Notes under the pieces: generated by a model | What the model was told of the DNA's origin: nothing | Seen by the model: only the letters and a program-made list of their open reading frames with translations | Databases searched by the model: none | Source: a virus | Strand: one strand, 5' to 3' | Length of the DNA stretch: 64,000 nucleotides | Virus record (IMG/VR): IMGVR_UViG_2751185817_000001 | Position numbers and translations under genes: made by a program | In this document: piece by piece, positions 1 through 64,000 of the stretch | Position numbering within the stretch: the first letter of the stretch is position 1 | Layout of the letters: each line of letters starts with the position of its first letter

Positions 1-1
1 C

Positions 2-511
2 ACGACTGCTAACCTCTGGGGTGGCCCGAGCGTGATGACGCGGGCCCGGATCGACCAGTTCAACGAAGATCTCCAGGCCGAATACGCGAGGTCCGGCATC
101 AACTTCAATCGCGTGCATCCGATCTACATGCCGATCTTCAAGGAGTTTCACGAGCGCCTCAACGCTGACGTGAAGAAGCGCTTCGCCTATCAGCGCAAGT
201 TCCAGCCGCACATGGGTGGAAACATCGACGGCGAGTCCCTCGAATACGCTGCGATGCGTCTCGCCAGGCGCAAGGAAAACCGCAAGGTGATCATCGTCCT
301 GTCCGACGGCTTTCCTGCCGGCGCCACGAACGACGACGCGCACCTGAAATACATGGTTCAGCGCCTCACGAACATGGGCTTCGATCTCGTCGGTATCGGC
401 ATTAAGTCGGCCGCGGTCGAGCGGTTCTACGACAACTACGTCATCCTCAACTCTGTCGAGGAGCTGCCGAAGGCTGTCATGGGTGAGCTGAAAAAGATCC
501 TCATGAAGTGA
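2..511 (+). CDS. CobT-like von Willebrand A domain protein, 5' end outside window
   Basis: Frame is open from the window start; VIIVLSDG MIDAS-type motif and DLVGIGI; directly upstream of a CobS-like AAA+ gene, the usual phage pair. Confidence 0.75.
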   Translation, partial: TTANLWGGPSVMTRARIDQFNEDLQAEYARSGINFNRVHPIYMPIFKEFHERLNADVKKRFAYQRKFQPHMGGNIDGESLEYAAMRLARRKENRKVIIVLSDGFPAGATNDDAHLKYMVQRLTNMGFDLVGIGIKSAAVERFYDNYVILNSVEELPKAVMGELKKILMK

Positions 512-528
512 TCTGGGGATGCAATCGG

Positions 529-586
529 TCAGTAAATACTGATTGCATCCCATATCAGCGCTTGTTAGTAAGTAAATATTGATTGA
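529..586 (+). promoter_or_regulatory. two copies of operator-like motif (consensus CAGTMARTMAATATTGAYTGA)
   Basis: tcagtaaatactgattg (529-545) inside a hairpin; taagtaaatattgattga (569-586). Confidence 0.75.
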
Positions 587-620
587 TAGCGACATAGAGC
601 GCACGACACGGAGACATTCA

Positions 621-1853
621 ATGACGACTGCTACCGAGAACGACGAGATGATCACCTGCGCGATCGACGGCGGGAAGTGCCACTCGATCCGCCTCTATTT
701 GCGTGAAAATCACCCCGACTGGACGGTCGATAAATACAAGGAAGAGTTTCCGGGTCAGCCGGTGCTTTCTGAGCGCGGCCGACAGGCAGCCCTGAGAGCG
801 AAAGCCGCTCAAGATCGCAAGGCGAACGTGCCGCAGCCTGGACACGCATTTGCTTTCGCCGAGCGACCGCTGGCTGAAATCTTCGGGCTCGACGCTTCGA
901 CGGCGCTGTCGTCGACCGGCAATCCGATCATGCTGCGCTGCCTGAGTGAGCATCACCCCGAGGCTGATGCTTATATGAACGCGATCGATGAGGACTACGT
1001 CTTCAACATCGATCTGGTGAAGAAAGTCTGCCTGGGCTTCGAGCTTGCCATGAACGTCTACCTCTGGGGCTTTCACGGCACAGGCAAGACGACCGTGCTT
1101 GAGCAGTGCGCCGCCCGCACCGGTCGCCCGTTCTTGCGCGTGCAGCACACCGGCAACACCGAAGAGGCGCACATTCTCGGTCAGTATGTCGTCAAGACGG
1201 TAATGGTCGATGCGCAGGAGCTCGGCCCCGACGGTAAGATCCATCTCGTCAAGAAGCCGCAGACCGTGACCGAGTTCCAATATGGTCCGCTCGCGATGGC
1301 GATGAAATACGGCATGATCTACTGCGCCGACGAATACGACTTCGCCATGCCGTCCGTGATCGCACTCTACCAGCCGGTGCTCGAGGGCAAGCCGCTTGTC
1401 ATCAAGGATGCGCCCATCGATCAGCGCGTGATCCATCCGCACCCCGACTTCCGCTTCGTTGCGACCGGCAACACCAACGGCGTCGGTGACGAGACTGGCC
1501 TCTACCAAGGCACGATGATTCAGAATGCCGCGTCCTACTCGCGCTTCCATATCACCGAAGAGGTGAAATACATGGACGCGAAGCAGGAAAGCCTTGTGCT
1601 GCGCTCGAAGGCAGGTCTCGGCAAGCCCGACGCCGACAAGTTTGTCAAGATTGCAAACGCCATCCGCGAAAGCTTCTCGAAGGGCGAGCTGTCGATGACG
1701 ATCTCGCCGCGCGAGCTGATCACCGCCGCATCCCTCACCATCGTCTTCGGCAACAACCCGGAGCTCGGCTTCCGGCTCGCGTTCGTCAACCGCTGCTCAC
1801 GTGTCGACCAGGTGACGGTCTCCCAGGTCATTCAGCGTCACTTCGGGTCGTAA
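621..1853 (+). CDS. CobS/MoxR-like AAA+ ATPase
   Basis: Walker A GFHGTGKT, Walker B YCADEYD, ATGNTNG sensor; GGAG before ATG 621; N-terminal C/H cluster. Confidence 0.85.
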   Translation: MTTATENDEMITCAIDGGKCHSIRLYLRENHPDWTVDKYKEEFPGQPVLSERGRQAALRAKAAQDRKANVPQPGHAFAFAERPLAEIFGLDASTALSSTGNPIMLRCLSEHHPEADAYMNAIDEDYVFNIDLVKKVCLGFELAMNVYLWGFHGTGKTTVLEQCAARTGRPFLRVQHTGNTEEAHILGQYVVKTVMVDAQELGPDGKIHLVKKPQTVTEFQYGPLAMAMKYGMIYCADEYDFAMPSVIALYQPVLEGKPLVIKDAPIDQRVIHPHPDFRFVATGNTNGVGDETGLYQGTMIQNAASYSRFHITEEVKYMDAKQESLVLRSKAGLGKPDADKFVKIANAIRESFSKGELSMTISPRELITAASLTIVFGNNPELGFRLAFVNRCSRVDQVTVSQVIQRHFGS

Positions 1854-1855
1854 TC

Positions 1856-2488
1856 ATGATCGACCACAAGGAAAGCGCCGAACTGATCAAGCGCCTGTCC
1901 TGGTCGATCGCACGTAAGCTTCACGGCTCTGGCGCGATGTCCATGAGCCGTGAGGACGTCGAGCAGGAGTTGTGGTGCATCTGGTGTCGCGCACGCGACA
2001 CGTTCGACCCGACCCTCGGTGTGCCTTTCAGAGCCTATCTGCTTGAAGGCATCCGGATCTCGAAACTCGCGATCAACCGGCAGATGTTCAAGCGCATCGA
2101 CGAGGAGCGCGCCAAAAGCCTCGATGCTCCGATCGGCGACGATGACGAGATGGGCAGTTTGATCGACGTCATCGCGTCCGACGATACGACGGCCGAGACG
2201 AAGATGGTCGAGGAGACGCACCTGAACTGGGCTTTGCGCCGGCTGAGCGCCCGCGCTGCGCTGTTCCTGAAGCTCCTCTACGAGCAGCCGCCCGAGCTCC
2301 TCGAGCAAATGCGTCTGCTGAAGGCGCGCGCTGATTACGCCAAGTCGATCGGCGCGCCCAACATTCTCGCCAGCCACATCACGACGGCATTCGTATTTCG
2401 CGTGATGAACGCTGATCGCCCCGAACGCACGAAGATCCTCGCTGAGCTGCGCAAGCTCTCCGAGCGAGTTCAAAGGACTGCAGCATGA
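1856..2488 (+). CDS. RNA polymerase sigma-factor-like protein
   Basis: Region 2-like segment REDVEQELWCIWCRARDTFDPTLGVPFRAYL followed by SLDAPIGDD. Confidence 0.6.
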   Translation: MIDHKESAELIKRLSWSIARKLHGSGAMSMSREDVEQELWCIWCRARDTFDPTLGVPFRAYLLEGIRISKLAINRQMFKRIDEERAKSLDAPIGDDDEMGSLIDVIASDDTTAETKMVEETHLNWALRRLSARAALFLKLLYEQPPELLEQMRLLKARADYAKSIGAPNILASHITTAFVFRVMNADRPERTKILAELRKLSERVQRTAA

Positions 2489-3015
2489 ACGTCATTATCC
2501 CTCCTTTTGCGCCAGGCTGCTTTGGTTCGGCACTTGCGTTCGACGATCAGGCCCCGGTCTGCTCGGTCTGCAAGTTCGCCGAGTCCTGCCGCCCGCTGCA
2601 CGAACACAATCTTCAAATCCTGCGCGATCGCGTTGGTGTGAAGGGTAAGGGGTCGAAGAAAGCCAAGAACCCACTCGTCGATCGTCCTCCGGCTGATCCC
2701 GCAAAGCTCACCGTGCCCAAGAAGGTCCAGGAGCTCGTCGACAAGTTGGACAAGTCGAACCTGCGCGTAACCGAGAGCTTCACCAAGGGCGTCAATCCAT
2801 TTGCCTCGTCCTCGAGCTTTTTGAAGATCGCTGGGCACCTGCTCTTGAAGTTGCGCCAGCCGCTCGATCGCCAGACGCTCGCCTATGCATTCACCTCGAA
2901 GCTCGGCTGGACCGAAGGCACGGCAGACAGTCACGCGCGCATGACGATCCAGGCGCTCACCCATATCGGCGCTGTCGTCAACATCGACGGTCTGATCTCT
3001 CTGAGGAGAGGCTGA
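2485..3015 (+). CDS. hypothetical protein with N-terminal 4-Cys cluster
   Basis: PGCFG...CSVCKFAESC; ATGA overlap with upstream gene. Confidence 0.7.
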   Translation: MNVIIPPFAPGCFGSALAFDDQAPVCSVCKFAESCRPLHEHNLQILRDRVGVKGKGSKKAKNPLVDRPPADPAKLTVPKKVQELVDKLDKSNLRVTESFTKGVNPFASSSSFLKIAGHLLLKLRQPLDRQTLAYAFTSKLGWTEGTADSHARMTIQALTHIGAVVNIDGLISLRRG

Positions 3016-3252
3016 TTGGCAGGCATTCGCTTTCGTTTCACGGTGCTCCCATACGGCAATACCCATGTCGCAGCAGGTGTCTGCGATATCGTCTCCTTCG
3101 ACACGCCGACCCCGCCTCATCCGGAATTGATGCGGCAGATCGAAGAAGCCTTGGGTGCCGACTGGGAGCCCCTCATTCACTCGTGGGAGTTCCGCGAGGA
3201 CATCAACCTTCCGGCGTTTGGCCTGACTGACTTCAAGGAGCTTCCCATCTAA
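3016..3252 (+). CDS. hypothetical protein
   Basis: Fills the operon gap; GAGG RBS, TTG start, stop overlaps dnaE start. Confidence 0.6.
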   Translation: MAGIRFRFTVLPYGNTHVAAGVCDIVSFDTPTPPHPELMRQIEEALGADWEPLIHSWEFREDINLPAFGLTDFKELPI

Positions 3253-6200
3253 TGCACGCTATCCTCGCAGCTCGAACCGACTTCTCTCTGGGCGAAAGCA
3301 TCCTCAATGCAGAGATGCTTGTCGACATCGCCAAGACGCAAGGGGCAAGTGTCGTCGCTATCACCGACACCATGTCCGTCACTGGTCTCGTCGACTTCAC
3401 CAATCGCGCCAAGAAGGCCGAGGTGAAGCCGATCATCGGCGTGCGTCTCCGTCTGTCCGAGGATCCGACCTGGCGCCCGGCCAAGGGTCAGAAAAAGAAG
3501 CATATGCCGCCCGAGCACTTCCTCACGGCTTATGTGCTGTCGGAGACCGGGATGAAGACCATCTACCGGCTTCTCACAAAGGCCAATACAGGCGACTCTG
3601 AGGACGCTGCCGGCAATAAGGTGCCTGGACGCTACTACTACACCGCAAAGCTCGCCTACGACGATCTGTGGGACGAACTGAACGTGATTGGCGCCGGACA
3701 CCTGGCCTTCCACCTCGGTGACACGCACGGCGTCATCATGCGTGCCGATGCCGACGACATCGTCGCCAAGCTGATTGACTTTGCGCACCCGCATTATGTC
3801 TTTGCGCCGCTGATCCCGGTCGACACGCCCTATTTCGGCGCCGTCAACAAACGCTCGGCCGCTCTGATCGCCAAACACGACATTTCGCCGCTCGTGATCC
3901 GCCCCGCCTTCTACGAAGAGGAGCAGGCTGACGCACACGAGGTCATGGGTGCGATCGCCAATGGCAACAAGGTCACGGACGGCTGGCACAAGTCGATGCA
4001 CAATCGCGACTTTCACGTGCTGAAGGCGACCGATCTCGGCAAGGAGGTCATGAAGGCCGCAAAGCACCTGTCGATGCGCGGCATCACAGGCGCCGGCACG
4101 CTGTTCAAGCAAGGGCTCGCCAATACTGACCGCCTGGCAGATATGGTCGAATACGAGTGGTCGAAACAGCCCGTCTCATTGCCGGTGATGGCGCCGGATG
4201 AGTTCGCCAAGCTCGTCGAGGAGTGTAAGGCAGGTTGGAAGGTCCGTTTCAGCCAGGAGAGCTTCGGGCATAAGCCGAGCCAGCAAGAGCTGATCGACGT
4301 CTACAAGCCGCGTCTCGCCTACGAGCTCGAAACCCTCAAGAAGCTGTCATTCGCGGGCTACTTCCTGCTTGTGCAGGACGTGGTGCAGTTCTCCAAACAA
4401 AACGGCATTCTCGTCGGACCTGGTCGCGGCTCTGTCGGTGGCTCGCTCGTCGCTTATCTCATGGGTATCACTGACTGCGATCCGATCCGCTTTGGCCTGC
4501 TGTTCGAACGCTTTATCAACCCCGAACGTCTCGACTTGCCAGACGCCGACTTGGACTTCATGTCCACGCGCCGGCACGAGGTCGTCGAATACCTCATTCA
4601 GAAATACGGCGAGAAGCGCGTCGCCGGCGTGTCGAACTTCGGCACCCTTGCGGCTGCATCCTCGATCCGCGACGTCGGGCGCACCTTCGGCATTCCCGAG
4701 AAGGAATATGCCATCTCCAAGCTCGTGCCGAAAAAGCACGGCGCGAACGTTCCCCTGCCCGAATGCCGCATTGAAGTCGGCGAAATTGACGAGTTCGCTC
4801 ACAAGTATCCGGCGCACTGGGACATCATGGAGCGCATCGAAGGCACGATCCGCAATATGAGCCAGCACGCAGCCGGCATCGTTGTTAGTGAGTGCGATCT
4901 GGTCGAGCGCGCGGTCATTGAGCGTCGAAAAGGCGACTCCGCGGTCGTGTGCTGGGACAAGCGCATCGTTGAGGATCAAGGCCTGGTCAAAATGGACATT
5001 CTGGGTCTGTCGACCCTGGATCTGATCGCCCTCGTCCAGCAATACATCTTCGAGCGCCACGCCAAGAAGATCAATCTGATGAAGGTGCCGCTGGACGATG
5101 AAGCGGTGCTGAAGAACTTTGCCGCGGGTCTGACGACAGGCGTGTTCCAGTTCGAAAGCTCCGGTATGCGCAAACTGCTGCGCGAGCTCGGCGCGGACGG
5201 CTGCATCACCTTCGATGATATCACCGCAGCGACCGCTCTCTACCGACCTGGCCCGATGGAGTCAGGCATGATGGACAGCTATTACAAGCGCAAGCAGGGC
5301 AACGAGACGGTCGACTACGACCATCCGCTGATGGAAGACGTGCTGCGCGAAACATACGGCGTCATCGTCTACCAGGAGCAGGTCATGAAGACCTCGCAAG
5401 TCGTATCGGGCTACTCCGGTGCCGACGCTGACAAGCTCCGCAAGATCATGGGTAAGAAATTGCCCGAAGAGATGAAGAAGGAGCGCGGCAAGTTCGTCGA
5501 TGGTGCGGTCAAGACGATCGGCTGCACAGAGGAGTGGGCCGGCGCCCTGTTCGACAAGATCGAAGGCTTCGCCGGCTACGGCTTCAACAAGAGCCACTCG
5601 GTCGAATATTCGCTGATCTCCTGGCAATCCATGTGGCTGAAGACGCACTATCCGGTCGAGTTCTTTGCCGCTGCGCTGACGCTGATGGACGAGGACAAGC
5701 TCCCTGCCCTTCTGCGCGACGCAAGCCGTTTCGGCATCGACGTGAACATGCCCGATATCAACATTTCGACCGAGAGGTTTGAGATCGTGACCGACGTGCG
5801 CATGGTCATGCCGTTCCAGCGCATCAAGGGCGTGTCTTCGAACACCACGAAAGCCATCCTCGACGCGAGGAACGCGGTCGATCCCACGACGGGCCACCCT
5901 ATCGGCAAGTTCAAGAGCAAGGCTGACTTCCTCGAGCGCGTGAACAAGACCAAATGCAACAAGCGGCATCAGGAGAATCTCGATCTCGTCGGAGCGTTCT
6001 CACGCATCGAGATGAGCCAGGCGCCGGCCAATGATCCGAGCCGCATTCGTGACCAGCTCGAGCTTCTGCCAGGCCTTGTGACGGCGACGGTGCCGGTCGC
6101 GCGCTCGATGGAGCGTGATAAGGCGACGAAGGACGCGATCGCGCAGGTGATCGAGGACTACAAGGGCGAGCTTTCCGAGGATGGCATCATGGTCATGCCT

Positions 6201-6665
6201 CACTTCGGCAAGAGCGCCGAGTTCATGATCATCACGGACGCGCCCAACAACCCGGAAGAGCAGGAAGGCATGATGTCGATCGGCAAGGCGTCGGCGCCGG
6301 TCATCGACGCGCTGATGGTGCATGAGCTCGATCGCAAGACCTTCTACTGGACGGCCATGCTGAAGCGACCGAAGTCCGGCAAGATGATCTCGATGGATGA
6401 GATCCGCATGTATCTGCCCTACCTCGAGCGCGAGATCGATATCCTCAAGCCTCCGATCATCGTGCTGCTCGGCTCGACGATCGTCCGGCACTTCCTGCCT
6501 GACTTCAAGGGCAAGGCGTCCGATGTCGCCGGCAAGATCGTCTACCACAAGGAGCTCGATGCGAATCTGGTGATCGGCTTCAATCCCGGCGAAATCTACT
6601 ATGCACCAGAGAAACAGGAGTTGATGGAAACCGTCTTTGCGTCGGTCGTCGATCTCCTCGACTAG
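3252..6665 (+). CDS. dnaE: DNA polymerase III alpha subunit (family C) with C-terminal UDG-like domain
   Basis: PHP start (ARTDFSLGES, AITD), GPGRGSVGGSLVAY, RLDLPDADLDF, HAAGIV, KMDILGL, GVFQFES, ALYRPGPM, YGFNKSHS; last ~165 aa resemble family-4 UDG. Confidence 0.95.
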   Translation: MHAILAARTDFSLGESILNAEMLVDIAKTQGASVVAITDTMSVTGLVDFTNRAKKAEVKPIIGVRLRLSEDPTWRPAKGQKKKHMPPEHFLTAYVLSETGMKTIYRLLTKANTGDSEDAAGNKVPGRYYYTAKLAYDDLWDELNVIGAGHLAFHLGDTHGVIMRADADDIVAKLIDFAHPHYVFAPLIPVDTPYFGAVNKRSAALIAKHDISPLVIRPAFYEEEQADAHEVMGAIANGNKVTDGWHKSMHNRDFHVLKATDLGKEVMKAAKHLSMRGITGAGTLFKQGLANTDRLADMVEYEWSKQPVSLPVMAPDEFAKLVEECKAGWKVRFSQESFGHKPSQQELIDVYKPRLAYELETLKKLSFAGYFLLVQDVVQFSKQNGILVGPGRGSVGGSLVAYLMGITDCDPIRFGLLFERFINPERLDLPDADLDFMSTRRHEVVEYLIQKYGEKRVAGVSNFGTLAAASSIRDVGRTFGIPEKEYAISKLVPKKHGANVPLPECRIEVGEIDEFAHKYPAHWDIMERIEGTIRNMSQHAAGIVVSECDLVERAVIERRKGDSAVVCWDKRIVEDQGLVKMDILGLSTLDLIALVQQYIFERHAKKINLMKVPLDDEAVLKNFAAGLTTGVFQFESSGMRKLLRELGADGCITFDDITAATALYRPGPMESGMMDSYYKRKQGNETVDYDHPLMEDVLRETYGVIVYQEQVMKTSQVVSGYSGADADKLRKIMGKKLPEEMKKERGKFVDGAVKTIGCTEEWAGALFDKIEGFAGYGFNKSHSVEYSLISWQSMWLKTHYPVEFFAAALTLMDEDKLPALLRDASRFGIDVNMPDINISTERFEIVTDVRMVMPFQRIKGVSSNTTKAILDARNAVDPTTGHPIGKFKSKADFLERVNKTKCNKRHQENLDLVGAFSRIEMSQAPANDPSRIRDQLELLPGLVTATVPVARSMERDKATKDAIAQVIEDYKGELSEDGIMVMPHFGKSAEFMIITDAPNNPEEQEGMMSIGKASAPVIDALMVHELDRKTFYWTAMLKRPKSGKMISMDEIRMYLPYLEREIDILKPPIIVLLGSTIVRHFLPDFKGKASDVAGKIVYHKELDANLVIGFNPGEIYYAPEKQELMETVFASVVDLLD

Positions 6666-6723
6666 CCACCCGAACCCCGCGCGTCGAAGCGCTATTCTAT
6701 AAACGCGATCAAAGGAGTTGATC

Positions 6724-7266
6724 ATGAGTGACGATACAGAAGCAGAAAAGAAGGCGGTCGCCAAAATCACGGTGCGGAACTACGTCGACACGGCTGAGCT
6801 GAAGAAGGATCTCGGCTACACACTTGTCGATATCTCCGGCGCCCAGGCCGAGCAGGCGCAATTGTTCGCCCACTACGGCGTCCAGGCAGCCAAAGCCGCG
6901 CGCCAGGTGGATAATATCAAGCTGCTGCTGGAGAACGCCGAGGCGGCTGTCTATCGCGTATTGCGCGACAAGATGGTTGCGGCCGGCGAGAAGGTGACAG
7001 AGGCGCTGCTCGACAAGTTGGTGACGCGCCACGAGCGTGTGACTGCGGTCAAGAAGGCGCTCAATGAGGCCAAGCAGATCGAGGCGATCGCAAAGACCGC
7101 GGTTGAGGCGTTCCGGCATCGAAAGGACATGCTTGTGCAGCATGGCGCAACCGAGCGCGAGGAGATGAAGGGCGAGCTTGTGACGAAGCTGCGCTCGAGC
7201 CGTGAAGAGGATCTGACGAACCTCAAGGAAGGCTACCTGAAGCGCGTCGCGCAAAACGCCGCATAA
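6724..7266 (+). CDS. coiled-coil protein, possibly a UvsY-like recombination mediator
   Basis: GGAG RBS; helical heptads; position between polymerase and SSB; UvsY similarity is only an impression. Confidence 0.6.
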   Translation: MSDDTEAEKKAVAKITVRNYVDTAELKKDLGYTLVDISGAQAEQAQLFAHYGVQAAKAARQVDNIKLLLENAEAAVYRVLRDKMVAAGEKVTEALLDKLVTRHERVTAVKKALNEAKQIEAIAKTAVEAFRHRKDMLVQHGATEREEMKGELVTKLRSSREEDLTNLKEGYLKRVAQNAA

Positions 7267-7301
7267 ATTTTACGCAATCCGTCTGTTTTTCAGCTATTCA
7301 A

Positions 7302-7325
7302 CAGTCAGTCAATATTGACTGACTG
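7302..7325. promoter_or_regulatory. operator-like motif, perfect 24-bp palindrome
   Basis: CAGTCAGTCAATATTGACTGACTG, directly after GCTATT. Confidence 0.85.
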
Positions 7326-7344
7326 GAACACACAGGAACCCCAG

Positions 7345-7581
7345 ATGAGCAAGTTTCTCCAGAAATTCCGCACCATTTTCCGCCGCGACCGTTCGGTTGA
7401 CACGATCCTCAAGCCGCTGACCAAGATCTCCAACGATCTCGCCCAGCACGAGCAGGAGCAGCTTCGCCGCGCCGACGCCAAGCGCGTCGCTGCCAACAAG
7501 GCTCTGTCCGCTGAAAACGACGCACGCGACGCCGCTGTCCGCGCTGCCGAAAAGCGCGCCAAGCTCTCGGTTTTCGCCTGA
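7345..7581 (+). CDS. small coiled-coil hypothetical protein
   Basis: AGGA RBS; follows operator palindrome at 7302. Confidence 0.6.
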   Translation: MSKFLQKFRTIFRRDRSVDTILKPLTKISNDLAQHEQEQLRRADAKRVAANKALSAENDARDAAVRAAEKRAKLSVFA

Positions 7582-7711
7582 AATAATCCTCGAGATTTTT
7601 CGCGCAACCCGATGAAAAGCTGACTATTCTATTCTTAGCGATTTAGCGAAATCGCTAAGTCGAAAAGTAGCAAAGCACCAACCTACCAGCCTACGAAAAG
7701 GAAAAATCGAT

Positions 7712-8641
7712 ATGGCACTCTCTCCCGCACTGCAGAAGCTCGTTTCCCAAGGCGCAAACAAGTATTCGCGCTCCACTGGCGAGCGGATCAAGCCGAAGGA
7801 AGGTATCAACCGATACCGCGTCCTCGTGCCTGATGTGAATGCCCAGTTCTGGGCCGACCTCGGCGTCCACTGGATCAAGCCCGAAGTCGAAGGCAAGGCC
7901 AAGCCCATCGCCGTCGTCGGTTGCCCCGACGTTTGCTTCCAGCAGCCGTGCGAAATCGACACCGCGATCAACGAGGCGATCTCGTCCGCGATCGACGAAG
8001 ATTCCAAGAAGCTCTACGAGTCCTGGCGCGCTCGCAAGACCGTTCTCCTGAATGTCCTCGATCGCTCGAAGGGCTCGACTGATGTCGACAAGGTCCAGAT
8101 CCTCGAGATCACGACCGGCACCTTCGGCTCCATCCTGAATATCATTCAGCAGTATGCCGAAGAAGGCGAAGACATTCTCGACGCAGCAGGCGGCATGGAT
8201 ATCGCGATCACCCGCACCGGCAAGGGTCTCCAGACCGAATACGCCGTCAATATCGCGCCTGGCGCTTCCAAGCCGGTCACGAAGCAGCATCTCACCGACT
8301 GCCACAACCTGACTGACCACATCAACAAGGAGTTCTTCAAGGGCGACGAGAAGAAGGCCTTGAACTTCATCAGCCAGGTGGCTCAGGTTTCGCTCCCGCG
8401 TCTCGCCTCGAAGACGCCGACCGCAGCGCTGACCTCGCGTGCGGCCCAGGTCGACCCGGAAGTCGATGCTGACGCACTCGCTGACGCGCTCGATCTCGAA
8501 GAGGCGCCGGCTGAAGAAGCGCCGGCTCCCGTCAAGACTGCTGCTGCAACCACTTCGTCCGCTGCCCCGGCTGAAGAAGTCGAAGTCGCCCTCGACGACA
8601 ACGACCTCGAAGACGTTCTGGCAGACCTGGACAACATCTAA
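7712..8641 (+). CDS. single-stranded DNA-binding protein (gp32-like)
   Basis: RYRVL...FW..LGVHWI, C/C zinc-like residues, DI.ITRTGKGLQTEY, long acidic C-terminal tail; replication context. Confidence 0.7.
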   Translation: MALSPALQKLVSQGANKYSRSTGERIKPKEGINRYRVLVPDVNAQFWADLGVHWIKPEVEGKAKPIAVVGCPDVCFQQPCEIDTAINEAISSAIDEDSKKLYESWRARKTVLLNVLDRSKGSTDVDKVQILEITTGTFGSILNIIQQYAEEGEDILDAAGGMDIAITRTGKGLQTEYAVNIAPGASKPVTKQHLTDCHNLTDHINKEFFKGDEKKALNFISQVAQVSLPRLASKTPTAALTSRAAQVDPEVDADALADALDLEEAPAEEAPAPVKTAAATTSSAAPAEEVEVALDDNDLEDVLADLDNI

Positions 8642-8645
8642 GTCG

Positions 8646-8760
8646 TCACTGCGCCGCGCGTTAGAGCGCAGTGATCTCGTGCCTGGCAAGTCGCGCTGCC
8701 AGGCACGTTCGTCAGGAGGCCGTGTTTCTGTCTCCTCGTTCCGCTTGCGGCCTCCTGACG
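8646..8760 (+). other. three consecutive stem-loops in the SSB to exonuclease intergenic region
   Basis: 8646-54/8666-74 (9 bp), 8678-88/8697-8707 (11 bp) and 8710-22/8748-60 (13 bp) are perfect inverted repeats. Confidence 0.8.
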
Positions 8761-8790
8761 CTCCTATTCTCCAAAATTCAAAGGTTTGAA

Positions 8791-9750
8791 ATGTCCAGGT
8801 ATCTGCTGATCGACGGCATGAATATTGCTCATGCGGCCAACAACTCGAAGATCCTCACGGTTGGCAACACGCAGGTTCAGGCAATCTACCACTTCATCAA
8901 GATCGTCCGAAAGCTCGTCGCAGCCTACCCGACCGCAAAGCCCGCGGTGCTCTGGGATGGCGCGTCCTGGCGCTACATGGACTATCCGGACTACAAGTCC
9001 AACCGCAAGAAGGAAGACACCCCGTCCGCGATCAAGGCTGCAGAAGCGAAGAAGGCCGCTGAAAGCCAGATCCCGGCGATCAAGAAGGCAATGCAGCTCA
9101 TTGGCATGCCCCAGGTGCGCGCTTCGAATATGGAAGCTGACGACCTGGCCGGCATCATGGGTGATCGCTACGCCGGCAAGGGCGCAAAGGTCATTCTCGT
9201 CTCGGGCGACAAGGACTGGGTGCAGCTCGTCAATCAGAACATCATCTGGTTCGATCCGATCCGCGACCGCAAGATCATGAAGCCGGCCGACATGCTCGAC
9301 GCGCTCGGCTACGATCTCGAAAGCTTCGAAGCATTCCTCGAAATGAAGTGCCTGATGGGTGACACCGGCGATGGTATCGGTGGCGTCGGTGGCATTGGTG
9401 ACAAGGGTGCGATCGAGTTCCTCAAGGCGTATGGCTCGACAGTCAACTTCTCCAACATGCTGCTCGACAAGACGCTTGATCCGAAGAAGGTGCCGAAGAA
9501 ATATCGCGACTTCGCTGAGAGCGAGGACAAGCAGATTATCTTCCGGCGCAATCGCAAGCTGATGGATCTGCGCACGCCGCTGCGTCCCGAGCCCGTCAAT
9601 CTGAGGGTTGATAGCGGCGAGCCCGACATCGAGCGCTTCCGCACCTTCTGCAACCGACTGATGTTCCGCTCGATCACAAAGGATCTCGAGAGCTGGGTAT
9701 CGGTGTTCCCCGCATTCCATCACCTACAGGAGGAGCTCGCAGCCGCATGA
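8791..9750 (+). CDS. 5'-3' exonuclease / RNase H (PolA N-terminal, T4 rnh-like)
   Basis: LLIDGMN, VLWDG..WR...YPDYKSNR, MEADDL, VSGDKDWVQL, LMGDTGDGIGGVGGIGDKGA. Confidence 0.92.
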   Translation: MSRYLLIDGMNIAHAANNSKILTVGNTQVQAIYHFIKIVRKLVAAYPTAKPAVLWDGASWRYMDYPDYKSNRKKEDTPSAIKAAEAKKAAESQIPAIKKAMQLIGMPQVRASNMEADDLAGIMGDRYAGKGAKVILVSGDKDWVQLVNQNIIWFDPIRDRKIMKPADMLDALGYDLESFEAFLEMKCLMGDTGDGIGGVGGIGDKGAIEFLKAYGSTVNFSNMLLDKTLDPKKVPKKYRDFAESEDKQIIFRRNRKLMDLRTPLRPEPVNLRVDSGEPDIERFRTFCNRLMFRSITKDLESWVSVFPAFHHLQEELAAA

Positions 9751-9950
9751 TGTATCTCGCTGCATTTGGTTCCGTGTGCATCTACGTCGCAATGACGGTG
9801 TTCACGGTCCATCTACTCACTACCCGCTTCGAAGGGGTTCGAACTGAGCGCGTCGCGCTCGCCTCAGCCCTTTGGTTCGTGTTCTGGCCCTACGTGGTCT
9901 TCAGCACATTCTTTGAATACTTCCGGAGGCGTCTGCAATATGTCCGATGA
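9747..9950 (+). CDS. small membrane protein
   Basis: Two hydrophobic segments; coupled start. Confidence 0.65.
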   Translation: MMYLAAFGSVCIYVAMTVFTVHLLTTRFEGVRTERVALASALWFVFWPYVVFSTFFEYFRRRLQYVR

Positions 9951-10524
9951 TAGCAAGAAAGCCCTCGAGACAGCGATCGGTAAGGTCGCAAGGGCTTATG
10001 CTGATCTGATCAAGGTGGCTGAGAAGCACGGCGACGATATCAGCAAGGAAGACTACGAAAAGGCTCGTTTCTTCCTGGGTTCAACTCTCGATCAAATCTG
10101 GCAGAAGGTCGACATCGTGCGCTCGATCGCAAAGGCAACGACCGGTGAGTTTTCGCTCGATAGCGTTGAGGTGCCGCTTGATCTGAAGGTTTCGTGGTAT
10201 GCAAACTTCCCCGACCCTATTCGCCCACACTCGACGCTGAACGGCCGACCCGATCCGGCAGCTCGCCTTCAACCGCATGAGACCGTCATCGAGGGTGGCG
10301 CAGTGCCGATTGGCACGCAGATCGTAATGCAGCCGCGTATCGTCGTTCCGCCCGGCACCCCTATCGATGCCTCGCAGATGGACGGCAAGTCCCTGGCGCG
10401 GGCAATTGGCGGTCGTCTTTCGAAGGCCGCTCAGCGCGAAGCTCCACGTCCAGAGCAGTCAGTCAATAATGATTTAGGCGGCGAGGACGGTAGCGACGAC
10501 GACATTGATTTTATCGACGAGTAA
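9940..10524 (+). CDS. hypothetical protein with acidic tail
   Basis: GGAGG RBS, ATG 9940; ends DDDIDFIDE. Confidence 0.7.
   Translation: MSDDSKKALETAIGKVARAYADLIKVAEKHGDDISKEDYEKARFFLGSTLDQIWQKVDIVRSIAKATTGEFSLDSVEVPLDLKVSWYANFPDPIRPHSTLNGRPDPAARLQPHETVIEGGAVPIGTQIVMQPRIVVPPGTPIDASQMDGKSLARAIGGRLSKAAQREAPRPEQSVNNDLGGEDGSDDDIDFIDE
10456..10475 (+). promoter_or_regulatory. operator-like motif upstream of recA, within a coding 3' end
   Basis: cagtcagtcaataatgattt. Confidence 0.6.
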
Positions 10525-10539
10525 CCAAGGAGACTGAAA

Positions 10540-11643
10540 ATGGCATCAGCAGCAGATATCGCAAAGAGCCTCGCCGGCGCGATCGGAGCCAACGACGAGG
10601 AAGTGACTGTCTCGCAGTTCCTCCCCTCGGGGTTCCCGCCTCTCGACCACGCATCCAATTCGAGCTGGGATCTCGGCGCCTTCCCGGTCGGCCGCATGAT
10701 TGAGATCGCCGGCCCTCCCTCCTCCGGCAAGACCGCGCTCGCAACGGCAGGCATGGCCGGCGCACAGAAGATGGGCGGAATCGCAGGCTTCATGGATCAT
10801 GAACGCTCATTCTCACTGCGCCTGGCGCCGCGCCTCGGCCTCGACACCACGCCTGGTCGGTTCATCTTCAAGACGCCGAAGACCTTCGAGGAAAGCCTTC
10901 AGATTTGCGTCGTCGCGGCCAATCACGTTCGCAAGAACAAGTTGATCGCGAAGGATGCTCCGATTTGCTGGGTGTTCGACAGTCTGGCTGCGATGGTGCC
11001 GCAGTCGGCTTACTACGAAATGAAGGCGGGTAAGGTCGTCGGTGTAAAGTCGCTCGAGGACCGCAACATGAACGACAATACGGCGCTCGCGCGTGCGACG
11101 TCGAACGCCTTCCCGGCCTTCGCTCAACACTGCGAGGATCTCGGCATCTGCGCCATCTTCCTCAACCAGATGCGCACCGACCTTAACGTCAAGTTCGGCG
11201 ATCCGCGCAAGACGACCGGTGGTAACGCGCCCGAGTTCTACTTCTCGCAGCGCCTCTGGCTGTCGGCATCGCAGATCAAGAAGGGCACCGACATTATCGG
11301 CATGGAAGTGACCGGCAAATACAAGAAGAACAAGATTGCGCGTCCGTTCCAGGAGGCGAGCTGGCGCTTCGAGTTCCAGGAAGACGGCACTGGCAAGTTC
11401 AACCGCTTCCGCTCGCTGATCGAGTTTCTCGAGGGGCTCGACCTGATCAAGAAGGGCAAGCAGACCGGCACGGTCGAATGGGATGGCAAGACCTACCCGA
11501 AGGCCACGCTCTCCAACACCCTCGAGGCCGAAGGTGACAAGGGCTTTGCCAAGCTGACGGCATTGCTGCCGGCGAACTACGAGCCGCCTGTTGTCGCCGA
11601 GATCGACGCTGAGATCGACGAGGACGCGGCTATCGCGGCGTAA
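10540..11643 (+). CDS. recA: RecA/UvsX recombinase
   Basis: GRMIEIAGPPSSGKT Walker A, VFDSLAA Walker B, IFLNQMR, FGDPRKTTGGNAPEFY. Confidence 0.95.
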   Translation: MASAADIAKSLAGAIGANDEEVTVSQFLPSGFPPLDHASNSSWDLGAFPVGRMIEIAGPPSSGKTALATAGMAGAQKMGGIAGFMDHERSFSLRLAPRLGLDTTPGRFIFKTPKTFEESLQICVVAANHVRKNKLIAKDAPICWVFDSLAAMVPQSAYYEMKAGKVVGVKSLEDRNMNDNTALARATSNAFPAFAQHCEDLGICAIFLNQMRTDLNVKFGDPRKTTGGNAPEFYFSQRLWLSASQIKKGTDIIGMEVTGKYKKNKIARPFQEASWRFEFQEDGTGKFNRFRSLIEFLEGLDLIKKGKQTGTVEWDGKTYPKATLSNTLEAEGDKGFAKLTALLPANYEPPVVAEIDAEIDEDAAIAA

Positions 11644-11719
11644 TTTCGCGATTTAGCGTTTTCGCTAGCGTCTCCGATGAAAATCAGTCTATTCAAGATC
11701 AAATCATCGGAGACGCATC

Positions 11720-12232
11720 ATGAAGGTAATTTCAGTTTGGCAGCCGTGGTCGACACTTCTCGTCTACGGCTACAAAAGGTTTGAGACACGAACCTGGGCG
11801 CCGCCCAAATCAGTGATCGGTCAGCGCATTGGTATCGCTGCGACGAAAAGCGTCCTGTCCAAGCAGGTCGCGGCCTTCAACGATCCGGAGTTCCAGCTTT
11901 TCTGGAACATGCTCGACGAGGATTGGGAGTTTAACACGCTGCCGAAGGGCTATCTCCTCGGCACGGTCATTCTCGATAGCGTCGAACTGATCGATGAGGA
12001 GTTCCTCGACGATATCACCCGCGAAGAGAAGGCATATGGCTGGTATCAGTTGGGCGGTTACGCCTGGCGCATGCGTGAGCCGGAACGCCTCGAGCACCCG
12101 ATCCCGATCCGCGGCGCGCAAGGTCTTTACGAATGGAAGGGCTTTGAGAATGGCGCGCAAGCAGAAGGTGTCGACAACAGTCGTCCGGCGCGGTCGTCGG
12201 ATATACGGCCACATCTATCACTTTGCGAATAG
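11720..12232 (+). CDS. ASCH domain protein
   Basis: ISVWQPWSTLLVYGYKRFETRTW...IGIAA; PIPIRGAQGLYEW. Confidence 0.85.
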   Translation: MKVISVWQPWSTLLVYGYKRFETRTWAPPKSVIGQRIGIAATKSVLSKQVAAFNDPEFQLFWNMLDEDWEFNTLPKGYLLGTVILDSVELIDEEFLDDITREEKAYGWYQLGGYAWRMREPERLEHPIPIRGAQGLYEWKGFENGAQAEGVDNSRPARSSDIRPHLSLCE

Positions 12233-12548
12233 GGACGTTTACCTCGCCGCCCGGAAGATCGACCAGATTTTCCGGTTCGGCGAGAAGAACAATTCGGACG
12301 CGGTTCGAAAAGACCTCGCGGCCTGGGCGCTGGACGAGGAGACCATCACTAACCTGCGCCTGCAAAAGATCGTTTGGGTCGGCGTTCGCGTAAAGCAGAA
12401 CAACGATATCTATATTACCCGGATCGAGAACTTCTTCGACAGGAAGAAGACCAAGCACCTGAATTACGAGCGCCGAGGCGGCGCCGCTCAGCGCTACCTC
12501 CCCTTGCAGTATTTTCACCACATTCCAGGCAGTGTGAGAATTAAGTGA
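12150..12548 (+). CDS. hypothetical protein
   Basis: ATG 12150 overlapping the ASCH gene end; basic N-terminus. Confidence 0.65.
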   Translation: MARKQKVSTTVVRRGRRIYGHIYHFANRDVYLAARKIDQIFRFGEKNNSDAVRKDLAAWALDEETITNLRLQKIVWVGVRVKQNNDIYITRIENFFDRKKTKHLNYERRGGAAQRYLPLQYFHHIPGSVRIK

Positions 12549-12562
12549 GCCAGTATTTGTTG

Positions 12563-12793
12563 ATGAAAAACGAGGCAATCTGTAAGGGTTATCTGGCAAC
12601 TCCTCGAGTAAAAATTGCCGACCAACCCTCAATCGAAAGCACCAATATGTCAAATAAGAATCCACCCGTATCCCGCCCTAACGTAATTACAGAACAAAAG
12701 GGCTATCTGGCGACTCCGAAGATTCAGCCTTCTACCCCCGCGCCGACACAAGGCAGCTCCTCGAGCTCGAGCCCCTCTTCTACCAAGAAATGA
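12563..12793 (+). CDS. small Pro/Ser-rich peptide with two KGYLATP repeats
   Basis: ORF in AT-richer insert; ATG at 12563 or 12647; stop overlaps next start. Confidence 0.45.
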   Translation: MKNEAICKGYLATPRVKIADQPSIESTNMSNKNPPVSRPNVITEQKGYLATPKIQPSTPAPTQGSSSSSSPSSTKK

Positions 12794-13365
12794 ACAATCC
12801 GCTTTGCCTACTAGGCATTCTTTCGGACGAAGCCGTGTGTCAGACCGCTCGAGCATGGCTTCGCCCGGATCAGACCTATTTGGATTTTCTGTCGGGTCTT
12901 GGCTCGATAGGCACATTGGCCGCGCTAGTATTTGCCGGGTTGTCGGTTCGACAGGCGGCGCAGTCTCGGAATTTAACAGCGACCATAGAGCTTTCTCGGC
13001 AAATCACTGCGGAAAGAGACCGCGCCCAATCGCTCAACCTCTTCGGTATGAGCGATCGCGAGTTTCACGCCTTCCAGATGCTCCAATTGGTCGAGCAGGC
13101 CTGCTTTATCGTCAATCACGGCATGATCACAGGCCGCGCATCGGAGTTCATGTGCGACTGGCTTGAGGGCGAAATTCGATCAATCGAAACGCAGGAGATT
13201 TACCGGGCGTTTTTGCGAAATTTGGAGCCGGGACAGCTTACCGAATATGTGAGTTTTCGCAGAAAAAGCTTACATTGGCACAAGGTGCTCGACGCCGATT
13301 TCGGTCCGCAAAAGTCCGCGCTAAAACACGAAATCTCTCATCTAAAAGCTCTCGCGAGTCAGTAA
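12790..13365 (+). CDS. membrane-anchored protein (moron-like, DUF4760-like layout)
   Basis: One TM segment (LSGLGSIGTLAALVFAGL) followed by a helical domain; atypical codon usage. Confidence 0.6.
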   Translation: MNNPLCLLGILSDEAVCQTARAWLRPDQTYLDFLSGLGSIGTLAALVFAGLSVRQAAQSRNLTATIELSRQITAERDRAQSLNLFGMSDREFHAFQMLQLVEQACFIVNHGMITGRASEFMCDWLEGEIRSIETQEIYRAFLRNLEPGQLTEYVSFRRKSLHWHKVLDADFGPQKSALKHEISHLKALASQ

Positions 13366-13424
13366 ATACTGATTGCGTCCCTTCGGCCGATCGTTATAAA
13401 CAAATCAGTCAGTCAATATTGACT
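13359..13424 (+). promoter_or_regulatory. two operator-like motifs
   Basis: tcagtaaatactgattg and tcagtcagtcaatattgact. Confidence 0.75.
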
Positions 13425-13439
13425 TAGGAGACGCAACGA

Positions 13440-13838
13440 ATGACAACGATGAAAACGTTGAACGACGGTAGCGAGATATCGCAAGACGCGTTCGGCTCAA
13501 TCTTCGGCGGTGGGCTGAAGAAGGCACTCGACACGCAGCGCAAGCTCAAGATCGCCGGTGAGGATTTCTTCTTCACCATCCGCGACATGTCGCTACTGCA
13601 GAACGTAATCGACACTCTCGTGACCGAGAGCGCTACCGCGCGCAGCGAAGCCAATCGGCTGATGGAAGAAAACGCCACGCTGAAGGCTCGCGTTCGTTTC
13701 CTCGAGCGCCAGGACAAGCTCAGCCGCGGCAAGCGCCCTGTCGGTCGCCCGCGCAAGTCCGAAACGGACGACGCAAATGTCGTTGCGATGAAGCCCAAGG
13801 TCCGCGTGCAGGCCGGTTCGCATCGGATGGCAGCATGA
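13440..13838 (+). CDS. hypothetical coiled-coil protein with AT-hook-like GRPRK
   Basis: AGGAG RBS; RGKRPVGRPRK. Confidence 0.7.
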   Translation: MTTMKTLNDGSEISQDAFGSIFGGGLKKALDTQRKLKIAGEDFFFTIRDMSLLQNVIDTLVTESATARSEANRLMEENATLKARVRFLERQDKLSRGKRPVGRPRKSETDDANVVAMKPKVRVQAGSHRMAA

Positions 13839-14926
13839 GCTACGTCATCGTTTCCGATATCCACGGCCACAAGTGGTCAACGTTTTCGAACTTCACTGCG
13901 AACGGCGTCAACGGTCGTCTGCAGATCACCCTCGACGAACTGACCCGCGCCGCGCGTTACGCCAAGTCGATCGGCGCGAATTTCATCGTGTGCGCCGGCG
14001 ACGTTCTGCACGTTCGCGGCTCGATCGACCCCGAAGTGCTCAATCCACTCCAGGACACCATCCGCGAGATCCTCGACATGGGTCTCGATATCTACGCCAT
14101 CCCAGGCAATCACGACCTGGCCGGCAAGGATACAACTGCTCTCGGCAATGCGATCAACACGCTGGCTGAGACCAAGAGCGATTACGGCACATTCTACGTT
14201 TACAACGAGCCGCGTGGCGTCACGCGCGACGGGCACAAGATCGGGATGGTTCCATATCGGATGACCATCCCGTTGCTCCTCGCCGATCTGGCCGAGCTGG
14301 CGAAGCATCCGGACAAGGCAGAGATGGACGTCTTCATCCATGCCGGTATCGACGGTGTGCTGTTCGGAACGCCGGATCATGGCCTGACCGGTGAAATGCT
14401 GGCTGACTTCGGCTTCCGCAACGTCTTTGCCGGCGATTATCACAATCACAAGCAGGTTGTGCCTGGCGTCTGGTCGATCGGCGCAACCACGCATCAGCGC
14501 TGGAACGACGTCGGCACCAAGGCGGGTTTCATGTCCGTCATGGATGACGGTGCGGTTTCCTTCCACGCGACCCATGCGCCGCGCTTTGTCGATGTTAGCG
14601 GTCTGGACGAGAGCGACATGGCTCTTGCGGCCGACGGCAACTACGTGCGCTTCTCCGGCCCGGAAATGACCAGCTCCGAGATTGCCGAGCTGCGCAAGTT
14701 CCTCGAGGACTCCGGCGCGCAAGGCGTTGTCATCATGGCGCCGAAGAAGACCGCAGCAACCGCCCGCACCACGTCAGTCAAGGCGGGCACCGTCACTCTC
14801 GATGAGTCCGTTTCCGCCTACGTCGACGATGCGAAGGATATCTCGACGCTGGTCGATCGCGAGCGCCTCAAGCGTGACTGCGCCGACGTGCTCAACGCTG
14901 CCAGGTCGGTGGTCGAAGACGCCTGA
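13835..14926 (+). CDS. SbcD/Mre11-like metallophosphoesterase nuclease
   Basis: SDIH, AGDVLH, PGNHD, FIHAG, GDYHNH motifs; SbcC-like gene downstream. Confidence 0.88.
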   Translation: MSYVIVSDIHGHKWSTFSNFTANGVNGRLQITLDELTRAARYAKSIGANFIVCAGDVLHVRGSIDPEVLNPLQDTIREILDMGLDIYAIPGNHDLAGKDTTALGNAINTLAETKSDYGTFYVYNEPRGVTRDGHKIGMVPYRMTIPLLLADLAELAKHPDKAEMDVFIHAGIDGVLFGTPDHGLTGEMLADFGFRNVFAGDYHNHKQVVPGVWSIGATTHQRWNDVGTKAGFMSVMDDGAVSFHATHAPRFVDVSGLDESDMALAADGNYVRFSGPEMTSSEIAELRKFLEDSGAQGVVIMAPKKTAATARTTSVKAGTVTLDESVSAYVDDAKDISTLVDRERLKRDCADVLNAARSVVEDA

Positions 14927-14990
14927 TAGCAACCCGCTCTTGATACGCTATTCTGTATCAAGTCACTGATTTTATGCAGGAAAACGCATC

Positions 14991-15344
14991 ATGCAGCTTT
15001 ACAGTATCACCTATGACCAGCTCACGTTGATCTCGGTCTTCGACGACAAAGGCAACAGAACCGGCGAGCGCGAGGAGCGCGTGCGCGTCTCGATGCACGA
15101 TCTGCCGCTTCAGACGGCGCAGATGTATCGCGGCAAGATGACCGGTCTGAACTTCGAGATGACCGCGCAGACGGCAGTTTCGAACGAGCAGCCGCGCACC
15201 AGCAAGCGCGATCGCCGAGTGCACGAGGATACGTCTGTGCAGCGCGCAGCGGCTCGTCCCGCGCAACCCACCAAACAACAGCAGATCAACCAGGCTGCCG
15301 CGACCGGCGATATGACTGCTGCCATCAACAACAGGAGCAAGTGA
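14991..15344 (+). CDS. hypothetical protein
   Basis: AGGA RBS; ends AAATGDMTAAINNRSK. Confidence 0.7.
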   Translation: MQLYSITYDQLTLISVFDDKGNRTGEREERVRVSMHDLPLQTAQMYRGKMTGLNFEMTAQTAVSNEQPRTSKRDRRVHEDTSVQRAAARPAQPTKQQQINQAAATGDMTAAINNRSK

Positions 15345-15928
15345 GCGCCATGAAACTGTTCTTTACGGGGTGCACGCACTTCGCGCACGCCAACATTATT
15401 CGCCTGGCGAACCGGCCCTTCGTCAATGTCGATGAAATGAATGAGGCGCTCGTCGAGCGCTGGAACGCGAAGGTCGGCAAGAACGATCGTGTTTACCACC
15501 TTGGCGATGTCGGCTGGAACTCGGTCACGCCCTGGATGGAGCGTCTGAACGGCGAGAAAGTGATCATCACCGGAAATCATGACGATCCCGCTGAGATGCG
15601 GAAGCTCGGCCATTGGTGCGGCGTCAAGGAGATCACGAATTATCTAGAGATCGCGGTTGGTGGCGGGCGCCTTGTGTTGTTCCACTATCCGATTGACGAC
15701 TGGAATGGCCGCTGGAAGGGCTCGATCCATCTGCACTGCCATACGCACTCGCCCAACTTCCGGAACGCGAATCTGCCTCGTGTCGACGACTCGGCTCTGT
15801 CCCTGCCGGATAATTTCCCGCCTGATATTCACTGCAACCGCTTCAACGTCGGTGTTGATGCGAACGGTTTCGAGCCCGTGGCGCTCGAGGAGATCATCGA
15901 CGCGGCCATCAGCAAGGGTGATCGATGA
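15341..15928 (+). CDS. calcineurin-like phosphoesterase
   Basis: GCTHFAH, VYHLGDV, TGNHD, LFHYP, HLHCHTH. Confidence 0.85.
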   Translation: MSAMKLFFTGCTHFAHANIIRLANRPFVNVDEMNEALVERWNAKVGKNDRVYHLGDVGWNSVTPWMERLNGEKVIITGNHDDPAEMRKLGHWCGVKEITNYLEIAVGGGRLVLFHYPIDDWNGRWKGSIHLHCHTHSPNFRNANLPRVDDSALSLPDNFPPDIHCNRFNVGVDANGFEPVALEEIIDAAISKGDR

Positions 15929-16161
15929 GCCAGGCGGTAGTCACCATCAACGAAGAGGCGGATGAAGAACTGTCCGTTTCGCTGGGCGAAATGCTCGATC
16001 GCGAAAAGCTTTGGCAATTCTGCCAGGCCTTCATCGACAAGCAAAATATCCACTGCGCCGAGACGATCTGCCAGACCGATCGCGTGATCGAGAACGCCTA
16101 CGAGTTCATCGATGGCGTCTGCAAGATCGTCGGCTTCAAGAAGGACGAAGACGAAGAATGA
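15925..16161 (+). CDS. hypothetical protein
   Basis: Coupled to neighbours at both ends. Confidence 0.7.
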   Translation: MSQAVVTINEEADEELSVSLGEMLDREKLWQFCQAFIDKQNIHCAETICQTDRVIENAYEFIDGVCKIVGFKKDEDEE

Positions 16162-18104
16162 AATTCACCAAAATCACCATTGAGAACTTCATGGCGATCT
16201 CGCAGGCCGAGTTCGTTCTGAATGACCGCGGTTTGATCCTCATTCAGGGCGTCAACCTGGACGACACAAGCGCCAAGTCGAACGGCGCCGGCAAGTCCTC
16301 GATCTTCGACGCGCTTTGCTGGGCGCTCTATGGCGTGACGGCGCGCAACGAGGCTGGCGACGCCATCATCAACGACAAGGCCGGCAAGGGCACGCGCGTT
16401 GCTGTCGAGATCGTGGATAGCGGCCATATCTACCTGGTCGCGCGCCATCGCAAGCACAAGCAGCACAAGAACGCCTTGATCGTGAATCACCTGCCGGCGA
16501 CGCTCGGCGCCACCTGGGGCGATCTGACGAAGGGCACGGATAAGCTCACGCAGGAAGTCGTCGACAAAGTCCTCGGCTGCTCACTCGACGTGTTTGTCGG
16601 CTCGATCTACGCCGGCCAGGAGCGAATGCCTGATCTTCCCGGCATGACCGACAAGCAGCTCAAGCTCCTGATCGAAGAGGCGTCCGGTGTGACCGTCCTT
16701 GAGGAGGCTTACGGCGAGGCTCGATCGCGCTCGCAGAAGGCCAAGATGGACGCGCAGAGCGTCATCCAAAGCTTCGACACCACCATGAATGGCAGGATCG
16801 CTACTGAGCAAAACCTTCAGATCGCCGAGCAGCAGCACAAGGACTGGGAAGTCGCGCGCATCGACCGTGCCAACACCGAGACGCAGTTCGCTCGAAACTA
16901 CGTCAACCAGGTCAAGGACATTGAGAAGGTGATCCTCAGTCTGCCGACCAAGGCAGAGCTCGAGGTGCGGATCAAGGATCTCGACGATAAGATCGCAGCC
17001 GTCGGTCACGAGCAGCAAGAGCTCGCCGATCTCAATACGTCCGTCGCCCGAAAGGACGCCGAGGCGCGCAGTATGTCCAACGAGCTGTCCCGGCTCGCCA
17101 GTGACTACAGGGTCAAGAAGGATGCGGTCGAGAAGATCGATCACGTCGTCGGCTGCCCCTGTGACGGCTGTGGCCGCGAAATGACGGCAACAGAAGTGGC
17201 GCCGGCGCGCGCGTCTGCCATCAAAGCGGCCAAAGTCGTCGCTGCTGATCACAAGACGCTGAAATCGACGCTCGAAGCGACTCTGGCAGACGCACAGAAG
17301 CTCACAGAAGAGCGGGACGCGTTCAAAGCGTCAATGACAGACGTCTCGCAAGCCACAGCGCTCAGAAGCGATCTACAAGCGAAACTGAACGAGGTGAATC
17401 AGCAGCTTCGCGAAAAGGAAAATACGACCATTCGAGCGCGCCAGCACGCAGAGCGGGCGAAGGCGATCAAGATCGAGACCAATCCGCACGACGCAAGCAT
17501 CGACCGCTTCAAGGCGCAGATCGAGGAGCTCGACCAGCGGATCAAGGATCTGAGCGCCGACAAGGTGAAGTCAGACACGGACGTTGCACACGCCGAAGCA
17601 GTCGTGAAGGTGTTCTCGCCGGCAGGAGTCCGCGCGCACATCATGGATGAGGTGACGCCGTTCCTCAATCAGCGCACGGCGCATTACCTCGGCACGCTCT
17701 CCGACGGCAACATCACTGCGACTTGGTCGACGCTTGTTGCGAACGCCAAGGGCGAGCTGAAGGAGAAGTTCTCGATCGAGGTCGAGAACATGACGGGTGG
17801 TAAGCGGTTCGGGCTGCAGTCGGGTGGTGAGAAGCGCAAGGTCCGGATCGCATGTGCGCTTGCACTGCAGGATCTCGTGGCGACCCGCGCGACAAAGCCG
17901 ATCGAACTCTTCCTCGGCGACGAGATTGACGATGCGCTCGACGAGGCGGGTCTGGAGCGCCTGATGCAGGTGCTCGAGGAGAAGGCCAAGGAGCGCGGCT
18001 CGGTCTTCGTGATCTCCCATAACAGTCTCAGGGATTGGATCCCCCAGGTTATCGAGATCGAGAAACAGAATGGAGAAACGACCGTCAGAGAGGTGGCAGC
18101 GTGA
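16158..18104 (+). CDS. SbcC/Rad50-like ATPase
   Basis: Walker A SNGAGKS, coiled coil with CPCDGC zinc hook, signature LQSGGEK, Walker B LFLGDEIDDALD, FVISH. Confidence 0.93.
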   Translation: MKFTKITIENFMAISQAEFVLNDRGLILIQGVNLDDTSAKSNGAGKSSIFDALCWALYGVTARNEAGDAIINDKAGKGTRVAVEIVDSGHIYLVARHRKHKQHKNALIVNHLPATLGATWGDLTKGTDKLTQEVVDKVLGCSLDVFVGSIYAGQERMPDLPGMTDKQLKLLIEEASGVTVLEEAYGEARSRSQKAKMDAQSVIQSFDTTMNGRIATEQNLQIAEQQHKDWEVARIDRANTETQFARNYVNQVKDIEKVILSLPTKAELEVRIKDLDDKIAAVGHEQQELADLNTSVARKDAEARSMSNELSRLASDYRVKKDAVEKIDHVVGCPCDGCGREMTATEVAPARASAIKAAKVVAADHKTLKSTLEATLADAQKLTEERDAFKASMTDVSQATALRSDLQAKLNEVNQQLREKENTTIRARQHAERAKAIKIETNPHDASIDRFKAQIEELDQRIKDLSADKVKSDTDVAHAEAVVKVFSPAGVRAHIMDEVTPFLNQRTAHYLGTLSDGNITATWSTLVANAKGELKEKFSIEVENMTGGKRFGLQSGGEKRKVRIACALALQDLVATRATKPIELFLGDEIDDALDEAGLERLMQVLEEKAKERGSVFVISHNSLRDWIPQVIEIEKQNGETTVREVAA

Positions 18105-18277
18105 TTGTAGATGACGAGAGGCACCGGATCTCTGTCGTGAAGGTGAAGAAGGGTATTAAAATCAGCCATCCCAATCTGGGGTGGTTTATCCTCGATCAGA
18201 AAAACGCCATTGCCCTTAAAGAGCAGCTTGGTAGCAAGATCGGCATTCCCTTCCGTTTCGAGAGGGAAAAGGCATGA
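18101..18277 (+). CDS. hypothetical protein
   Basis: GTG start overlapping sbcC stop. Confidence 0.55.
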   Translation: MIVDDERHRISVVKVKKGIKISHPNLGWFILDQKNAIALKEQLGSKIGIPFRFEREKA

Positions 18278-19005
18278 GCGAGACGAAACTTCTTGAACTT
18301 GCGCGACTTACCGCGGCCGCGCATGAGGACATGTTCGCTCAGTGCTGCTCCAATCCAATCACGAACGCCTGGGGCGGGCAGGTTAGTGTCGCAAAGCTGA
18401 ACGATGCCGGCGCTCTTGCGAAGAATATCCTGCGTGATCACGCCGACGCCCTATCCACGCCAGCAGTAGACGGCAAGGGCAACCGAGTTCCGCCCGAGGT
18501 CTGGGTGACGCATTGGAACACGGATATGGGGTATCTCCATTTGAACAGCGTCAATGACAAGCCGTGGGACGCAGACTACGACGCTCCTGTCACCAAGCAT
18601 GCCAGCAACACACGCTACGTCCCTGCCGCCCTCTCCTCCCGCTCCGCTGAAGCAGGCAAGCCGGTGGTGACTGCGAACTGCTGCCATTGCGGGCGGATTA
18701 TCGACACGCGGGAAGTTTCGGAAGGTGGAGACGCATTCGGAGCTGAGATGTCCGATGGTCGCTGGACGTGCAGTTTCGAATGTAACGACGCTGTTCTTGG
18801 TCTCGCCGCCCCGGTTGCCGACATTGAGCCGGTGAGCGTGCCGGATGGGTGGCAGTTGGTTCCGAAAGAACCGACCGAGGAAATGGAGTTTGCGGCCTTT
18901 TCAAGTGGCGCAATTGCAGGAGGCAACTCTCCCAAGCGCGCCTACCGCGCCATGCTCGCTGCCGCTCCTCATCCCACCAAGACAGAGGGAGAAGCCAATG
19001 CTTAA
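18274..19005 (+). CDS. hypothetical mosaic phage protein
   Basis: CCHC..C..C cluster; C-terminal VPDGWQLVPKEPTEEM...YRAMLAAAP segment common in phage ORFs. Confidence 0.7.
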   Translation: MSETKLLELARLTAAAHEDMFAQCCSNPITNAWGGQVSVAKLNDAGALAKNILRDHADALSTPAVDGKGNRVPPEVWVTHWNTDMGYLHLNSVNDKPWDADYDAPVTKHASNTRYVPAALSSRSAEAGKPVVTANCCHCGRIIDTREVSEGGDAFGAEMSDGRWTCSFECNDAVLGLAAPVADIEPVSVPDGWQLVPKEPTEEMEFAAFSSGAIAGGNSPKRAYRAMLAAAPHPTKTEGEANA

Positions 19006-19405
19006 GTTGTCGATGGAAAACAAGAACTTCGATCTGCCCGATCTCAACAGCTTTCGGATCGGTGACGAAGTGGTCGTCGATGCCTCTGAAGTCAATGACC
19101 GCTTCGAAGGTGTGATCATCGGTGTCGAGCTGCGGCGCGTATACGCTTCAAGCCATCTACAGCCGTGTATTACCCTTCTACACGACGGCTGTATCACAGA
19201 TGAATTCAAACCCGCTGATGTGCGCAAGATCGCCGCTCAATCCGAGGCGATCGATATCGACGCCCTCGCCTATCGCTTCTGGTCGGTGCATCCCAAGGAA
19301 ATTGACGAGTGGGAGAAGACTGCGCCCAAGATGCCTGAAGACTACAAGGGCGGCATGCGCGCCTGGTTCTTCGCCTGCGAGATGCGCGAGCTGATCTCCA
19401 CGTAA
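18998..19405 (+). CDS. hypothetical protein
   Basis: GGAG RBS, ATG 18998. Confidence 0.65.
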   Translation: MLKLSMENKNFDLPDLNSFRIGDEVVVDASEVNDRFEGVIIGVELRRVYASSHLQPCITLLHDGCITDEFKPADVRKIAAQSEAIDIDALAYRFWSVHPKEIDEWEKTAPKMPEDYKGGMRAWFFACEMRELIST

Positions 19406-19441
19406 AATTTCGCAAACACCAAGCCCGAACTGACTATTTAG

Positions 19442-19462
19442 CAGTCAGTAAAAACTGACTGA
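19442..19462 (+). promoter_or_regulatory. operator-like motif
   Basis: cagtcagtaaaaactgactga. Confidence 0.65.
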
Positions 19463-19472
19463 CGAGGAATGA

Positions 19473-19979
19473 ATGGCAAGCAAGAAAGAGAAACAGACCG
19501 TAACCGAGGAAGAAAAGGCGTTCGCGGAGCGCGCCGGTCGCGTCATCCTCGAGAAGCTGAAGGCGCTCGACGAGGTTTACTCGGTTGAAGGCATGCATAG
19601 TCGCTCGGTCATGAAGATCGAGAATGGAAAGTCCGTCGGCTATCGCACCAAGGCGCTGCAGCCGGAGAGCGACCACCTGATCAACGACTTCTTTGTCGGC
19701 GCCAAGGGGCAGCTCGTCTTCAAGGCGTATCCCGCCGACAGCACCGAATACGAATGGGCTGATGTCGACGAAGCCTCGATGGACAAGGTTTTCCCCCTGG
19801 TCGGCGCGTCCCTGGCAGATGCCCTCGATATTAAGGAATGCGAGGACTTTTCGATGGTCGTGCGCACCGTGAAGGAGCGCCTGGCGCAAGAGGATCTCGA
19901 AGCCGCGGACGCCGCGGCCGAGGAGAAGAAACAGGCCGACAAGGCCTATGAGACCAATCCCAACTTCGGAAGGTTCTGA
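19473..19979 (+). CDS. hypothetical protein ending NPNFGRF
   Basis: GAGG RBS; follows operator at 19442. Confidence 0.75.
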   Translation: MASKKEKQTVTEEEKAFAERAGRVILEKLKALDEVYSVEGMHSRSVMKIENGKSVGYRTKALQPESDHLINDFFVGAKGQLVFKAYPADSTEYEWADVDEASMDKVFPLVGASLADALDIKECEDFSMVVRTVKERLAQEDLEAADAAAEEKKQADKAYETNPNFGRF

Positions 19980-19980
19980 A

Positions 19981-20565
19981 ATGAAGATCAAGATCGCTGG
20001 CCTCGATGGCTCGCTGCGAAACTTTGGCATCGCAAAGATGCTCTACGATCTCGACACCGGCACGCTCGAGGTCGACGACTTTCTCCTGATCCAGACGGAG
20101 AAAGAGCAGACCAAGAAGATGCGCGCGTCCTCTGACACCTATGAGCGTGCCAAGAAGCTCGCAGAGGAAGCCAATGAGTTCACCAAGGATTGCGTCGTTA
20201 CATTCGCCGAAGTTCCGTTCGGTGGGAAGTCCTACGACGCCGTGCTCGGCTTCGGCATTGTCATCGGCATCTACGCCTCGCTCAGTGTGCGGCCTGAAGA
20301 GGTCGCGCCGGCACAGACGAAGCTCGCTGCTGTCGGCACGCGCACCGCGTCCAAGGAAGAAATGATCCATTGGGCCTTCAACCTCTACCCGAACGCGCCG
20401 TGGCTGCTGCATCAGAAGAACGGCAAGGGCTACAAGAAGGGCGATCCGACGAACGCCAATGAGCACCTGGCCGACGGCTGCGGCGTCTGCCACGCCGGTA
20501 TCAAGCTTCCGAGCTTCAAGCAGGCAGTCCAGCTTCTCAAGGCGAGCCAGAAGCTCGCGGCATAA
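19981..20565 (+). CDS. RuvC-like Holliday junction resolvase
   Basis: IAGLDGSLRNFG, FAE, ASKEEM, EHLADG acidic catalytic pattern. Confidence 0.75.
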   Translation: MKIKIAGLDGSLRNFGIAKMLYDLDTGTLEVDDFLLIQTEKEQTKKMRASSDTYERAKKLAEEANEFTKDCVVTFAEVPFGGKSYDAVLGFGIVIGIYASLSVRPEEVAPAQTKLAAVGTRTASKEEMIHWAFNLYPNAPWLLHQKNGKGYKKGDPTNANEHLADGCGVCHAGIKLPSFKQAVQLLKASQKLAA

Positions 20566-20588
20566 ACGGCGCAAAATTCAAGCCTATG

Positions 20589-20608
20589 CAGTCAATCAAT
20601 ATTGATTT
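20589..20608 (+). promoter_or_regulatory. operator-like motif upstream of nrdJ
   Basis: cagtcaatcaatattgattt. Confidence 0.7.
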
Positions 20609-20642
20609 AGCATAGGCACCCTTTCGAAATCAGGAGTAAATT

Positions 20643-22982
20643 ATGATTCAGCACGCCGTTGCGAAGGAATACTTCGCCGGAATGGGTCAGGCTGTCGCCG
20701 ATCGCACCATCAACCGCAAAATCACCAATCCGGACGGCACGACACGCGTCGAAACCTGGGCTGACGTTTCCCGCCGTGTCGCCATGGGTAACGCGCTGCT
20801 GATGCCCGGCGCCTACGAGAGCTTCCACAACGACGGTCACACCAATGACGAGTGGGCTGCCAACCCGCCTGCCTTCGCGGTCGAGTTCGACCGGATGCAT
20901 CACCACCTGAAGCAGGCCTCGCTCCTGATGTCCGGTCGGCACCTGCAGCACGGCGACGAAACCCAGCCGACCCGCAACCAGGAAGTCTTTACCAACTGCT
21001 CGACCGCAGCCGCGACCTTCCTGCTGTTCTATCTGCTCCTCAACGGCTCTGGCGTCGGCCGCGCCTACGACGACGCGATGATCAAGGCAAACTACAATTT
21101 CATGCCGATCGTCGTTCCGACGATCGACTGGTCGCACCAGGACGTGCAACGCGGCCTTATCTCGGGTTACAAGACGCGCCGCGATGCCGAACACCTCTAT
21201 GCCGGCCGCAAGATCACCGTCTATGAAGTGCCCGACAGCCGCGAAGGCTGGGCAAAAGCGGTCGAAGTCATCGAGCGCATGACGTTCGAAAGACGCCGCG
21301 ACGAAGTTCTGATCCTCGAGTTCTCCGGCGTTCGTCACAACGGCGCCCCGATCAAGGGCATGCAGGGTCGCCCGGCGTCCGGACCTGGTCCGCTTATGTC
21401 GGCGATCGCCAATGTTGCGCTGCTGCGTGACGCAGGTATGGAGCCATGGCGCGCTGCCATGTATGCCGACCACTACTTCGCCGAATGCGTTCTCGTCGGT
21501 GGCGCACGCCGCGCGGCCCGCATGGCGACGAAGCACTGGAAGGACCGGACGATCTTCGGCTTCATCAATCTGAAGCGCGGTGGTTTCCTCTGGTCCTCGA
21601 ACAACTCGGTCACGATCGATGACGAGTTCCGCACCGCCTGTAAGCGGGTCCGCAATCAGCTTGGCGACGGCGATCTGACGAACTCGGTTGAACGTCTGGT
21701 CTTCCTGCGCGCCATCAATGCGATCACCGAGACCGAAGCGCATGCCTGGAAGGTGCTCATGGAGCTCGCCAAGGCATCCTACTTTGACGGCACTGGCGAA
21801 CCGGGCATCATCAATCAGGACAAGCTCACGCAGGTCAACGATGGCGTCGAGGATTACGTCGATGGTCTCTACGCCGGCTCCTCGCGCTTCCAGGTCGATG
21901 CTGAGACCGTGCCGCTGATGGCTGCGCTCGCAAAGGTCGTCATCGGCGTCAAATACACGATGATTACCAACCCCTGCGGCGAGATCACGCTGCTGATGCT
22001 CGGCGCCTACTGCGTCATCGCTGACGTGGTGCCTTTCCACGCGCAGAACGACGATGATGCAGAAGATGCCTTCCGCACGGCTGTCCGCGCCCTCATGCGG
22101 ACGAACACGATGGATTGCCTCTATCGGCGCGAGGTCAATCGCACGAACCGCATCGGCGTCGGTATTACCGGCTTTCACGAGTGGGTCTACAGCCGCTTCA
22201 AGTTCACCTGGCACGATATCGTCGATGAGGCGAAGTCGAAGGAAATGTGGATGATGCTGTCGCGCTTCAAGCGTGCCATCGTCGACGAAGCGGAGCAGTT
22301 CGCGAAGGTGCTCGGCGTTGTCGTCCCGCACACGAACACCACGTTCAAGCCTGCCGGCACGACCTCGAAGCTGTTCGGCCTCACTGAAGGCGCTCACCTG
22401 CCCTCGATGCGCGAGTTCATCCGCTGGGTGCAGTTCCGCAACGACGATCCGCTCGTCGCTGACTACGAGGCTATGGGTTATCCGGTGAAGCGTCTGAAGA
22501 CCTACGAAGGCACGACCGTCGTTGGCTTCCCGACCAAGCCGCGGATTTGCGAGCTCGACGGTGGCGCCTGGGTGGTGACGGCTGCCGAAGCCACGCCGGA
22601 GGAACAGTATGAGTTCCTGCGCCTGCTGGAGAAGTATTGGATCCATGGCGTCGACGCGAACGGCGAGTCCCTGGCTGAAGAAACGGGCAACCAGGTCAGC
22701 TACACGCTGAAATATGACCCGAAGGTTGTTACCTTCGAACACTTCCTGCACACGCTGATCGACGGCCAGTTCTCGATCCGTTGCTGCTCTGTGATGCCGC
22801 AGACCGATACCTCGGCCTATGAGTATCAGCCCGAGCAACCGGTGACGAAGCAGCAGTTCGAAATGATCGCGGCTGCGATCGAGAATGACAACGTGAAGGA
22901 AGACATCGGCTTCGAGCATGTGGATTGCGGCGCCGGCGCCTGCCCGATCGACTTCTCCGAAGGTCAGAAGGAGGCTGCGTAA
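20643..22982 (+). CDS. nrdJ: class II (B12-dependent) ribonucleotide reductase
   Basis: SGRHLQHG, FTNC, GSGVG, GGARRAA, TNPCGEI, IGVGITG, KPAGTTS, C-terminal CGAGACP; no nrdB in window. Confidence 0.85.
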   Translation: MIQHAVAKEYFAGMGQAVADRTINRKITNPDGTTRVETWADVSRRVAMGNALLMPGAYESFHNDGHTNDEWAANPPAFAVEFDRMHHHLKQASLLMSGRHLQHGDETQPTRNQEVFTNCSTAAATFLLFYLLLNGSGVGRAYDDAMIKANYNFMPIVVPTIDWSHQDVQRGLISGYKTRRDAEHLYAGRKITVYEVPDSREGWAKAVEVIERMTFERRRDEVLILEFSGVRHNGAPIKGMQGRPASGPGPLMSAIANVALLRDAGMEPWRAAMYADHYFAECVLVGGARRAARMATKHWKDRTIFGFINLKRGGFLWSSNNSVTIDDEFRTACKRVRNQLGDGDLTNSVERLVFLRAINAITETEAHAWKVLMELAKASYFDGTGEPGIINQDKLTQVNDGVEDYVDGLYAGSSRFQVDAETVPLMAALAKVVIGVKYTMITNPCGEITLLMLGAYCVIADVVPFHAQNDDDAEDAFRTAVRALMRTNTMDCLYRREVNRTNRIGVGITGFHEWVYSRFKFTWHDIVDEAKSKEMWMMLSRFKRAIVDEAEQFAKVLGVVVPHTNTTFKPAGTTSKLFGLTEGAHLPSMREFIRWVQFRNDDPLVADYEAMGYPVKRLKTYEGTTVVGFPTKPRICELDGGAWVVTAAEATPEEQYEFLRLLEKYWIHGVDANGESLAEETGNQVSYTLKYDPKVVTFEHFLHTLIDGQFSIRCCSVMPQTDTSAYEYQPEQPVTKQQFEMIAAAIENDNVKEDIGFEHVDCGAGACPIDFSEGQKEAA

Positions 22983-23200
22983 TGGGCTGGAAGATCGTTA
23001 GCCGCCCTGATTGCAAGTGGTGCACCCGCGCCAAAGCTCACCTGGCCGTCCGTGGCATCGACTTTGAAGAAGAGCACCTCGACACGCTCGAGGCGCAGCT
23101 CGCCTTCAAGGAGAGCACTGGTCACGACACCTTCCCACAGATTTGGGATGGTGATCAGCACGTCGGTGGCTTCTCACAACTGAGGATCCATCTGGCATAG
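22982..23200 (+). CDS. glutaredoxin (NrdH-like)
   Basis: CKWC active site, TFPQIW; adjacent to RNR. Confidence 0.9.
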   Translation: MGWKIVSRPDCKWCTRAKAHLAVRGIDFEEEHLDTLEAQLAFKESTGHDTFPQIWDGDQHVGGFSQLRIHLA

Positions 23201-23245
23201 TGCATAATCTGCATTTTGTCGCTTGAGTCCCATCGCTGCGCTTGC

Positions 23246-23266
23246 TAGTAAGTCATTATTGATTGA
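23246..23266 (+). promoter_or_regulatory. operator-like motif upstream of the RNA gene cluster
   Basis: tagtaagtcattattgattga flanked by GCTGCGCTTG/CAAGCGCAGC inverted repeat. Confidence 0.65.
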
Positions 23267-23384
23267 TCACAGATCAAGCGCAGCAACACAAACAGCGAGG
23301 TGCCGATGAAGAAGTAAGTGGCCGTCGGATTAAGTCCAAATTGATTGACCAAGACGAGCCGGGATCGTCAGAAAATAAGCCCGG

Positions 23385-23469
23385 CCCTTATGCGAACGGA
23401 TCGGATGACAGTTAGAGCGTAATCGCTGCTGAAAGCCGGTTCGCCCCGGTCGATCCGTTCTCATAAGGG
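23385..23469 (+). ncRNA. candidate tRNA-like structured RNA
   Basis: 19-bp stem with one mismatch (23385-403/23451-469) enclosing a T-arm-like GCCGG-TTCGCCC-CGGT and an AGCG-TAAT-CGCT hairpin. Confidence 0.5.
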
Positions 23470-23543
23470 AGTTGGTGCCGGAATTGGTTACGGGGCGGAT
23501 TGCAAATCCGTTCATGCGGGTTCGAGTCCCGTCCAGCTCTCCA
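23469..23543 (+). tRNA. tRNA-Cys(GCA)
   Basis: Acceptor GAGTTGG/CCAGCTC, anticodon arm GCGGA-TTGCAAA-TCCGT, T arm GCGGG-TTCGAGT-CCCGT, U73 discriminator, encoded CCA. Confidence 0.93.
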
Positions 23544-23716
23544 GAATTTCGCTCGAAAGGGCAACGAGACACCGGCCGCGAATTGACGCTGGCGAGTAAT
23601 GATAGCGCGGAGAAAGTCTTCGACAATCTGCGCTGTTGAGAATGGACGGGTTGGCTGCCTGTCCCGGTGGAAAGCTTTGTCGAAGGCAATAAATCAACAT
23701 TGATTGAGGAAGCGCA

Positions 23717-23986
23717 ATGTCTGCCACTATCCTTGAATTTATACCGCGACCGAAGCCCGAGCCGACGCCGGCCAAGCCCGAGATCACCGACGCCGAGTGT
23801 CATCTGCTCGACCGCGTGAAGGTCGTCACCGACCGTGCGCTCGACGTGATTAACTCCGGCAAGACGGTCGTTCGAGGCTTCCTCCAAGGCAAGCAGACGA
23901 TCGCGACCACGTTCACCCATAACGGTCGCGAATACCGCGCCAATGTCTTCCTTGAGGAAGTCAACGACGGCCCGAGGATCGCTTGA
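23717..23986 (+). CDS. hypothetical protein
   Basis: GAGGA RBS after operator at 23691. Confidence 0.7.
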   Translation: MSATILEFIPRPKPEPTPAKPEITDAECHLLDRVKVVTDRALDVINSGKTVVRGFLQGKQTIATTFTHNGREYRANVFLEEVNDGPRIA

Positions 23987-24183
23987 TGGGTCTGTCGACG
24001 AACGGCAAGCCAATCACGCCTTACGTCGGCTCCTGGGCCTGGGAAATGGAGCAGCGCCGTAAGCTTGGCGCTCTCCGCGAGGAAGCAACCGCCCTCTTCG
24101 TTCACGGCAGACACGCCGAGTTCATCGAACGCTCTGATGAAGCCGCAAATCTCGAAAGGAGACTAAAACGTGACCGATCGTAG
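23983..24183 (+). CDS. hypothetical protein
   Basis: Coupled small ORF. Confidence 0.6.
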   Translation: MMGLSTNGKPITPYVGSWAWEMEQRRKLGALREEATALFVHGRHAEFIERSDEAANLERRLKRDRS

Positions 24184-24406
24184 GATCACAAACAATCAGC
24201 CGGAGAAGACCGAGGATCGGTTGAAGCATCTCGCCGGCCTGATCCAGAAACTCACCTACTCCGAGATGAACGAGCTGGCGAAGCTCATTCACCAGGACGT
24301 CGACAACGACGCGGCGAACCTCGTTCCGGTCGGCTTGCTGAAGGTCTCCGAACGCATCCTCGCTGGCGGAAAGTCCGCTTCGAATAGCTTCGATGCCGGC
24401 GTTTGA
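24170..24406 (+). CDS. hypothetical protein
   Basis: GGAG RBS, GTG start. Confidence 0.65.
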   Translation: MTDRRITNNQPEKTEDRLKHLAGLIQKLTYSEMNELAKLIHQDVDNDAANLVPVGLLKVSERILAGGKSASNSFDAGV

Positions 24407-24611
24407 AGCATCAACTCCCTCATCGCGAGCCATCAGGGCTTTGCGGGCTCGAGCCAAGAAGCACAATGATCCGTATTTGGATTTTGTCGCTGACGAGTTC
24501 GAGCGAACCTACACCCTAATGCTTCAAGCGAGACGTGCGCTCATCCTTATGGAGAAGGCGGTGAAGTTTGGTTTGAAGCTCCCCGAAGAGAAAGTAGAGA
24601 AAGCACCTTGA
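24393..24611 (+). CDS. hypothetical protein
   Basis: Fills operon gap; stop overlaps thyA start. Confidence 0.45.
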
Positions 24612-25606
24612 CCCTCCAACTCAAACAGCGCGTGACCAAGATCACCGGCGACTACAGCTTCGACGGCGCCATTGTCGCGGCATTCGACAAGCAGGATGGC
24701 AAGCAGCGCTTCGTCGTCGAGGATGATCGCGGCGCACTGCACATCTACAGCGAGAGCAATCTGCGACCGATCGGCAACATGGCTGATCACCAGTATCTCC
24801 GCGTCCTGAAGAAGCTCCTGGAGACCGGCGTCTACCGCGAAGGTCGCAACGGTGGCACCTATGGCCTGTTCGGCGAGCAGATGCGCTTCGACCTGTCCGA
24901 AGGCTTTCCGCTGCTGACGACTAAGAAGGTCCATTTCCATTCGATCGCGGTCGAGCTGCTGTGGTTCCTGCGCGGTGACACCAACATCAAATACCTGCAC
25001 GATCACAAGGTCTCGATCTGGGACGAATGGGCTGATGAGAACGGCGAGCTGGGGCCGGTCTATGGCTCGCAGTGGCGCTCATGGAAGACGAACCGTCTCG
25101 AGTCACACGGCGAGTTTGGCGATTGGATCGAGATCGACCAAATCAAGAACGTTATCGACGGCATCAAGCGTGATCCGCACGGTCGCCGGCACATCGTCTC
25201 GGCCTGGAACCCGGCTGAAGTTGATCAGATGGCGCTCCCGCCCTGTCACACCATGTTCCAGTTCCATGTCGCCAACGGCAAGCTGGGCTGCCAGCTCTAC
25301 CAGCGGAGCGCAGATTGGTTCTTGGGTGTTCCCTTCAACATCGCCTCATACGCGCTGCTGACGCACTTGATCGCTCGCGAAGTGGGTCTCCAGGTCGGCG
25401 ATTTCGTCCACACCTTCGGCGATCTGCATCTCTACGCCAACCACGTCGAGCAGGCGAAGGAGCAGTTGGGCCGCACGCCGAATAAGCTGCCGAAGCTCCT
25501 CATTAATCCGGACTTCGAAAAGCACCTCTTCGACCTCGAGCCGGGCGACTTCGCCATCGTCGACTACGACGCGCACCCTGCCATCAAGGCGCCTGTTTCC
25601 AAATAG
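24608..25606 (+). CDS. thyA: thymidylate synthase with ~55 aa N-terminal extension
   Basis: [64 protein letters not shown]. Confidence 0.96.
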
Positions 25607-25646
25607 GCGTCTACTCATCAATCAATCCTCACTTAGGAGAAATCAC

Positions 25647-26060
25647 TTGTCCACACTCAAGATCATCGGCTTCAGCCTCGCAGGTCTCGCCGGCCTTGCC
25701 ACCCTCTCGCTCGCAACAGGCGCATTCCAGTATGTCACTGCTCCGTTCTTCGGGCGCGTCCAGGCCGAGCGACAGATCGAGAGCGGCGCATCCCGCACCG
25801 CGCTCTACAACGAGTTCTTCGACCTGTGTGCCGGCGTCCAGGCGATCGAAGGGCAGATCGATGCCCAGACTGGCGTGCAGAGTGCCAACACCCAAATCAA
25901 CCTCGCCGGCCTGCAATCGCGCCGCAGCCAGGTGATCGCGCAATACAACGCCAACGCCTCGAAGAGCTACACCTCGGCGCGCTTCCACGACGCCAAGCTT
26001 CCCTATCAGCTCGTCGCGGGCACCTACACCGGTCAGAACAAGACCGCCTGCGCCCAGTAA
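25647..26060 (+). CDS. exported or membrane-anchored protein
   Basis: N-terminal hydrophobic segment; AGGAG RBS with TTG start. Confidence 0.65.
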   Translation: MSTLKIIGFSLAGLAGLATLSLATGAFQYVTAPFFGRVQAERQIESGASRTALYNEFFDLCAGVQAIEGQIDAQTGVQSANTQINLAGLQSRRSQVIAQYNANASKSYTSARFHDAKLPYQLVAGTYTGQNKTACAQ

Positions 26061-26092
26061 CCCATCCATCAAGCCAACAAGGAGATCCCAGC

Positions 26093-26668
26093 TTGAAATT
26101 CCTCTCTCGTATCGCGGCGTTCGTCGCCATCGGCCTCTCGGCCATCATCCTTTCGGCCTGTGAGCCGAGTTCGGCCAGCGACGCGCGCCAGGCAGCAGCC
26201 CGCGCCGAAACTGCCAACCGTGCGGCTCAGGATAACGTCATGGCGTCGGCAACCGCCAAGATCCCGGTCCCGGTGACGAAGAACTTCCTCGCCCGCAAGA
26301 ACCTCGCCGAATACATGAAGCGCATGGATGATCCGGCGAAGACCTGGTATGTTTATATCCTGGCCGACAACGGCGCCAAGCTCGGCTATTACGTCGCGTC
26401 GACCTACCCGCAGTCCTCTTGCTCATTCATGACGCCGCCCGAGCAGGTCAAGGAAGTGTCAGTGGGCGGTCAGGGCTCCAATCCCATCGCGATCACGTCT
26501 GCACCTTCGTTGATGGGCGTCTATTACAAGGGCGGTGGATGCGACAACACGTTCTTCTTCGATGCCAATTCCAGCGCGTTGATCATCCTCACCGGCGTCA
26601 ATACCTGGGCCTCTGACGTGCCTCTGAATATCGACGCTCCCCTGATCACGGTCGCGAAAACCCAGTAG
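26093..26668 (+). CDS. lipoprotein
   Basis: AGGAG RBS, TTG 26093; signal peptide with lipobox LSAC. Confidence 0.7.
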   Translation: MKFLSRIAAFVAIGLSAIILSACEPSSASDARQAAARAETANRAAQDNVMASATAKIPVPVTKNFLARKNLAEYMKRMDDPAKTWYVYILADNGAKLGYYVASTYPQSSCSFMTPPEQVKEVSVGGQGSNPIAITSAPSLMGVYYKGGGCDNTFFFDANSSALIILTGVNTWASDVPLNIDAPLITVAKTQ

Positions 26669-26696
26669 TAACCCGCAATTTTTGTCGCTAGAGTGC

Positions 26697-26714
26697 TCAG
26701 TAAATATTGATTGA
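26697..26714 (+). promoter_or_regulatory. operator-like motif
   Basis: tcagtaaatattgattga. Confidence 0.7.
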
Positions 26715-26741
26715 GCACTCTTTTTGTTTTAGGAGCTTGGC

Positions 26742-26942
26742 ATGGCAGACAACGAAAAGATCGACATTCACATTGACCACTATGTCGCCCAGCCAGGCGG
26801 CGTTGGTTACTACTACGCGGTCATGCCCTCACCCGAGCTCTTTGGTCCCTTCGACACGCCCGCCGACGCCAAAACGGCCGCTCTTGCAGCAGTCGAGCAA
26901 TCCGTCGCCCAGGCTCTCGCCTCAGCCCTCTTTGGAGAATGA
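26742..26942 (+). CDS. hypothetical protein
   Basis: AGGAG RBS after operator at 26697. Confidence 0.65.
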   Translation: MADNEKIDIHIDHYVAQPGGVGYYYAVMPSPELFGPFDTPADAKTAALAAVEQSVAQALASALFGE

Positions 26943-26943
26943 C

Positions 26944-27402
26944 ATGAGAATTGGATTCAAAGCCCTCCACCCCGACGCAGTTATGCCGAAATACGCCAAC
27001 GACCAGGCTGCCGGCGCCGATCTCGTCGCCAACATCAAGCTGACGCTCAACAACGAGCGTTTCACCGAGTTCACGCTCGATCCCGGCGAGCGCAAGCTGA
27101 TCAAGACTGGCGTTGCGCTCGAGATGCCACCTGGCATCTGGGCTGAGGTCCGCGGTCGCTCTGGTCTCGCCTATAACCAAGGCATCGCCATCCTCGGTGG
27201 CACGATCGACAGCGACTACCGCGGCGACATCGGCGTGATCATGCTCAACACCGGTGACGAGCCGTTTGTCGTCAAGCATGGCGAGCGCATCGCCCAGCTC
27301 GTCGTCGAGACCTATGTCCGCGGGCATTTCGTTGAAAAGGCAGAGCTGCGCGAGACGGCCCGCGGCGAAGGTGGTTTCGGTTCGACCGGGATGGCAGCCT
27401 GA
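26944..27402 (+). CDS. dut: trimeric dUTPase
   Basis: AAGADL, RGRSGLA, GTIDSDYRG, GERIAQL, RGEGGFGSTG. Confidence 0.96.
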   Translation: MRIGFKALHPDAVMPKYANDQAAGADLVANIKLTLNNERFTEFTLDPGERKLIKTGVALEMPPGIWAEVRGRSGLAYNQGIAILGGTIDSDYRGDIGVIMLNTGDEPFVVKHGERIAQLVVETYVRGHFVEKAELRETARGEGGFGSTGMAA

Positions 27403-28022
27403 TGCTCTATGGCGTTTGCGGAACTCATAGGTCGGGGAAAACCTCGACCGCAAAGCTTCTCGCCGAACAGCTTGGGGTCGAGTTTCTCGACTCCTCGTTC
27501 GATGTAGCCAAGAAGTTTGGCTACAATCCGGTCGGCAAGATGACGCTCGGCGAGCGCGTTGCGATGCAGGAGCTCGTTCTTGAGGACCATCTGGACAAGC
27601 TCAAGCACTCCCCTCGCCCGCTGATCACCGATCGCACGCCGCTCGACTACTTCGCCTATACGATGGCGCAGTTCGGCATGACCTCACACCTGGAGTGCGG
27701 CCAGGTCGTTCTCGAGGCGGCGCACAGGTTCGCAAAGCGCTGCCTGGAAGAGACGAAAGCCTACTACGACATGGTTTTCATCATGGATCCACTCGTCGTC
27801 TATGAGGTCGATCCCTCGAAGGCCACGCCAGCGGCGAATCCCGCTTTCCAACTGCACATTCACGCCCTCATTCACGGCGCGGTGTCGCAGATCCATCGCG
27901 ATATCAACTATGCAATGGTGCCGGTAATGCCGGTTCAGGATCGCGTCGACTTCATCGCTCAGGAGATCATCGAGCGCATGAACGATATCGACGACCTCAA
28001 GCAAAAAGCGGGAATGCACTGA
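27402..28022 (+). CDS. P-loop nucleotide kinase-like protein (AAA_28 / dNMP kinase-like)
   Basis: GVCGTHRSGKT, ITDRTPLDY. Confidence 0.7.
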   Translation: MLYGVCGTHRSGKTSTAKLLAEQLGVEFLDSSFDVAKKFGYNPVGKMTLGERVAMQELVLEDHLDKLKHSPRPLITDRTPLDYFAYTMAQFGMTSHLECGQVVLEAAHRFAKRCLEETKAYYDMVFIMDPLVVYEVDPSKATPAANPAFQLHIHALIHGAVSQIHRDINYAMVPVMPVQDRVDFIAQEIIERMNDIDDLKQKAGMH

Positions 28023-28065
28023 TCACCTGACAATGCCGCGCGCATCCCATGTGCGCGCGTGCTAT

Positions 28066-28083
28066 TCAGTAAATATTGATTGA
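28066..28083 (+). promoter_or_regulatory. operator-like motif upstream of rIIA
   Basis: tcagtaaatattgattga directly after GCTATT. Confidence 0.75.
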
Positions 28084-28116
28084 TCGAACAACGATCGACG
28101 CACGAAAGGAAACGCA

Positions 28117-30486
28117 ATGCAGGTATCGCAGATTAAGGAGCTCGACACGCACGCTGTCATCGGCGGTGGCAAAGCTCGATCGTTCTCGATGGCAGACTCC
28201 GCCGAGTTCTTCCAGGTTTTGTCCTCGACCCTCTACCGCGACAAGAAGCGCGCCATGATCCGCGAGGTTATCTGCAATGGCTGGGATGCGCACATCATCA
28301 GCGGCCGCACGGATCAGCCGCTCGAGATTACCCTCAACGATAACGAGATCGTCTTCCGCGATTTCGGTCCTGGCATTCCGGACGAGCTGATCGTTCCGAT
28401 CTATTGCGTCTACGGCGCGTCGACCAAGGTCAAGAGCGAGAAGGAGACGGGCGGTTTCGGCCTCGGCTCCAAGTCACCCTTCGCCTATTCCGACCATTTC
28501 ACTGTCACGAGCTGCCACAACGGCATCAAGAACGTCTACGCGCTGAGCCGAGGTGGTGTGGCGACTGACGGTCGACCCGAGATCCGCACGATCGTCAGCG
28601 TGCCGACGACCGAAACCGGCATTACCGTCACTGTTCCGCTGCACGATAAGGACGACAGAGCCGAGTTCTCGCGCCATATCTCGATTGTCACCTACCAAGG
28701 CGGCATGAAGGTCAAGCTGAACGACACGGCGCTGCGCACGCTCGACTACGATCCCGCGCGCAAGCAGGGCTTCTGCACCGTCGATGACTGGTTCGGCGCG
28801 ATGCACGAAGCACCAGTCTATTTGCTTTACGGCACGGTTCTCTACCCGGTCTCGACGACAGACACGGAAGTCTACAAGGCGGTGCGCGATGCCGGCGAGC
28901 TGATCGGTAAAAATCACAAGCTCGTGCTTGTCGCGCCTCCCAACTCGGTCGGCGTCACGCCCAGCCGCGAGTCCCTCTCGTATACGGACATGACCACCGA
29001 CACGATCCTGCGCCTCTTGCGCCGGGCTCACAAATCGATCCAGGCGGCTTTGCCGGCTGCCGGCAAGCGTGTGTTCGCTGAAGCCACAAAAGACTTCACC
29101 CTCGATCACGCACGCAGTAGCGACATGCCGAGCCTCTTGGTCAGCTTCGCTGCAGGCATTCGCGTTGAACCGCTCGATATCGCCGGTTTCATCATTCAGA
29201 ACGAACCAAAGCACGTTCGTGACCGGGTGAAGCTCAACTACTATTACGACGGGTTGATCAAGAACAGCCGCGACCTGCGGGCACCGCTGCGGAAGGCGCG
29301 CTGGCTTGGTCAAAAGATCGATAGCACCATCCAGCGCTATGATTTCAGCCGCTTTATCAAGCTGGCGATGAAGCTGAATCTCCTTGACGGCGCGATGATC
29401 TACGATGACGGCGAGGACTATTTCGGCAGCACGCGGCTGAAGAGCATTCGTGCCGGCATTAAGAGTTGCGGCGATATTGACCGTTGCATTTTCATTGCGC
29501 CCAATAAGCGCGAGCTTACCTCGATGATCGTCGCGCACAAAGAGGATCCGACCGAACGCACCGAAAAGCTCTACCTCGGTTTCGTCGTTGGAAAGAGGCC
29601 GTCAGAGGCATTCCTTGAGCGCATCGATGCCCTCTCCGAAAAGTTCAGGTTCTACACAGACGAATACGATTTCGCCTTCGAGAAGCCGAAGCTCGTTCGT
29701 GCCAAAAAGCCGACCGAGACGTTCCACAATCTCGACGACTACATGGACGATCGCAGCGTGGTCGAGGCTAAGCTCGAGTCGGCGCGATACTTCATGCGCG
29801 CCTATATCCATCACGGCACGATGAGAATCGGCATCGATGAGCCGTTCCGCTACAGGCTCGCCAAGCTGTTTCCGGGTATCGCGGTCGTCACGACGAAGGA
29901 TCAAGAGGCAAAGCTGCGAAAAGCGGGCGCAATCAACGTCTTCGAGGAGATCAACAGGCGTCTGAGTAAGCTGACCAAGAACCGGGAAGTTCAATATGGC
30001 TTGATGTTGCAAGACCATGCGTTCGTCGAGGGCTGGGAAAATTACTACGCTAATGAGTGTGGCGAAGTCGCCGTCAAGCTCGCAAATAAAGACCCGGATA
30101 TCGCCAAACTGATCTTCCCGGATCGCGTGAAGCTCGGCGAGACCTGGGAAGAGACCAAACGGCTCATCAGCGTCGCTCGGAACTTCCCGGTCAACGCACA
30201 GGAGTTGCCAATTGAAGTTCGCTGCGCCGATCCGATCAGCCTGATCCTGGAGAATGCACAGAAGACCTTCGGGCACCTGATCGTCAAATACGTCCACATT
30301 GAGGAAAGGCTCGGCTACCTCTCGATGCTCGTTAACTCCAATTGGGTCAACGGGAGCCTCTCCGTCAGCGCTGAACGGAAAGAGCGTTTGCTTGGCGTCA
30401 TCCGCTATTTGCAGCGCTGCGATAGTAAATCAAAATTGACTTCAGACAATACCAACGACGCCATCGCCCAGAAGGAGGCAGCATGA
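28117..30486 (+). CDS. rIIA-like protein (N-terminal GHKL ATPase)
   Basis: LSSTLYRDKKRAMIREVICNGWDAH, FRDFGPGI, YGASTK, GGFGLGSKSPFAYSD. Confidence 0.85.
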   Translation: MQVSQIKELDTHAVIGGGKARSFSMADSAEFFQVLSSTLYRDKKRAMIREVICNGWDAHIISGRTDQPLEITLNDNEIVFRDFGPGIPDELIVPIYCVYGASTKVKSEKETGGFGLGSKSPFAYSDHFTVTSCHNGIKNVYALSRGGVATDGRPEIRTIVSVPTTETGITVTVPLHDKDDRAEFSRHISIVTYQGGMKVKLNDTALRTLDYDPARKQGFCTVDDWFGAMHEAPVYLLYGTVLYPVSTTDTEVYKAVRDAGELIGKNHKLVLVAPPNSVGVTPSRESLSYTDMTTDTILRLLRRAHKSIQAALPAAGKRVFAEATKDFTLDHARSSDMPSLLVSFAAGIRVEPLDIAGFIIQNEPKHVRDRVKLNYYYDGLIKNSRDLRAPLRKARWLGQKIDSTIQRYDFSRFIKLAMKLNLLDGAMIYDDGEDYFGSTRLKSIRAGIKSCGDIDRCIFIAPNKRELTSMIVAHKEDPTERTEKLYLGFVVGKRPSEAFLERIDALSEKFRFYTDEYDFAFEKPKLVRAKKPTETFHNLDDYMDDRSVVEAKLESARYFMRAYIHHGTMRIGIDEPFRYRLAKLFPGIAVVTTKDQEAKLRKAGAINVFEEINRRLSKLTKNREVQYGLMLQDHAFVEGWENYYANECGEVAVKLANKDPDIAKLIFPDRVKLGETWEETKRLISVARNFPVNAQELPIEVRCADPISLILENAQKTFGHLIVKYVHIEERLGYLSMLVNSNWVNGSLSVSAERKERLLGVIRYLQRCDSKSKLTSDNTNDAIAQKEAA

Positions 30487-32069
30487 GCAAGAACACTGTA
30501 GTGATCGTGGCCGCAATCGCCGGTCAAAAAGGCATCACCCTCTATCATGAGGATGGGCGCGAGACGAACCTCACCCTCGAGGGCTGGCGCACGAAGCAGA
30601 TCATGGACAAGGTGACGCCCTATATCGCGCGTCATCAGAAGGTCGAGATCGATCTCGACAGCTTCGACGTCCATGCGCACATCGAGAAGAAGTCGGGCGG
30701 GCTGATCCGCTTCGTCAAGGAGAAGATCGCCTCTGTCCGGAGCTGGTTCAAGCCCGAGGCGGAAGATGAAGCTTCGAAGGGCGCAGAAGCGTTCGCACCG
30801 ACCGCGACTGTCGATGATGGCTCCTATGGCAAGCACACCTACGGCGTGCCGAAGGCTGATCCCGAGCAAGAGACGGTCGTCGCTATCATCGGCGACACGA
30901 GAGTGCCAGGCGTCGAGGCGCTCGAGGTTCACATGGAGCGAGCCATTGAGGCTGGCGACACTGAAGGCGTCGAGAACTTCATGAAGCGTTGCGCCGCAGT
31001 CATCGACAAGCGCGGCCACTCCATCCAAGAGCTCCTCAACTTCATGAAGAAGGGTGATCTGCCAATCGCGCGTGACGGCTCGATCATCGCTTACAAGGTG
31101 CTGAAGACGCAGGGCGACATCATCGTTGACTGCCACTCCGGCGAAGTGAAGCAGAAAGTCGGCTCGCGCGTCGTGATGGATGAGAAGCTGGTCGATCCAA
31201 GCCGACGCACCGAGTGCTCCTCCGGTCTGCACATCGCGCGTCGCGGCTACCTGCGGAACTTCGGCGGCAACGTGATCATGATGGTGAAGATCGCGCCGGA
31301 AGACGTGATCGCTGTGCCGATGGGCGAGCCGGACAAGATGCGTGTCGCTGCTTACCACGTCGTCGGCAGAATCCCGGATAAGGTTCACAATCTGCTGCGC
31401 TCGAACAAGCCGATGACTGGCGACGATGAAGCGAGCAAGCTGCTTGCGGACGTCATCACTGGTAATCACGTCGGTGTGCTCGAAGAGGTTCGCATCACTG
31501 GACCAAAGGGCAGTGGGCTGAAGATTACCCAACTGGTCGACCAGGCGCCCGAGATCATTCACGGCACCTCTGGTAGGGCCAAGGCGCTCGACGACGAGGT
31601 CCAGAAGCCGTCTGTGACCGTCAAGGAGATCAAGGACGCTGCGAAAGCGGCCGCGCCCGACATCAAGCCCGAGAGCGAGATCACCAAGCAGCACGTCCAG
31701 ATGATCAACGGCGATCTGCACGTCGACGGCAAGATCCTCGATATCAGCGAGGCAGCAGCGACCGGCGATATGAGCGCTGCGATCAACAATGCACCCTCGG
31801 CGGCTCCCGCGAAGAAGGCCAAGTCGATCACCAGGTCGAAGGGCGTTGCGCCTGATGCGATCGCGGTGAAAGTCAAGATGCCGGCGCTCGCTAAGAAGAA
31901 GGCGTATGACGGCCCTGAGCCCGAGAAGCCGCTGCCAGAGAAGCACACCCTCGCCCTCGTGCTGCATGCTGAAGGCAAATCCAACCGCGCGATCGAGGCG
32001 GAGCTCAAGATTTGCCGCAAGACCCTCAAGAAGCTGTTCGACAAGAACGGCCTGAAGCCCAACGGCTGA
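30483..32069 (+). CDS. rIIB-like protein
   Basis: LPIARDGSIIAYK, DCHSG, DPSRRTECSSGLH, VKIAPEDVIAVP, KMRVAAY; downstream of rIIA. Confidence 0.85.
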   Translation: MSKNTVVIVAAIAGQKGITLYHEDGRETNLTLEGWRTKQIMDKVTPYIARHQKVEIDLDSFDVHAHIEKKSGGLIRFVKEKIASVRSWFKPEAEDEASKGAEAFAPTATVDDGSYGKHTYGVPKADPEQETVVAIIGDTRVPGVEALEVHMERAIEAGDTEGVENFMKRCAAVIDKRGHSIQELLNFMKKGDLPIARDGSIIAYKVLKTQGDIIVDCHSGEVKQKVGSRVVMDEKLVDPSRRTECSSGLHIARRGYLRNFGGNVIMMVKIAPEDVIAVPMGEPDKMRVAAYHVVGRIPDKVHNLLRSNKPMTGDDEASKLLADVITGNHVGVLEEVRITGPKGSGLKITQLVDQAPEIIHGTSGRAKALDDEVQKPSVTVKEIKDAAKAAAPDIKPESEITKQHVQMINGDLHVDGKILDISEAAATGDMSAAINNAPSAAPAKKAKSITRSKGVAPDAIAVKVKMPALAKKKAYDGPEPEKPLPEKHTLALVLHAEGKSNRAIEAELKICRKTLKKLFDKNGLKPNG

Positions 32070-32123
32070 TCCCAGGCACCCGAGGGTCGGCAATGGTGCC
32101 GATCCTCAATCGCAGAGGAAATC

Positions 32124-32231
32124 ATGGCGACTTACTACCGCATCAAGAGCCGCTGCCGACGCAATCGGCAAGGCGCAGTCATTTTCATCGCCCTCGCGGT
32201 GGTCTTTCTGATCATCGACAAAATGTTCTGA
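32124..32231 (+). CDS. 35-aa membrane peptide (below ORF-track cutoff)
   Basis: GAGGA RBS; MATYYRIKSRCRRNRQGAVIFIALAVVFLIIDKMF. Confidence 0.5.
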   Translation: MATYYRIKSRCRRNRQGAVIFIALAVVFLIIDKMF

Positions 32232-32241
32232 GGAGAACCTA

Positions 32242-33006
32242 GTGATCGAAACCAAGTCTTTCGCAAACGCGCAGCCCATTCTGAACGCCGACGGCTCCAT
32301 CGCCGGCATTCGACACCAGGATCCGATCTACGGTAAACTGCCGGCCGAGCCTGTCGTTTTGCCCGAGCCGACCGTGACCAACGGCCAGCCGGTTCGCGGG
32401 CGCTACATGCACACGTCGAACGGCAAGAAATACTACCCGATGGACCCGCGCCCGAGCGAAGTCCATTCCGAGGTCATCGCGCACCACCTGGCGAACCGCT
32501 GCCGCTACAACGGCGCCACCCAGCACAAGATCTACCGCTCCAAGATCTTCTATTCCGTGGCTGAGCACTCGATTCTGGTCTCGCGCTACATCGAAGAGGT
32601 GCTCGGCAAGCCCGAATACGCGCTCGAAGGTCTGCTGCACGACGGCTCCGAGGCCTACAACGGCGATCTGATCCGGCCGCTCAAATACGATCCCCTCTTC
32701 CGCGCGCCGTTCCAGGTGGTTGAGGAGAAGAACGAGTGGGCCGGCGCCCTTCGCTTCAACCTCGTCTATCCGTATCCGAAGGAGGTCAAGATCGCCGACG
32801 AGGCCGTTACCGCGGCTGAAATCGAGCAAATGATCATCAAGGATCCGAATGAAGACTGGACGAACGGCAAGCCGCATGACGACAGTCGTGTTGCGCCCTA
32901 TGAGATTCAGATGCTCGATCCGTATCCGGCCAAGGAAGCGTTCCTCATGCGCCTCGAAGAACTCCTGCGGAAGCGCTCAAAATACGCTTTCATCCCAAGT
33001 TTTTGA
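32242..33006 (+). CDS. HD-domain hydrolase (YfbR-like nucleotidase)
   Basis: IAHHLANRCRYNG, YSVAEHSI, GLLHDGSEAYNGDL..PLK, KIAD. Confidence 0.85.
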   Translation: MIETKSFANAQPILNADGSIAGIRHQDPIYGKLPAEPVVLPEPTVTNGQPVRGRYMHTSNGKKYYPMDPRPSEVHSEVIAHHLANRCRYNGATQHKIYRSKIFYSVAEHSILVSRYIEEVLGKPEYALEGLLHDGSEAYNGDLIRPLKYDPLFRAPFQVVEEKNEWAGALRFNLVYPYPKEVKIADEAVTAAEIEQMIIKDPNEDWTNGKPHDDSRVAPYEIQMLDPYPAKEAFLMRLEELLRKRSKYAFIPSF

Positions 33007-33012
33007 TCTCTA

Positions 33013-33033
33013 TAGTCAGTAAATACTGATTGA
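33013..33033 (+). promoter_or_regulatory. operator-like motif
   Basis: tagtcagtaaatactgattga. Confidence 0.7.
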
Positions 33034-33050
33034 TTAACAAGGAAACGGTC

Positions 33051-33395
33051 ATGCACGAGCCACACATTGCAACAGCGCCCTCCTGGCCGGTGACGATTCA
33101 TATCGCCGGCGACTACCTGGATGCTCGTCGCGTCTGCCGAGAGTTCTGCGACAAGGTTGGGCTCTGCGTGACCGTTCATTCTGTCGACTACGTTTACACC
33201 GGAGACACTGAGCGGGGCGTTCGCGTCGGTCTAATCAACTATCCGCGCTTCCCAAAGACGCCGGGTCAGATCGAGGAGCAGGCTTACTTCCTCGCAATGA
33301 TGTTGCGCGAGCGCCTCGGTCAGGAAAGCTTCTCCATCGAGACGCCGCAAGAGACGACCTGGTTCTCGTGGCGCGAACAGGACGTTCGCAAGTGA
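33051..33395 (+). CDS. hypothetical phage protein
   Basis: AGGA RBS; YVYTG..E.GV.VGLINYPRFP segment. Confidence 0.7.
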   Translation: MHEPHIATAPSWPVTIHIAGDYLDARRVCREFCDKVGLCVTVHSVDYVYTGDTERGVRVGLINYPRFPKTPGQIEEQAYFLAMMLRERLGQESFSIETPQETTWFSWREQDVRK

Positions 33396-33643
33396 GCGTG
33401 TCTCCTGCAGCCGCTGAATGGCCGACGCACGTCGAGGAACTGAGCCGCAAGCTGAATGAGCAGCTTGAGCGCTACACCAAGGCGCATACCGACGGCAGGA
33501 TCAGTGATCGCGAGTTCTACCTGCTGGTCAATCTCATGTGGGATTTGACCTCGGGCCTCGTCTTCGAGAGCGACAGCCGCACGCTTGAGATGGTGCACGC
33601 CGCCCTGCGCGTGACGCTGAAGGGGCAGAAGAAGCATGGCTGA
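33392..33643 (+). CDS. hypothetical protein
   Basis: GTGA overlap with upstream gene. Confidence 0.6.
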   Translation: MSVSPAAAEWPTHVEELSRKLNEQLERYTKAHTDGRISDREFYLLVNLMWDLTSGLVFESDSRTLEMVHAALRVTLKGQKKHG

Positions 33644-34208
33644 GTTCGACAAGGATGCCTGGATTCTAGAGGCGATCGCCTGCCGATACATCATTCCGCG
33701 TGAAGATGGCACGGTCTGGCGCCGCAAGTGGATCTCGAAGGATCTGAAGTCGATGAGCCGCGAGGTTCATCAGATCAAGCAGCGAACACACAAGGCTGCG
33801 GGCCGGGTCTATTTCAATTTGACCTTCAAGGGGCTCACGAAATCGGTCCTCGTCAATCGCGTGATCGCCCTCGCCTTCCTGCCCAACCCGCTCAATCTGC
33901 CGCAGGTCAACCACATCGACGGCGACAAGAGCCACAACTACCTCAAGCAGCCGACGCCGGAGCTGATCGCCAAGTGGGGTGAATATCAGCTCGAATGGTC
34001 GACAGGTCGCGATAACGAGAAGCACGCGCACGCCAACGGTCTGAAGACTGGCCGTGGCTCGCAGAACTCGAACGCCAAGCTGACAGCGCCCCAGGTCCAG
34101 GAGATCCGCGCGTCCTCGGCGAGTCCCACGGCGCTAGCGAAGGAATACGGCGTCGCTCGATCTACGATCATTAACATCAAGGAAGGCAAGACATGGATAC
34201 ACGTCTGA
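33636..34208 (+). CDS. HNH endonuclease with C-terminal HTH
   Basis: VNRVIALAFLPNP..LPQVNHIDGDKSHN, LEWST..DN..HA, NAKLT...EIR...LAKEYGVARSTI. Confidence 0.85.
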   Translation: MAEFDKDAWILEAIACRYIIPREDGTVWRRKWISKDLKSMSREVHQIKQRTHKAAGRVYFNLTFKGLTKSVLVNRVIALAFLPNPLNLPQVNHIDGDKSHNYLKQPTPELIAKWGEYQLEWSTGRDNEKHAHANGLKTGRGSQNSNAKLTAPQVQEIRASSASPTALAKEYGVARSTIINIKEGKTWIHV

Positions 34209-34684
34209 AACCAAAGAGCGGACAATATCTGCTTCTTCATATGAACGTTCTCGCCCAGGCAGGAACCGTCGATGAGAGCGGCTTCAAATTCAGCGTCATC
34301 AATGGCGGGTGGAGCGGCCGCTATACGTTCGCGACCAACTCTATCTTCGTCGATGGCATCAAGGAGACCCGCGATTGCGAGATCCTCTGCGTTGATCAGC
34401 CGCCTCCGGACGTAGTGCGCGATGGTTATCACGCAATGATCCCTTGGATGCGTATCCGCGCTGGTATCGCCGATGAGCGCGACCTCCGCATGTTCGGCGG
34501 GAAAGTTCCGGAGCCGGAGTTCACCTTCACGATGACCTGCACCGAGCTTCACACCGCGACCTACACGGTCAAGGCGGCTTCGCGCGAAGAGGCGATGAAG
34601 AAGTGGGAGCAGCTCGACTGGTCTGCCGCTACCGATCGCACGCTGCAGGACAGCTCTGACATGGCACTTGAGGAGGCCGCATAA
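34193..34684 (+). CDS. hypothetical protein
   Basis: ORF in operon; coupled to next gene. Confidence 0.65.
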   Translation: MDTRLKPKSGQYLLLHMNVLAQAGTVDESGFKFSVINGGWSGRYTFATNSIFVDGIKETRDCEILCVDQPPPDVVRDGYHAMIPWMRIRAGIADERDLRMFGGKVPEPEFTFTMTCTELHTATYTVKAASREEAMKKWEQLDWSAATDRTLQDSSDMALEEAA

Positions 34685-35241
34685 TGGACCCTATTGAAGC
34701 AGGTCTCGACATCGAGACGACCGGCCTCGAATACGGCGATCACCGCATCATCGAAATCTACATCGGGCTCTATCGCGAGGATAAGCTCCTCAAGGAGCTC
34801 AATCAGCGCATCGACCCGCAGCGCTCGATCGCAAAAGAGGCGCAGGACGTCCACAAGATCTCATCCGCGGATCTCGTCGGTATGCCGATCTGGAACACGG
34901 TTGCTCCCGTCGTTCACGCATTCCTCGCCAAGGCTGACGTTCACGTCGCGCACAATTCGGGCTTCGACCTCCCGTTCATCGCCTATGAGCTGAAGCGCGT
35001 GGGTCTGGTCATGCCGGAGCGCCAGCAGATCGACACGATGCAATACACCTGGGCAACGCCTGACGGTAAGAAGCCGTCGCTGAAGGAGTTGTGCCTGGCG
35101 TGCGACGTTCCCTACGATCCGGCGCTCGCGCACGCCGCGGACTACGACGTCCATCGAATGATGGAGTCCCTCTTCAACGCGCGCCGCTTTGGCGCCGTCG
35201 AGCGTCCGTATATCGCCCCGCCGATGCAGCAAGCTGCCTGA
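34684..35241 (+). CDS. DnaQ-like 3'-5' exonuclease (DEDDh)
   Basis: GLDIETTG, VAHNSGFDLPF, IDTM, AHAADYDV. Confidence 0.92.
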   Translation: MDPIEAGLDIETTGLEYGDHRIIEIYIGLYREDKLLKELNQRIDPQRSIAKEAQDVHKISSADLVGMPIWNTVAPVVHAFLAKADVHVAHNSGFDLPFIAYELKRVGLVMPERQQIDTMQYTWATPDGKKPSLKELCLACDVPYDPALAHAADYDVHRMMESLFNARRFGAVERPYIAPPMQQAA

Positions 35242-35330
35242 TCTATCCTACCGAGTTCCAATCAATGACGCGCTATACAGACAATGCAAGCGAAAACAAC
35301 GATTTAAACGAACTCGCAAAGGAGATAGAC

Positions 35331-36134
35331 ATGAACGCATTGAACAGCACCACTGCTCTTGCCGGCGCAACCGCAAATCAGCTCGACGACCTCCTCGATG
35401 ACCTCGAGCTCGACGGGCTGGACAACGAGGAGATCTCGGACGAGGTGGAAGAGACCGTCGTTCTCGAAGCCGACGCCGTAGTCGAGGAGCCGGTTGTGAC
35501 GGATGAGGATCTCGAAAACGTCGACATCGACGCTCTTGAGATCAACCTCGACCGTGAGGAAGGCTACGCGAGCCAGGAAAGCGAACTGGACGTCGCAGAG
35601 AAGCCCGCTGACGCGGTTGCAGCAGCAAAGGGCACCTCGACGCCGAAGACGCCACGTGCGGCTTCTGCTCCGCGCGCCCCGCGTGACATGGCATCGCTCG
35701 ACGCGAAGGTCTTCGTTCTCGAAGGCGACGCGTCGACGATGGAAGATGGCGCACTCGAGGCGAACAAGACCGATGTGATGGCCGCAATCCCGTCGCAGAA
35801 GAAGATCGCCGAGAAGTTCGAAAACCTGTTCGCCGCCCTCAACGCCGGCAAGCAGCCCTCGGTCTACGTGACCCAGGCGTTCAAGCTCCTGGACGAGAAG
35901 AAGACCATCACCGGCACGGACATCACCACGATGTTCAAGGCGAGCTACAAGCAGGGCACGGCGCAGTCGCAGTCCGGCCAGATCATGACCCTCTTCGAAG
36001 CCGTCAAGATCGCCACGCGCCAGAAGAACACGCTGGTGCTGAACGATAGCTCGGTCGTCGCCGAGCGTCTGCGTGCGATCTTCGCCGCAGCAGCCAACAC
36101 CTCAACCCAGACCACGACCGCAGCAGCGGCGTAA
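35331..36134 (+). CDS. hypothetical protein; acidic N-terminus, putative winged-helix C-terminus
   Basis: GGAG RBS, ATG 35331; C-terminal ~90 aa resemble the 55558 and 57885 proteins. Confidence 0.7.
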   Translation: MNALNSTTALAGATANQLDDLLDDLELDGLDNEEISDEVEETVVLEADAVVEEPVVTDEDLENVDIDALEINLDREEGYASQESELDVAEKPADAVAAAKGTSTPKTPRAASAPRAPRDMASLDAKVFVLEGDASTMEDGALEANKTDVMAAIPSQKKIAEKFENLFAALNAGKQPSVYVTQAFKLLDEKKTITGTDITTMFKASYKQGTAQSQSGQIMTLFEAVKIATRQKNTLVLNDSSVVAERLRAIFAAAANTSTQTTTAAAA

Positions 36135-36177
36135 GCCTCCCAAGGCGCAGACCAACGGGGATATTGCGTCTCCGTTG

Positions 36178-36196
36178 GTCAATCAATATTGACTGA
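36178..36196 (+). promoter_or_regulatory. operator-like motif
   Basis: gtcaatcaatattgactga after a hairpin. Confidence 0.7.
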
Positions 36197-36233
36197 TTCC
36201 ACGGCGCATCCCATAAGGCGCCAACGAAAGGAC

Positions 36234-36710
36234 ATGGCAATGCCCCAGATGATTAATGGCCGGGAATTTCCGGCAGCCGGCGATGAGCTCGTCTTCCTCA
36301 ACGAGAATGGCTACGACAGCCAGCTCGAGGAGGCGCGCAGGCACTTCGTCAAGGACCAGGTCCTCAAGGTGAAGAATATCGACATTGGCGACTGGTCGAG
36401 CTCGATTGAGTTCGAGGAAAAGCCGGGTCAGCGCTTTAACAGCGTGATGTTCGAACCGCTCGGCGCCGACGTAGCGCCTGAAGTGCAGGAGCCAGCGCGG
36501 CGCGCGTATGAGCTGAGCGACCAGGAGCACTCGATGGTGCTCGCCGCGCTGCGGCTCTGGATCGACGTCGTGAACGACGGTGGCGAATACATCAACGAGA
36601 TGCTCCTGGATATCGCTACCAATGGCGAGGATCACGCTACCAATGGCGAGGATCACGCTCTGATGGATGACAAGGCGATCGACGCCCTCTGCGAGCGCAT
36701 CAATGTCTGA
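36234..36710 (+). CDS. hypothetical protein
   Basis: AAGGA RBS after operator at 36178. Confidence 0.7.
   Translation: MAMPQMINGREFPAAGDELVFLNENGYDSQLEEARRHFVKDQVLKVKNIDIGDWSSSIEFEEKPGQRFNSVMFEPLGADVAPEVQEPARRAYELSDQEHSMVLAALRLWIDVVNDGGEYINEMLLDIATNGEDHATNGEDHALMDDKAIDALCERINV
36614..36659 (+). repeat. perfect 21-bp in-frame tandem duplication (ATNGEDH x2)
   Basis: CGCTACCAATGGCGAGGATCA twice. Confidence 0.9.
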
Positions 36711-36930
36711 CGTCACGAACGCCGACCGCGCAGCCTGGGCCGCGATCGCTCTGGGCGCCTTCAAGGCGAGCCATCAGTGCGATGGCGACGATGTGGCGAA
36801 CATCAAGGATCTGATGACCGATCTGCTGCACCTGGCACGCCGGGAGTTCGGCGTGCGCGATGTTTATCAGCTCGCCCACTCGGCCGCGAACATGAATTTC
36901 TTCGAGCAGACCGAAGATAAGGAGGAATAG
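36703..36930 (+). CDS. hypothetical protein
   Basis: Coupled ORF; DLMTDLLHL segment. Confidence 0.65.
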   Translation: MSDVTNADRAAWAAIALGAFKASHQCDGDDVANIKDLMTDLLHLARREFGVRDVYQLAHSAANMNFFEQTEDKEE

Positions 36931-36932
36931 CC

Positions 36933-37454
36933 ATGTGGATCAACCTCGATGACGCCCAGGTCCGAGCGATCGAAAACGCGCTCGCCTACACCAACAGCGA
37001 CGTCAAGGAGATGATCAGCGATCTGATGGATGGCAACCAGGCGCTCAATCAGAAGCACATCGACGCGCTCGAGGCTCGGCAGAAGGAGCGTCAGGCGGTC
37101 CTCGACTATTTCCACGAGGAGCGCGCTGCTCACAACCCGGCTGATCCCTATCGCGCATATCTTCAGACCCAGGCCGATGACGACATGGGAGTCGACGATG
37201 ACGCCATCGTCTCGCTCGGCGACGATCCAGGTGCCTTTGTTCACGCGTGGATCTGGGTTCCGAACGGCAAGGCCGGCGTTGCAGACGAGAATGCGGACGA
37301 CTGCTCCGAAAGCGCCGACGAGGACAAGTGCTCCGAATGCGGCACCCCTCTCGATGATGCTGGCGACGGCTATGACGGCATGTGCCCTGACTGCGCTGAT
37401 CTCGCCGCGGCAAAAGACACCTATCCCGAAAACTGGACAAAGGACGACGGCTAA
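36933..37454 (+). CDS. acidic hypothetical protein with C-terminal zinc ribbon
   Basis: GGAGG RBS; CSECG...CPDC. Confidence 0.7.
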   Translation: MWINLDDAQVRAIENALAYTNSDVKEMISDLMDGNQALNQKHIDALEARQKERQAVLDYFHEERAAHNPADPYRAYLQTQADDDMGVDDDAIVSLGDDPGAFVHAWIWVPNGKAGVADENADDCSESADEDKCSECGTPLDDAGDGYDGMCPDCADLAAAKDTYPENWTKDDG

Positions 37455-37804
37455 TGACCAAGATTTTCGTATTTGGCTCGAACCTGGCCGGCATTCATGG
37501 CGCCGGCGCTGCGCTCTACGCGGTTCGACATCACGGCGCGATCCGGGGTCAGGGTGAAGGCCTGCAGGGCACCTCCTACGGCATCCCGACAAAGGACGAA
37601 TGGATCCGCACACGCGGCCTCGTCGAGGTCGAGAAGTCGGTCATGGTGTTCATGGACTTCGCCCGCGAGCATCCGGAGCTGAGCTTTTACGTCACGCCGA
37701 TTGGCTGCGGGCTCGCTGGTTACAAGCGTGAGCAGATCAAGCCGATGTTCGCGGACATGCCGGCCAACTGCCACTTCGCCGAGACCTGGGAGGATCCAGA
37801 CTGA
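37454..37804 (+). CDS. macro-domain-like protein
   Basis: IFVFGSNLAGIHGAGAA...YGIPTK...FYVTPIGCGLAG, similar to the macro-fold GGG/GxG loops. Confidence 0.55.
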   Translation: MTKIFVFGSNLAGIHGAGAALYAVRHHGAIRGQGEGLQGTSYGIPTKDEWIRTRGLVEVEKSVMVFMDFAREHPELSFYVTPIGCGLAGYKREQIKPMFADMPANCHFAETWEDPD

Positions 37805-38013
37805 TGAGCACGACCTATCCGACTGACGAGCGCATTCTCTCCTACGAGACCCTCGATCTCGCCGTGAAGACCGAGGCTGCACTCATCTACAACGCGCCCG
37901 ACGGCGATTTCTGCGCCAAGACCGTCATTCTCGACCGACGTAATTTCGAAGCTGCCGGCCAACCCATTCCCGAAACCATCATCGTGTCCGTCTCATTCGA
38001 CGGCCTGAAATAA
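37804..38013 (+). CDS. hypothetical protein
   Basis: Coupled ORF. Confidence 0.6.
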   Translation: MSTTYPTDERILSYETLDLAVKTEAALIYNAPDGDFCAKTVILDRRNFEAAGQPIPETIIVSVSFDGLK

Positions 38014-38022
38014 GGAGAAAAC

Positions 38023-39492
38023 ATGACCGAGACTATCAGCGGCAAGACCCTTAAGACCTGGGGCCTCGAGCCCGGCGCCTGGTTCAAGAACGCCATCCCG
38101 CTCGCCAACGAGATGAAGGCGGAAGGCAAGACCGATCGCCAGATCATCGACCACCTCTTCACGCTGCGCGTCATGCCGAGCGTGACTGAAGGCATCCCGC
38201 TGCGCACGAACAATATTCCTTTCGAGCGCTTCATCGAGCCGGAGACCGCCGACGAGATCCAGAACGTTGCGTCCGTCGTCGCACATATGGATGCGCTGCT
38301 GCGCACGCCGACGATCGAGCGCGGCGCTGTTATGCCCGACGCCTGCCCTTCCGGCAGCCAGATGGGCACGATCCCTGTAGGCGGCGTTGTGGCGACCCGA
38401 GACGCGATTCATCCGGGCTTCCACTCCGCAGATATCTGCTGCTCGGTCGCAATGTCGGTCTTCAAGCGCAACGACGATACGGCCAAGGTGCTCAGCGCTG
38501 CGATGAAGGCGACGCACTTCGGACCAGGCGCTCGCCCGAACGACAAGGAGATTCCCTCGGCGTTCACGCCGATCCTCGGCCAGATCATCGCCAAGTTTGG
38601 CGCCAATCCGTTCCTGAAGGGTCTCGAGGACGTGGCGATCGAACACTTCATGACCCAGGGCGACGGCAATCACTTCCTCTACGTCGGCGAGGTCGAGAGC
38701 TCCGGTCAGATGGCTGTTGTCACGCATCACGGTTCGCGTGGCCTCGGCGCGCAGCTCTACAAGCGCGGCAAGAAGGCTGCTGAGCGCCACACGCGCATCG
38801 TCGCGCCGCGCGTCCCACTGCACAACGCCTGGATTGACGCCAACAGTGAAGATGGCATTGCCTACTGGGAAGCGCTGCAGGTGATCCGCCTGTGGACAAA
38901 GTTCAACCACTTCGCCATTCATCATCTGCTGTCGCACTACCTCGGCAATGCGATTGTCGATCAGATGTGGAACGAACACAATTTCGTGTTCAAGCGTGAT
39001 GATGGCCTGTTCTACCACGCGAAAGGCGCAACCCCGACCTTTGACGGGTTCGCGGCCGACGATCAGGGCTATACGCTGATCCCGCTGAACATGGCGCAAC
39101 CCATCCTGATCTCCGAGCACGTCAACAACGAAGCGGCCCTCGGCTTTGCCCCGCACGGTGCCGGCCGCAATCTGTCGCGCACAGCGCATATGAAGCGCCT
39201 GGCTGCTGAATATGGCGCCGACGACCGCGGCCTCAGCCCGCGCGACAAGGCAATCCAGATGGGTAAGGAGACGAAGGGGCTCGACGTCCGCTTCTACACC
39301 GGGTCCGTCGATCCGTCCGAGCTACCCTCGGCCTACAAGAACGCCGACCAGGTGCAGGCGCAGATCGAGAAGTTCGGCCTGGCTAAGATTGCTGATCGCG
39401 TCATGCCGCGTGGCTCCATCATGGCCGGAGAGATGAAGTGGCACCGCAACCCTAAGAAGCCGAAGAAGGCTGCTGAAACAGCGACTGCTTAA
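38023..39492 (+). CDS. rtcB: RtcB RNA ligase with N-terminal extra domain
   Basis: MPDAC, PVGGVV, SADICCS, GDGNHF, HHGSRG, NEHN, HAKGAT, HGAGR. Confidence 0.92.
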   Translation: MTETISGKTLKTWGLEPGAWFKNAIPLANEMKAEGKTDRQIIDHLFTLRVMPSVTEGIPLRTNNIPFERFIEPETADEIQNVASVVAHMDALLRTPTIERGAVMPDACPSGSQMGTIPVGGVVATRDAIHPGFHSADICCSVAMSVFKRNDDTAKVLSAAMKATHFGPGARPNDKEIPSAFTPILGQIIAKFGANPFLKGLEDVAIEHFMTQGDGNHFLYVGEVESSGQMAVVTHHGSRGLGAQLYKRGKKAAERHTRIVAPRVPLHNAWIDANSEDGIAYWEALQVIRLWTKFNHFAIHHLLSHYLGNAIVDQMWNEHNFVFKRDDGLFYHAKGATPTFDGFAADDQGYTLIPLNMAQPILISEHVNNEAALGFAPHGAGRNLSRTAHMKRLAAEYGADDRGLSPRDKAIQMGKETKGLDVRFYTGSVDPSELPSAYKNADQVQAQIEKFGLAKIADRVMPRGSIMAGEMKWHRNPKKPKKAAETATA

Positions 39493-39500
39493 ACGATAAA

Positions 39501-39532
39501 CCAAGGCGGCGCGTCCCATGCGCCGCCTTTTG
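39501..39532 (+). terminator. intrinsic terminator
   Basis: AAGGCGGCGC/GCGCCGCCTT stem with T tail after rtcB. Confidence 0.75.
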
Positions 39533-39656
39533 GCGGGTATAGGGCAACCGCTAGTCTCCGAGCCAGCATCTTGGCTCACATGCCCGCTGTTAACCAGCCG
39601 ACAGTCAAGTATTAAAATGCGATGTTCGCGATGTTATACAACATCAGAGAGCGAAC

Positions 39657-39941
39657 ATGGCGATTATATACGATGAGAGCGTCCGCAGTGGTCCGAGTAA
39701 CATTTCGATAGACCGTATGGACGGAACAAAGGCTTACCTGCGCCACTTCGAAAATAAGCTGTTCCTTATGTTTATTGCAACCCACGGCACCCGAACAGAG
39801 AAGTGGCAGGCGGAGAAGGAGCTCACCATATGCGAGCGAAAGCTGAGCTTTTGGGAGAAGCATCCGAGGTTCGTAGGTGACCTGGCTCGGAAGGGAATGG
39901 AGGAGTTAAAGAAGAACTGGCGAGCGGGGCGCGGAGCCTAG
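39657..39941 (+). CDS. hypothetical protein (AT-richer insert)
   Basis: 94-aa ORF with atypical codon usage. Confidence 0.6.
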   Translation: MAIIYDESVRSGPSNISIDRMDGTKAYLRHFENKLFLMFIATHGTRTEKWQAEKELTICERKLSFWEKHPRFVGDLARKGMEELKKNWRAGRGA

Positions 39942-40186
39942 TTTTCCACTAGGCTCGGCACGCGGCAGTCATCGATTTCCGGCGAGGCCGCGTCGCCGTC
40001 TGCCGGAAACAGACCAGCGCCGAAAAACAGCATTTCACGAGCTGAGTCCTTGAGATCAAAGGAAGATTGGGCGTCGTAGGCAGCCAGGTCGAGCGGCACA
40101 TTCATTTTTCGAAGGAAGTCGCCGGCACGGTCACGGAGTGCGGCGTTGAGGGATTCCAGAATGTCGTCGAAGCCTCGCGGGTTCAT
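39938..40186 (-). CDS. hypothetical protein
   Basis: 82-aa ORF converging on 39657; AAAGGA RBS upstream. Confidence 0.45.
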   Translation of the reverse strand: MNPRGFDDILESLNAALRDRAGDFLRKMNVPLDLAAYDAQSSFDLKDSAREMLFFGAGLFPADGDAASPEIDDCRVPSLVEN

Positions 40187-40446
40187 TGTTGGCGTTTCCT
40201 TTTCCGGGGATTTCGCTTCCGGAACCGATCCCGAAAGCGGCGATTGATCAGGCAGCCACTAAATGAGTTACCCGATTGTTAACGCCGCAAAGGGCGCTGA
40301 CGCCAAATAGCGTATGGCGAATCTGTGTTCAAGTCGAACCACGAAATTTCTTATGCACCCCAATGTCTAACTGACTATCTAGACTTAGCGACTAAACAAC
40401 AATTCGCGTAATATTAACCGCGTTGAAAATATGAGGAGCCCCTAAA

Positions 40447-40773
40447 ATGATGACAAACGCGCTCAAAATCGTTAACGACGCAATCTCGGAAAACCCCGAT
40501 AGCTCGAATTTTCGAATTAACGATGGAGACTGCGGCTTGATTATTCGCAAGGATGGACAAATCGAATTGTTCCAACAACGAATTGACACGGCTGCATTGC
40601 AAAAACCGCATAGCTCCTTGTCTGACTGCGACAAGCAGTCACTTTTGAATGGGCAGACGCTCATGGCGCTTTCGATCCTTGCCAACATGCCGGAGCTCCA
40701 GCAGACCATCCTGTCCGTGGCGATCAACGAGGGGGCAGTTACCATTCCGACTGCGAACAGCAATGCCGCATAG
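40447..40773 (+). CDS. hypothetical protein
   Basis: GAGGAG RBS. Confidence 0.7.
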   Translation: MMTNALKIVNDAISENPDSSNFRINDGDCGLIIRKDGQIELFQQRIDTAALQKPHSSLSDCDKQSLLNGQTLMALSILANMPELQQTILSVAINEGAVTIPTANSNAA

Positions 40774-41176
40774 GAAGCGCCTCAAGGACTATCTCGCCGA
40801 GCTCTCGATCGAGGAGCGCACACCGGAACGGATCATCGAGTGCTTGACCATCTGTCTGAGCAAGCGGCCAGAGCTGATCGAGGATCTCAGTCCCGGCAAG
40901 ACCCTGGTCCGTCGCAAGATGACCGTCGCCGAACGCATTCAGACCGCTTCCAAGGCGTCTGGTGCGGCGTCGAAGGCTGCGGCTGACGAACGCTACGAGC
41001 AGATTCTACCGGTGATCGAGGGCGTTCTGCTCGAAAATCCAGAGGCCTCGCTTGCTGAGATCAAGCGGGCGCTGGATAATAGCGGTCTCACCCCAGTTCG
41101 CGCGGCCAAATGGAACCGCGCGAGCGTCAATTACATTCTGCAAAGGGCCGGCATTCGTGCAAAAGATCAGCCGTAA
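40763..41176 (+). CDS. protein with serine-recombinase-type DNA-binding segment, no catalytic domain
   Basis: C-terminal SLAEIKRALDNSGLTPVRAAKWNRASVNYIL. Confidence 0.6.
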   Translation: MPHRKRLKDYLAELSIEERTPERIIECLTICLSKRPELIEDLSPGKTLVRRKMTVAERIQTASKASGAASKAAADERYEQILPVIEGVLLENPEASLAEIKRALDNSGLTPVRAAKWNRASVNYILQRAGIRAKDQP

Positions 41177-41402
41177 ACGCCTCGAGTTCGCGAGCCAGGC
41201 GTTCTTGACCGCGATGGTCAGGCAATTCTTCGCTCTGAACCCGGACGCTGAGGAGTGCCCGATCAAGACGCTCACCGACTACCCCGAGGATCAGCGCAGT
41301 GCGCTCATGCGAGGCATCGGTGCTGCGATCAAAAGCACCGGCGCTGAGGATGACGCCTCGTTCAATACGTGGGTCGCGCAACAAACACCGCAAGCAGCAT
41401 GA
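41157..41402 (+). CDS. hypothetical protein
   Basis: GTG 41157 (or ATG 41214); followed by hairpin 41403-41432. Confidence 0.55.
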   Translation: MQKISRKRLEFASQAFLTAMVRQFFALNPDAEECPIKTLTDYPEDQRSALMRGIGAAIKSTGAEDDASFNTWVAQQTPQAA

Positions 41403-41441
41403 AATGAGCCCGGCATCGACCGGGCTTCATTTTGTCGTGCA

Positions 41442-41462
41442 CAGTCAATAAATATTGATTGA
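41442..41462 (+). promoter_or_regulatory. operator-like motif
   Basis: cagtcaataaatattgattga. Confidence 0.7.
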
Positions 41463-41509
41463 TCATCGCCGCGCGGCACGCTAACAGCAAATCAACAACG
41501 GAGATCGAA

Positions 41510-42004
41510 ATGTCCGACCTCAACAACTTCCAGAAACAAATGCTTTCGTCCGTGGACGCATACATTAGCAAGTTCGGCCACCTGCACTACTCGCTGCCCA
41601 GGCGCCACGGCAAGTCCCGCAGCGCCCAGATAACGACCGCGAACGCGACTTTGAGAGGGGTCTCGGCTGAAAACAGTATTCAGATTCTTCTCGACGACCT
41701 CGGCTGGAGCCCGCCTGTGCCGAGAAAGCCGGCGCTTGGACCAGAGCACGTTTTTGATAACCCGCAGTGGCCGGGCAGCCGCATCGAGGTGTGGCGCCTG
41801 GATAAGACCAAACGAGACCCGCGCCATCCCAATCCGGCTGCCGGCACGATCACGCAGTATGAGATCCGCGACGAGAACGGAAAGCTCGAGACCGTCAGTG
41901 GCCTCAACCTGGCAGTAGCCCGCGCCGAGCACCTGCATGAGCTGGCGATCGCCGAGGCGCAGGAGAAGATGCGCCAGCTCAACCCGAACTTCGGCCGCTT
42001 CTAA
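41510..42004 (+). CDS. hypothetical protein ending NPNFGRF
   Basis: GGAG RBS, ATG 41510, after operator at 41442. Confidence 0.75.
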   Translation: MSDLNNFQKQMLSSVDAYISKFGHLHYSLPRRHGKSRSAQITTANATLRGVSAENSIQILLDDLGWSPPVPRKPALGPEHVFDNPQWPGSRIEVWRLDKTKRDPRHPNPAAGTITQYEIRDENGKLETVSGLNLAVARAEHLHELAIAEAQEKMRQLNPNFGRF

Positions 42005-42019
42005 CCACAACGCTCCTAC

Positions 42020-42061
42020 CGCAATCCTTGACGTCTTATGCGATAAATAAACATTGATTGA
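42020..42061 (+). promoter_or_regulatory. CGCAATCC-N11-TGCGATAA promoter-like motif plus operator
   Basis: cgcaatcc(42020)...tgcgataa(42039) then aataaacattgattga. Confidence 0.65.
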
Positions 42062-42077
42062 TCAAGAGGAGATCAGC

Positions 42078-42629
42078 ATGAGCTATTCTGCTTATGGCAC
42101 TGAAATGATCGCGCGAGCCGAGGCTTTCGCGACTGCTGCGCACGAAGCCGTCGGTCAGACGCGCAACTATTCCGGCGAGTCCTACATCGTTCATCCGCGT
42201 GCTGTCGCCAAGATCATTCAGGCGCTGCCCGATCACACCTGGCAGCAGGTCTGCATGGCTTGGCTGCACGATACGGTCGAGGACACCGGCGTCAGGCTCG
42301 AGACGATCCGCGCCCATTTCGACGAGGAGATCAAAGAGGGTCTCTACTATCTCACCAACGTGGAGCGTGAGGCCGGCAATCGCCGCGAACGCCACGCCAT
42401 GAATATCGAGCGCCTGGCCTTGGCGCCGGCCCGCGTCCAGACCGTCAAGCTCGCCGACATCAAGGACAATACCAAGAACGTCGCACAGCTCGCGCCGAGC
42501 TTCGCACCGCTCTTCCTGAAGGAGAAGGACGACGTGATGGCAGTCTTGAAGCGCGGCGACCCGGTGCTGTGGTCGCTGACGATGGACCAGATCGAACAGC
42601 AGAAGAAGGAGCTCGCCCTTGAAGCCTAA
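42078..42629 (+). CDS. RelA/SpoT-type HD hydrolase (small alarmone hydrolase / Mesh1-like)
   Basis: AATAH..GQTR..SGESYIVHP..VA, AWLHDTVEDT, VKLADIKDN. Confidence 0.85.
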   Translation: MSYSAYGTEMIARAEAFATAAHEAVGQTRNYSGESYIVHPRAVAKIIQALPDHTWQQVCMAWLHDTVEDTGVRLETIRAHFDEEIKEGLYYLTNVEREAGNRRERHAMNIERLALAPARVQTVKLADIKDNTKNVAQLAPSFAPLFLKEKDDVMAVLKRGDPVLWSLTMDQIEQQKKELALEA

Positions 42630-42822
42630 TCTGAAGAAGGTCCGCGCCTATCTGCGCTGCGACGAGTGCGGTCATGTTACGGCTACCTCTTTCGGCATCA
42701 TCAGCCTGGTGAAGCCGAACCGGTCGCTCGACTGCGGCTGCAAGAAATACCGCGCGACGGCCATTTCCGAGACCGAGGGTGTCGATGCACTCGCGCGCCA
42801 GCACGTCGAGGCCGCAGCATGA
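42619..42822 (+). CDS. zinc-ribbon hypothetical protein
   Basis: CDECG...CGC. Confidence 0.6.
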   Translation: MKPNLKKVRAYLRCDECGHVTATSFGIISLVKPNRSLDCGCKKYRATAISETEGVDALARQHVEAAA

Positions 42823-43019
42823 AGAAGAAACAGCACCGACAGCGCCCGAACCAGAAGAAAGCGCGCGAGAAACAGCCACAGCGAGTCGCCAGCGCGCTTT
42901 CGAGCGACAAATGGGCTGCGCGTCAGCGTAGCACCGATGCGCTCCACCACGCTTCTATGGCCGCAGCACTCGGCTCGGCAATGGCAGCGGCGTCAATGAT
43001 GAGGAGATTTGACCGGTGA
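42819..43019 (+). CDS. basic hypothetical protein
   Basis: ATGA overlap. Confidence 0.55.
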   Translation: MKKKQHRQRPNQKKAREKQPQRVASALSSDKWAARQRSTDALHHASMAAALGSAMAAASMMRRFDR

Positions 43020-43456
43020 CAAGATGGACCTCGAATAATCAGCACGAGCGCTTCACCCACGATGCCTGGTGGCAGGCCCAGAAGGAGGGGCTCGAGCTCT
43101 CCTATCACGACTGGGTGGTCGCTCAGCTCGACGAATGGACCGGCGACGTCCGGGCGCTGAACGACAAGCTGCGCCGTGGCGAAGCTGAAGGCAAAATTCA
43201 CATCGTCGGTGGTCTGGCACAGGCTGATCACAGCGAGATCGCCGCGGCCGTGGAGCAAGTGTGCACCTATGCGGCCTTCGATCCGAAGGATGACCCCTAT
43301 GGCGAGCACGACTTCGGCGCCTTCACGATCGGCGATCAGAAGTTCATGTGGAAGATCGACTACTACGCTCCCGATATGGAGAGCGGGTCGGAGAATCCGG
43401 CCGATCCCAAGGTCACGCGGCGCGTGCTGACGATCTTCTACGCCGAGGACTACTGA
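43016..43456 (+). CDS. DUF3768-like protein
   Basis: DPYGEHDFGAF..GDQKFMWKIDYY...SENPADPKVTRRVLTI. Confidence 0.8.
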   Translation: MTRWTSNNQHERFTHDAWWQAQKEGLELSYHDWVVAQLDEWTGDVRALNDKLRRGEAEGKIHIVGGLAQADHSEIAAAVEQVCTYAAFDPKDDPYGEHDFGAFTIGDQKFMWKIDYYAPDMESGSENPADPKVTRRVLTIFYAEDY

Positions 43457-43764
43457 TGTTCCAGGAGGCGGTGCTCGAGACCCGAGAGTGCGACCGCTAC
43501 TTCGGCTTCCTGGTTGAGACTCAGGAATACGAATTACCTCGCAGTCTTGACGACCAGTGGGATGAAATATGCGTCGGTCGCGAGTTCCTCTGGCGCGTGA
43601 CCGATCGGATCACCGGTGTTTCTATCGAAGGCCCGATCATGGATGCTCCTTATGAGGACATTCTGCAGGCCTTCGAGGAAACCTGGGAGACTTACGCCCA
43701 GTCTAAACCGGTCGCAGCGCCGCCCAATCCATACGCCGATCATCCCAACTACGGGCGGTTCTGA
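43456..43764 (+). CDS. hypothetical protein ending HPNYGRF
   Basis: TGATG overlap, ATG 43456. Confidence 0.7.
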   Translation: MFQEAVLETRECDRYFGFLVETQEYELPRSLDDQWDEICVGREFLWRVTDRITGVSIEGPIMDAPYEDILQAFEETWETYAQSKPVAAPPNPYADHPNYGRF

Positions 43765-43767
43765 CTA

Positions 43768-43795
43768 CCGAACGCTCCCGAACGCTCCCGAGCGC
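43768..43795 (+). repeat. 10-bp tandem repeat CCGAACGCTC (about 2.7 copies)
   Basis: ccgaacgctc ccgaacgctc ccgagcgc. Confidence 0.8.
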
Positions 43796-43849
43796 TTTCC
43801 GAATGAGCGCGTGCGATAACAGCATAGATACAACAGCTTAGAGGAATGC

Positions 43850-44101
43850 ATGAACGCGTTGAACTGTCTACCGAAGAAGACCCGCAAGACCCTCGAGGAT
43901 ATCGGCAACTGCTGGCGCCTTGAGGTGGGCTCCAAGCATATCCGCATCATCGTCAACGAGACGATGGCGGGTATCGTGCCGAAGAGGGTTCGAGGCGACG
44001 GTTCCGGGCTGCCCGGCCGGCAGGAGCTCAACGTGATCAGCCAGATTCGCCGTGCGGCGCGCGGCGCGGCCAGCAACCGCCGCCTCGCTGTTGCCGTCTA
44101 A
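43850..44101 (+). CDS. HicA-like small basic protein
   Basis: WRLEVGSKHIRI with the G-x-x-H pattern of HicA folds. Confidence 0.45.
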   Translation: MNALNCLPKKTRKTLEDIGNCWRLEVGSKHIRIIVNETMAGIVPKRVRGDGSGLPGRQELNVISQIRRAARGAASNRRLAVAV

Positions 44102-44108
44102 AACCACC

Positions 44109-44157
44109 CGCAATCCACGATTCACTGTGCGACAGTGAATCAATCAATAATGATTGA
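44109..44157 (+). promoter_or_regulatory. promoter-like motif plus operator
   Basis: cgcaatcc(44109)...tgcgacag(44128); aatcaatcaataatgattga. Confidence 0.65.
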
Positions 44158-44168
44158 GGAGATAGCGA

Positions 44169-44378
44169 ATGCCAAAAGCAGCACGCATACCCAAGACCAC
44201 GATCGTCATCGATCTGAACAAACAGCGCCCGGATGGCGAATGGGAACACGCCGGCTACACCATGCGGGAAGCCGCCCAGGTCGCTGTCGACGATGGCAGC
44301 GATGACGCCTGGGAATGGTTCAAGGCCTGGTTCAAGGGCAACCTGACCCGCTCCGACACAAAGCCGGGTAATTGGTGA
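44169..44378 (+). CDS. hypothetical protein
   Basis: GAGGAG RBS after operator at 44138. Confidence 0.7.
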   Translation: MPKAARIPKTTIVIDLNKQRPDGEWEHAGYTMREAAQVAVDDGSDDAWEWFKAWFKGNLTRSDTKPGNW

Positions 44379-44515
44379 TGGAGATCGCCATTGTCGTAGC
44401 TGCGGGCAGCGCAGCAGCCATTCTCGTTCCGCTGGGGCTCGCCATCGTTGGTGCCGCACAGCGGCTCTCCCGACGTGCGCTCGAGCGCCGTGGCATCATT
44501 TCAAGGAAACTCTAA
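44378..44515 (+). CDS. 45-aa membrane peptide (below ORF-track cutoff)
   Basis: Coupled at both ends (TGATG, TAATG); MEIAIVVAAGSAAAILVPLGLAIVGAA. Confidence 0.6.
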   Translation: MEIAIVVAAGSAAAILVPLGLAIVGAAQRLSRRALERRGIISRKL

Positions 44516-44901
44516 TGTATTGGCACGTCCAACACGACGATCACGTCTATTCCGGCGATCGATATGTTCTGCTCGCCAATGATGGGGAGAGCGCCGAAGA
44601 GATCGTGCGCAAGCACAACGCCGAGCTCGATCAGCTCGCCGGCGCGATCCGGCAATTGCGCGCTTCCTACCAGTCGAGGTCCATGCTCGACGTCGGCCGG
44701 CGTCAGCTCCTCGATCACTTCGAGGGGTTCCTGCAGCGCAAGCGCACCGAGCAGCAGGATCTTCAGTCCGCGGCTGACTGTCTGACGTCCTGGCTGCTCG
44801 ATCATACCGAGACCGTCTTCTGCGAGGAGCCGGACATCGACGAGGCGCGCCAGGTGATCCTCGACAAGATCACTGAGATGGAAACGAAGGAGAAGGCCTG
44901 A
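44515..44901 (+). CDS. hypothetical protein
   Basis: Coupled ORF. Confidence 0.7.
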   Translation: MYWHVQHDDHVYSGDRYVLLANDGESAEEIVRKHNAELDQLAGAIRQLRASYQSRSMLDVGRRQLLDHFEGFLQRKRTEQQDLQSAADCLTSWLLDHTETVFCEEPDIDEARQVILDKITEMETKEKA

Positions 44902-45398
44902 TGGGCGCGCTTGGTAGACTGACGCGGAAGGTAAAGAAGATCGAACGGCAGGCGCAGTTCGACGCCAAATTCCCCACGATTAGCCGACGCAGCGAGGCGC
45001 GGCCGCTCATCGGCTTCTTGGATGGACTTACGCCCGAACAGCGCACAAGAGCGCTTGCTGTCGGCGATGACGTGGTTGTTTTCCCAATGGAGATGACCGT
45101 CCGGGAGGTCGAGGAGCGCTGCACGATCGGCGAGATCCAGCCCTCGCACCCGATGCGCTACGAGAGCCACGGTCAGGAGTTTAAGGGTCGTGTCTTCAAT
45201 GGCGAGTGCAATCGCGCTGCCTGCAACAGCCGCGGCGCCATCTACTACAACCGTGGCACCTTTTCCTATTACTGCCCGCCCTGCGCGCACGCCGGCAACC
45301 ACGCCAACCGCGACATGCGCAAGCCGCTCTACATCGCTGTCGATGCCAACCTGACGCACGAGCGCATGGATGAGCTCTGTCGCGAGCAATACGAATGA
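44901..45398 (+). CDS. hypothetical protein with Cys cluster
   Basis: CNRAAC...YYCPPCA. Confidence 0.7.
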   Translation: MGALGRLTRKVKKIERQAQFDAKFPTISRRSEARPLIGFLDGLTPEQRTRALAVGDDVVVFPMEMTVREVEERCTIGEIQPSHPMRYESHGQEFKGRVFNGECNRAACNSRGAIYYNRGTFSYYCPPCAHAGNHANRDMRKPLYIAVDANLTHERMDELCREQYE

Positions 45399-45826
45399 GC
45401 GAGCCCATTATCTTCAAAGATCCGGAGCGCGAGGGTGTTCTCTGGCGCTACCGAGACGACCAAACCATGACCCAGATCCTCAAGCACGCCTACCGCGTGC
45501 AGGATGTGGTCAACGCGGACATTCTCTCGTGGAAGCAACCCTCTAGCGGCAATGTTGACGAGGTGATGGCCTGGCTGGTCGACCGTAATCCGTTGGCTGG
45601 ACAGTCACACCCTATGGGTTTCAACTGTCAGCCAACGCCATACGACTATCGTAGGCACGCCCGCGCGCTCGCGGTGAGGCTGCTATTTCGCATCGCCGAT
45701 CCTTACTGGACCGACCTCGATTTCATCAGCTCCTTCATCCTTGGTGATCGTTGGTCCAAAGACGAGCGAATTGATTATTGGCGATCCATCGCGATCTGCT
45801 CATCCGTTTGGGAGGAGACGCGATGA
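45395..45826 (+). CDS. hypothetical protein
   Basis: ATGA overlap. Confidence 0.65.
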   Translation: MSEPIIFKDPEREGVLWRYRDDQTMTQILKHAYRVQDVVNADILSWKQPSSGNVDEVMAWLVDRNPLAGQSHPMGFNCQPTPYDYRRHARALAVRLLFRIADPYWTDLDFISSFILGDRWSKDERIDYWRSIAICSSVWEETR

Positions 45827-46218
45827 TCGCGCGCCAGGTTCCGATCGACATGCTCTGCGATCTGCACGCTGCGCTGTCCTCGGGCGGCTCCCGCGGCGAC
45901 ATAAGGAACGCACGTTGGATGCTGACCTGGCGCACGCACGATCGCCGCATAGAGCACAAGGTGCGCGCCGGCGTTCTCACCATTCACAACATAGAGCTGC
46001 GCGCGAAACATCGCGGGCGCGGCTATCTGACCGAGCTACTGCGCCATCTGGACGAGGTGCCGGAGATCGCCGACCGACGCTTCGAGTGGATCTATTTCGA
46101 GCAGGTCAACTTCCGGCTCTCAAATCACCTGCTGCGCGAACTGAATTACCGATCCGAGGCTGGCCTGGTCATTGACTGCTGGCGCCGCGTGACCGGTCAA
46201 CTGGAGATGAAACTGTGA
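45823..46218 (+). CDS. GNAT-fold-like protein
   Basis: GGAGG RBS; IHNIELRAKHRGRGYLTELL acetyl-CoA motif A. Confidence 0.55.
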   Translation: MIARQVPIDMLCDLHAALSSGGSRGDIRNARWMLTWRTHDRRIEHKVRAGVLTIHNIELRAKHRGRGYLTELLRHLDEVPEIADRRFEWIYFEQVNFRLSNHLLRELNYRSEAGLVIDCWRRVTGQLEMKL

Positions 46219-46727
46219 GAGAGCCGGAATACGACGTGGGTCTTGTTACTCTCCTGATCCACAAGGGCCTGTATGCGCTGTTTGCAAGCCGTGTGCTTTC
46301 GAGCCAAGGCAGTATCAGCAAATATGTCGAGGGTGACTGGGAGTTCTACGACTCAGGCGATCTTGACGACATGAGAACGAAGTTCGATCGCCTCACTGCG
46401 CTGGATCAGTTCGGCGTCAACCTTGATACCTTCGATAAGGCATACCCTCACGATCGGTGGGAGGAGATCGACGGTTTCACCGGGCCTATGGAGATCTCCT
46501 ACACGCTTTGGAAAGAGCGCACGCGCTCGATCGATCCACGCGCTTTCACCTCGACCGCATCCAAGGAGGGCGAAGAGATCCATTGGCGGATCGTCGACCA
46601 AGGCAAATTGAGCGCAGTTAAAGAGGTTTTCGCTCGCTCCAGGTTTGCGCTCGAGGTGAAGGACGACATTCCGATCCCGGCGCCGATCAACGAATACGCC
46701 GCTCACCCGAACTTCGGGCGGTTCTAA
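46215..46727 (+). CDS. hypothetical protein ending HPNFGRF
   Basis: GTGA overlap; GGAG RBS. Confidence 0.7.
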   Translation: MREPEYDVGLVTLLIHKGLYALFASRVLSSQGSISKYVEGDWEFYDSGDLDDMRTKFDRLTALDQFGVNLDTFDKAYPHDRWEEIDGFTGPMEISYTLWKERTRSIDPRAFTSTASKEGEEIHWRIVDQGKLSAVKEVFARSRFALEVKDDIPIPAPINEYAAHPNFGRF

Positions 46728-46948
46728 TGGATGAGGACGTATTTCGCGATCTCCTCGACGAAGGCTGCACATGCCCAACCGGTCATCCGCCGTGCTCGTT
46801 CTGCACCTCCCTCGATGAGGAAGAATACGAGGCTTACCGATCAGGAGGTGCTCCCGCTGTGCGCGCCATGCGTGACGCCCTGGAGAACGGCGAGCCCTGG
46901 CCTCCCCTTCCAGAATACCACGACCACCCCAACTTCGGGCGGTTCTGA
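46727..46948 (+). CDS. small Cys-rich protein ending HPNFGRF
   Basis: CTCPTGHPPCSFC; TAATG overlap. Confidence 0.7.
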   Translation: MDEDVFRDLLDEGCTCPTGHPPCSFCTSLDEEEYEAYRSGGAPAVRAMRDALENGEPWPPLPEYHDHPNFGRF

Positions 46949-47043
46949 CTATCTATTTCTGCAGTGAAAACAACCGCTTACTGCCTACCGTAAACCGCGA
47001 TTTCGCTTGCTATGATTGATCATAGTCAACGAAAGGAAAGCAC

Positions 47044-47334
47044 ATGAAGACGCTCTCGGCACTGTTAAAGCACTGCGCATCCATCGGCTGCACGTTCGTC
47101 TGCTACTACGACGATCAAGATGACGCCGACTACAAGGGGCCGAGCCAGAAAGAGGCCAAGGAAGCGCTCGAGGCGTGCGACGTCATGAACCTAATTGTCC
47201 TCGATGCCGAGGGTAAGCGCTGGGGCTGGGTGCTGATCATCAACGAGGCTGGACAAGATCCGGAAGAGCAGATGGCCGACTACACGGTTAACGACCCGGT
47301 GAACATCTGGATGGAAGAAGGAAAAGCTGCATGA
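47044..47334 (+). CDS. hypothetical protein
   Basis: AAGGA RBS. Confidence 0.7.
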   Translation: MKTLSALLKHCASIGCTFVCYYDDQDDADYKGPSQKEAKEALEACDVMNLIVLDAEGKRWGWVLIINEAGQDPEEQMADYTVNDPVNIWMEEGKAA

Positions 47335-47528
47335 GCACGGTTAAACTGCGATTTATCAACGAAGACGCCACGCCTAAAGAGGTCGCGTTCGATGTCTCGA
47401 AGGATGGCGTCGCTCCGATCTTGTCCTGGTATGGCGGATATCACTCTGGCGACGATTACGTCGTCTATGTCGATGGCGTCAAAGCTGCGATTGATTTGAA
47501 TGGCGAACTGATCGCGGGGTTGGCATGA
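47331..47528 (+). CDS. hypothetical protein
   Basis: Coupled ORF. Confidence 0.65.
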   Translation: MSTVKLRFINEDATPKEVAFDVSKDGVAPILSWYGGYHSGDDYVVYVDGVKAAIDLNGELIAGLA

Positions 47529-47995
47529 GAACTGACGAGCAGATCGTCATGGAGACGAACGACCTGGCGCGGCATCTGCTGGCCGAGGTGATTGGCACTG
47601 GCTACCAGGTGCCCGAGGATCACAAGTTCTGGAAGGCGGAAGACCCGCGCTCGCAGAAGGCTTGGCAGCACGCCGTCAAGATCATGGAGATGACGACCAA
47701 GACCGAGGTCGAGGACGCGCTCAATAATTTCCTCGCCGAGAATGACAATCCGATCCGGCGCTACCGAGCTCCGACTGGCGCGATGATCATCGGCACTGCC
47801 GAGACCGTGCCGGCCTGCGCCCTCATCAACGGTATCGCGGCCGACGGAACGCCGGACTTTGCTGGCGAAACCAAGTGCTATTGGGACGGTCAGCTCACGA
47901 ACCGCGGAGCAGAAGGCAAGCCGATGTTCCAGTGCGATGATGGACAAGAATGGACCTTCGACCAGCTCACGCCGATCGAGGAGGAAGTCGAATGA
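47525..47995 (+). CDS. hypothetical protein
   Basis: Coupled ORF. Confidence 0.7.
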   Translation: MRTDEQIVMETNDLARHLLAEVIGTGYQVPEDHKFWKAEDPRSQKAWQHAVKIMEMTTKTEVEDALNNFLAENDNPIRRYRAPTGAMIIGTAETVPACALINGIAADGTPDFAGETKCYWDGQLTNRGAEGKPMFQCDDGQEWTFDQLTPIEEEVE

Positions 47996-48390
47996 GGGTG
48001 AAGCTTGAGCTCATTCCTATCACTGATGACGCTGATACCGAGGATATGAAGATCTTCGACTTCACGTCGCCCGAGAACGTCCTGATCGAGGTCGTGATGC
48101 ACGACCCGGCTGGTCCCACGGATAAGTGGACCAACTTCAGCATCGAGTCGACCACGGTCATTTCGGGCAAGGAGGGCGTGACCGGTGCCGCGGAATACGA
48201 GCGCTGCTATGGCGCCGGTCTCGACTACACCATTCAGCAGATCATCGATCCGCCTGGCGAAGGCTGGTTCGTGATCGTCGGTATGACCGGTCACTACAGC
48301 CGCGGTGACGGCTGGATGACTGACGACGACATGGAGTTCTACCACGAGGCCGTGCGGCCGGCGATAGAAGAGGAGATCAAACTCGCATGA
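47992..48390 (+). CDS. acidic hypothetical protein
   Basis: GGAGG RBS, ATG 47992. Confidence 0.7.
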   Translation: MRVKLELIPITDDADTEDMKIFDFTSPENVLIEVVMHDPAGPTDKWTNFSIESTTVISGKEGVTGAAEYERCYGAGLDYTIQQIIDPPGEGWFVIVGMTGHYSRGDGWMTDDDMEFYHEAVRPAIEEEIKLA

Positions 48391-48680
48391 ACCTGAAATT
48401 CGAAACCACCCAGCGCGGCTTTGCCGTCGCCACCTTTACCGATCGCTACGGCGAGGAGTGCAGTCTTCAGGCATCATCCCTCGCTACCGAGGCTGCGATC
48501 TGGTTCGGGATCGACAATCCGAAGGTGCAGGTCTGCGTTCCTGGTGAGGGTTGGAAGGACGTCCCGGTGCCGCATGGTTCGGTAATCTCGAGTCGAATGC
48601 ATCTGACCCAGGATCAGGTGAAGGCGCTGTTGCCGGCGCTCACCTTGTTCGCTGAGACGGGCGATCTTCCCAGTGAGTAA
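48387..48680 (+). CDS. conserved phage hypothetical protein
   Basis: TQRGF...FTDRYGEECSLQASSLATEAAIWFG...RMHLTQDQVKALLP. Confidence 0.7.
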   Translation: MNLKFETTQRGFAVATFTDRYGEECSLQASSLATEAAIWFGIDNPKVQVCVPGEGWKDVPVPHGSVISSRMHLTQDQVKALLPALTLFAETGDLPSE

Positions 48681-48864
48681 ATACGACCCGAATTGCCCAT
48701 CCTGCGAGGGAACCGGCCTGCGTGACTCAGGCGGCACTCATCCGTGGGGAGAACCTATCTCCCTACCCTGCGACTGCGACCAACCCTCGCCGGCCGATCC
48801 CACCGACTTTGCCAGGCGCCTTCTCATCGAGGACGCTGTGATCATGGAGCATCTCAAGAAATGA
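48673..48864 (+). CDS. zinc-finger hypothetical protein
   Basis: CPSCEGTG...PCDC. Confidence 0.6.
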   Translation: MSKYDPNCPSCEGTGLRDSGGTHPWGEPISLPCDCDQPSPADPTDFARRLLIEDAVIMEHLKK

Positions 48865-49055
48865 AACAGGTCGACAACAACCTCGCTGTCTTCCGGCTCG
48901 CCCTGGCGCTAAAGCGCTATGACGACTCCAACCCCGACGTGGGCATGGGGTCGAGCCTTAACCACTTTATCGATCAGGCCGGCAGGGAGCTTCGCCTGGA
49001 GCCGTCGGACTACGACGCCAAGCATGTGTTTGACCTGATGCGGGCGGATCGCTGA
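48861..49055 (+). CDS. hypothetical protein
   Basis: ATGA overlap, ATG 48861. Confidence 0.6.
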   Translation: MKQVDNNLAVFRLALALKRYDDSNPDVGMGSSLNHFIDQAGRELRLEPSDYDAKHVFDLMRADR

Positions 49056-49300
49056 TGGGCGTTTGGCGATATTGCGGGTGCGGCCAGGGCACCTCCTTCC
49101 CCGACGCGGAGGAGCATATCCAGGGATTTCAGAGCTGCGCCAACTGCGGCAAAGAGGTGCCCGTGCATGAGGACGAACGGCGACGGTTCTTCCTCGAAAT
49201 GCATGAGCGCCTCGTCGAGGTCGAGCGCCAGATGAAACTCTTGGTCGAGATCACCAAGAAAGTGGCGCGGAAAACCTACCCCAAGATCGGTTCGACCTGA
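49055..49300 (+). CDS. zinc-ribbon hypothetical protein
   Basis: CGCG...CANCG. Confidence 0.65.
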   Translation: MGVWRYCGCGQGTSFPDAEEHIQGFQSCANCGKEVPVHEDERRRFFLEMHERLVEVERQMKLLVEITKKVARKTYPKIGST

Positions 49301-49770
49301 TGAGCAAGCCACTCGATCAGGTGACAGACGAGGATCTCGCCCGCAACGGTCTGGCTGACTTCTCGATCAATCCGCGGCCAATCATGCCGTGGCGCACAGA
49401 GAACGAACGCTTGACCGGCGTAGCACCGACACCCGAGGAGTGGTCCGCAATCGTCCAGGCTGCCGACAATCCAGTCGAGAAACACGAATTGACGCCTGCC
49501 TGGCCTGCAGATTGGCAATGGCACGAGGGTATGTCGACCAACGGCGATATCTACGTCATGTCGCGCAAAGAGACGGGCGAAGTCGCGATCTGGATTTGGG
49601 CTGCCGGTATGCCGCAGTGGGCGATCCTCGAGCGCTTCGGCTTCATCATGCTCGCCAATCGGCGCCTGAACGAGATCAGAGAAGCTGTTCGCCGCGGTGA
49701 AACCACGATCATAGAGCTTACCCAGGAGCTCCGATCCCGCTTTGACCATCCCAACTACGGAAGATTCTAA
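49300..49770 (+). CDS. hypothetical protein ending HPNYGRF
   Basis: TGATG overlap. Confidence 0.7.
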   Translation: MSKPLDQVTDEDLARNGLADFSINPRPIMPWRTENERLTGVAPTPEEWSAIVQAADNPVEKHELTPAWPADWQWHEGMSTNGDIYVMSRKETGEVAIWIWAAGMPQWAILERFGFIMLANRRLNEIREAVRRGETTIIELTQELRSRFDHPNYGRF

Positions 49771-49779
49771 GGAGACAAC

Positions 49780-49968
49780 ATGGAACAGCAGATGATTGAC
49801 TGGATTGAGGCGAACACAACGCTGCATCGCACCGTCGAATTTCTCTACGTGGTGGATGGCTACGAATGCACGGTGTGCCACGATGATCACCCTATTGCCG
49901 GACCGTTCAAGGGTGAAACCCTTCGCGAAGCGGTAGCGAAGGCGATGGTTGGCGTCATCTCAGCTTAA
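49780..49968 (+). CDS. hypothetical protein
   Basis: AGGAG RBS. Confidence 0.65.
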   Translation: MEQQMIDWIEANTTLHRTVEFLYVVDGYECTVCHDDHPIAGPFKGETLREAVAKAMVGVISA

Positions 49969-50089
49969 CTATCGATACTTGAAAGTTATCGATAGTGAAG
50001 GGTCTGCGAAACCGACCGTCCGGCTGACGGAAGTTAAGATTCCGCCCACTTCCGTTTACGACACATTAACCATGGTTATCAATGGTTTG

Positions 50090-50350
50090 TTAACGTGGCG
50101 CTCGCCGCATGATCCACTGGTTTGAGCCTTTGTTGCCGCACTTGCGACAGCGCAGCAGTGGCCGGAGCTGCGAGATATAGCTCCTGGCGCCGTAGCGTCG
50201 CTGAAGCTCCCAGCGATCGACCCACCCTTCACGCTCACACTTCGAACACCTGCCGCCCAGTTCGACATATTCGGCCAAGGAATCGAAGGTCGGCAGCGCC
50301 TGGTGCGGCAGCTCGTAGGTGATCAGGTCAATTCCTCGGCGGTGCTTCAT
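50090..50350 (-). CDS. zinc-ribbon protein, lone minus-strand gene
   Basis: CSKC...LRCRKCG; likely ATG at 50350. Confidence 0.6.
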   Translation of the reverse strand: MKHRRGIDLITYELPHQALPTFDSLAEYVELGGRCSKCEREGWVDRWELQRRYGARSYISQLRPLLRCRKCGNKGSNQWIMRRAPR

Positions 50351-50852
50351 GTTCTCATTTTGTTCACCTGCCCTGCCAGAGTCAACCGTGCGCTGCCTAC
50401 CGCAATCCGCAATCGAACGTGCGATAAACAATCATCAACAGCAAACGAGAGCGAAACGACATGAATGAGGCGCACTGCAAATGACTTGGCATTAGATCAG
50501 AGGGTGGCTACCTCGACTACAAATAGCCCGGCGACGAAGATAGCGCCGTCACGCTCATACGGTAGGCAGACCGCTACAATAGGAGATGGGCAGCGCAAAA
50601 GAGCCCTACCTCCCGGCTGCTGAGTCCGAAAGTCGCCCCACCATTTCGGTTAGCCTGGGTGAAAACAGCTCAACCCTCATGCCTTGATTATCCGGCCCGC
50701 CTTTGTAGTAGGCCTCGTGCCGGCCGTCCGGAGATCATTGTCGAGGAATTTGCTTGAGTGCTCACGATCCGCTCCCACGTCAGCCTAAGAACCGTCAGTA
50801 GTCGGAGACGGTCTGAAACCGGAGCGAGATCAATGAACACTCGGAGATCAAA

Positions 50853-51134
50853 ATGACCTTTTCCGAACTTATCGCGCAGAATATCAAAGTCGAATACGCG
50901 GACGACGCTAGCTGTGATGCCGTCATGACGGTGATGGACCTGCTCAACGCCCTCGGCGCGTCCGATGCGGCCGAGGTGATCGATGTGCTTATGAGCCACC
51001 AGTCGTTCGTCGTGGATGAACCTGTCAGCCGCTTCACCTATTCGTTGACGGATGACCCGGTTACTCCGGTCTCTACCGGCTACAAGCCGACGTCCGTTCT
51101 GGTCGACGGACGTGTTTTTCCGATCAAATACTGA
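50853..51134 (+). CDS. hypothetical protein
   Basis: GGAG RBS. Confidence 0.65.
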   Translation: MTFSELIAQNIKVEYADDASCDAVMTVMDLLNALGASDAAEVIDVLMSHQSFVVDEPVSRFTYSLTDDPVTPVSTGYKPTSVLVDGRVFPIKY

Positions 51135-51259
51135 CGCAGCCTGATATAACGCAGAGATTCGAGGGCGAAAGCAGCGTGCGTCGAGCCAGCCGGCGCGTCG
51201 GTGAGGATGGGCCACACCGACACAGGCGAGTGCCTCGCCCTCGATTACGGAGGTGATCT

Positions 51260-51349
51260 ATGTGGTTTCTACCATTTAGCATCACGCTGACGTTAAGGAA
51301 AACCCGCACGAGCTGGCAAGCGACCGTGCGGGTTCAATTCTTTAGCTAA
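51260..51349 (+). CDS. 29-aa peptide MWFLPFSITLTLRKTRTSWQATVRVQFFS (below ORF-track cutoff)
   Basis: Strong GGAGGTGA Shine-Dalgarno; flanked by hairpins. Confidence 0.55.
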   Translation: MWFLPFSITLTLRKTRTSWQATVRVQFFS

Positions 51350-51503
51350 GCAGTAAAGCGGCAGGTGGGGTTCGCGCTCCACCTGTCACTCCGGTTAACA
51401 TAGCCCGGCGCCCCTTGGTTTTCAATACCGCGCGCTGCCTGCCGCAATCCTCGTTCTGTCGTGCGAAAACAAATCATCGAAACGCAAGCGAGAGAGCGAC
51501 ACG

Positions 51504-51941
51504 ATGATACAGCAGAGCGAACTCAAGATCTCCATTCACAACGAGTGCGTCTACGCAGGCTCGGAATACTTTCACATTCGCACCATGCTGCCGCAGACGC
51601 TGAACGACGCGCTCGTTCACGCAATGAAGAACACGCGCACCTGCGGCTTTGACCAGATGGCAAAGCTCGGTGACATGGACATAAACGTCTACGACGGCGA
51701 CGAGGAAGATGGCGAACTGATCTGGTTTTCCTTCAGGCTCGGCAACGTCGGCATGAACTTCTCGGCGCGGCAGGAAGGCTTGCAGCTCGACATGAGCTGC
51801 GAAAAGCACGCACACGGCGACGACGCGCTCGACTGGACGGCATGGCGCGAGCAATGCGCAGGCAAGCTGCCGGACGACTTCTGGATTGAGCCTGCGGCGA
51901 TCCTGCGCAAACTCCTGGCGCTCGCAGCAACGCAGCACTAA
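51504..51941 (+). CDS. hypothetical protein
   Basis: Downstream of promoter motif at 51443. Confidence 0.65.
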   Translation: MIQQSELKISIHNECVYAGSEYFHIRTMLPQTLNDALVHAMKNTRTCGFDQMAKLGDMDINVYDGDEEDGELIWFSFRLGNVGMNFSARQEGLQLDMSCEKHAHGDDALDWTAWREQCAGKLPDDFWIEPAAILRKLLALAATQH

Positions 51942-52053
51942 AAGGCAGTCAGGCGCTCATCGGCGCCTTTCTGGCCGGCCGATCCCATGGATATCCGCTT
52001 GCACGCCCTACACACGGCCTCTATTTGCTTCTCAACAGCAACCGAGGCCAATT

Positions 52054-52350
52054 ATGAAGCACATCATTGCAACCGCACTCCTGATCCTCTCCAGCGCGCC
52101 AGCCATGGCGACAGAGATCACAGATGACACGCCGGCCCGGCCGATCACCATCGCCAAGGAAGAAGGCGACCTTAATCGCGTCGTCATCACCAACAACGTT
52201 CTGCCCATGGCGAAATGCAAAGAGATGCTCGAGGCAAATGCCGAGGAGCTCAAGGCATCCGCGGTGATGATCCTGTGCGTGCCGGCAGACCTGACCGATG
52301 CCAAGGATCTGTTTATTGGCGATCTGCCGCTTATCGATCTCACCAAGTAA
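52054..52350 (+). CDS. secreted hypothetical protein
   Basis: Signal peptide MKHIIATALLILSSAPAMA. Confidence 0.7.
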   Translation: MKHIIATALLILSSAPAMATEITDDTPARPITIAKEEGDLNRVVITNNVLPMAKCKEMLEANAEELKASAVMILCVPADLTDAKDLFIGDLPLIDLTK

Positions 52351-52433
52351 CGCCGCGCGCATCCAGATTTCTATCCGCGAACGGTCGTGCGATAAGAGAT
52401 CATCGAAACATGAGAGCACGACGAGGTCGATGC

Positions 52434-52781
52434 ATGAACGAAACTGCCGAGGGCTTGAAGGTCCGTTTGTTGCCACGCGAGCTGGACGATGAAGGCATCT
52501 TCTGGACGAAGCGACACGAAGACACGGCGAACCTCATGATTAGCTTGGCACAACATCACGAGGCGCCGGTTCTCACCATCACCCAGGTCAAGCGCCGCTC
52601 CGCGCACAATGCCTTGCCGGTCATTGGCACGATCTACGATCAGCCGGCGCCTAGCAGACACCGCTCCAAGCGGTTGTGGAAGAAGCTGCGGCGCAAAACG
52701 GTAAGACCGCTCTATGGCGAGCCCTTGCAGATCATCCTGGACTACGACCGCTTCAAGCATCTGTTCAAGGAGAATGCATGA
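52434..52781 (+). CDS. hypothetical protein
   Basis: GAGG RBS, ATG 52434. Confidence 0.6.
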   Translation: MNETAEGLKVRLLPRELDDEGIFWTKRHEDTANLMISLAQHHEAPVLTITQVKRRSAHNALPVIGTIYDQPAPSRHRSKRLWKKLRRKTVRPLYGEPLQIILDYDRFKHLFKENA

Positions 52782-53119
52782 CCCACGTTATCAGAGTGCC
52801 CTCGGTGTATGACCGCCCTGGTCATGCCTGCTGGGTGGTTAAGCATCCGGATCCGACCTACTGCGCTGAATGGTTCGCCATCTACAACCACGAGACCGAC
52901 CAGTTTAAGCTGGATCGCGACGGTAAGATCAAGCGCTACTGGCAGGGCGGTCTAAGCCTTGCCGGTTACGACATGGACAACGACAGTGTCTGGCTCAAAG
53001 AGCTGCCGGACAGAGCCGATCATCTGAAATACGGTCCCTTCGACGCCGAGGCGCGCAACAAGGAGATCGACGCCGAGCTCCGCGCTCAAGGTATCAAAAT
53101 CCCAGGAGAAGAGAATTGA
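52778..53119 (+). CDS. hypothetical protein
   Basis: AGGAG RBS, ATGA overlap. Confidence 0.65.
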   Translation: MTHVIRVPSVYDRPGHACWVVKHPDPTYCAEWFAIYNHETDQFKLDRDGKIKRYWQGGLSLAGYDMDNDSVWLKELPDRADHLKYGPFDAEARNKEIDAELRAQGIKIPGEEN

Positions 53120-53331
53120 CCTACCAGGTATCCATCACCACCAACGTCAAGGCTGACGACGACAAGCACGCCGCGCTCGAAGCCTACAAGGCAATCATGA
53201 GCACGCATGAGCGCAAGACCATTACCCTGGCCGTGCGCAACGCCGCGGGTATCGTCAAGGACGTCACACTCGACATCGAGGAGGCAGACGACTACGCCGG
53301 CTTCACACCGCCGACCGGCTGCATGGGCTAA
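53116..53331 (+). CDS. hypothetical protein
   Basis: GGAG RBS, TTG start overlapping upstream stop. Confidence 0.6.
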   Translation: MTYQVSITTNVKADDDKHAALEAYKAIMSTHERKTITLAVRNAAGIVKDVTLDIEEADDYAGFTPPTGCMG

Positions 53332-53605
53332 TCACCTACAGGAGAGGCCTTACCACCCTCTCCTGCCGCGCAGCGGGCGGTCGTGGCAGCGTGAAACAAC
53401 ACCCGCAGGCCAGAGACAAGGATCCGCATTCCACCTTGTTGATCTGCCACAGGAACTTCCGGAGCGTCACTGCAATGGCGCCTCGGTAGAAGTAGGGCGG
53501 CATCTACCCGCCTTTTCCTGTGGCAGCAACACGCCATGGCTGATCGCTCGACAAGCCCACACCGCCCGGCTAGGCTCCGCTCGTCAACCAACCAGCGAGC
53601 AAACC

Positions 53606-53836
53606 ATGACCAGCCGCAATGAGCTCTACAAATACCTCGCCAAATCCCTGATCAAGAACGGCGCACTGAACAAAGGCGAAGTCGGCCTGAGCAGCAACGG
53701 ATCCATGTTCATCCGGATCGCCGACCAGGTGTTCAAGGTCGAGGTCGAGGAGATCACCCAGATCGCCCAGCATCCGAACGCCGAGGTCGAGGCAAAACGC
53801 TTCATGAGCACCCTGCCCCACCCAGTCACCGAGTAG
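53606..53836 (+). CDS. hypothetical protein
   Basis: ATG 53606, phage-like codon usage. Confidence 0.6.
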   Translation: MTSRNELYKYLAKSLIKNGALNKGEVGLSSNGSMFIRIADQVFKVEVEEITQIAQHPNAEVEAKRFMSTLPHPVTE

Positions 53837-53880
53837 CGCGCTCGACAAGATTCCACCTATGCGCTAGGTCTCACGTATCC

Positions 53881-54132
53881 ATGAACGCAAGGGGAACAGC
53901 CATGATCCGTCAACCAAAGCAACTCACACCCTATGCCGATCGTGACCTCGACTGCCAGCAAGCGCTCCAGTCCACCTTCAACCAGGCGCTACACCTCGCC
54001 GAGCAATACGGCTGGACCAGGCAAGAGGCAGCAGCCGCTCTCCAGGAGCTCGCCTACGCACATCTCGCCATAGAGGAAGAGAGCCGCCTCACCACGCTCA
54101 CGCTAGAGCAGACCAGCCATGCTCGTCACTAA
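53881..54132 (+). CDS. hypothetical protein
   Basis: YADRDLDCQQAL...AEQYGWTRQEAAAAL, typical of small rhizobial proteins; start may be ATG 53902. Confidence 0.6.
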   Translation: MNARGTAMIRQPKQLTPYADRDLDCQQALQSTFNQALHLAEQYGWTRQEAAAALQELAYAHLAIEEESRLTTLTLEQTSHARH

Positions 54133-54343
54133 TTACCAGCTTCCACCCGAAGTCGCCGCAAGGATCATCCGGATCGACGCCGAGATCCATCGCATCGTCT
54201 ATAGCCGTGACCAGCTCCTCGCTCGTGACGGCGCACCCTCTCCGGAAATGTCCAGCCTCATCGAATACTACACGGACCGGATAGGCGAGCTACTCACAGA
54301 GAAGGACAACGCTCTCGAGATCCTCGATCCGGATCTGCTGTAA
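54119..54343 (+). CDS. hypothetical protein
   Basis: Coupled ORF ending before a hairpin. Confidence 0.55.
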   Translation: MLVTNYQLPPEVAARIIRIDAEIHRIVYSRDQLLARDGAPSPEMSSLIEYYTDRIGELLTEKDNALEILDPDLL

Positions 54344-54362
54344 GGCACGGTCCACTCTCTAC

Positions 54363-54390
54363 GAGGCCGGTCCATCAACACACCGGCCTC
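54363..54390 (+). terminator. GC hairpin closing the accessory operon
   Basis: GAGGCCGG/CCGGCCTC stem; lacks a clear U tail. Confidence 0.5.
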
Positions 54391-54399
54391 CTCATACCT

Positions 54400-55440
54400 G
54401 GTTGACAGCGGTTGACACGAAAACAGCCATATTTGTCTAGTGAGCATCTCATTTAGGCGTCTTCCGTTGACGTAAGTTTACGCCAGGTTGACAAACGCCC
54501 TCCCAAATTAAAATTTTCCCTCTGTCAACCAAATCGCAGCTCATCTCCAGCGAACACCAAAACGCTCAGAGAAGCGCACAGACTCGCTCCAGAAGCGTAA
54601 GCGATCAGAGAGACGCAACAACTCACCCAACACACTCAGCAAGCAATCTCGTCAACGCTACACGCTAGACCAACGCACAGAGCGCAACACTCGGCCAGAC
54701 AACGCGCGAAAGACAGAAAGCAGACACACCACGGCTCACTAGAGAGACAGCACACCTAGAGAGCACGCATGAGCCTATAGAGCAGATCATGGTGTATGTG
54801 AGAGACAGCACCGGTGTGTAGGTGAGTAGTAGAGAGCGCAGATGCGTGTGGAGTGTGTAGATCGTAGAGAAGATAGGAATCGTAGCGAGTGGGTGGGTGT
54901 GCCGCGCCATGCCTTCTACTCCTCTTACAATCCTACACCGCCCTACCCTTCCTCACCACGCCAGCATGAGCCGCGCTCAGCCGTCTTCAACCCCAACAAC
55001 TCAGCGTTATCTTCAATTTTACGCAAATCACACGCGTAGCAGGCGATCGTCCGTCGTTCTGTTGGTTACATGCAGCGTGATCGCCAGCGACAGCGGTCCT
55101 TCTCTAAGGCGGGTCATGACGACTCGCCTTTCTTTTTGTCCTCGAAAATCCAGGAACCAGGCGCGTCCGCTCCATAAGACGGAAACCGTGAACCAATACC
55201 GATCGAGCGGCCGAGCCATGGAGAAACCGTGCCAGGCCGGAGGAGATCCATGGAGAGCCGCGGAAGACCATGGGTGCGCCGTGGCTAGCCGGGAGCCGTC
55301 GACCATGGCGAGAGGAGTCTTCACGCCGGAGAGTGAGCAATCCGGTCCGTCTCCCTTCTTAGTTTATATTCTCTATTACAGTAGTATCTATACATAGAAG
55401 GGAGACGGCACGGAACGTGTCAGAATTGTGATCTCTCCGG
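54400..55440. other. about 1 kb non-coding region, candidate replication origin or packaging region
   Basis: No credible ORF; GGTTGACA repeats, strand-skewed TT-free tract, CCATGG cluster, nested inverted repeats around an AT-rich core. Confidence 0.5.
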
Positions 55441-55557
55441 CTTGAAGCGTGCCGACCTTCGCCTGCCCTATCCAGATTCTCTGCCTACTGAAGACGTGAG
55501 ACTGTCTGTTCATCGAAAGCGAACGACTTTCCGATCAACGTCAACAGGAGACAGACA

Positions 55558-56253
55558 ATGGCGAAGCAGTCCACCAACGCACCGGCCGGCAAGCAGTCCA
55601 ACACGAACGAGGCCGCCTACATATTCACGGACGCACTCAAGGCACACGGCGACGACGAGGCGAAAGTCTTTGCTCTGAAGATCGGTGCCGCCTTCGATGA
55701 GCGCGTCCAGTTCGAGATCAGCCGCAAGGCAAGCGGCTCGGCCGACATGCCGAAGGTGAAGAAGCTCAACAGCTACCGTGGCAAACTGGCGCTGCCGAGC
55801 ATGGCGAAAGTGCTGATGGAGCTCAAGATCTCCGAGATGTTCATCAACACGCGCCAGGGCAAGGAGACGGACGGCGATCGCTTCAACATCTACGCCATCG
55901 ACAAGGTGATCGACTTCGTCCGGGCGCTCGCCGGACAGCAGAAGCTCTCCAACGCGCACAACGTCGCCATTGCGAAGTCCATGCTGATCTTCGAGGAGAA
56001 CGGCAAGACATTCACCGGCGAGATGGCGATGTGTGCCGCGTCCGACAAGATCCGCAGCCAGAACCCGGATGCAAAGCTCTTGCGGCGCCACAACGTCGAC
56101 AAGTCCACTGCCGGCACGCAGGCATCATCCACGCTCAATGCACTGATGGCGCTCGGCCTGGTGAAGAACACCGGCACGAAGCGTGCTGCGACCTACGTCT
56201 TTGCCAACACCAACCAGGCGAAAGCCTTCAAGGAGCTGCTGCAGGCTGTCTGA
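55558..56253 (+). CDS. putative winged-helix DNA-binding protein
   Basis: AGGAG RBS; C-terminal STAGTQASSTLNALMALGLVK helix-wing pattern. Confidence 0.7.
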   Translation: MAKQSTNAPAGKQSNTNEAAYIFTDALKAHGDDEAKVFALKIGAAFDERVQFEISRKASGSADMPKVKKLNSYRGKLALPSMAKVLMELKISEMFINTRQGKETDGDRFNIYAIDKVIDFVRALAGQQKLSNAHNVAIAKSMLIFEENGKTFTGEMAMCAASDKIRSQNPDAKLLRRHNVDKSTAGTQASSTLNALMALGLVKNTGTKRAATYVFANTNQAKAFKELLQAV

Positions 56254-56278
56254 GGAGCAGCGCACCAGGTAAGGCGAG

Positions 56279-56306
56279 AGGGCGGAGTTTAGGCTCCGCT
56301 CTTTCA
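56279..56306 (+). terminator. intrinsic terminator
   Basis: AGGGCGGAG/CTCCGCTCT stem with TTT. Confidence 0.65.
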
Positions 56307-56563
56307 TTTGGGTGTGGGCTGTCCATGGGGAACCAAGGCGAGTGCAGGTGAAGGTTGGGGAACCGGTGGGGTCCAAGGGACCGGGCGACCGTGAAACCAT
56401 GGCGTTCCTGTCCGCACCATGGCAAATCCATGGACCGGTCCGTCCTCCTTCAGGCCATGGCGGGTCCACGCTTCGCCAGGCCGGTGTGCATGCCAGTCAA
56501 TTCCTATTGATCGCCGTAGCGAAATCGCTAAATTGCTATTTATCGAAACAGCGAGAGACGCAC

Positions 56564-56908
56564 ATGACGATCATAGCCTACGCAGACGCCACAAAGATCA
56601 CGCTCGAGGAAGAGGCAGCTCGCTGGCGCGCATTTGAGGCGTGCACTGAAGATGGTGAGCACGTGACGGATCTCGCCGCGCTCGAGGCACTGATCCGCGG
56701 ACAGAGCGTTGTCATGGAGAAGGTGGCGCAAGTCAGTCACGGAGGTCTTCCTTACGTGGAGTTGCTCGGCATCACGCCTGTCGACAGTCCAAACAAAGCC
56801 TTCCTCTGGATCTCGCTGTGCAAAGGCGTCGATTGGATGGAGTGCTGCATGGCGCAAGAGTTCGGCGCCGCGGACTTCCTGGATCAGCAGACTTACAATG
56901 CCAGATAG
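56564..56908 (+). CDS. hypothetical protein
   Basis: ATG 56564 after TAGCG motif and GCTATT. Confidence 0.65.
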   Translation: MTIIAYADATKITLEEEAARWRAFEACTEDGEHVTDLAALEALIRGQSVVMEKVAQVSHGGLPYVELLGITPVDSPNKAFLWISLCKGVDWMECCMAQEFGAADFLDQQTYNAR

Positions 56909-56977
56909 CGCCAGATTGCGCGATTTCGCTAAATCGCTAAACTCGAAAGCGTCAACAACGAACGAAGCGAGTTCAAC

Positions 56978-57154
56978 ATGCACACCATCATTCCGGCGCC
57001 GACGACCGTCATTCGCATCAAAGAGATGACGCCGCGGCAGTCACACCTGGCGCAGCAGACGCTAGCGCTCGCCAAAGACACGTGCGCCTTCATTGCGATG
57101 ATCGTCTTCGTCTGCGCCGTCATCGCGCTCTGCATCATGATCAAGACCAGCTAG
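56978..57154 (+). CDS. 58-aa membrane peptide (below ORF-track cutoff)
   Basis: MHTIIPAP...CAFIAMIVFVCAVIALCIMIKTS; followed by a terminator. Confidence 0.55.
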   Translation: MHTIIPAPTTVIRIKEMTPRQSHLAQQTLALAKDTCAFIAMIVFVCAVIALCIMIKTS

Positions 57155-57170
57155 CAAAGGAGGATCTCGA

Positions 57171-57200
57171 ACGAGCCGGCGCGTCGTGCGCCGGCTTTTT
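57171..57200 (+). terminator. intrinsic terminator
   Basis: AGCCGGCGC/GCGCCGGCT stem with TTTTT. Confidence 0.8.
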
Positions 57201-57450
57201 CGTGTGCGCTTGCGATCCATGGCGCCCCTCGGCGCCCCTCGTCTACAATTTTAGGAACCGAGGCGAATGACGCCATATAGTGCCATCCTCCGGCGAGTCC
57301 CTCAGCGCGCCTCCTGACGTTCGCCTGTTAGCATCTGCTACATCACGTCGCACTACATTAGTGCACGCTTACACAGTGCGCACTGCATTAGCAGACACGC
57401 AAAAGCGCGCTATCTCTAGCGCGCTCATATTAGCGATTTAGCGATTTCTT

Positions 57451-57657
57451 CTATTCGCTATAGCTTTCGTTCTGACGCATATTCAGCATTTCGAATATGT
57501 CGCTTTGCTGATAATCGAAGCGACGATCTAGCAGCTCAAAATGAGCACTCTCTAATACGCGCTTCGCTTCGCGTCGTTTCTGTCTGTCACGCATTTCGCG
57601 CTGTGTGAGTGATACGCGCATAGTCGAGTAACTCTTGCTCATGTCTCTAGCTTTCAC
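57451..57657 (-). CDS. small basic protein with no Gly/Pro/Trp
   Basis: 68-aa ORF coupled to upstream ORF inside the island. Confidence 0.6.
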   Translation of the reverse strand: MKARDMSKSYSTMRVSLTQREMRDRQKRREAKRVLESAHFELLDRRFDYQQSDIFEMLNMRQNESYSE

Positions 57658-57848
57658 TTGTAACGTGCTACAAATCGACGACGTTCGTCTCTGACGCGCT
57701 TCGAGCGCATGCGCTTAGTCTGACGCTCACGCAAAGCGCGCTGCAGTGAGCGATTAGCGTCGCGCGAATTTGTGAGTGCTGCATACATGCGAAGAATGAA
57801 AATAAGCATCGTCTTAAACTCTCGTCTGTTGATACTGCTAGCGCGCAA
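57654..57848 (-). CDS. small Arg-rich protein with no Gly/Pro/Trp
   Basis: 64-aa ORF downstream of operator at 57863; true start may be the internal ATG (MLIFIL). Confidence 0.55.
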   Translation of the reverse strand: MRASSINRREFKTMLIFILRMYAALTNSRDANRSLQRALRERQTKRMRSKRVRDERRRFVARYK

Positions 57849-57862
57849 GATACGCGCTAGCT

Positions 57863-57882
57863 AAATCAATGTTGATTGACTG
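57863..57882 (-). promoter_or_regulatory. operator-like motif inside the CC/GG-free island
   Basis: Minus strand cagtcaatcaacattgattt. Confidence 0.7.
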
Positions 57883-57884
57883 TA

Positions 57885-58466
57885 TTACGCAGTCAAACGC
57901 GCTTCGATTTTCTGCATGATCTCGTTATCGTTGACAGTATACTTGTCTTTTGAAACAGACTTCAAAAGATTGAGTGCAACAAGAGCACGCATATTCATAG
58001 ATGCGTGACGCTTTGCAGATGAGAAGACGTCTTTGCGACGAAAATACAAGTGTTGACGCTCTTTCGCGACTTTAATATTCTTGTCGAGCGCGATTTCAAT
58101 GTCGCTTGCGCTGAATTGTTCGTTCGCTTTCTTGAAATTAACGAGCGTGCGCAACGTTTCTTCAACGTTTGACTTCAGCTTGTCGACGTTGCGTCGATCG
58201 ACTGCAAATTCGAGAATATGAGCGCAATTCTCAAGTGCTTTCATGCAAAACGCGCTGTTAGCTTGAACACTGTCTTGCGCGAAGTCTGTCTTTACTTCAC
58301 ATTTCTTCAGCATTTCAGCAACTGCGTCTTGCTTGACAACAAGAGCGCACTTAGCAATGAAGTTTAACGAGTTAGTAGACTTCTCGTTCTTCAGTTCTGC
58401 GTCGTAGCGTGCAGAGAGAGAAAGAGCGTAAGCGTTGATTACTACTTCAGTCATAACGTGTCTCAC
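57885..58466 (-). CDS. putative winged-helix DNA-binding protein with no Gly/Pro/Trp; resembles 55558
   Basis: 193-aa ORF; colinear similarity to the 55558 protein by eye. Confidence 0.75.
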   Translation of the reverse strand: MRHVMTEVVINAYALSLSARYDAELKNEKSTNSLNFIAKCALVVKQDAVAEMLKKCEVKTDFAQDSVQANSAFCMKALENCAHILEFAVDRRNVDKLKSNVEETLRTLVNFKKANEQFSASDIEIALDKNIKVAKERQHLYFRRKDVFSSAKRHASMNMRALVALNLLKSVSKDKYTVNDNEIMQKIEARLTA

Positions 58467-58913
58467 TTTCGTTTAGTTGTTTCGTTGTCGTTGTTGACAT
58501 GATCACTAAACACTAGTTCGAAACGTCTGACAATAGCTAAATCGCTAAATCGCGAATTATTTTTGAGCAATGCATAAGTCATTGCTGATTTGCTCATAGC
58601 AGCACGTAGAGCGTCACTGACACGCATAGACGCGTTTGCGCTGTCACTTAAGCGCGCATGTCATGCGATCGATCCCTCGTCGATCTGTGAGCGACTGTGA
58701 GCGTGTTTCGATTGAGAGAAGCGAAGTCTTAGAAAATTTGACGTAGTGCGAACATGATGCCCACTGCTGCCCGAGCAATTCCCGGCCTGGACTACCTCTC
58801 CTCGTGCCTCACCGGGACGGACAAGTTGACCTGGGTAGTTCCCGTTCCCGGCGCCCCCTCTCCCCTGCCCCGCAGCCCGGATTCCCTTGCTCAAAACTAC
58901 CCATCCCAACGGT

Positions 58914-58933
58914 AAATCAATATTGACTGACTG
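58914..58933 (+). promoter_or_regulatory. operator-like motif
   Basis: aaatcaatattgactgactg. Confidence 0.7.
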
Positions 58934-58985
58934 TGCCGAGCCGGATAGTGTGCTGGCATTCCAACAAATCCAAGGATCCAAGTTC

Positions 58986-59732
58986 ATGCAGATCAATTTC
59001 CCCGAGCGCGGCGAAGTTCTTTACGCACGCGGCTCTGACGAGCGCGTGCGTTTCATCACCGCGCCGCTTCAGGCTGAGTTCGCGCTTGCAGCAGGACCGC
59101 TCGCGATCTCGATCGGTCAGCCCTACGCGTTGCGCGACCAAGGTGGCACCGAGCTCCTCTACCGTCTGCATGAGGTCTATCTGCCGTGCGACGCTCCTGC
59201 TCGTGGACGGGGCGAACTGATCAGCATCAGCCATTTCGAGCCGAACGTCATCTCGACTGTCGAACACGACGCCAAGATCTCCGTTGCCATCGACACCGCC
59301 TTCGAGGCTGGTCGTCAGGTTGCCGCACAGGAAGCTGATGAGGCTGAAGTGGAGCGGATCGAGGCTCTGGCTGACGCCATTGACTACTTCGACGAGCCTG
59401 CCGACGTGGTCATCACCTTCGCCGACGGTGACGAGTTCATCATCGAGGGCGCTCTGGGCGTGATCGAGGAAGACGGCAATCTCGCTGTCATCAACGCAGA
59501 CGACCAGTTCGTCGGTATCAACCCCTCCTGGCGCGGCTTTACCGTAGCAGAGATCGCCGAGGACGATGACGTCGAGTTGTGCCCGGTCGAAGAGGCCGTT
59601 GCTACTGCTGATGACAGCGCTGCCAAGGGTGAAGCCGCTGACTGCGATTGCGGCGTCTGTGAAGCTGCCCGCGAAGACGTGAGCCCGACTGCCGGCTTCG
59701 TGCCGACGCATCTCGTCTTCATGGTTCGTTAA
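58986..59732 (+). CDS. acidic hypothetical protein
   Basis: ATG 58986 after operator at 58914. Confidence 0.7.
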   Translation: MQINFPERGEVLYARGSDERVRFITAPLQAEFALAAGPLAISIGQPYALRDQGGTELLYRLHEVYLPCDAPARGRGELISISHFEPNVISTVEHDAKISVAIDTAFEAGRQVAAQEADEAEVERIEALADAIDYFDEPADVVITFADGDEFIIEGALGVIEEDGNLAVINADDQFVGINPSWRGFTVAEIAEDDDVELCPVEEAVATADDSAAKGEAADCDCGVCEAAREDVSPTAGFVPTHLVFMVR

Positions 59733-59764
59733 GTCGCGAAATCGCTAAAGCAAGGTATCGCTAA

Positions 59765-60223
59765 ATGTCAAACAAGACCTATCCCTACGGCCTTCCCCTG
59801 GAAGGCATACCACTGGCCGGCGCGATCGGCGAGCTCAAGGCGGAGAAGATTCCGGCAGGTTCCATCCTGCCGGGCGTCGCTCCCCTGCCCGAGACCCACT
59901 GGACGGCGCTAACCGACGGCGCCGGCACGACTACTCTCACCATCGATCCGTCCAAGCTTGTCGCGCACAGGATCCAAGGGCTGCCCGTCGCCGGCTATGA
60001 GCCGGAGGTCGACGCCTGGAAGGTTGAGATGGTCAACGAGAACAAGATCCTCGAAGAGCGGGTTCTGCGTCGCGTCGATGAGCACGTTCGTAACCGCGAC
60101 AGCCAGGAGATCGACCAGGCCTCGGTGCAGATCGCCCGTCGGCACGTCGAGGATGCTTTCTATCGCCTCAACCGAGCCATTATGCATCCCAAGCGCATCG
60201 CTCTGCCGGAGGACGCAGCATGA
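59765..60223 (+). CDS. Acb2/Tad1-like hairpin protein (putative signalling-nucleotide sponge) with N-terminal extension
   Basis: GLPVAGY...VNENKILEERVLR...QIARRHVEDAFYRLNRAIMHPKR two-helix pattern like Acb2 (IKGYRDL...N..K...[21 protein letters not shown]). Confidence 0.6.
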   Translation: MSNKTYPYGLPLEGIPLAGAIGELKAEKIPAGSILPGVAPLPETHWTALTDGAGTTTLTIDPSKLVAHRIQGLPVAGYEPEVDAWKVEMVNENKILEERVLRRVDEHVRNRDSQEIDQASVQIARRHVEDAFYRLNRAIMHPKRIALPEDAA

Positions 60224-60792
60224 GCGTCGTCGTCTATCACCGCGGTCAGATGGCCGCTGACACGCGCGCCTATAGCGGCAATTCGCACCCGGCCGGCAAC
60301 AAGATGAAGATCCATCGTCTGAATGACGGCTCTCTGGTCGGCATCGTGTCGAACCAGATCGGCACGCCGGAGGCTTTCGTCGAATGGCTGAACTCTGGCG
60401 CATCGCGTGATGATCTCATGCCCAGCGATCCATCCTTCTCGGCGATCCAGGTCAAGGCGGATGGATCGGTCTATCTCTACGACGATGGCTACACACCGGC
60501 TGGGCCGCTCGTTGGCGAGACCTTCACGATCGGTTCTGGTCGCAAGTATGCCCTCGGCGCAATCAAGATGGGCGCAACGATCATCCAGGCGGTCGAGGTG
60601 GCGATTGAGCTCGACGTCTGGTGTGGCGGGCCGGTCGCCGCGCTTGCGCTCCACGAGCAAGCTGTGGCCGACGGCGACGCGATGGATGGCGAGCACGCTT
60701 CTCCCGCGTTCGACCCTTCGGGCTTCTCCACGAGCGCTGTCATGACCAACGAGCCCGCCCCGAACGAGCCGCGCGCTCCCGAAACCGTCTGA
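60220..60792 (+). CDS. HslV/proteasome-beta-like Ntn peptidase
   Basis: MSVVV...MAADTR...KIHRL...IGSG..YALGA...AVEVAIELDVWCGG. Confidence 0.7.
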   Translation: MSVVVYHRGQMAADTRAYSGNSHPAGNKMKIHRLNDGSLVGIVSNQIGTPEAFVEWLNSGASRDDLMPSDPSFSAIQVKADGSVYLYDDGYTPAGPLVGETFTIGSGRKYALGAIKMGATIIQAVEVAIELDVWCGGPVAALALHEQAVADGDAMDGEHASPAFDPSGFSTSAVMTNEPAPNEPRAPETV

Positions 60793-60799
60793 GGATCAC

Positions 60800-61030
60800 A
60801 TGAAAGCTTTTATGTTCGGCTTCAAGGAAGGCATCCACCTGTTCTTCCGCTTCGTGCGCCATGTCGTCGCCTTCCTTCTGCGCCTGGTCGTCTTCCTGCT
60901 TTGCGTCGGTGCTGCAGCCGTCATCGCCGCGGGTTTCTTTTCGATCGGTATTCCGCTGCTTCTGCTGGTCGCGCTTGCCTTCGGACTCTCGACGCTCGGC
61001 TCGCGTATCGATCCGCGGCGCCGCATTTAG
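60800..61030 (+). CDS. membrane protein
   Basis: GAGG RBS; two hydrophobic segments. Confidence 0.6.
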   Translation: MKAFMFGFKEGIHLFFRFVRHVVAFLLRLVVFLLCVGAAAVIAAGFFSIGIPLLLLVALAFGLSTLGSRIDPRRRI

Positions 61031-61043
61031 CGATATCGCTAAA
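61026..61043. promoter_or_regulatory. perfect palindromic copy of second motif (TAGCGA/TCGCTAAA)
   Basis: TTTAGCGATATCGCTAAA, next to the partition operon. Confidence 0.7.
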
Positions 61044-61055
61044 GCACGAAATAGG

Positions 61056-61083
61056 GAAAGGGCGGTTTAGAGCCGCCCTTTTC
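61056..61083. terminator. bidirectional terminator
   Basis: AAAGGGCGG/CCGCCCTTTT between convergent genes. Confidence 0.8.
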
Positions 61084-61084
61084 G

Positions 61085-61393
61085 TTATCTCGGTGCCTGT
61101 CTCGACTGGATCCAAGCGTGGAAGGCCTCCTCGAGCAGATCCTTCATCGATAAGCCGGCTGCCGCGGCTGTCATCTTGAACCGGGCGTGAAACTCCGGAT
61201 CGACCTTGAAATTCAGGTCGCGCAGAGTCTTTTCATCCATGTTGTTGGCAGTAAACGTCGGTTGCTCAGTCAGCGCGCCCAGGAATTTCATGGCCTGTGG
61301 CTTTTTGCGCACTGCTGCCTTGGTCGGCGCGCCGGTTGCCTTAGCCGGTTCTGCGGCTGTCTCTACGGCATTCGTGGTTTCTGGCTCTTTCAT
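61085..61393 (-). CDS. ParG-like ribbon-helix-helix partition protein
   Basis: Flexible N-terminus then LNFKVDPEFHARFKMTAAAAGLSMKDLLEEAFHAW; coupled to parA. Confidence 0.8.
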   Translation of the reverse strand: MKEPETTNAVETAAEPAKATGAPTKAAVRKKPQAMKFLGALTEQPTFTANNMDEKTLRDLNFKVDPEFHARFKMTAAAAGLSMKDLLEEAFHAWIQSRQAPR

Positions 61394-62034
61394 GCTGCTT
61401 CCTCAGACAAGGCGTTGAGCTTGTCGACGATCTCGGCCGCAAGCGTGTCGGCGCGGTCGTTGAGCGTCGGGTATTTTGTCTCGGCGATCGACAGGCCGAT
61501 ATTCTGCGCCATCTGGTAGCCGGTCTTGGTCGCAAGATCCGTCTCGGCCACCTGGAAGCCCTGGGTGCGCAGGAACGCCATTGCTTCGCGGGTCGCTACC
61601 TCGCTCTCGGTCGTCTTATTGAGAACGAAGAGGATCTTGTTACGTGCCACGCCTTTGACGATCAGCTCGTTGCCGAAGCCAGCCTGCGGCTTCAGATCGT
61701 CAACGGTCAGACCGGTCGGTATAACCACGAGATCGGCTATTCTGGCAGCCTCGAGGGAAGCCTGGTCAGAATCAGGCGCTCCGTCGATCACCAGGAGGTC
61801 GTAGGGCTCGCTCTTGAGCTTCTTGACCGAGGACATGGGCTGCGCGTCGATCGCCGGCTCTATGCCGTTCTGCATGCGCAGAGCGACCCAATCGACTGAT
61901 GTGAGCTGCCGGGTGTTGAAGTCGCAGATCTTCACCGACCAATCGACCGAAGCGAAAGTGCGCGCCAGAAGCCGGGCTAACGTCGATTTTCCGACGCCGC
62001 CTTTCTGGGACAGACATGCGATGATGGTGCTCAT
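61390..62034 (-). CDS. parA: ParA partition ATPase (short type Ib)
   Basis: SQKGGVGKSTLA, ICDFN, LLVIDGAP, ADLVVIP, ILFVLNK. Confidence 0.92.
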   Translation of the reverse strand: MSTIIACLSQKGGVGKSTLARLLARTFASVDWSVKICDFNTRQLTSVDWVALRMQNGIEPAIDAQPMSSVKKLKSEPYDLLVIDGAPDSDQASLEAARIADLVVIPTGLTVDDLKPQAGFGNELIVKGVARNKILFVLNKTTESEVATREAMAFLRTQGFQVAETDLATKTGYQMAQNIGLSIAETKYPTLNDRADTLAAEIVDKLNALSEEAA

Positions 62035-62223
62035 TCGCGAAACCTCTATCTCGTTAATTCGCTAAATCGTTAGCGCCTAATGGTTAACGAAATTTTACGA
62101 GTCGGGGAAGAGGGAGGCGACGCGGCCCATTTGCGTCAACAACGAACCGACACAACCTAACGGAAGCGATTTCTAGGGCCGCGCCAGACCCGTAGATAGG
62201 CCTTCGGCGCGACCAGGGCAAGA

Positions 62224-62574
62224 TCAGCCGGGAATGAACTCTGGCTTATCGAAGAGATATTCGTATTGGTCGATATCCGTGATGCTGACCATCGGCCAGG
62301 AGACGCGAACGGCATCCTGGTGCGCCTCATGCTCGACGAGACAATGGTTCAGATCGACGCCGAACATGTGCTTTACGTGCTGCTCGAGCGTCCAGCCGCT
62401 CTTCATGAGATCGACCTTGTTGACCACGTTGCTGCGGCGATTTAGCGAAAAGAAGATTTCGCGAATGGTGCCACCGATGGTTTCGATCTCCGTGAACACG
62501 AGATGCTGGCGCTGACTGGAAGGGCTGATGTTCAGCCAGCCCTTCCTTTTGCTGTGAAACCAGACCTCGATCAC
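62224..62574 (-). CDS. hypothetical protein
   Basis: GTGA overlap with upstream kinase gene. Confidence 0.65.
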   Translation of the reverse strand: MIEVWFHSKRKGWLNISPSSQRQHLVFTEIETIGGTIREIFFSLNRRSNVVNKVDLMKSGWTLEQHVKHMFGVDLNHCLVEHEAHQDAVRVSWPMVSITDIDQYEYLFDKPEFIPG

Positions 62575-63134
62575 CGCGGCGACCCAATGATCTCAACGAT
62601 CTTCGCGGTCAGGTCGAGACGAGCGACTTCCGGGCTCAGACCTCGCGCCAGGCCGTCGTTGAGGATCTGATGATGGCAGTAGGCGTTGTTGAAGGTGTCG
62701 AACTCGAACTTGGACGGGCCGGCGAGGGGATTGACGATCTCCACGACGAGTGCGCCCTGGTCGCGCCAGTATTTGCCCTGCTCACGGCGCACTGAGCCGA
62801 AAACGGACCACGCGCTCTTCGGCCGGGCGTTGTGACTCATGATCGGGATGATGTCGCCACCGAACTTTTCCTCGAAAGCATTGCCGATCTCGCCGAGAAT
62901 CTCGCGGACCTGCCAGTCGCGGCCGTTGATGGTGACGGTCTCGAGCTTGCCTTCCTGAGTGAAGACCTGGTTCGGCGTCAGGCCGAGATAGTCCATGGCG
63001 ATTTTGCGAAGGGGAAGACCGTCGTCAGCGAGCTCGTGGCCGTAAAGCTCATTGATGATTTCGGCTGCGGTCGATTTGCCGGAAGTCGGGTTGCCACAAA
63101 GGGCGATAATTTGGGGAAGAGATTGAAGATTCAT
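62571..63134 (-). CDS. dNMP kinase (T4 gp1-like)
   Basis: IIALCGNPTSGKSTAA, LPLRKIA, REILGEIG, SVRREQ, VVEIV. Confidence 0.75.
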   Translation of the reverse strand: MNLQSLPQIIALCGNPTSGKSTAAEIINELYGHELADDGLPLRKIAMDYLGLTPNQVFTQEGKLETVTINGRDWQVREILGEIGNAFEEKFGGDIIPIMSHNARPKSAWSVFGSVRREQGKYWRDQGALVVEIVNPLAGPSKFEFDTFNNAYCHHQILNDGLARGLSPEVARLDLTAKIVEIIGSPR

Positions 63135-63149
63135 GCAGCTACTCCTGTG

Positions 63150-63171
63150 TAGTCAATCAATATTTACTTAC
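63150..63171 (-). promoter_or_regulatory. operator-like motif upstream of dNMP kinase
   Basis: Minus strand gtaagtaaatattgattgacta. Confidence 0.7.
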
Positions 63172-63213
63172 TGCACAGGAGCGATTTATGGAAGGAGCGA
63201 ATTAGCGTTTTCG

Positions 63214-63387
63214 CTAATTCTCCGGGCCCAGAAGCCCGCGAACCTTGGCGCGTTCGACCAGGCGCTCGAGCCGCTCGTTCTCCTTGCGGAGATCTTCGAT
63301 AACCTCGAGATAGAAGCTCTCGGTCATTGCCGAGAGCCCGCAGGTGTTGAAGAAGTGGATTGCGATCTCGCGTTCTTTCTCGGTCAT
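63214..63387 (-). CDS. small hypothetical protein
   Basis: GGAAGG RBS; ATG 63387 overlaps helicase stop. Confidence 0.55.
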   Translation of the reverse strand: MTEKEREIAIHFFNTCGLSAMTESFYLEVIEDLRKENERLERLVERAKVRGLLGPEN

Positions 63388-64000
63388 GCTGCCTTCCTTT
63401 GGGCTGCGAAAATGTGCCAGGGGAAGTCCTGGTTCGCCGGCAGGATATTCTCCCTGAAGCCCGGCGTGGACTTCACCACATTGCGCCGGCTGTTCGTGTG
63501 ATCGGCAAGCGCAATGTTGTTGGAGCATGAATAGTCAGCAATGAACGCGTAGTTCGGCATATTTTTCTTGGCGCGCAGACCACGGCCGATCCGCTGACGC
63601 AGAGCGACTTCCGCCTTACCGCCTCCGGCGAGCTGCACCAGGCCGATGCCTGGCACGTCAACGCCGACATCAACGATGGTTGAGCCAATGATCGCATCGA
63701 TTTCACCCAGCTCGAGCTGGGCGAGGGCGGCTTCGCGCTCATCCTGCTTGTTCTCGCCGCGCAGGAACACCACCCGCAGACCGACGTGCTTGAACTTCTT
63801 GAACAAGATCTCACCATGATCCATGCGCTGAATCAGCGTCAGGATCGGAAGGCCGTAGCGCTTCGCCATCAGCGCGTCACGCACGATGTCCTTGTGCATG
63901 AAGCCATTCTCGATGTAGCCGAATTGGTAGGCGCGCTGCCAAGGCGACGACCGGAACAGCTTCGGATGCGGGTCGGACGTCACGTATTTGAAGATCGGCT
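63384..64000 (-). CDS. SF2 (UvsW-like) helicase, C-terminal part; 5' end outside window
   Basis: Motif V STIVDVGVDVP and motif VI QRIGRGLR. Confidence 0.88.
   Translation of the reverse strand, partial: PIFKYVTSDPHPKLFRSSPWQRAYQFGYIENGFMHKDIVRDALMAKRYGLPILTLIQRMDHGEILFKKFKHVGLRVVFLRGENKQDEREAALAQLELGEIDAIIGSTIVDVGVDVPGIGLVQLAGGGKAEVALRQRIGRGLRAKKNMPNYAFIADYSCSNNIALADHTNSRRNVVKSTPGFRENILPANQDFPWHIFAAQRKAA

Follow-up and report, generated by a model that had tools for sequence, protein, structure and literature searches.

Why do six proteins with unrelated bodies, encoded on one Rhizobium-type phage-plasmid, end in the same seven residues? The window (the whole stretch of DNA analyzed here, 64,000 nucleotides of IMG/VR virus record IMGVR_UViG_2751185817_000001) contains six copies of the peptide [HN]-P-N-[FY]-G-R-F, each located directly before a stop codon. 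A six-frame scan of the whole window identified no internal copy, placed all six PN[FY]GRF copies on the + strand, and found the minimal G-R-F-stop at the same six places only. Translation of the six ORFs gave the ends YETNPNFGRF, RQLNPNFGRF, YADHPNYGRF, YAAHPNFGRF, YHDHPNFGRF, and RFDHPNYGRF, each followed by a stop (an example of a tail from a tagged protein in the window is ..KAYETNPNFGRF). The tagged genes either adjoin sbcCD-ruvC or are located among small accessory genes:

19473-19979, + strand: tagged client 1, 168 aa (family 1), between sbcC and a RuvC-like gene; tail NPNFGRF at 19956-19976
41510-42004, + strand: tagged client 2, 164 aa (family 3), basic; tail NPNFGRF
43456-43764, + strand: tagged client 3, 102 aa (family 5), acidic; Pro-rich linker followed by HPNYGRF
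46215-46727, + strand: tagged client 4, 170 aa (family 2); Pro-rich linker followed by HPNFGRF
46727-46948, + strand: tagged client 5, 73 aa (family 6); Cys-rich N-terminus, tail HPNFGRF
49300-49770, + strand: tagged client 6, 156 aa (family 9); tail HPNYGRF

Conservation of the Peptide and Divergence of the Bodies

Chance is ruled out as the origin of the tag by the six exact terminal copies and by the 4–7 tags, all on the coding strand, found in each of five complete relatives, as compared to 0–1 for the control; our estimate from amino-acid frequencies is an expectation of ~1e-9 per ORF end. A DNA repeat or cassette is ruled out by variable codons and unrelated flanks. Gly-Arg is encoded by GGA AGG, GGC CGC, GGG CGG (three copies), and GGA AGA, the Pro and His/Asn codons also differ among copies, and the stop is TGA or TAA; likeness at the DNA level is limited to the 21 coding bases, degenerate at third positions, and both flanks are random. 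Once the tails are removed, the bodies represent six different BLAST families, which rules out paralogy of the six proteins; approximately 20 families of tagged proteins were found overall.

Among orthologues, the tail mostly retains 6–7 of its seven residues, with bodies down to 17–60% identity. Orthologues of client 1 are present in all RHEph10-like genomes, and P163, G166, R167, and F168 are invariant among them. The bodies of client 2 orthologues are 17–36% identical (tail 6–7/7), those of client 3 40–41% (tail 7/7), those of client 4 22–35% (tail 5–7/7), and those of client 5 35–53% (tail 4–6/7). The orthologue of client 6 in RHph_N1_10 has only 80 aa but shares the N-terminus and ends in HPHYGRF; the tag was thus retained while the body was remodelled. 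Alternative upstream start codons are present for client 2 (41459) and client 3 (43348), and leave the tails unaffected; the stop codon of client 4 overlaps the start of the client 5 gene. The AlphaFold model of client 1 (pLDDT 85.7) presents an alpha/beta core and a long helix (residues 126-161), beyond which the tag forms a low-confidence, flexible tip; the predicted structure matched no known fold, representing an orphan fold.

None of the six tagged proteins in the window had a match in Pfam or PHROGs, look-ups of tagged protein bodies in the ESM Atlas returned nothing informative, and the sole domains recognizable among tagged relatives were WGR and Resolvase. Our literature search on the motif, which also covered the publications describing these phage genomes, retrieved no description of the tag, which looks like an undescribed docking tag. 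The first-pass annotation had proposed that six unrelated proteins share a C-terminal tag that is always in last position, is selected as a peptide and not as a DNA repeat, and had not been described; each of these points was borne out by the translations, the six-frame scan, the codon and flank comparisons, the BLAST families, and the literature searched. Full-length paralogy and loss of the tag in relatives, which that annotation had named as arguments against its idea, were not found.

Dialects of the Tag in SSU5-Like Phage-Plasmids

SSU5-type phage-plasmids are widespread in Enterobacteriaceae and in plant-associated bacteria, and some records of the group come from carbapenem-resistant Klebsiella.

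All lineages of the wider SSU5-like phage-plasmid group that were checked contained tagged proteins (2 to 11 each). The window tag represents one dialect of a code used across this clade, [NH]-P-x-Ar-[GA]-x-Ar-COOH followed by a stop. We counted 8 tags in B1VFA, 11 in ANB28, and at least 6 in JGB6, and the same form is also present in nickie, Cyrano, and SSU5. The last residue of the tag follows host class, i.e., F in phages of alphaproteobacteria and W in phages of gammaproteobacteria; F-type ends were found in Rhizobium phages (RHEph10-like and B1VFA-like) and W-type ends in Stenotrophomonas, Xanthomonas, Pseudomonas, and enterobacterial relatives (SSU5, Cyrano); an enteric tail, for example, reads ..RLLENPIWGTW. 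Because SSU5 carries the form W-A-T-W, it is unusable as a "tag-less" genome for presence/absence contrasts.

On balance, we favor the interpretation that the tail is a short linear docking motif for a single partner, common to all clients, at the replication-recombination machinery. In this model, two aromatics spaced three residues apart, a turn centred on Gly, and the terminal carboxylate of the flexible peptide [NH]-P-x-aromatic-G-x-aromatic-COOH would fit one pocket of this partner; unrelated proteins would thus be brought to the same place by their tails. Among the clients are conserved genes of the operons for primase and sbcCD-ruvC, along with lineage-specific small accessory proteins, and their meeting place would most likely be the replication-recombination machinery of the phage-plasmid. 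A strict form of the model that requires a free carboxylate on the last aromatic is weakened by nickie, in which some tails run one residue further.

The variation among dialects also bears on whether the tail needs a reader at all. The Arg and aromatic residues of the rhizobial dialect, along with DNA-related clients (WGR, resolvase), would suit a tail with an intrinsic role, such as contact with DNA, RNA, or a membrane, or a nascent-peptide or termination signal. However, the Arg position is not conserved across dialects (A/G/T/K in B1VFA; D/E/G/T/V in W-type dialects), seven residues are too short for membrane binding, and stop codons and downstream context vary; we thus regard an intrinsic role as very improbable.

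Genomic Location of Tagged Genes

Several tagged genes are located in operons with primase, ligase, and sbcCD. The gene that follows the primase and the one between sbcC and ruvC carry the tag in most lineages, including those of Rhizobium, Pseudomonas, and enteric bacteria. ANB28 and JGB6 depart from this pattern, as neither the gene after the primase nor that after sbcC has a tag, an observation that counts against the docking interpretation. For the replicon of the window itself, look-ups retrieved no record of the primase region. Tagged proteins had initially been described as diverse phage effectors; they are not limited to effectors, as conserved genes of the primase and sbcCD-ruvC operons are tagged too.

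In RHph_N1_10, the relative whose annotation was read from end to end, the eight tagged genes all belong to regions for replication, recombination, or accessory functions, and the annotated terminase-to-tail block contains no tagged gene. This distribution speaks against the virion as the hub, an option raised in the first-pass annotation, in which the tail would load proteins into the capsid for co-injection, comparable to the C-terminal cargo peptides of encapsulins or the capsid-targeting sequence of T4. A short common terminal peptide on unrelated small proteins does resemble a packaging signal, and capsid genes are conserved across the group; the location of the six tagged genes in the window, the tagged genes in primase, ligase, and sbcCD operons, and the presence of the tag on bacterial resolvases that come without any capsid nevertheless leave a cargo signal with hardly any probability.

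Occurrence of the Tag Outside the Group

Host proteomes lack the tag, and other phages almost never carry it. Searches of host proteins gave one tag match in each of four carrier genomes, and 401 alphaproteobacterial genomes gave 9 tag matches as compared to ~10 control matches. In IMG/VR, 40 real matches were located in contigs of the phage-plasmid group or in fragments of SSU5-type elements; the exceptions were two rhizobial prophages (L005 and L008) and an unplaced 4.8-kb fragment (L279). A cNMP-binding protein of Halothiobacillaceae that ends in NPNFGRF is probably a chance match. Tagged resolvases were found on a Cereibacter plasmid and on Sinorhizobium/Rhizobiales islands and belong to a clade of plasmid and island resolvases; the three are only 31–34% identical, and all carry the tail.

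These resolvases, together with the single tagged accessory protein found in each of the unrelated rhizobial prophages, are what would be expected if the tail docked on a conserved host protein (e.g., the beta clamp, DnaB, SSB partners, or RNA polymerase) needed by phage-plasmids and plasmid resolvases alike. The F- and W-type dialects would then track the alpha- and gammaproteobacterial versions of this host hub, consistent with the last residue following host class, and the phage encodes its own DnaE and epsilon yet no clamp. However, no host housekeeping protein carries the tag, the tag almost never occurs in unrelated phages of the same hosts, and the tail resembles neither the clamp-binding consensus QL[SD]LF nor the acidic SSB tip. 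We regard mimicry of a host hub as somewhat unlikely.

Candidate Readers

Under the docking interpretation that we favor, we infer a single reader, its identity, and its place of action; a phage-encoded and a host-encoded reader appear about equally likely. The three tagged resolvases, at 31–34% identity, argue for a reader that is available in uninfected cells, and the clade restriction of the tag argues for a phage reader; these observations are not yet reconciled by a single simple scheme. Candidate phage-encoded readers are the vWA domain of CobT, SbcD, DnaB, or an orphan such as phrog_2500. Genes of the window that are relevant here are as follows:

2-511, + strand: C-terminal end of CobT, part of the vWA domain; candidate reader
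621-1853, + strand: CobS, MoxR-type AAA+; candidate reader
6718-7266, + strand: UvsY-like clade-restricted gene (phrog_2058); candidate reader
7712-8641, + strand: gp32-type SSB; candidate reader
13835-14926, + strand: sbcD, assigned by homology to annotated RHph_N1_10 genes and all group members; candidate reader
16011-18104, + strand: sbcC, assigned in the same way; its operon holds client 1

The acidic C-terminus of the gp32-type SSB, ..DDVLADLDSI, is distinct from the tag.

The CobT/CobS gene pair was found in every tag-bearing lineage checked and adjoins the polymerase gene, and CobS/CobT may possibly be the reader. The vWA domain of CobT spans residues 598-821; CobS, an AAA_5/CbbQ_C ATPase, shows a weak ROS/MucR-like match at its N-terminus. 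The same pair supports a different function, in which the tail would be a degron or remodelling tag recognized by an AAA+ machine, be it an unfoldase or protease of the host (ClpXP, ClpAP, or Lon) or the MoxR-vWA pair CobS/CobT of the phage, and the tagged set would be degraded or remodelled on schedule; the MIDAS metal of the CobT vWA domain could ligate the free carboxylate of the tail. Phage MoxR-(peptidase)vWA pairs have been proposed as chaperone-processing machines (PMC7824862). The strictly terminal position of the tag fits such a role, as does a second terminal signature, -AA, on other proteins of the same genomes, with phage ends such as ..KLAA or ..QQAA, which shows that C-terminal codes are in use there. 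However, CobS/CobT-like pairs occur in many phages that are not known to have the tag, and conserved replication and recombination clients would be odd targets for destruction. In addition, two structural preprints on CobSTN describe neither terminal-peptide capture nor a terminal-peptide client, and the aromatic end of the tag does not match the non-polar ..LAA-like end of the ssrA/ClpX type. Scheduled degradation or remodelling is thus unlikely.

The orphan HslV-like peptidase, put forward earlier as a hub, is disfavored as a common reader because it is restricted to the Rhizobium lineages, with homologues in B1VFA and none in ANB28, JGB6, nickie, Cyrano, or SSU5, and the tag occurs throughout the phage group. 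The annotations of RHph_N1_10 and Cyrano list no clamp, and searches of the conserved unknowns against Pfam and PHROG found none; a hidden sliding clamp was rejected, as these conserved unknowns lack clamp and clamp-loader domains and phrog_2500 is all-helical. The latter, a clade-conserved unknown of the size of gp45, is predicted to have an all-helical fold (pLDDT 92), and its model had no PDB match, representing an orphan helical fold. Phyletic profiling left several clade-restricted unknowns (phrog_2500, phrog_2058, and phrog_5235) and singled out none of them.

A more speculative and rather improbable variant is a private address code of SSU5/RHEph10-type phage-plasmids, in which a clade-specific unannotated hub (e.g., phrog_2500 beside DnaB, or a DNA-tethered CobS/CobT motor) would assemble a replication-recombination factory; tagged rhizobial resolvases and prophage proteins would then be decoys or hijackers of the hub of an invading or co-resident element. 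The address code to one hub proposed in the first-pass annotation is thus partly supported: shared docking or addressing is the interpretation we favor, with a single hub as its putative target. Co-evolution or molecular mimicry may account for the F- and W-type dialects and for the presence of tagged resolvases on islands of the defence type. One short peptide on up to eleven proteins per genome provides a handle on how phage-plasmids organize replication and recombination; the tag predicts which orphan genes share a pathway, and a tagged peptide may be used to fish out the hub.

Comparison with Known Systems

In the bacterial SSB tip (..DDDIPF) and in the acidic, Phe-ending tails of T7 gp2.5 and gp4, the last aromatic and the free carboxylate are read by a pocket. 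The tag described here is similar in being a flexible C-terminal tip with an aromatic end, and in using one code for many interactions. However, in SSB and T7 one hub protein carries the tail and has many readers, whereas here many proteins carry it; moreover, the tails in the window are neutral or basic, lack the acidic run and I-P-F, and are found on non-SSB proteins. Beta-clamp-binding motifs and the PIP-box are also short linear motifs, frequently at the C-terminus, and recruit diverse proteins of replication, repair, and mobile elements to a single ring, but the tag matches neither QL[SD]LF nor QLxLxL, and host clamp clients do not carry it.

Carboxylate recognition by a vWA domain has a precedent in factor B, whose vWA domain binds the C-terminal carboxylate of C3b; a vWA MIDAS can thus ligate the carboxylate of a client. 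Among MoxR AAA+/vWA pairs (CobS-CobT, NorQ-NorD, and CbbQ-CbbO), CobS/CobT is universal in the tag-bearing group, the link to the tag being co-occurrence. The N-F-K-x-F-x-K motif by which Nbs1, accessory to the Mre11/Rad50-type nuclease, docks on the Mre11 dimer has the same N-aromatic-x-x-aromatic spacing near the C-terminus, and one conserved tagged client is encoded right after sbcCD; unlike the internal, Lys-rich Nbs1 motif, the tag is strictly terminal and common to many proteins unrelated to sbcCD.

In T4 and RB69, the C-terminal tails of the gp43 polymerase, gp33, and gp55 dock on the gp45 clamp. The tails described here differ in sequence and have more clients (up to 11), many of them small accessory proteins, and a sliding clamp or clamp loader was not found in this phage group. 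In both cases, several unrelated phage proteins carry one short, aromatic-rich C-terminal peptide; the T4/RB69 tails dock on a single phage hub at the replication/transcription machinery, and the tag of the SSU5-like phage-plasmids would likewise dock on one shared hub.

Six Genes with Unrelated Bodies End in the Same Seven Residues

Translation reproduced exactly the six ORFs, and the C-terminal [HN]-P-N-[FY]-G-R-F preceding each stop codon (here, the tag), that the first-pass annotation had reported:

19473-19979, plus strand, tagged gene of body family 1
41510-42004, plus strand, tagged gene of body family 3
43456-43764, plus strand, tagged gene of body family 5
46215-46727, plus strand, tagged gene of body family 2
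46727-46948, plus strand, tagged gene of body family 6
49300-49770, plus strand, tagged gene of body family 9

Scanning the 64-kb window in six frames located the motif at these six sites, all on the plus strand and each abutting a stop; no internal copies were present, and the G-R-F-stop core was confined to the same sites. The Gly-Arg codons vary (GGA AGG, GGC CGC, GGG CGG in three tails, and GGA AGA), as do the Pro, Asn, and His codons, and the stop is TGA or TAA. When the six copies were aligned, DNA similarity was confined to 21 coding bases with degenerate third positions, and side-by-side comparison presented random flanks (39 bases upstream and 30 downstream). Because codons vary, similarity is limited to 21 bases, and flanks are random, the peptide is conserved rather than a DNA repeat, in agreement with the earlier proposal of selection on the peptide. 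The bodies had also been described as unrelated, which holds: the tail-less proteins fall into six different BLAST families, with no full-length paralogy seen. They range from 73 to 170 residues and from pI 4.2 to 9.3, and none presented a Pfam or PHROG match.

The family 1 protein (19473-19979) was modeled confidently (pLDDT 85.7): a 36-residue helix follows an alpha/beta core, and the seven tag residues reach past this helix as a low-confidence tip; this predicted geometry is that expected for a docking peptide. A structure search found no known relative of the body.

Tails Are Retained in Close Relatives While Bodies Diverge

The nearest sequenced relatives of the window are Rhizobium phages RHph_N1_10 and RHEph10 (~115 kb), with ~78% DNA identity in the accessory region and DnaE 85-86% identical. 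Both encode RepC, ParA/ParB, a full virion module, and a replication-recombination set (DnaB, primase, two ligases, CobT/CobS, DnaE, epsilon, gp32-type SSB, RecA, SbcCD, RuvC-like resolvase, and UvsW); the window is most likely a phage-plasmid replicon.

Of the eight tagged genes of RHph_N1_10, six are orthologous to those of the window; the remaining two, a WGR-domain protein (NANFGRF) and its neighbor (HNNFGRF), lie between primase and a ligase, upstream of what the window covers. Five complete IMG/VR relatives presented 4-7 matches to [FY]-G-R-F-stop per genome, all on the coding strand, as compared to 0-1 for the reversed pattern used as control. A C-terminal pattern search thus confirmed conservation of the motif, with mostly 6-7 of 7 tail residues kept in orthologues whose bodies are down to 17-60% identity; in the family 1 alignment, P163, G166, R167, and F168 are invariant. 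The family 9 orthologues (156 aa at 49300-49770 in the window; 80 aa at 112868-113110 in RHph_N1_10) have only the first ~12 residues and the tail in common and differ two-fold in length, as judged from sequence a body remodeled with the tag retained. Overall, 54 distinct tagged ORFs represent about 20 BLAST body families.

Lineage-Specific Dialects Across the Phage-Plasmid Group

The phage DnaE identified a wider group, syntenic across its replication and recombination modules, comprising Rhizobium phages B1VFA, V1VFA-S, and X66, Stenotrophomonas ANB28, Xanthomonas JGB6, the Pseudomonas nickie group, and the enterobacterial SSU5/Cyrano phage-plasmids.

Table. Tagged genes by lineage (in-frame analysis of whole genomes)
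B1VFA (Rhizobium): 8 genes; [FY]-G-[AGTRK]-F
ANB28 (Stenotrophomonas): 11 genes, 8 of them in one cluster; mostly ..(P-E)-N-Y-G-x-W
JGB6 (Xanthomonas): at least 6 genes; ..P-[ED]-x-Y-G-x-W
nickie (Pseudomonas): 2 strict (..WGTW, ..NPQYGIW) and 3 variants (..FGGWA, ..IGGWA, ..WGAFG)
Cyrano (E. coli): 2 genes; ..ISWGSW, ..NPIWGTW
SSU5 (Salmonella): 2 genes, orthologous to the Cyrano pair; ..GWATW, ..PTWATW

Counts for JGB6 (OQ436456.1) are lower bounds, as the record looks frameshift-ridden: DnaE, CobS, CobT, SbcC, primase, and others seem split into several short ORFs (e.g., 33763-36887) with wrong annotations such as "AAA family ATPase" and "metallophosphoesterase". The strict nickie tails are on two small proteins, while the variants, on post-primase and post-SbcC proteins, add one small residue to the motif and bear on whether a free carboxylate is needed on the last aromatic residue (record coordinates):

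46773-47546, 66459-67154, and 67145-68029, nickie proteins ending WGAFG, FGGWA, and IGGWA

IMG/VR scans extended the list: N-P-[ILV]-W-G-[ST]-W ends families of 247, 232, and ~305 residues in many enteric elements, uncultured contigs (110-117 kb) bear 2-6 tags apiece, and tails of one lineage end Ar-G-S-F. The general form is [NH]-P-x-Ar-[GA]-x-Ar-COOH, with a final F in alphaproteobacterial and a final W in gammaproteobacterial phages. Rhizobium, Pseudomonas, and enteric lineages have tagged genes at two positions, post-primase and between sbcC and ruvC, with no BLAST similarity between lineages in the bodies encoded there; in ANB28 and JGB6, these positions carry no tag. The rhizobial tag is one dialect of a clade-wide code; recognition of the F and W dialects as one such code is the main new result.

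The Cyrano RecA gene (55065-57404, record coordinates) has 779 codons versus ~360-390 in relatives, including SSU5, suggesting an intein or another insertion.

The anatomy of the tail fits a docking motif read by a single putative partner (a "reader"), given its strictly terminal position, two aromatics three apart around Gly after a Pro-containing lead-in, a flexible tip, many unrelated bodies far less conserved than the tail, and lineage-wide dialects. An intrinsic tail function exerted with no reader at all seems highly improbable. Because conserved tagged proteins are encoded in the primase and sbcCD-ruvC operons, the putative hub bound by the docking motif would be placed at replication and recombination; it would be very surprising if the tag were instead a virion cargo signal.

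Distribution Outside the Group

Each of four bacterial genomes carrying P-x-[FY]-G-R-F-stop has it at a single site, the tagged gene itself, and a looser pattern gave 9 matches in 401 alphaproteobacterial genomes (~10 for the control), with a real ORF end only at a known recombinase; the tag is therefore foreign to host housekeeping proteins. Among 2.9 million IMG/VR contigs, 40 of the real matches belonged to this phage group's contigs or to pieces of SSU5-type elements; outside these were two rhizobial prophages (L005 and L008) and one unplaced 4.8-kb fragment (L279). This clade restriction, together with the lineage dialects, would favor a phage-encoded reader.

Outliers were of two kinds. 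In lambda-tailed rhizobial prophages, just one accessory protein, encoded downstream of the tail genes, is tagged, and a serine recombinase clade (Resolvase domain) is tagged on a Cereibacter plasmid and Sinorhizobium/Rhizobiales islands:

L042:5016-5810, tagged resolvase, Cereibacter plasmid
L042:8001-8780, tagged resolvase, Cereibacter plasmid
L041:8001-8750, tagged resolvase, Sinorhizobium island

These three resolvases present only 31-34% mutual identity (tails ..HPNFGRF, ..NPNFGRF, and ..PLYGAF) and have defense-type neighbors (BrxR, Cas3-like helicase, PIN/Phd, AAA_21, and a DprA-like protein). Since resolvases and prophage accessory proteins have long kept the tag, the outliers would favor a reader present in uninfected cells, or frequent encounters with phage-plasmids. 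The Sinorhizobium island also contains a small ORF with 50% identity to the one at 51886-52350 in the window.

Candidate Readers

HslV, like the sigma factor and rIIA/B, was limited to Rhizobium lineages among the tag-bearing lineages checked. The HslV-like peptidase, earlier suggested as a hub, was therefore discarded as the common reader, since it is lineage-restricted while the tag is clade-wide. A hidden clamp, by analogy with T4, was also rejected; the conserved unknowns presented no clamp or clamp-loader domains.

CobS/CobT is universal in the group. CobT has a vWA domain (residues 598-821), and CobS is a MoxR-type ATPase (AAA+) whose N-terminus weakly matches ROS/MucR (E = 8e-5, just below the Pfam cutoff):

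L130:12398-13696, minus strand, CobS with the ROS/MucR-like match in relative genome G004 (window orthologue 621-1853)

As ROS/MucR is a zinc-finger DNA-binding family, this match suggests that the CobS/CobT motor may be DNA-tethered. The tag could be a degron or remodeling signal, with CobS/CobT as a possible reader, a reading we consider unlikely; two 2026 preprints on CobSTN assembly do not describe terminal-peptide capture, and for phage MoxR-(peptidase)vWA pairs the literature offers a single proposal, that of a chaperone in virion assembly (PMC7824862).

Phrog_2500, a conserved, gp45-sized gene (~240 aa) directly upstream of DnaB, was modeled confidently (pLDDT 92) as an all-helical orphan fold that has no PDB match; some of its Trp, Tyr, and Arg residues are invariant:

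G004 L125:8638-9378, minus strand, phrog_2500 (protein P0013, outside the window on the same replicon)

Of 50,697 phage records, exactly 29 contain it, and its range matches that of the tag because all 29 belong to this phage-plasmid group. The UvsY-like phrog_2058 and phrog_5235 are similarly restricted, so the phyletic profile singles out no candidate. Phrog_2500 could act as a helicase loader or as a hub.

A Second C-Terminal Signature

Among the large core proteins of the Rhizobium-phage lineages, many terminate in Ala-Ala, including UvsW, ligase, the UvsY-like protein, 5'-3' exonuclease, RecA, SbcC, RuvC, and epsilon (..QNAA, ..LAAA, ..AIAA, ..EVAA, ..KLAA, ..KEAA, ..QQAA, and ..RKAA).

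Window ORFs ending in Ala-Ala
6718-7266, plus
8671-9750, plus
10540-11643, plus
16011-18104, plus
19948-20565, plus
20643-22982, plus
26707-27402, plus
28117-30486, plus
34193-34684, plus
34684-35241, plus
35091-36134, plus
47044-47334, plus
59765-60223, plus
61390-62034, minus
63384-63983, minus

Such ends account for 12 of the 54 called window genes of ≥150 residues (22%). A 400-kb sample of Sinorhizobium gives 2.4%, and the gammaproteobacterial relatives, in which orthologues of these proteins lack such ends, give 0-6%. This looks like a second signature, independent of the tag. Ends of the ssrA and CtrA type are Ala-Ala, and by analogy these may be candidate ClpXP-type ends.

Comparison with Known Systems

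No description of the tag was found in the literature searched. Common C-terminal tails read by one hub are known from T4 (the clamp), T7, SSB-Ct, clamp-binding motifs, and the PIP-box, and the tag resembles these in that several proteins have one C-terminal tail and one, here putative, hub. However, this phage group has no clamp, unlike that of the T4 clamp tails; the tag is not acidic, unlike SSB-Ct; and its consensus differs from those of known clamp-binding families. The tag thus lacks, for each of these families, the defining features that were tested.

Follow-up and report, generated by a model that had tools for sequence, protein, structure and literature searches.

A predicted winged-helix protein without Gly, Pro and Trp, encoded in a CC/GG-free island of rhizobial phage-plasmids

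Several described systems share features with the locus analysed here. TubR/tubC, ParR/parC, omega and P1 RepA combine, on plasmid-like replicons, short repeats with the adjacent gene of a small DNA-binding protein, and in P1 the repA gene is flanked by incC and incA. The C1-type immunity of P1 relies on a repressor with many dispersed operators in the plasmid prophage. A precedent of another kind is the expressed stretch that is kept free of an otherwise common short word: the first-step-transfer DNA of T5 is without EcoRI sites, and engineered ACA-less mRNAs escape MazF. The present locus lies in a 64-kb stretch of DNA (IMG/VR record IMGVR_UViG_2751185817_000001; hereafter the window) and which is from a phage-plasmid of rhizobia. 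Its gene A (55558–56253, + strand, 231 aa) has CCATGG arrays on both sides, and its gene B (57885–58466, − strand) encodes a paralogue in a 1350-bp island (57324–58674), kept in relatives, across which the dinucleotides CC and GG are both absent.

A and B belong to an uncharacterised winged-helix protein family, of which A is the canonical member. No Pfam or NCBIfam model reaches threshold with either protein; A is without any Pfam family, both stay below the gathering threshold of ArsR/SmtB (HTH_5, PF01022), and B gives merely a sub-threshold Tlp match. A has 23 close homologues and 323 clusters at 50% identity, and its match to phrog_4202 is weak. The sources of all family members found are RHEph10/pLM21S1-type phage-plasmid-like contigs (~110–120 kb) or Rhizobiales (Hyphomicrobiales) assemblies, and this element group is one of phage-plasmids (PMC4447125, PMC7969092). 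In the AlphaFold models (AF2 pLDDT 88.5 for A and 89.5 for B) an N-terminal helical domain precedes a C-terminal winged helix, the recognition helix of which carries TAGTQASS in A, nearly invariant among A copies. Residues 115–231 of A match winged helices at Z 8–10, and all fold matches (Z 6–10) are with winged helices of the generic type. The C-terminal ~100 residues of both proteins superpose on ArsR/SmtB- and MarR-type regulators (CzrA, HlyU, BigR; AF1382, PDB 2qvo), with which they share three helices followed by a beta-hairpin wing; the best PDB chain common to both is 2qvo_A (VIA Z 10.0 for A, 7.0 for B), Foldseek probabilities against these folds reach 0.99 for A and 0.57–0.66 for B (TM by target ~0.5–0.6), and the sequences around the recognition helix and the wing weakly match NmtR and CmtR. 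A and B depart from ArsR/SmtB proteins by an additional N-terminal helical domain (~90–110 residues), a C-terminal helix and the near absence of metal-site residues, and the recognition-helix motif specific to their family is TA[GP]TQ[AS]SS. The resemblance is one of the generic winged-helix fold and does not speak for ArsR/SmtB membership. The fold together with the site arrays makes DNA binding by the winged helix of A and B likely.

Pairwise BLASTP among A, B and a third gene, C, returned nothing (E ≥ 1), so the colinear alignment of A with B that the first-pass annotation had drawn by eye lies below pairwise detection. Profile methods, to which BLASTP is blind here, recovered it with the same segment pairs: hhalign gave a probability of 91.8% and E 7.5e-7 over 171 columns with shallow profiles, and 97.4% and E 9e-12 with the deep A-family profile. 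The reversed, column-shuffled and block-shuffled profiles used as controls scored 14–17 and never above 25, the real ones 50.9 and 37.7. When all B copies were compared with the A family by deep profiles, E was 2e-42. An A-family HMM (147 sequences) matches 20 of 20 island-family proteins at 17.6–43.8 bits (33.9 for the window's B) and intermediate B copies at 116–162 bits, and an island HMM matches 142 of the 147 A-family representatives at p < 1e-3. The structure prediction that had been suggested as a check agrees, in that the models of A and B have an identical order of helices and strands and share their top two ESM-Atlas clusters (TM 0.73/0.73 and 0.67/0.62), below which the TM values are 0.34 for the A model and 0.41–0.55 for the B model. 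We therefore regard paralogy of A and B, with recoding of B, as very probable. That the two are non-homologous and merely converged as generic winged-helix proteins might be argued from the BLASTP result, an identity of only 14% (25/181) and the great commonness of winged helices, but the alignment spans both domains (171–181 columns), the shuffled controls fail, the intermediate B copies score highly, the pair is conserved in position and both proteins fall into identical full-length Atlas clusters; this reading strikes us as scarcely credible and is effectively refuted. In the tree the A copies form one clade (support 98/94) and the B copies lie outside it on long branches, the A/B labels requiring 2 changes against 16.5 when shuffled, and with the B HMM the local A is outscored by other family members. 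A recent copying of the neighbouring A into B is ruled out by the tree and these scores, and on such sequence comparisons B is an old, fast-evolving paralogue of A.

Gene C (35331–36134, + strand, 267 aa; phrog_5235, PHROG match 4e-58) had been put forward as a third member. Support for this is weak: shallow profiles give E 0.25 and 0.85 in hhalign and the A-family HMM scores below 5 bits, but deep profile-profile comparison yields E 8e-6 to 9e-5 for an alignment confined to ~100–135 residues of the C-terminal part (about residues 112–263), with scores of 47 and 40 where shuffled profiles reach 19 ± 4 and at most 32. This is suggestive only, and makes the C-terminal part of the gene C protein a weak candidate relative of the winged-helix half of A and B.

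The reading frame of B gives 193 aa from the GTG at 58466, and its real start is probably the ATG at 58454 (189 aa), as in the 98%-identical relative P0001. Because the ban on CC and GG removes all codons for Gly (GGN), Pro (CCN) and Trp (TGG), the protein contains none of these residues and is written in an alphabet of 17. Four glycines conserved in the family at 80, 78, 98 and 96% are Asn, Asn, Asn and Ser in 17–20 of 20 island proteins, and conserved prolines of the A family become Lys, Asp or Glu in B. The loss of A's most conserved glycines was thus correctly read by the first-pass annotation, as was the place of the 'LG' glycine, which in the models caps the recognition helix immediately before the wing. 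The recognition helix of the window's B has itself diverged to SAKRHASMNMRAL; since SAKRHASM stands where the family motif is expected, B is a divergent member with a DNA specificity that is probably changed. Most B copies of other lineages retain T-A-[SD]-T-Q-S-S-S at this place.

The island stands out sharply from its surroundings. The next longest CC/GG-free run in the window is 85 bp, the chance maximum is ~68 bp, and among the ten dinucleotide steps CC/GG alone gives a run of this length. Besides B, the island holds two small ORFs that are lineage-specific, together with the flanks of B's leftward transcription unit; the two ORFs, which lie downstream of B (57451–57848, − strand), encode Arg-rich proteins of 64 and 68 aa that are conserved in the closest lineages only. 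The last CCATGG before the island (57217–57222) directly follows a terminator-like hairpin (57173–57197). The CC/GG-free run continues 127 bp beyond the last ORF and also takes in the likely promoter region. Codon junctions and non-coding parts are also without CC/GG, which supports a ban that acts on the nucleic acid in all frames and not a preference at the protein level. RHph_N1_15, a relative with a whole genome of 116.7 kb, has a single such island, outside which CC/GG occurs at 12–14% of positions; with one island per 116.7 kb, the avoidance across all enzyme-exposed DNA sought in a restriction or PAM test was not found.

Conservation of the arrangement was assessed in 27 related IMG/VR loci. 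Copies of both A and B are present in 25 of the 27, with B placed 1–6 kb from A, and an island of at least 400 bp surrounds B in 21 (runs of 404–1531 bp); a distant contig of 49% GC has the identical layout of A, B and island. This recurrence in distant phage-plasmids bears out the suggestion that A and B belong together. B is the sole gene common to all islands (18/18), and its coding sequence contains no CC/GG in 15 loci and 1–3 in six more. The upstream CC/GG-free margin is as short as 41–76 bp in several loci, and a ban confined to one gene with a margin down to 41 bp fits a block of expression in cis and not lethal cutting. Some lineages retain an unpurged B, and no neighbouring gene distinguishes island from island-less loci among those compared. 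In locus L028, 77 CC/GG have been regained, nearly all of them synonymous or at junctions (71 at codon positions 2–3 or junctions), and its B protein is still nearly free of Gly and Pro; such relaxed DNA with a purged protein, together with the CC/GG-free junctions, sustains the earlier proposal that a ban at the DNA level overrides a protein preference. The excess of CC over GG on the sense strand of relaxed lineages (17 versus 6) results from the codon usage of a Gly/Pro-free protein.

The upstream CCATGG array (55216–55308, with sites at 55216, 55248, 55268 and 55303) and the downstream array (56323–56460, with sites at 56323, 56397, 56417, 56428 and 56455) bracket A, and the placement of the former at −100 to −400 relative to A is kept in about 20 loci. 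The enriched word is not CCNNGG, as had been supposed: beside A, CCATGG is enriched 36-fold, CCTAGG 11-fold and CCACGG 5-fold, and the remaining CCNNGG variants lie at 0.4- to 2.2-fold. CCATGG spacings peak at 10 bp (26 cases), 20–22 bp (30) and 31–32 bp (13), and the arrays beside A occur at 49 to 67% GC. Five or six loci have the conserved recognition helix of A without the arrays (L018, L030, L033, L036 and, with two sites, L017); the island, too, is missing from three of them, and in L018 an island is present although the arrays are not. We predict that A binds CCATGG, and consider the chances evenly balanced. Between the upstream array and A lies an inverted repeat with an AT-rich core (55341–55414; 32-nt arms, 78% complementary), which could be a promoter or unwinding element; other loci have AT-rich TATA-type palindromes at its position.

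A second palindrome, TAGCGAWWTCGCTA, is itself without CC/GG and precedes several operons and B. The window holds 11 sites against 0.8 expected, one of which lies in the island ~80 bp upstream of B's ATG (58534–58557) and is a candidate operator; the others start at 7636, 7644, 11654, 56517, 56918, 56926, 57431, 59734, 61028 and 63203. Within 20 kb, TAGCGAWWTCGCTA occurs 8–10 times in the lineage whose B helix has diverged and 0–1 times in most others, although this association comes from a single lineage and has exceptions (L016, L023).

We propose that A and B both bind DNA sequence-specifically, and that A, together with the B of most lineages, whose recognition helix is near-identical, would bind cooperatively to the CCATGG arrays, along a single face of the DNA helix, and so control an early or control region around A. 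B would be a regulator whose expression has to continue under a CC/GG-dependent block that affects other DNA in cis, and in the lineage of the window, with its altered recognition helix, B may bind TAGCGAWWTCGCTA instead. We incline towards this explanation as a whole, that of a paralogous pair, DNA binding and a cis block escaped by B. For the block we prefer the proteins of the family itself, which would nucleate at the arrays and occupy the DNA or spread along it: if these proteins need CC/GG, the gene of B would be the one stretch that they cannot hold. Self-exemption from family binding is a tentative reason for the ban, since a 6-bp site can be avoided without losing every CC/GG and the family's binding must therefore be very degenerate or spread. 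In its fullest form, which we think unlikely, A and B would be a DNA-coating or silencing system that nucleates at the phased CCATGG arrays and holds any CC/GG-containing DNA, from which the controller gene B escapes through a code of 15 dinucleotides and 17 amino acids.

The ban might instead answer to an outside agent, such as an enzyme of host or phage origin by which CC/GG is nicked, modified or marked, or CRISPR with a CC or NGG PAM. B would then be the gene whose transcription has to run on DNA that lacks protection, for instance ahead of all other genes after entry, or without pause in the plasmid prophage, and for this reason its transcription unit would avoid the target word, by the same logic as in T5. 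The ban is strand-symmetric and frame-independent, as for a reader of double-stranded DNA, it has been lost in single lineages (L028, L022, L027), which fits a host or accessory factor, and the phage is rich in repair functions (two ATP-dependent ligases, RecA, an SbcCD-like pair, UvsW and a T5 A1-like protein). On the other hand, the phage would not survive a double-strand cut elsewhere in its other 115 kb, which leaves only non-lethal agents that work in cis; short palindromes such as GCGC, CGCG and GATC remain in the island; and no bacterial enzyme with plain CC/GG specificity is known to us, the hosts included, nor did the phage yield one. The nearest enzyme is the chlorovirus nickase Nt.CviPII, which recognises CCD. 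The annotation of RHph_N1_15 contains no DNA methyltransferase, which also counts against such an agent, and none was found in pLM21S1 (PMC5537653). Such an agent, which leaves unexplained why the exempt gene is always A's paralogue, we judge improbable. Somewhat more doubtful still is a ban at the RNA level, by which the B mRNA would escape a GG- or CC-requiring endoribonuclease or RNA-binding repressor, or would be translated without a Shine-Dalgarno-like GG and made selectively during shut-off of other mRNAs. The CC/GG-free run does follow the transcribed region, with its short upstream margins in several loci, no canonical GGAGG-type site precedes B's ATG, and the phage encodes an RtcB RNA ligase. 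Yet GG and CC are both banned on the sense strand, which one DNA step explains more simply, the run in the window extends into the likely promoter region, the imbalance of CC and GG in relaxed lineages is accounted for by codon usage, and we know of no such RNase and found none here.

A mutational origin, for example CC deamination on the single-stranded DNA of a highly transcribed gene that outruns selection, after which lineages swapped Gly and Pro for non-mutable codons, would suit the confinement of the run to a transcription unit and the lower GC of the island (46% versus 58%), where TA and TT are commoner than in the rest of the window. But CG (0.091) and GC (0.097) are still frequent there, so that C and G as such have not been lost, and glycines conserved at 96–98% are replaced in all B copies, which means that the cost per site must exceed strong selection on the protein; a CC-specific deaminase is neither known in the hosts nor annotated in the phage, and we rate this origin as very improbable. 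It is distinctly unlikely, too, that A is the replicon initiator of the phage, with the CCATGG arrays as its iterons, B as a paralogous competitor or repressor that keeps the origin silent in the plasmid prophage, and the CC/GG ban as a separate matter. Phased repeat arrays on both sides of A, the inverted repeat between the upstream array and A, and weak matches of the winged helix to ORC/Cdc6 and plasmid initiators speak for it, and a separate lytic origin is plausible because RepC, for the plasmid replicon, is encoded at another place. An iteron initiator, though, contains two winged-helix domains, and the models here show one plus an all-helical N-terminal domain; CCATGG is a 6-bp palindrome and usual iterons are 17–22 bp; and no Rep family in Pfam, NCBIfam or PHROGs is matched.

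The essence of the finding is a clean natural case of a constraint on DNA sequence that overrides strongly conserved protein residues, in a paralogous pair of which one member serves as a built-in control and in a comparative series whose stages are never purged, fully purged, and relaxed with a fossil protein. It indicates that a folded two-domain protein, predicted to bind DNA, can be built without Gly, Pro and Trp, and that the substitutions which allow this place Asn or Ser at helix caps and turns. Since the ban attaches to a single putative regulator gene, in phage-plasmids that have hardly been studied, discovery of its agent should expose a new mode of gene insulation, a new dinucleotide-specific activity that targets nucleic acids, or a new logic of immunity. 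Were the coating reading true, the island would be a natural, genetically encoded insulator, and the A/B pair would be a switch of a new type, by which phage-plasmids decide between lysis and lysogeny (or shut off the host).

The locus touches several known systems and departs from each. Like centromere and iteron systems, it has repeats in helical phase (10, 20, 31 bp), here on both sides of A, and TubR is among the weak fold matches; unlike them, its repeat is a 6-bp palindrome and no iteron of 10–20 bp, an adjacent TubZ or ParM partner is absent, and the partition genes (ParA plus a small regulator) and RepC of the phage-plasmid are encoded elsewhere. A paralogue in recoded DNA, as B is, has no counterpart in the TubR, ParR, omega or P1 RepA systems. 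With restriction-site avoidance, T5 and ACA-less mRNA the island shares the principle of an expressed stretch free of a short word, but the word avoided is no longer than one dinucleotide step, the exemption covers one gene (0.4–1.6 kb), and the avoidance overrides conserved glycines to leave a protein alphabet of 17 residues. With P1 C1 it shares the phage-plasmid setting, a divergently oriented regulator gene and a dispersed operator-like palindrome before operons and its own gene; no sequence relationship to C1 was found and the role of B as a regulator is putative, and, unlike B, P1 c1 is not compositionally recoded.

A pairwise BLASTP comparison finds no similarity among A (the 231-aa protein encoded at 55558-56253 on the plus strand, between CCATGG arrays at 55216-55308 and 56323-56460), B (the 193-aa island protein encoded at 57885-58466 on the minus strand, or 189 aa from the more likely ATG at 58454) and C (a 267-aa protein encoded at 35331-36134 on the plus strand), so the colinear likeness of A and B claimed by eye in the first-pass annotation lies below pairwise detection. 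Comparison of profiles by hhalign nevertheless recovers the segment pairs listed there. The alignments of 16 homologues of B and 17 homologues of A match over 171 columns with a probability of 91.8% and an E value of 7.5e-7, and the pairwise HMM comparison is positive (scores of 50.9 and 37.7 in the two directions) where the reversed, column-shuffled and block-shuffled control profiles fail (14-17, maximum 25). The A family comprises 323 clusters at 50% identity in an exhaustive profile search, and an HMM built from 147 of its representatives matched all 20 of the 20 island-family proteins with 17.6-43.8 bits (33.9 bits for B of the window). In the reverse direction the island HMM matched 142 of the 147 representatives at p < 1e-3, and hhalign with the deep A-family profile gave 97.4% and an E value of 9e-12. 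At the level of sequence profiles, these comparisons show that A and B are paralogous. In a maximum-likelihood tree, 25 of 26 A copies form one clade (support 98/94) and the B copies, which have long branches, are placed elsewhere, with the A and B labels requiring 2 changes compared with 16.5 when shuffled, and from this we conclude that the duplication is old and that B is evolving faster. A recent origin of B by copying of its neighbor A is ruled out because the local A reaches just 17 bits with the B HMM and other members of the family as much as 38 bits.

The predicted structures bear out this relationship. The AlphaFold models of B and A are both confident (pLDDT 89.5 and 88.5, respectively) and have the same order of elements: three to four helices at the N terminus are followed by a loop and a further five helices, and the chain closes with a beta hairpin and a C-terminal helix. 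The top two clusters in an ESM-Atlas shape search are common to both models (TM 0.73/0.73 and 0.67/0.62), the TM declining in lower rows to 0.34 (A model) and 0.41-0.55 (B model), and the best PDB chain for both in an exhaustive VIA search is 2qvo_A (Z 10.0 and 7.0). Only the C-terminal ~100 residues match solved structures, and these are generic winged helices (ArsR/SmtB, MarR, TubR, ORC/Cdc6 and kleisin WH domains). Foldseek against the PDB returned nothing for either model at E ≤ 0.001, and the best hits in a PDB sequence-profile search were ArsR-type proteins with E values of only 0.13-0.7. Matches among AFDB clusters were to uncharacterized family members only, and the top two for the A model, clusters A0A0D5A1E0 (325 aa) and A0A0D5A146 (257 aa), both uncharacterized, have adjacent accessions and may represent an A/B-like pair on one replicon. 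The A/B family is uncharacterized and missing from Pfam; Pfam, NCBIfam and PADLOC hold no family for A, B or C, and PHROGs contributes phrog_5235 for C, a weak match to phrog_4202 for A and nothing else.

The island itself (57324-58674) contains zero CC or GG across 1350 bp, where the second-longest such run within the window is 85 bp and the maximum by chance is ~68 bp, and CC/GG is the only one of the ten dinucleotide steps to show a run of this kind. The window region shares ~73% nucleotide identity with the Rhizobium phages RHEph10, RHph_N1_15, RHph_Y2_11 and their relatives, whose genomes of ~115-117 kb encode RepC, ParA, two ParB-like proteins, a T5 A1-like protein, a Pol III alpha subunit, a sigma factor, rIIA/B and lambda-like tail proteins. 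RHEph10 and pLM21S1 are treated in the literature as one group of plasmid-like prophages (PMC4447125, PMC7969092). The island is kept in the three GenBank relatives, and a single one is present in the complete RHph_N1_15 genome, with CC/GG at 12-14% of positions in the rest of the genome. Homologues of the studied proteins lie on contigs of 110-120 kb in assemblies of Rhizobium, Pararhizobium, Mesorhizobium, Shinella, Phyllobacterium and Faunimonas, and a scan of genome contigs yielded three loci only, from Faunimonas, Methylocystis and a Rhizobiales MAG. Around the island of the window, a terminator-like hairpin (57173-57197; 11 pairs including 8 GC pairs, with a T run behind it) closes the rightward genes ~130 bp before the island starts. 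A 22-bp repeat containing TTGAYTGACTGT is present in two copies that are 91% identical, one directly past the stop codon of B (57862-57883) and the other just beyond the island border, where the rightward operon begins (58913-58934).

The arrangement of an array-flanked gene with a purged paralogue nearby is conserved. On a distant metagenomic phage contig of 49% GC (L008), a 420-aa family member lies amid CCATGG clusters, and 2 kb downstream of its gene a 1660-bp CC/GG-free island encodes a family member free of Gly and Pro. Scanning IMG/VR with the alignment of A homologues returned 27 loci, mostly on contigs of 107-119 kb and ranging from 49 to 67% GC, of which 21 have a CC/GG-free run of 404-1531 bp located 1.2-6 kb from the canonical gene and 25 have a second family member. 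Where there is an island the second copy is encoded inside it, in either orientation, and its final 190 residues are free of Gly, Pro and Trp. It is also the sole gene common to the 18 islands examined (18/18), the neighboring small ORFs being lineage-specific; those of the window have no family in Pfam, NCBIfam or PADLOC. The module is thus conserved, and B is the only conserved cargo of the ban. Counts of CC/GG in the B coding sequence, taken over the IMG/VR loci, the window and L008, are 0 in 15, 1-3 in six, 6-7 in two and 18-77 in four, and a comparison of neighborhood gene content revealed no gene that separates island from non-island loci. Two of the four high-count loci (L035:15086-15817 and L033:13762-14412) have second copies with normal Gly/Pro and no island, and comparative work can use them as natural controls that were never purged or have reverted.

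The cost of the ban is evident when the island proteins are aligned to the deep A-family profile. The four best-conserved glycines of the family (80, 78, 98 and 96%) are replaced by N, N, N and S in 17-20 of the 20 island proteins (N70, N115, N166 and S172 in B), conserved prolines become K, D or E, and 18 of the 20 proteins are wholly without Gly, Pro and Trp. One of them, as had been noticed by eye, affects the 'LG' glycine, which caps the recognition helix ahead of the wing and is G200 in A and N166 in B; another affects the turn of the wing, where A has G206 and B has S172. At left-handed turn positions Gly is usually replaced by Asn or Ser. That a ban on DNA lies behind the purge, as first suggested from the window, is upheld by the B copy at L028:1937-2638 (IMG/VR contig 3300022749_000077), where the DNA has regained CC/GG (77 steps, GC3 0.83) and the protein remains almost without Gly and Pro, with 71 of the 77 steps at codon positions 2-3 or codon junctions. 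The ban therefore acts at the nucleic acid level. The L028 gene looks like a case in which the DNA constraint has lapsed, perhaps recently, and the protein is left as a fossil of the ban, and the two loci with 6-7 CC/GG (L022 and L027) look like earlier stages of the same lapse.

The proposal that C is a third member of the family is weakly supported. Shallow profiles gave a null result in hhalign, and the HMM of 147 A-family representatives had no match in the C family. An alignment of 71 C homologues matches the deep family profile over 57-135 C-terminal columns (E 8e-6 to 9e-5; scores of 47 and 40 compared with 19 ± 4, maximum 32, for block-shuffled controls), and it pairs G-T-A-x-S-Q of C with T-A-G-T-Q of A, the same motif pair that had been picked out by eye. 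An Atlas feature search with C reached 0.85-0.86, under the useful range. The likeness is confined to the C-terminal part, and C is possibly a distant relative of the winged-helix half, short of an established member. Its N-terminal 110 residues (35331-35660) are strongly acidic and of low complexity.

The arrays are not of the generic CCNNGG type initially suggested. In 25 loci taken together, the flanks of A have 8.0 CCATGG per kb compared with 0.22 per kb in the background, a 36-fold enrichment, while CCTAGG is enriched 11-fold, CCACGG 5-fold and the remaining CCNNGG words 0.4- to 2.2-fold, and on this word-by-word basis the generic reading was dropped in favor of CCATGG. Counted from A, the arrays are situated at -100 to -400 and at +60 to +300, with more in the intergenic spacers up to the island, and the spacing of neighboring sites has its maxima at 10 bp (26 cases), at 20-22 bp (30) and at 31-32 bp (13), that is, in helical phase. 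The recognition helix of A (S-T-A-P-T-Q-A-S-S-T-M) is almost invariant, and most B copies retain an A-type helix in which Pro is changed to Ser or Asp; in the lineage of the window the B helix deviates and reads SAKRHASMNMRAL. We infer that A and B both bind DNA, and that A and most B copies do so at the CCATGG arrays. The initial idea that the family coats or protects CCNNGG sites finds no support in that form. Upstream of the first array, the non-coding stretch 54540-55010 is made up of consecutive blocks with a strand bias (T 9% at 54540-54760, C 12% at 54800-54905 and G 12% at 54905-55010) and includes an AA/TT-free run of 152 bp from 54718, where ~89 bp is expected as the longest. Before it, at 54401-54530, GTTGAC(A) is found four times in direct orientation within ~90 bp, with inverted copies ~35 bp beyond the direct cluster and at 54651, and these copies resemble -35 hexamers or a cluster of binding sites.

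The window also carries 11-12 sites of a CC/GG-free near-palindrome, TAGCGAWWTCGCTA, compared with ~0.7-0.8 expected. They are found at 7636-7660, 11643-11667, 56517-56538, 56918-56942, 57431-57446, 58532-58550, 59734-59766, 61025-61041, 62057-62067 and 63203-63216, often as tandem 8-bp units of AAATCGCT and mainly in intergenic spacers before operons, with one copy ~80 bp before the ATG of B. The density is 8-10 per 20 kb in the RHEph10/RHph lineage, to which the window belongs, compared with 0-1 in most others, with two other loci also rich. As a lead, we regard TAGCGAWWTCGCTA as a candidate target of B, based on its occurrence in one lineage with two exceptions.

We tentatively propose that B has to stay expressed while proteins of its own family occupy, or spread over, DNA with CC/GG steps. 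This proposal uses all of the parts and is placed ahead of the alternatives, but we hold it to be less likely than not because a total dinucleotide ban far exceeds what would be needed to avoid a 6-bp site. That the module represents a new kind of insulation or silencing system is less likely still. A lethal cutter at CC/GG makes little sense, since the ban covers one gene in a genome that has CC/GG at 12-14% of positions elsewhere; any acting agent would have to block expression in cis or work on the transcript. An unrelated activity that nicks, modifies or reads PAMs at CC/GG is an unlikely agent, at about the same level as a new insulation system; no methyltransferase is known in the RHEph10/pLM21S1 phage group (pLM21S1: PMC5537653).

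At several loci the CC/GG-free run starts just 41-69 bp before B, which fits a transcribed region, and an immunity exerted at the RNA level is one way to read the ban, although we give it little credence. The sense strands of nearly purged B genes have 6 GG and 17 CC, a skew that was rejected as a discriminator since codon usage accounts for it, and it thus does not separate a DNA-level from an RNA-level cause. A context-specific mutational process is the least probable of these causes and, in our view, very improbable. That A is an iteron-type initiator and B its controller is slightly more plausible than RNA-level immunity, although still unlikely, and concerns the function of the pair rather than the ban.

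Restriction avoidance, the first-step-transfer DNA of T5 and MazF-resistant mRNAs are known cases in which a short word is avoided. In the literature we found nothing relevant to phased CCATGG repeats or dinucleotide-free phage genes, and no precedent for one conserved gene stripped entirely of one dinucleotide step at a cost of three amino acids together with glycines conserved at 96-98%, where the gene that pays is in every case paralogous to one with CC..GG-containing arrays on its flanks. The A/B fold is a common winged helix that carries an extra helical domain. Plasmid centromeres and iteron origins likewise have phased repeats around the gene for a DNA-binding protein, as at A, and the helical-phase spacing of CCATGG resembles the cooperative binding on one face of the DNA in known centromere and iteron arrays. 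We regard the finding as a new form of sequence avoidance, combined with a new winged-helix family.

Follow-up and report, generated by a model that had tools for sequence, protein, structure and literature searches.

Why would a phage hold an entire operon free of one dinucleotide step, at the cost of three amino acids in every protein that the operon encodes? The stretch of DNA analysed here, which we call the window, is 64,000 nucleotides (64 kb) of viral sequence (IMGVR_UViG_2751185817_000001), and an island near its right end had been predicted to lack both CC and GG. We asked whether the island is real, at which level the constraint acts, how far it is conserved, and which agent could make CC and GG costly in this place and nowhere else in the genome.

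A CC/GG-free island

A programmatic scan returned the bounds given in the original prediction and a count of zero, followed beyond a lone CCC by a second, shorter free stretch.

57326 to 58673, no strand: core CC/GG-free stretch, 1348 bp, GC 45.5%
58677 to 58759, no strand: continuation of the free zone beyond the lone CCC, 83 bases

The core is bounded by CC at 57324-25 and CC at 58674-75 (a gap of 1350) and holds 0 CC or GG versus 139.8 expected from its own composition (C 315, G 299); the chance probability of this zero is roughly e^-140. The CCC at 58674-58676, which is GGG on the minus strand, is kept in the closest relatives, and the second-largest CC/GG gap of the window is 85 (58675 to 58760). 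The counts also agree with the earlier estimates of 45 to 50% GC and of about 80 free bases after a single CCC. The other nine complementary dinucleotide steps reach maximum gaps of 48-160 bp in the window, except the rare TA at 454 bp. Outside the island CC or GG occurs about once per 8 bp, and the island's flanks carry 36 and 57 per 300 bp. The complete 116.7-kb genome of the relative RHph_N1_15 has the island as its sole CC/GG-free region of such kind. An assembly artefact was rejected, given that independent isolates (Mexico, Argentina, Canada) carry the island, as do assemblies from JGI, ENA, Logan, and NCBI.

The island as a leftward operon

The island reads as one leftward operon, with predicted signals at both ends and a winged-helix gene at its center.

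58536-58558, minus strand: two ATTTAGCG operator repeats preceding the predicted promoter
58505 to 58558, minus strand: predicted promoter, -35 TTGTCA at 58533-58528, 17-nt spacer, -10 TTTAGT at 58510-58505
57885 to 58454, minus strand: gene A, 189 aa, helical domain and C-terminal winged helix, no Gly, Pro, or Trp
57864-57877: copy of the phage-wide AGTCAATATTGACT-type motif adjoining the hairpin
57835 to 57862, minus strand: GC-alternating hairpin between gene A and gene B
57654 to 57809, minus strand: gene B, 51-aa basic protein
57451 to 57642, minus strand: gene C, 63 aa, N-terminal half basic, C-terminal half acidic
57401 to 57450, minus strand: intrinsic terminator, AGCGCGCT stem at 57401-57425, then a T run
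57428-57450, minus strand: inverted ATTTAGCG operator copy, arms 95% complementary, 1091 nt apart

The promoter was called from consensus and is given as predicted. There are 22 matches to the ATTTAGCG operator family across the window, versus 1.1 expected. It had been claimed that the island carries the phage's own motifs and is native; both motifs do belong to genome-wide families, and a neighboring phage gene is paralogous to gene A. A foreign moron or horizontally acquired island was ruled out by the phage-wide motifs, this paralogy, and synteny of the gene A locus across the superfamily.

Gene A alone occurs, and is purged, in every lineage. Its AF2 model (pLDDT 89) has the helix-turn-helix and beta-hairpin wing by which a winged helix is recognized, residues 80-193 align to many winged-helix domains (Z 5.6-7.1), and the fold resembles, with a weak Z, winged-helix centromere- or iteron-binding proteins such as TubR. 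A Foldseek search against the PDB returned no match at E<=0.001, a PDB sequence search found no specific relative, and searches of AFDB and the Atlas found only uncharacterised look-alikes. The island proteins have no Pfam, PHROG, or PADLOC match, and no known Acr/anti-defence or Aca members were found among them by these three resources; an Rfam search of 55-60 kb found nothing. The genes that follow gene A are less constant. Gene B is accessory (missing from RHEph10, Y2_11, N1_10, and L008), and the gene C position is filled elsewhere by unrelated small acidic proteins that are equally CC/GG-free. The purge also takes in small, unrelated ORFs that lie downstream of gene A, and in the relative B1VFA gene A is trailed by the same terminator.

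Selection on nucleic acid

In keeping with the original prediction, Gly, Pro, and Trp are missing from all three minus-strand translations (189, 51, and 63 aa). Codon junctions in the island hold 0 CC or GG versus about 40 expected, a zero never reached by codon-order shuffles, and its 430 non-coding bases hold 0 versus 43.5 expected. Because the junctions and the non-coding bases are also CC/GG-free, the constraint is on nucleic acid and not on protein: the purge spans codons, codon junctions, promoter, leader, and terminator, and purifying selection at the nucleic-acid level keeps the island free. The constraint had earlier been placed on DNA rather than protein, a claim that held in the wider form of DNA or RNA.

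One way for selection to act at this level is on strands that are single while the operon is transcribed (the mRNA, or the melted template and non-template DNA), with an RNase, an ADP-ribosyltransferase, or a deaminase specific for CC and/or GG as the agent. The cassette would then have to be expressed while the CC/GG agent is active, whether terminal or not. Consistent with this, the limits of the free zone are those of a single transcription unit, running from the 12-mer TCTAAGACTTCG at its upstream edge to just past the terminator (10-130 nt past it across islands), and the GGCATCCCC sequence immediately beyond the zone is rich in CC and GG. The phage encodes RtcB, and CmdT, which ADP-ribosylates GA in single-stranded RNA, is a precedent for dinucleotide specificity in phage defence (PMC11618068). 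An RNA agent, however, should purge the word of one strand, and here both words are gone and the leaks in relatives have no strand bias. In this clade the free zone also reaches about 200 nt beyond the predicted promoter on its upstream side, and the spacing of the 12-mer is unlike that of a standard promoter. We regard a single-strand constraint as unlikely.

Conservation and leaks in relatives

The original prediction named relatives with normal CC/GG content as evidence that would count against it, and the relatives keep the purge. In every one examined (RHEph10, the RHph phages, B1VFA/V1VFA-S/X66, and metagenomic lineages), the island is built around the winged-helix gene, at purged loci that range from 38 to 61% GC. 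Fifteen islands totaling 17.2 kb hold only 77 CC or GG dinucleotides, and strict zeros over 0.9-1.5 kb are common among them. Gly, Pro, and Trp are all absent from 64 of the 150 best gene A family clusters (clustered at 50% identity). Comparisons of island genes give dS > 1 and dN/dS of 0.05-0.29. The island differs from its relatives by 320-510 substitutions and 26% of its possible point mutations would create CC or GG, yet the relatives hold only 0-9; for this reason the sequences argue that the purge is under continuous selection superfamily-wide. The purge is relaxed in L012, L015, and L028 (with L029/L030).

Could mutation rather than selection have emptied the island? A cytosine deaminase with CC context, or a similar activity, might act on DNA that is often single-stranded, through transcription or through end resection of a terminal repeat, with the proteins adapting afterward. 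A drop in GC from 58% to 45.5% on entering the island, the effect on both strands, and the existence of relaxed lineages are all in line with such an origin. Against it, CG and GC are enriched in the island (observed/expected 1.76 and 1.88) and TC, CT, GA, and AG merely reach 1.09-1.16, and the free zone starts base-sharp. A GAC|CGT leak is common to four relatives across dS 0.5-0.9 and is therefore not rapidly erased. We judge a mutational origin to be quite improbable.

General avoidance of restriction sites or CRISPR PAMs fares worse. Loss of CC and GG would remove GC-rich sites along with CC and NGG PAMs, and these phages do avoid certain words genome-wide: GTAC occurs 0 times versus 93-119 expected, CAGCTG occurs 0 times, TGGCCA is also purged in RHph_N1_15, and CCCGGG is absent from the window. 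Inside the island, however, four-base palindromes number 134 versus 82 expected, six-base palindromes 35 versus 19.6, and GCGC 28 versus 3.9, an enrichment that largely refutes general restriction-site avoidance. The leak sites have no context preference, and PAM loss over about 1% of the genome would protect only if the island alone were exposed. We rank this as the least probable of the explanations considered. The same palindrome excess and context-free leaks count against the specific targets that the original prediction had named for a purged first-entering segment, namely CRISPR PAMs, the Ssp CCA site, and restriction sites.

The neighborhood of the island

Three features close to the island bear on what might act on it.

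55558 to 56253, plus strand: gene A paralogue, 231 aa, normal composition (82 CC/GG; 13 Gly, 4 Pro)
55216-55308 and 56323-56460: CCATGG arrays flanking the paralogue, with one further CCATGG at 57217
59765 to 60223, plus strand: gene with an Acb2/Tad1 hairpin domain (PF24729, E 1.3e-9, 38.5 bits, cut-off 27)

The relation of gene A to its paralogue was detected by hhalign (probability 91.8%, E 7.5e-7, 171 columns) and missed by BLASTP (E = 1). In the window, L001, L014, L017, L018, L019, B1VFA, and X66, CCATGG or CCWWGG arrays adjoin the island at its 3' edge. The Acb2/Tad1-domain gene belongs to an anti-CBASS/Thoeris sponge family and lies in a rightward operon that diverges from the island; the family is also found in relatives.

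The arrays invite a reading in which the phage's own winged-helix protein, either the paralogue or gene A, nucleates on them and occupies DNA that contains CC or GG. The island would then be an open window written into the sequence that stays transcribed, for example in a silenced plasmid prophage. The arrays flank the paralogue and adjoin the island in many lineages, gene A is paralogous to the array-flanked gene and has the weakly TubR-like fold, and conservation across loci of 38-61% GC favors an agent that is inherited together with the island. Avoidance of a 6-bp site, or spreading from one, would nevertheless not need total removal of CC and GG, yet strict zeros are common. L028 has relaxed the purge and kept its CCWWGG arrays, the arrays lie on one side of the island only, and a protein that reads one dinucleotide step has no precedent. 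The original prediction had listed exclusion of a phage protein that binds CC..GG sites among its options; the abutting arrays keep that option alive and the L028 locus weakens it, and we would give it a low probability overall.

Modification of virion DNA at CC and GG was another of the original options, with the cassette left unmodified so that host RNA polymerase can read it. Such a scheme would explain a duplex-level rule that applies to every site as well as the exemption of the remaining genome. In the annotated relative and in 40 window ORFs searched with Pfam, however, no methyltransferase, TGT/DpdA, glycosyltransferase, or similar enzyme was found, and pLM21S1 was reported to have no DNA methyltransferase (PMC5537653). 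The option finds no support on these grounds, and we consider it very improbable.

The upstream edge and a putative terminal repeat

The free zone begins base-sharp at a bipartite element, and we placed this element relative to the terminal repeats of sister phages.

58722 to 58761, minus strand: bipartite boundary element, GGCATCATG at 58761-58753, N19, TCTAAGACTTCG at 58733-58722
54900 to 58740, no strand: putative direct terminal repeat, extrapolated from B1VFA

An element of the form GGCATCCCC-N19-TCTAAGACTTCG stands at the upstream edge of most islands examined. Of the 17 lineages inspected, most have it with the same 19-nt spacer, a locus of 38% GC among them; variants occur in L015 and L017, and it is missing from the L016 contig. 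It is single-copy in the whole RHph_N1_15 genome. A role as a sigma-54, ECF, or sigma-70 promoter was rejected on account of this single copy and of wrong spacing (the distance from GG to GC falls short by one base, and the spacers measure 20 or 15 nt). We propose the element as a candidate genome terminus or terminase site.

Terminal repeats of 3,605 bp in B1VFA and 3,939 bp in V1VFA-S have been reported, the latter a length taken from coverage with PhageTerm inconclusive (PMC12509600). These lengths differ by 334 bp. When the two phages are aligned, the element and gene A are in register (offset 0); further along the B1VFA locus the offset stays at 334 between positions 6922 and 9376 and is 344 from 9377 on. 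The aligned 12.4-kb region allows a single solution, in which the repeat starts at B1VFA locus 5602-5771, where the element occupies 5731-5770 and the free zone runs from 5756. A start at the 12-mer (5759-5771) puts the other end at 9364-9376, directly before the indel breakpoint. From this alignment we infer that one end of the B1VFA terminal repeat lies at the upstream edge of the island; in MT770738.1 the repeat would cover about 39,650-43,260, where the island and the paralogue module lie. The repeat could also sit elsewhere in the genome, with the 334-bp net indel a coincidence.

Carried over to the window, the putative repeat would have its right end at the boundary element and its left end about 0.7 kb upstream of the paralogue start codon, and about one-quarter of it, no more, is purged. 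The island is probably located at the physical end of the DNA of this Rhizobium phage-plasmid, and transcription of gene A would run inward from that end. Other indications of termini were considered and set aside. The starts of the B1VFA and V1VFA-S records are at non-homologous positions (a dUTPase-region gene and tRNA-Cys flank the start of the B1VFA record), the contigs that break off near the island (L011, L012, L016, L026, L029, and L030) do so at scattered points, and the relatives of the large terminase (Jersey/Chi-like siphoviruses, with partial T5-like matches) leave the packaging mode unsettled.

Proposed explanation and significance

We hypothesize that the island forms the part of a terminal repeat that lies nearest the end and is exposed first, and that it has been purged as target avoidance, a reading to which we assign a probability of about 0.5. 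The end-proximal 1.4 kb of the direct repeat would be the first DNA, and would carry the first genes, in the infected cell. Its operon, in the predicted order of ATTTAGCG operator, sigma-70-type promoter, gene A, small basic and acidic proteins, and intrinsic terminator, would begin a few bases from the bipartite site GGCATC..-N19-TCTAAGACTTCG, read as a terminus or terminase site. First-exposed DNA free of CC:GG, possibly along with its transcripts, would offer no target to a factor that acts at CC/GG, and the protection would last until the products of the operon had acted and the remaining genome had entered or become protected. The factor itself may be a host immune enzyme or may be delivered by the phage. 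The reading draws further support from the match of the purged zone to a single transcription unit, from the Acb2/Tad1-type anti-defence gene of the adjacent operon, from the genome-wide loss of GTAC and CAGCTG, by which these phages respond to DNA-targeting pressure, and from CmdT as a precedent for dinucleotide specificity in phage defence. To the observed purge, its conservation, the selection on nucleic acid, the predicted operon anatomy, the paralogy, and the boundary element, we add three steps by inference, namely, that the island is terminal, that this end enters first, and that target avoidance is the cause of the purge. Of the options in the original prediction, that of a first-injected or first-expressed segment gains the most ground, given that the repeat boundary maps to the island edge and that a single-copy element stands there in RHph_N1_15, although its named targets are not supported.

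The broader corollary is that some system, either a host immune enzyme or a phage-delivered one that destroys or blocks host DNA, acts at every CC:GG step of DNA and that the first-entering operon is invisible to it; we hold this tentatively, at slightly less than even odds. DarT1 was considered as a GG-reading enzyme and dropped, since no consensus motif has been reported for it. We know of no factor that reads CC:GG, and the analysis turned up none. A role of the island in the prophage (plasmid) state would need no terminal position, and elements of this family do also live as plasmids (PMC4447125).

An operon written in so restricted an alphabet and conserved so deeply bears a very strong, clean mark of nucleic-acid selection. 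It would imply a dinucleotide-specific factor beyond any described defence, modification, or takeover system, and recoding the island offers an easy experimental handle on the gene that makes CC and GG costly. The locus also indicates that a functional winged-helix protein can do without Gly, Pro, and Trp and still evolve, a point relevant to protein design. Long gaps in a single dinucleotide could serve as a simple sequence screen for first-exposed DNA in uncultured phages. If our reading is true, a superfamily of roughly 110-125-kb phage-plasmids hides its first-entering operon, making stealth pre-early DNA a phage strategy, and the island becomes a means of finding a class of dinucleotide-reading factors and of accounting for the survival of first-step-transfer DNA. 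Should the terminal position be confirmed, the T5 first-step-transfer principle would extend to alphaproteobacterial phage-plasmids.

Comparison with known systems

The first-step-transfer (pre-early) DNA of T5 lies in the terminal repeat, carries the first genes, and lacks certain restriction sites that are present elsewhere in the genome, and the leading end of T7 enters by transcription. The island would resemble both as a short end segment with first genes and inward transcription, its probable end position being extrapolated from sister phages, and it resembles T5 in lacking target sites that are present elsewhere (0 CC/GG versus 1 per 8 bp). It differs from T5 in that the purge concerns one dinucleotide step, is complete, is limited to about 1-1.4 kb, and dictates proteins that lack Gly, Pro, and Trp. 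The island encodes none of the takeover proteins A1, A2, and dmp; a winged-helix gene stands in their place, and an A1 homologue is found elsewhere (at 50.7-52.5 kb in RHph_N1_15, about 40 kb from the island). The phages that carry the island, moreover, double as plasmids. Two-step injection is a feature of T5, to which the island is likened from its sequence.

Genome-wide palindrome avoidance, of which the loss of GTAC in these same phages is an example, is likewise counter-selection of short words. The purge of the island is instead local, concerns a dinucleotide and not a 4-6-bp site, and goes with an enrichment of other palindromes.

Depletion of viral dinucleotides under antiviral factors is known from ZAP with CpG and from the TC/CC footprints of APOBEC3. 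To our knowledge, no antiviral factor is specific for CC/GG. The likeness to CmdT, ZAP, and APOBEC3 lies in a defence factor that reads a dinucleotide and in viruses that deplete it; their depletions are partial, genome-wide, and strand-specific, whereas that of the island is absolute, local, and strand-symmetric.

A CC/GG-free island under a constraint on nucleic acid

A programmatic scan of the window confirmed the predicted island (57326-58673): after the CC at 57324-25, the next CC or GG stands at 58674-75, 1350 positions further on. Its own base composition predicts 139.8 such dinucleotides; outside it, the largest CC/GG gap of the window measures 85 bp, and the nine other complementary dinucleotide steps reach maximal window gaps of 48-160 bp, or 454 bp in the case of TA, which is rare. 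On the two sides of the island, CC/GG occurs 36 and 57 times per 300 bp. The GC content of the island is 45.5% versus 58% for the window, and CG and GC are enriched within it (observed/expected 1.76 and 1.88). A single CCC (58674-58676) follows, then 83 further CC/GG-free bases up to 58760.

Genes of the island
57885-58454, minus strand: gene A, 189 aa
57654-57809, minus strand: gene B, 51 aa
57451-57642, minus strand: gene C, 63 aa

The three proteins contain no Gly, Pro or Trp. The original prediction held that the rule concerns DNA rather than protein, and indeed the constraint works on nucleic acid: CC/GG is missing from codon junctions (0 versus ~40 expected, a zero never reached by codon-order shuffles) and from the 430 non-coding bases (0 versus 43.5 expected). 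A 54-aa ORF upstream of gene A was rejected as a gene given that it is not conserved among relatives, and this stretch was thus treated as leader or regulatory DNA.

The purge is maintained across a superfamily

The window derives from an RHEph10/pLM21S1-type Rhizobium phage-plasmid of roughly 115 kb (PMC4447125, PMC5537653, PMC7969092), which carries RepC, ParA and ParB-like proteins and a lambda-like tail. In genome assemblies of Rhizobium and Pararhizobium, contigs of 115-117 kb carry gene A homologues; one such contig is a complete plasmid of 115,652 bp. The window also encodes a 152-aa protein (59765-60223, plus strand) in which an N-terminal extension precedes an Acb2/Tad1 hairpin domain (PF24729, E 1.3e-9); relatives additionally encode a Tad2-like protein close to their ParB genes.

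Related phages had been named as a check on the island, and they do not have normal CC/GG content there: the homologous region is CC/GG-free or almost so in all relatives checked, and the complete RHph_N1_15 genome has no second region like it.

CC/GG-free gaps or counts in relatives (L numbers, loci of isolates and metagenomic lineages)
RHph_N1_15: largest gaps 1150 + 154 bp
RHEph10: largest gaps 549 + 424 + 159 bp
RHph_Y2_11: largest gaps 888 + 164 bp
RHph_N1_10: largest gaps 840 + 154 + 152 bp
L010/L011 (metagenomic): gap 1465 bp, no sites
L008 (metagenomic): largest gaps 722 + 236 + 107 bp
L016: gap 1352 bp
L017: gaps 707 + 364 bp
L018: gap 1046 bp
L019: gap 930 bp; locus GC only 38%
B1VFA: gap 851 bp
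RHph_X66: gaps 432 + 336 bp
L014: genes, 0 CC/GG versus 58 expected
L013: genes, 4 versus 70 expected
L015: genes, 15 versus 79 expected

For genes A and C, dN/dS is 0.05-0.3, which shows purifying selection, and between clades synonymous sites have reached saturation (dS > 1). A CC or GG would arise from 26% of the point mutations possible in the island; relatives differ from the window at 320-510 island positions and hold just 0-9 CC/GG, so a filter has been at work throughout the divergence. That a CC-directed mutational process instead eroded these dinucleotides is, in our judgment, very improbable.

Syntenic gene A orthologues with a mere 25-35% identity likewise lack Gly, Pro and Trp, and the island is present in further IMG/VR contigs. 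A gene A profile search returned 261 clusters at 50% identity; among the best 150, 64 have none of the three residues and 13 more have one to three, while longer matches (250-400 aa) are of normal composition. In all distant members the neighborhood is the same, with genes for ParA, two ParB_N proteins and a UvsW-like helicase. The ORFs downstream of gene A vary by lineage and encode unrelated acidic proteins of 58-99 aa, yet these are purged too, so the rule covers the unit and not a single gene. Fifteen islands, 17.2 kb together, contain 77 CC/GG dinucleotides, among which no preferred flanking context was found. Three lineages (L012, L015 and L028-L030) show a relaxed purge, with depletion still about ten-fold, and offer natural experiments towards what enforces the rule. 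They have 8-15 CC/GG per gene; the gene A protein is Gly/Pro/Trp-free in L015 and nearly so in L012. In the B1VFA/X66 group, tRNA genes lie ~1.3 kb upstream of the island (L020 2468-2705, L021 2252-2500): Met, Asn, and either Trp-CCA or a pseudo-tRNA whose anticodon is CCA.

Operon organization and regulatory motifs

Read on the minus strand, the unit begins with a boundary element, a 200-nt leader with one conserved GGG, two ATTTAGCG repeats and a predicted promoter (TTGTCA-17-TTTAGT). Gene A comes next, its ribosome-binding site GA-rich but devoid of GG; a hairpin separates it from genes B and C, behind which lie a AGCGCGCT hairpin terminator and the ATTTAGCG repeats once more, in inverted orientation. 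The leader CCC/GGG (58674-58676), the sole tolerated exception to the purge, lies 85-140 nt from the boundary, has homologous sites in L001-L004, L008, L014, L016 and L017, and sits in the context GGGATCGATCG in close relatives; it may be a functional site.

The claim that the island holds the phage's own motifs stood: both the ATTTAGCG and AGTCAATATTGACT families are phage-wide, which makes the island part of the regulatory system of the phage itself. The window has 22 AGTCAATATTGACT-like sites versus 1.1 expected. This palindromic motif spans 531-63168 (e.g., 7307, 13411, 36181 and 58915) and in most cases precedes a rightward operon; it resembles a dispersed promoter/operator family and recalls the C1 operators scattered over P1. 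ATTTAGCG has 22 matches, one of them 19 bp upstream of parA, and this 8-mer forms direct and inverted arrays at about a dozen loci.

ATTTAGCG arrays in the window
7633-7660
11643-11665
56519-56541
56915-56942
57428-57450
58536-58558
59728-59750
61025-61052
62053-62067
63200-63214

The 8-mer resembles an operator for a ribbon-helix-helix regulator, for which the ParG-like protein (61085-61393) and gene C are the two candidates.

The island probably lies at a genome end

The bipartite element GGCATCCCC-N19-TCTAAGACTTCG marks the start of the free zone in most of the 17 lineages inspected, with variants in L015 and L017 and none on the L016 contig. Its 19-nt spacer is invariant, even in the 38% GC locus, and a single copy occurs in both the window and the 116.7-kb RHph_N1_15 genome.

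Boundary element halves
58761-58753, minus strand
58733-58722, minus strand

The sister phages B1VFA and V1VFA-S are reported to have fixed termini with direct terminal repeats of 3,605 and 3,939 bp (Gunathilake et al., PMC12509600), a difference of 334 bp. We aligned both around gene A, tracking offsets in B1VFA locus positions. The offset is 0 over 5602-6442, covering the element (5731-5770) and gene A; constant at 334 over 6922-9376, owing to an additional V1VFA-S gene behind gene A; 344 from 9377 onward; and ~806 upstream of 5602. Only one kind of interval in the aligned region fits both lengths, starting at 5602-5771 and ending at 9207-9376. A repeat starting at the 12-mer would end at 9364-9376, right at the indel breakpoint, where composition also shifts. 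From these lengths and this alignment, both from a sister lineage, we infer a terminal repeat that starts at the boundary element, takes in gene A and its paralogue, and stops ~0.7 kb upstream of the latter. If it begins at the boundary element, the island would be its end-proximal part and gene A would be transcribed inward from the DNA end.

At the putative inner (left) repeat end, V1VFA-S has a 10-bp CTCGACG-containing duplication (L031 ~9711-9720) that B1VFA lacks (L032 9377), and composition turns from G-rich to CA-rich repeats, with a similar turn in the window near 54,900. The stretch 58761-58915, which separates the island from the rightward promoter, is conserved and extremely G-rich on the minus strand, with runs that fit a G-quadruplex motif and a conserved block TGTCCGTCC.GG...GAGGAGAGGTAG; its plus strand, C-rich and G-poor, resembles a Rho-loading site.

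What the purge may avoid

In T5 first-step transfer and T7 transcription-driven entry, one segment reaches the cell ahead of the remaining DNA. Should the island likewise arrive early, it alone would have to be free of targets, so a terminal position would explain how purging 1% of the genome matters. Our preferred explanation is that the island is a stealth pre-early cassette, a reading to which we give a probability of about one half: its DNA, and perhaps its RNA, would offer some factor no CC:GG step until the cassette products have acted. An agent acting on single-stranded products of transcription is an unlikely alternative to this early-entry cassette.

The suggestion that restriction sites in general are the target was not supported. 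General restriction avoidance was rejected given that the island has an excess of palindromes lacking CC/GG (four-base, 134 versus 82 expected; six-base, 35 versus 19.6), including GCGC (28 versus 3.9). Classic genome-wide restriction-site avoidance does occur in these phages: GTAC is purged from the window (0 versus 92.6 expected), RHph_N1_15 (L005-L007; 0 versus 119) and the loci of B1VFA and X66; the window also lacks CAGCTG and CCCGGG, and RHph_N1_15 lacks TGGCCA. No modification enzyme was found in the annotated relative or the Pfam-scanned window ORFs.

The high-confidence predicted structure of gene A (pLDDT 89) has a helical domain and a C-terminal winged helix, and gene A is a distant paralogue of a 231-aa gene of normal composition (55558-56253, plus strand; hhalign probability 91.8%, E 7.5e-7). 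CCATGG arrays lie on both sides of that paralogue, adjoin the 3' edge of the island and are kept across the superfamily. CCATGG/CCWWGG clusters with 10-40 bp spacing occur at 55216-55308, 56323-56460 and 57217, and in L014, L017, L018, L019, L020 and L021, including the 38% GC locus; candidate roles are iterons, centromere-like or packaging-related sites. The island might exclude a phage protein that binds these CCWWGG arrays, although we regard this as doubtful.

Among known systems, the island comes closest to the first-step-transfer region of T5, to the genome-wide avoidance of restriction sites, and to antiviral factors directed at dinucleotides, for example CmdT, whose target is GA in ssRNA (PMC11618068). 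We found no description of the CC/GG purge in the papers examined on these phages. Target-word avoidance in first-exposed phage DNA is a known principle, and its CC/GG form is new; there is a substantial chance that the purge reports a categorically new dinucleotide-reading system. In none of the three known systems is a single dinucleotide purged completely, locally and on both strands alike, together with a recoding of proteins to do without three amino acids, as in the island.
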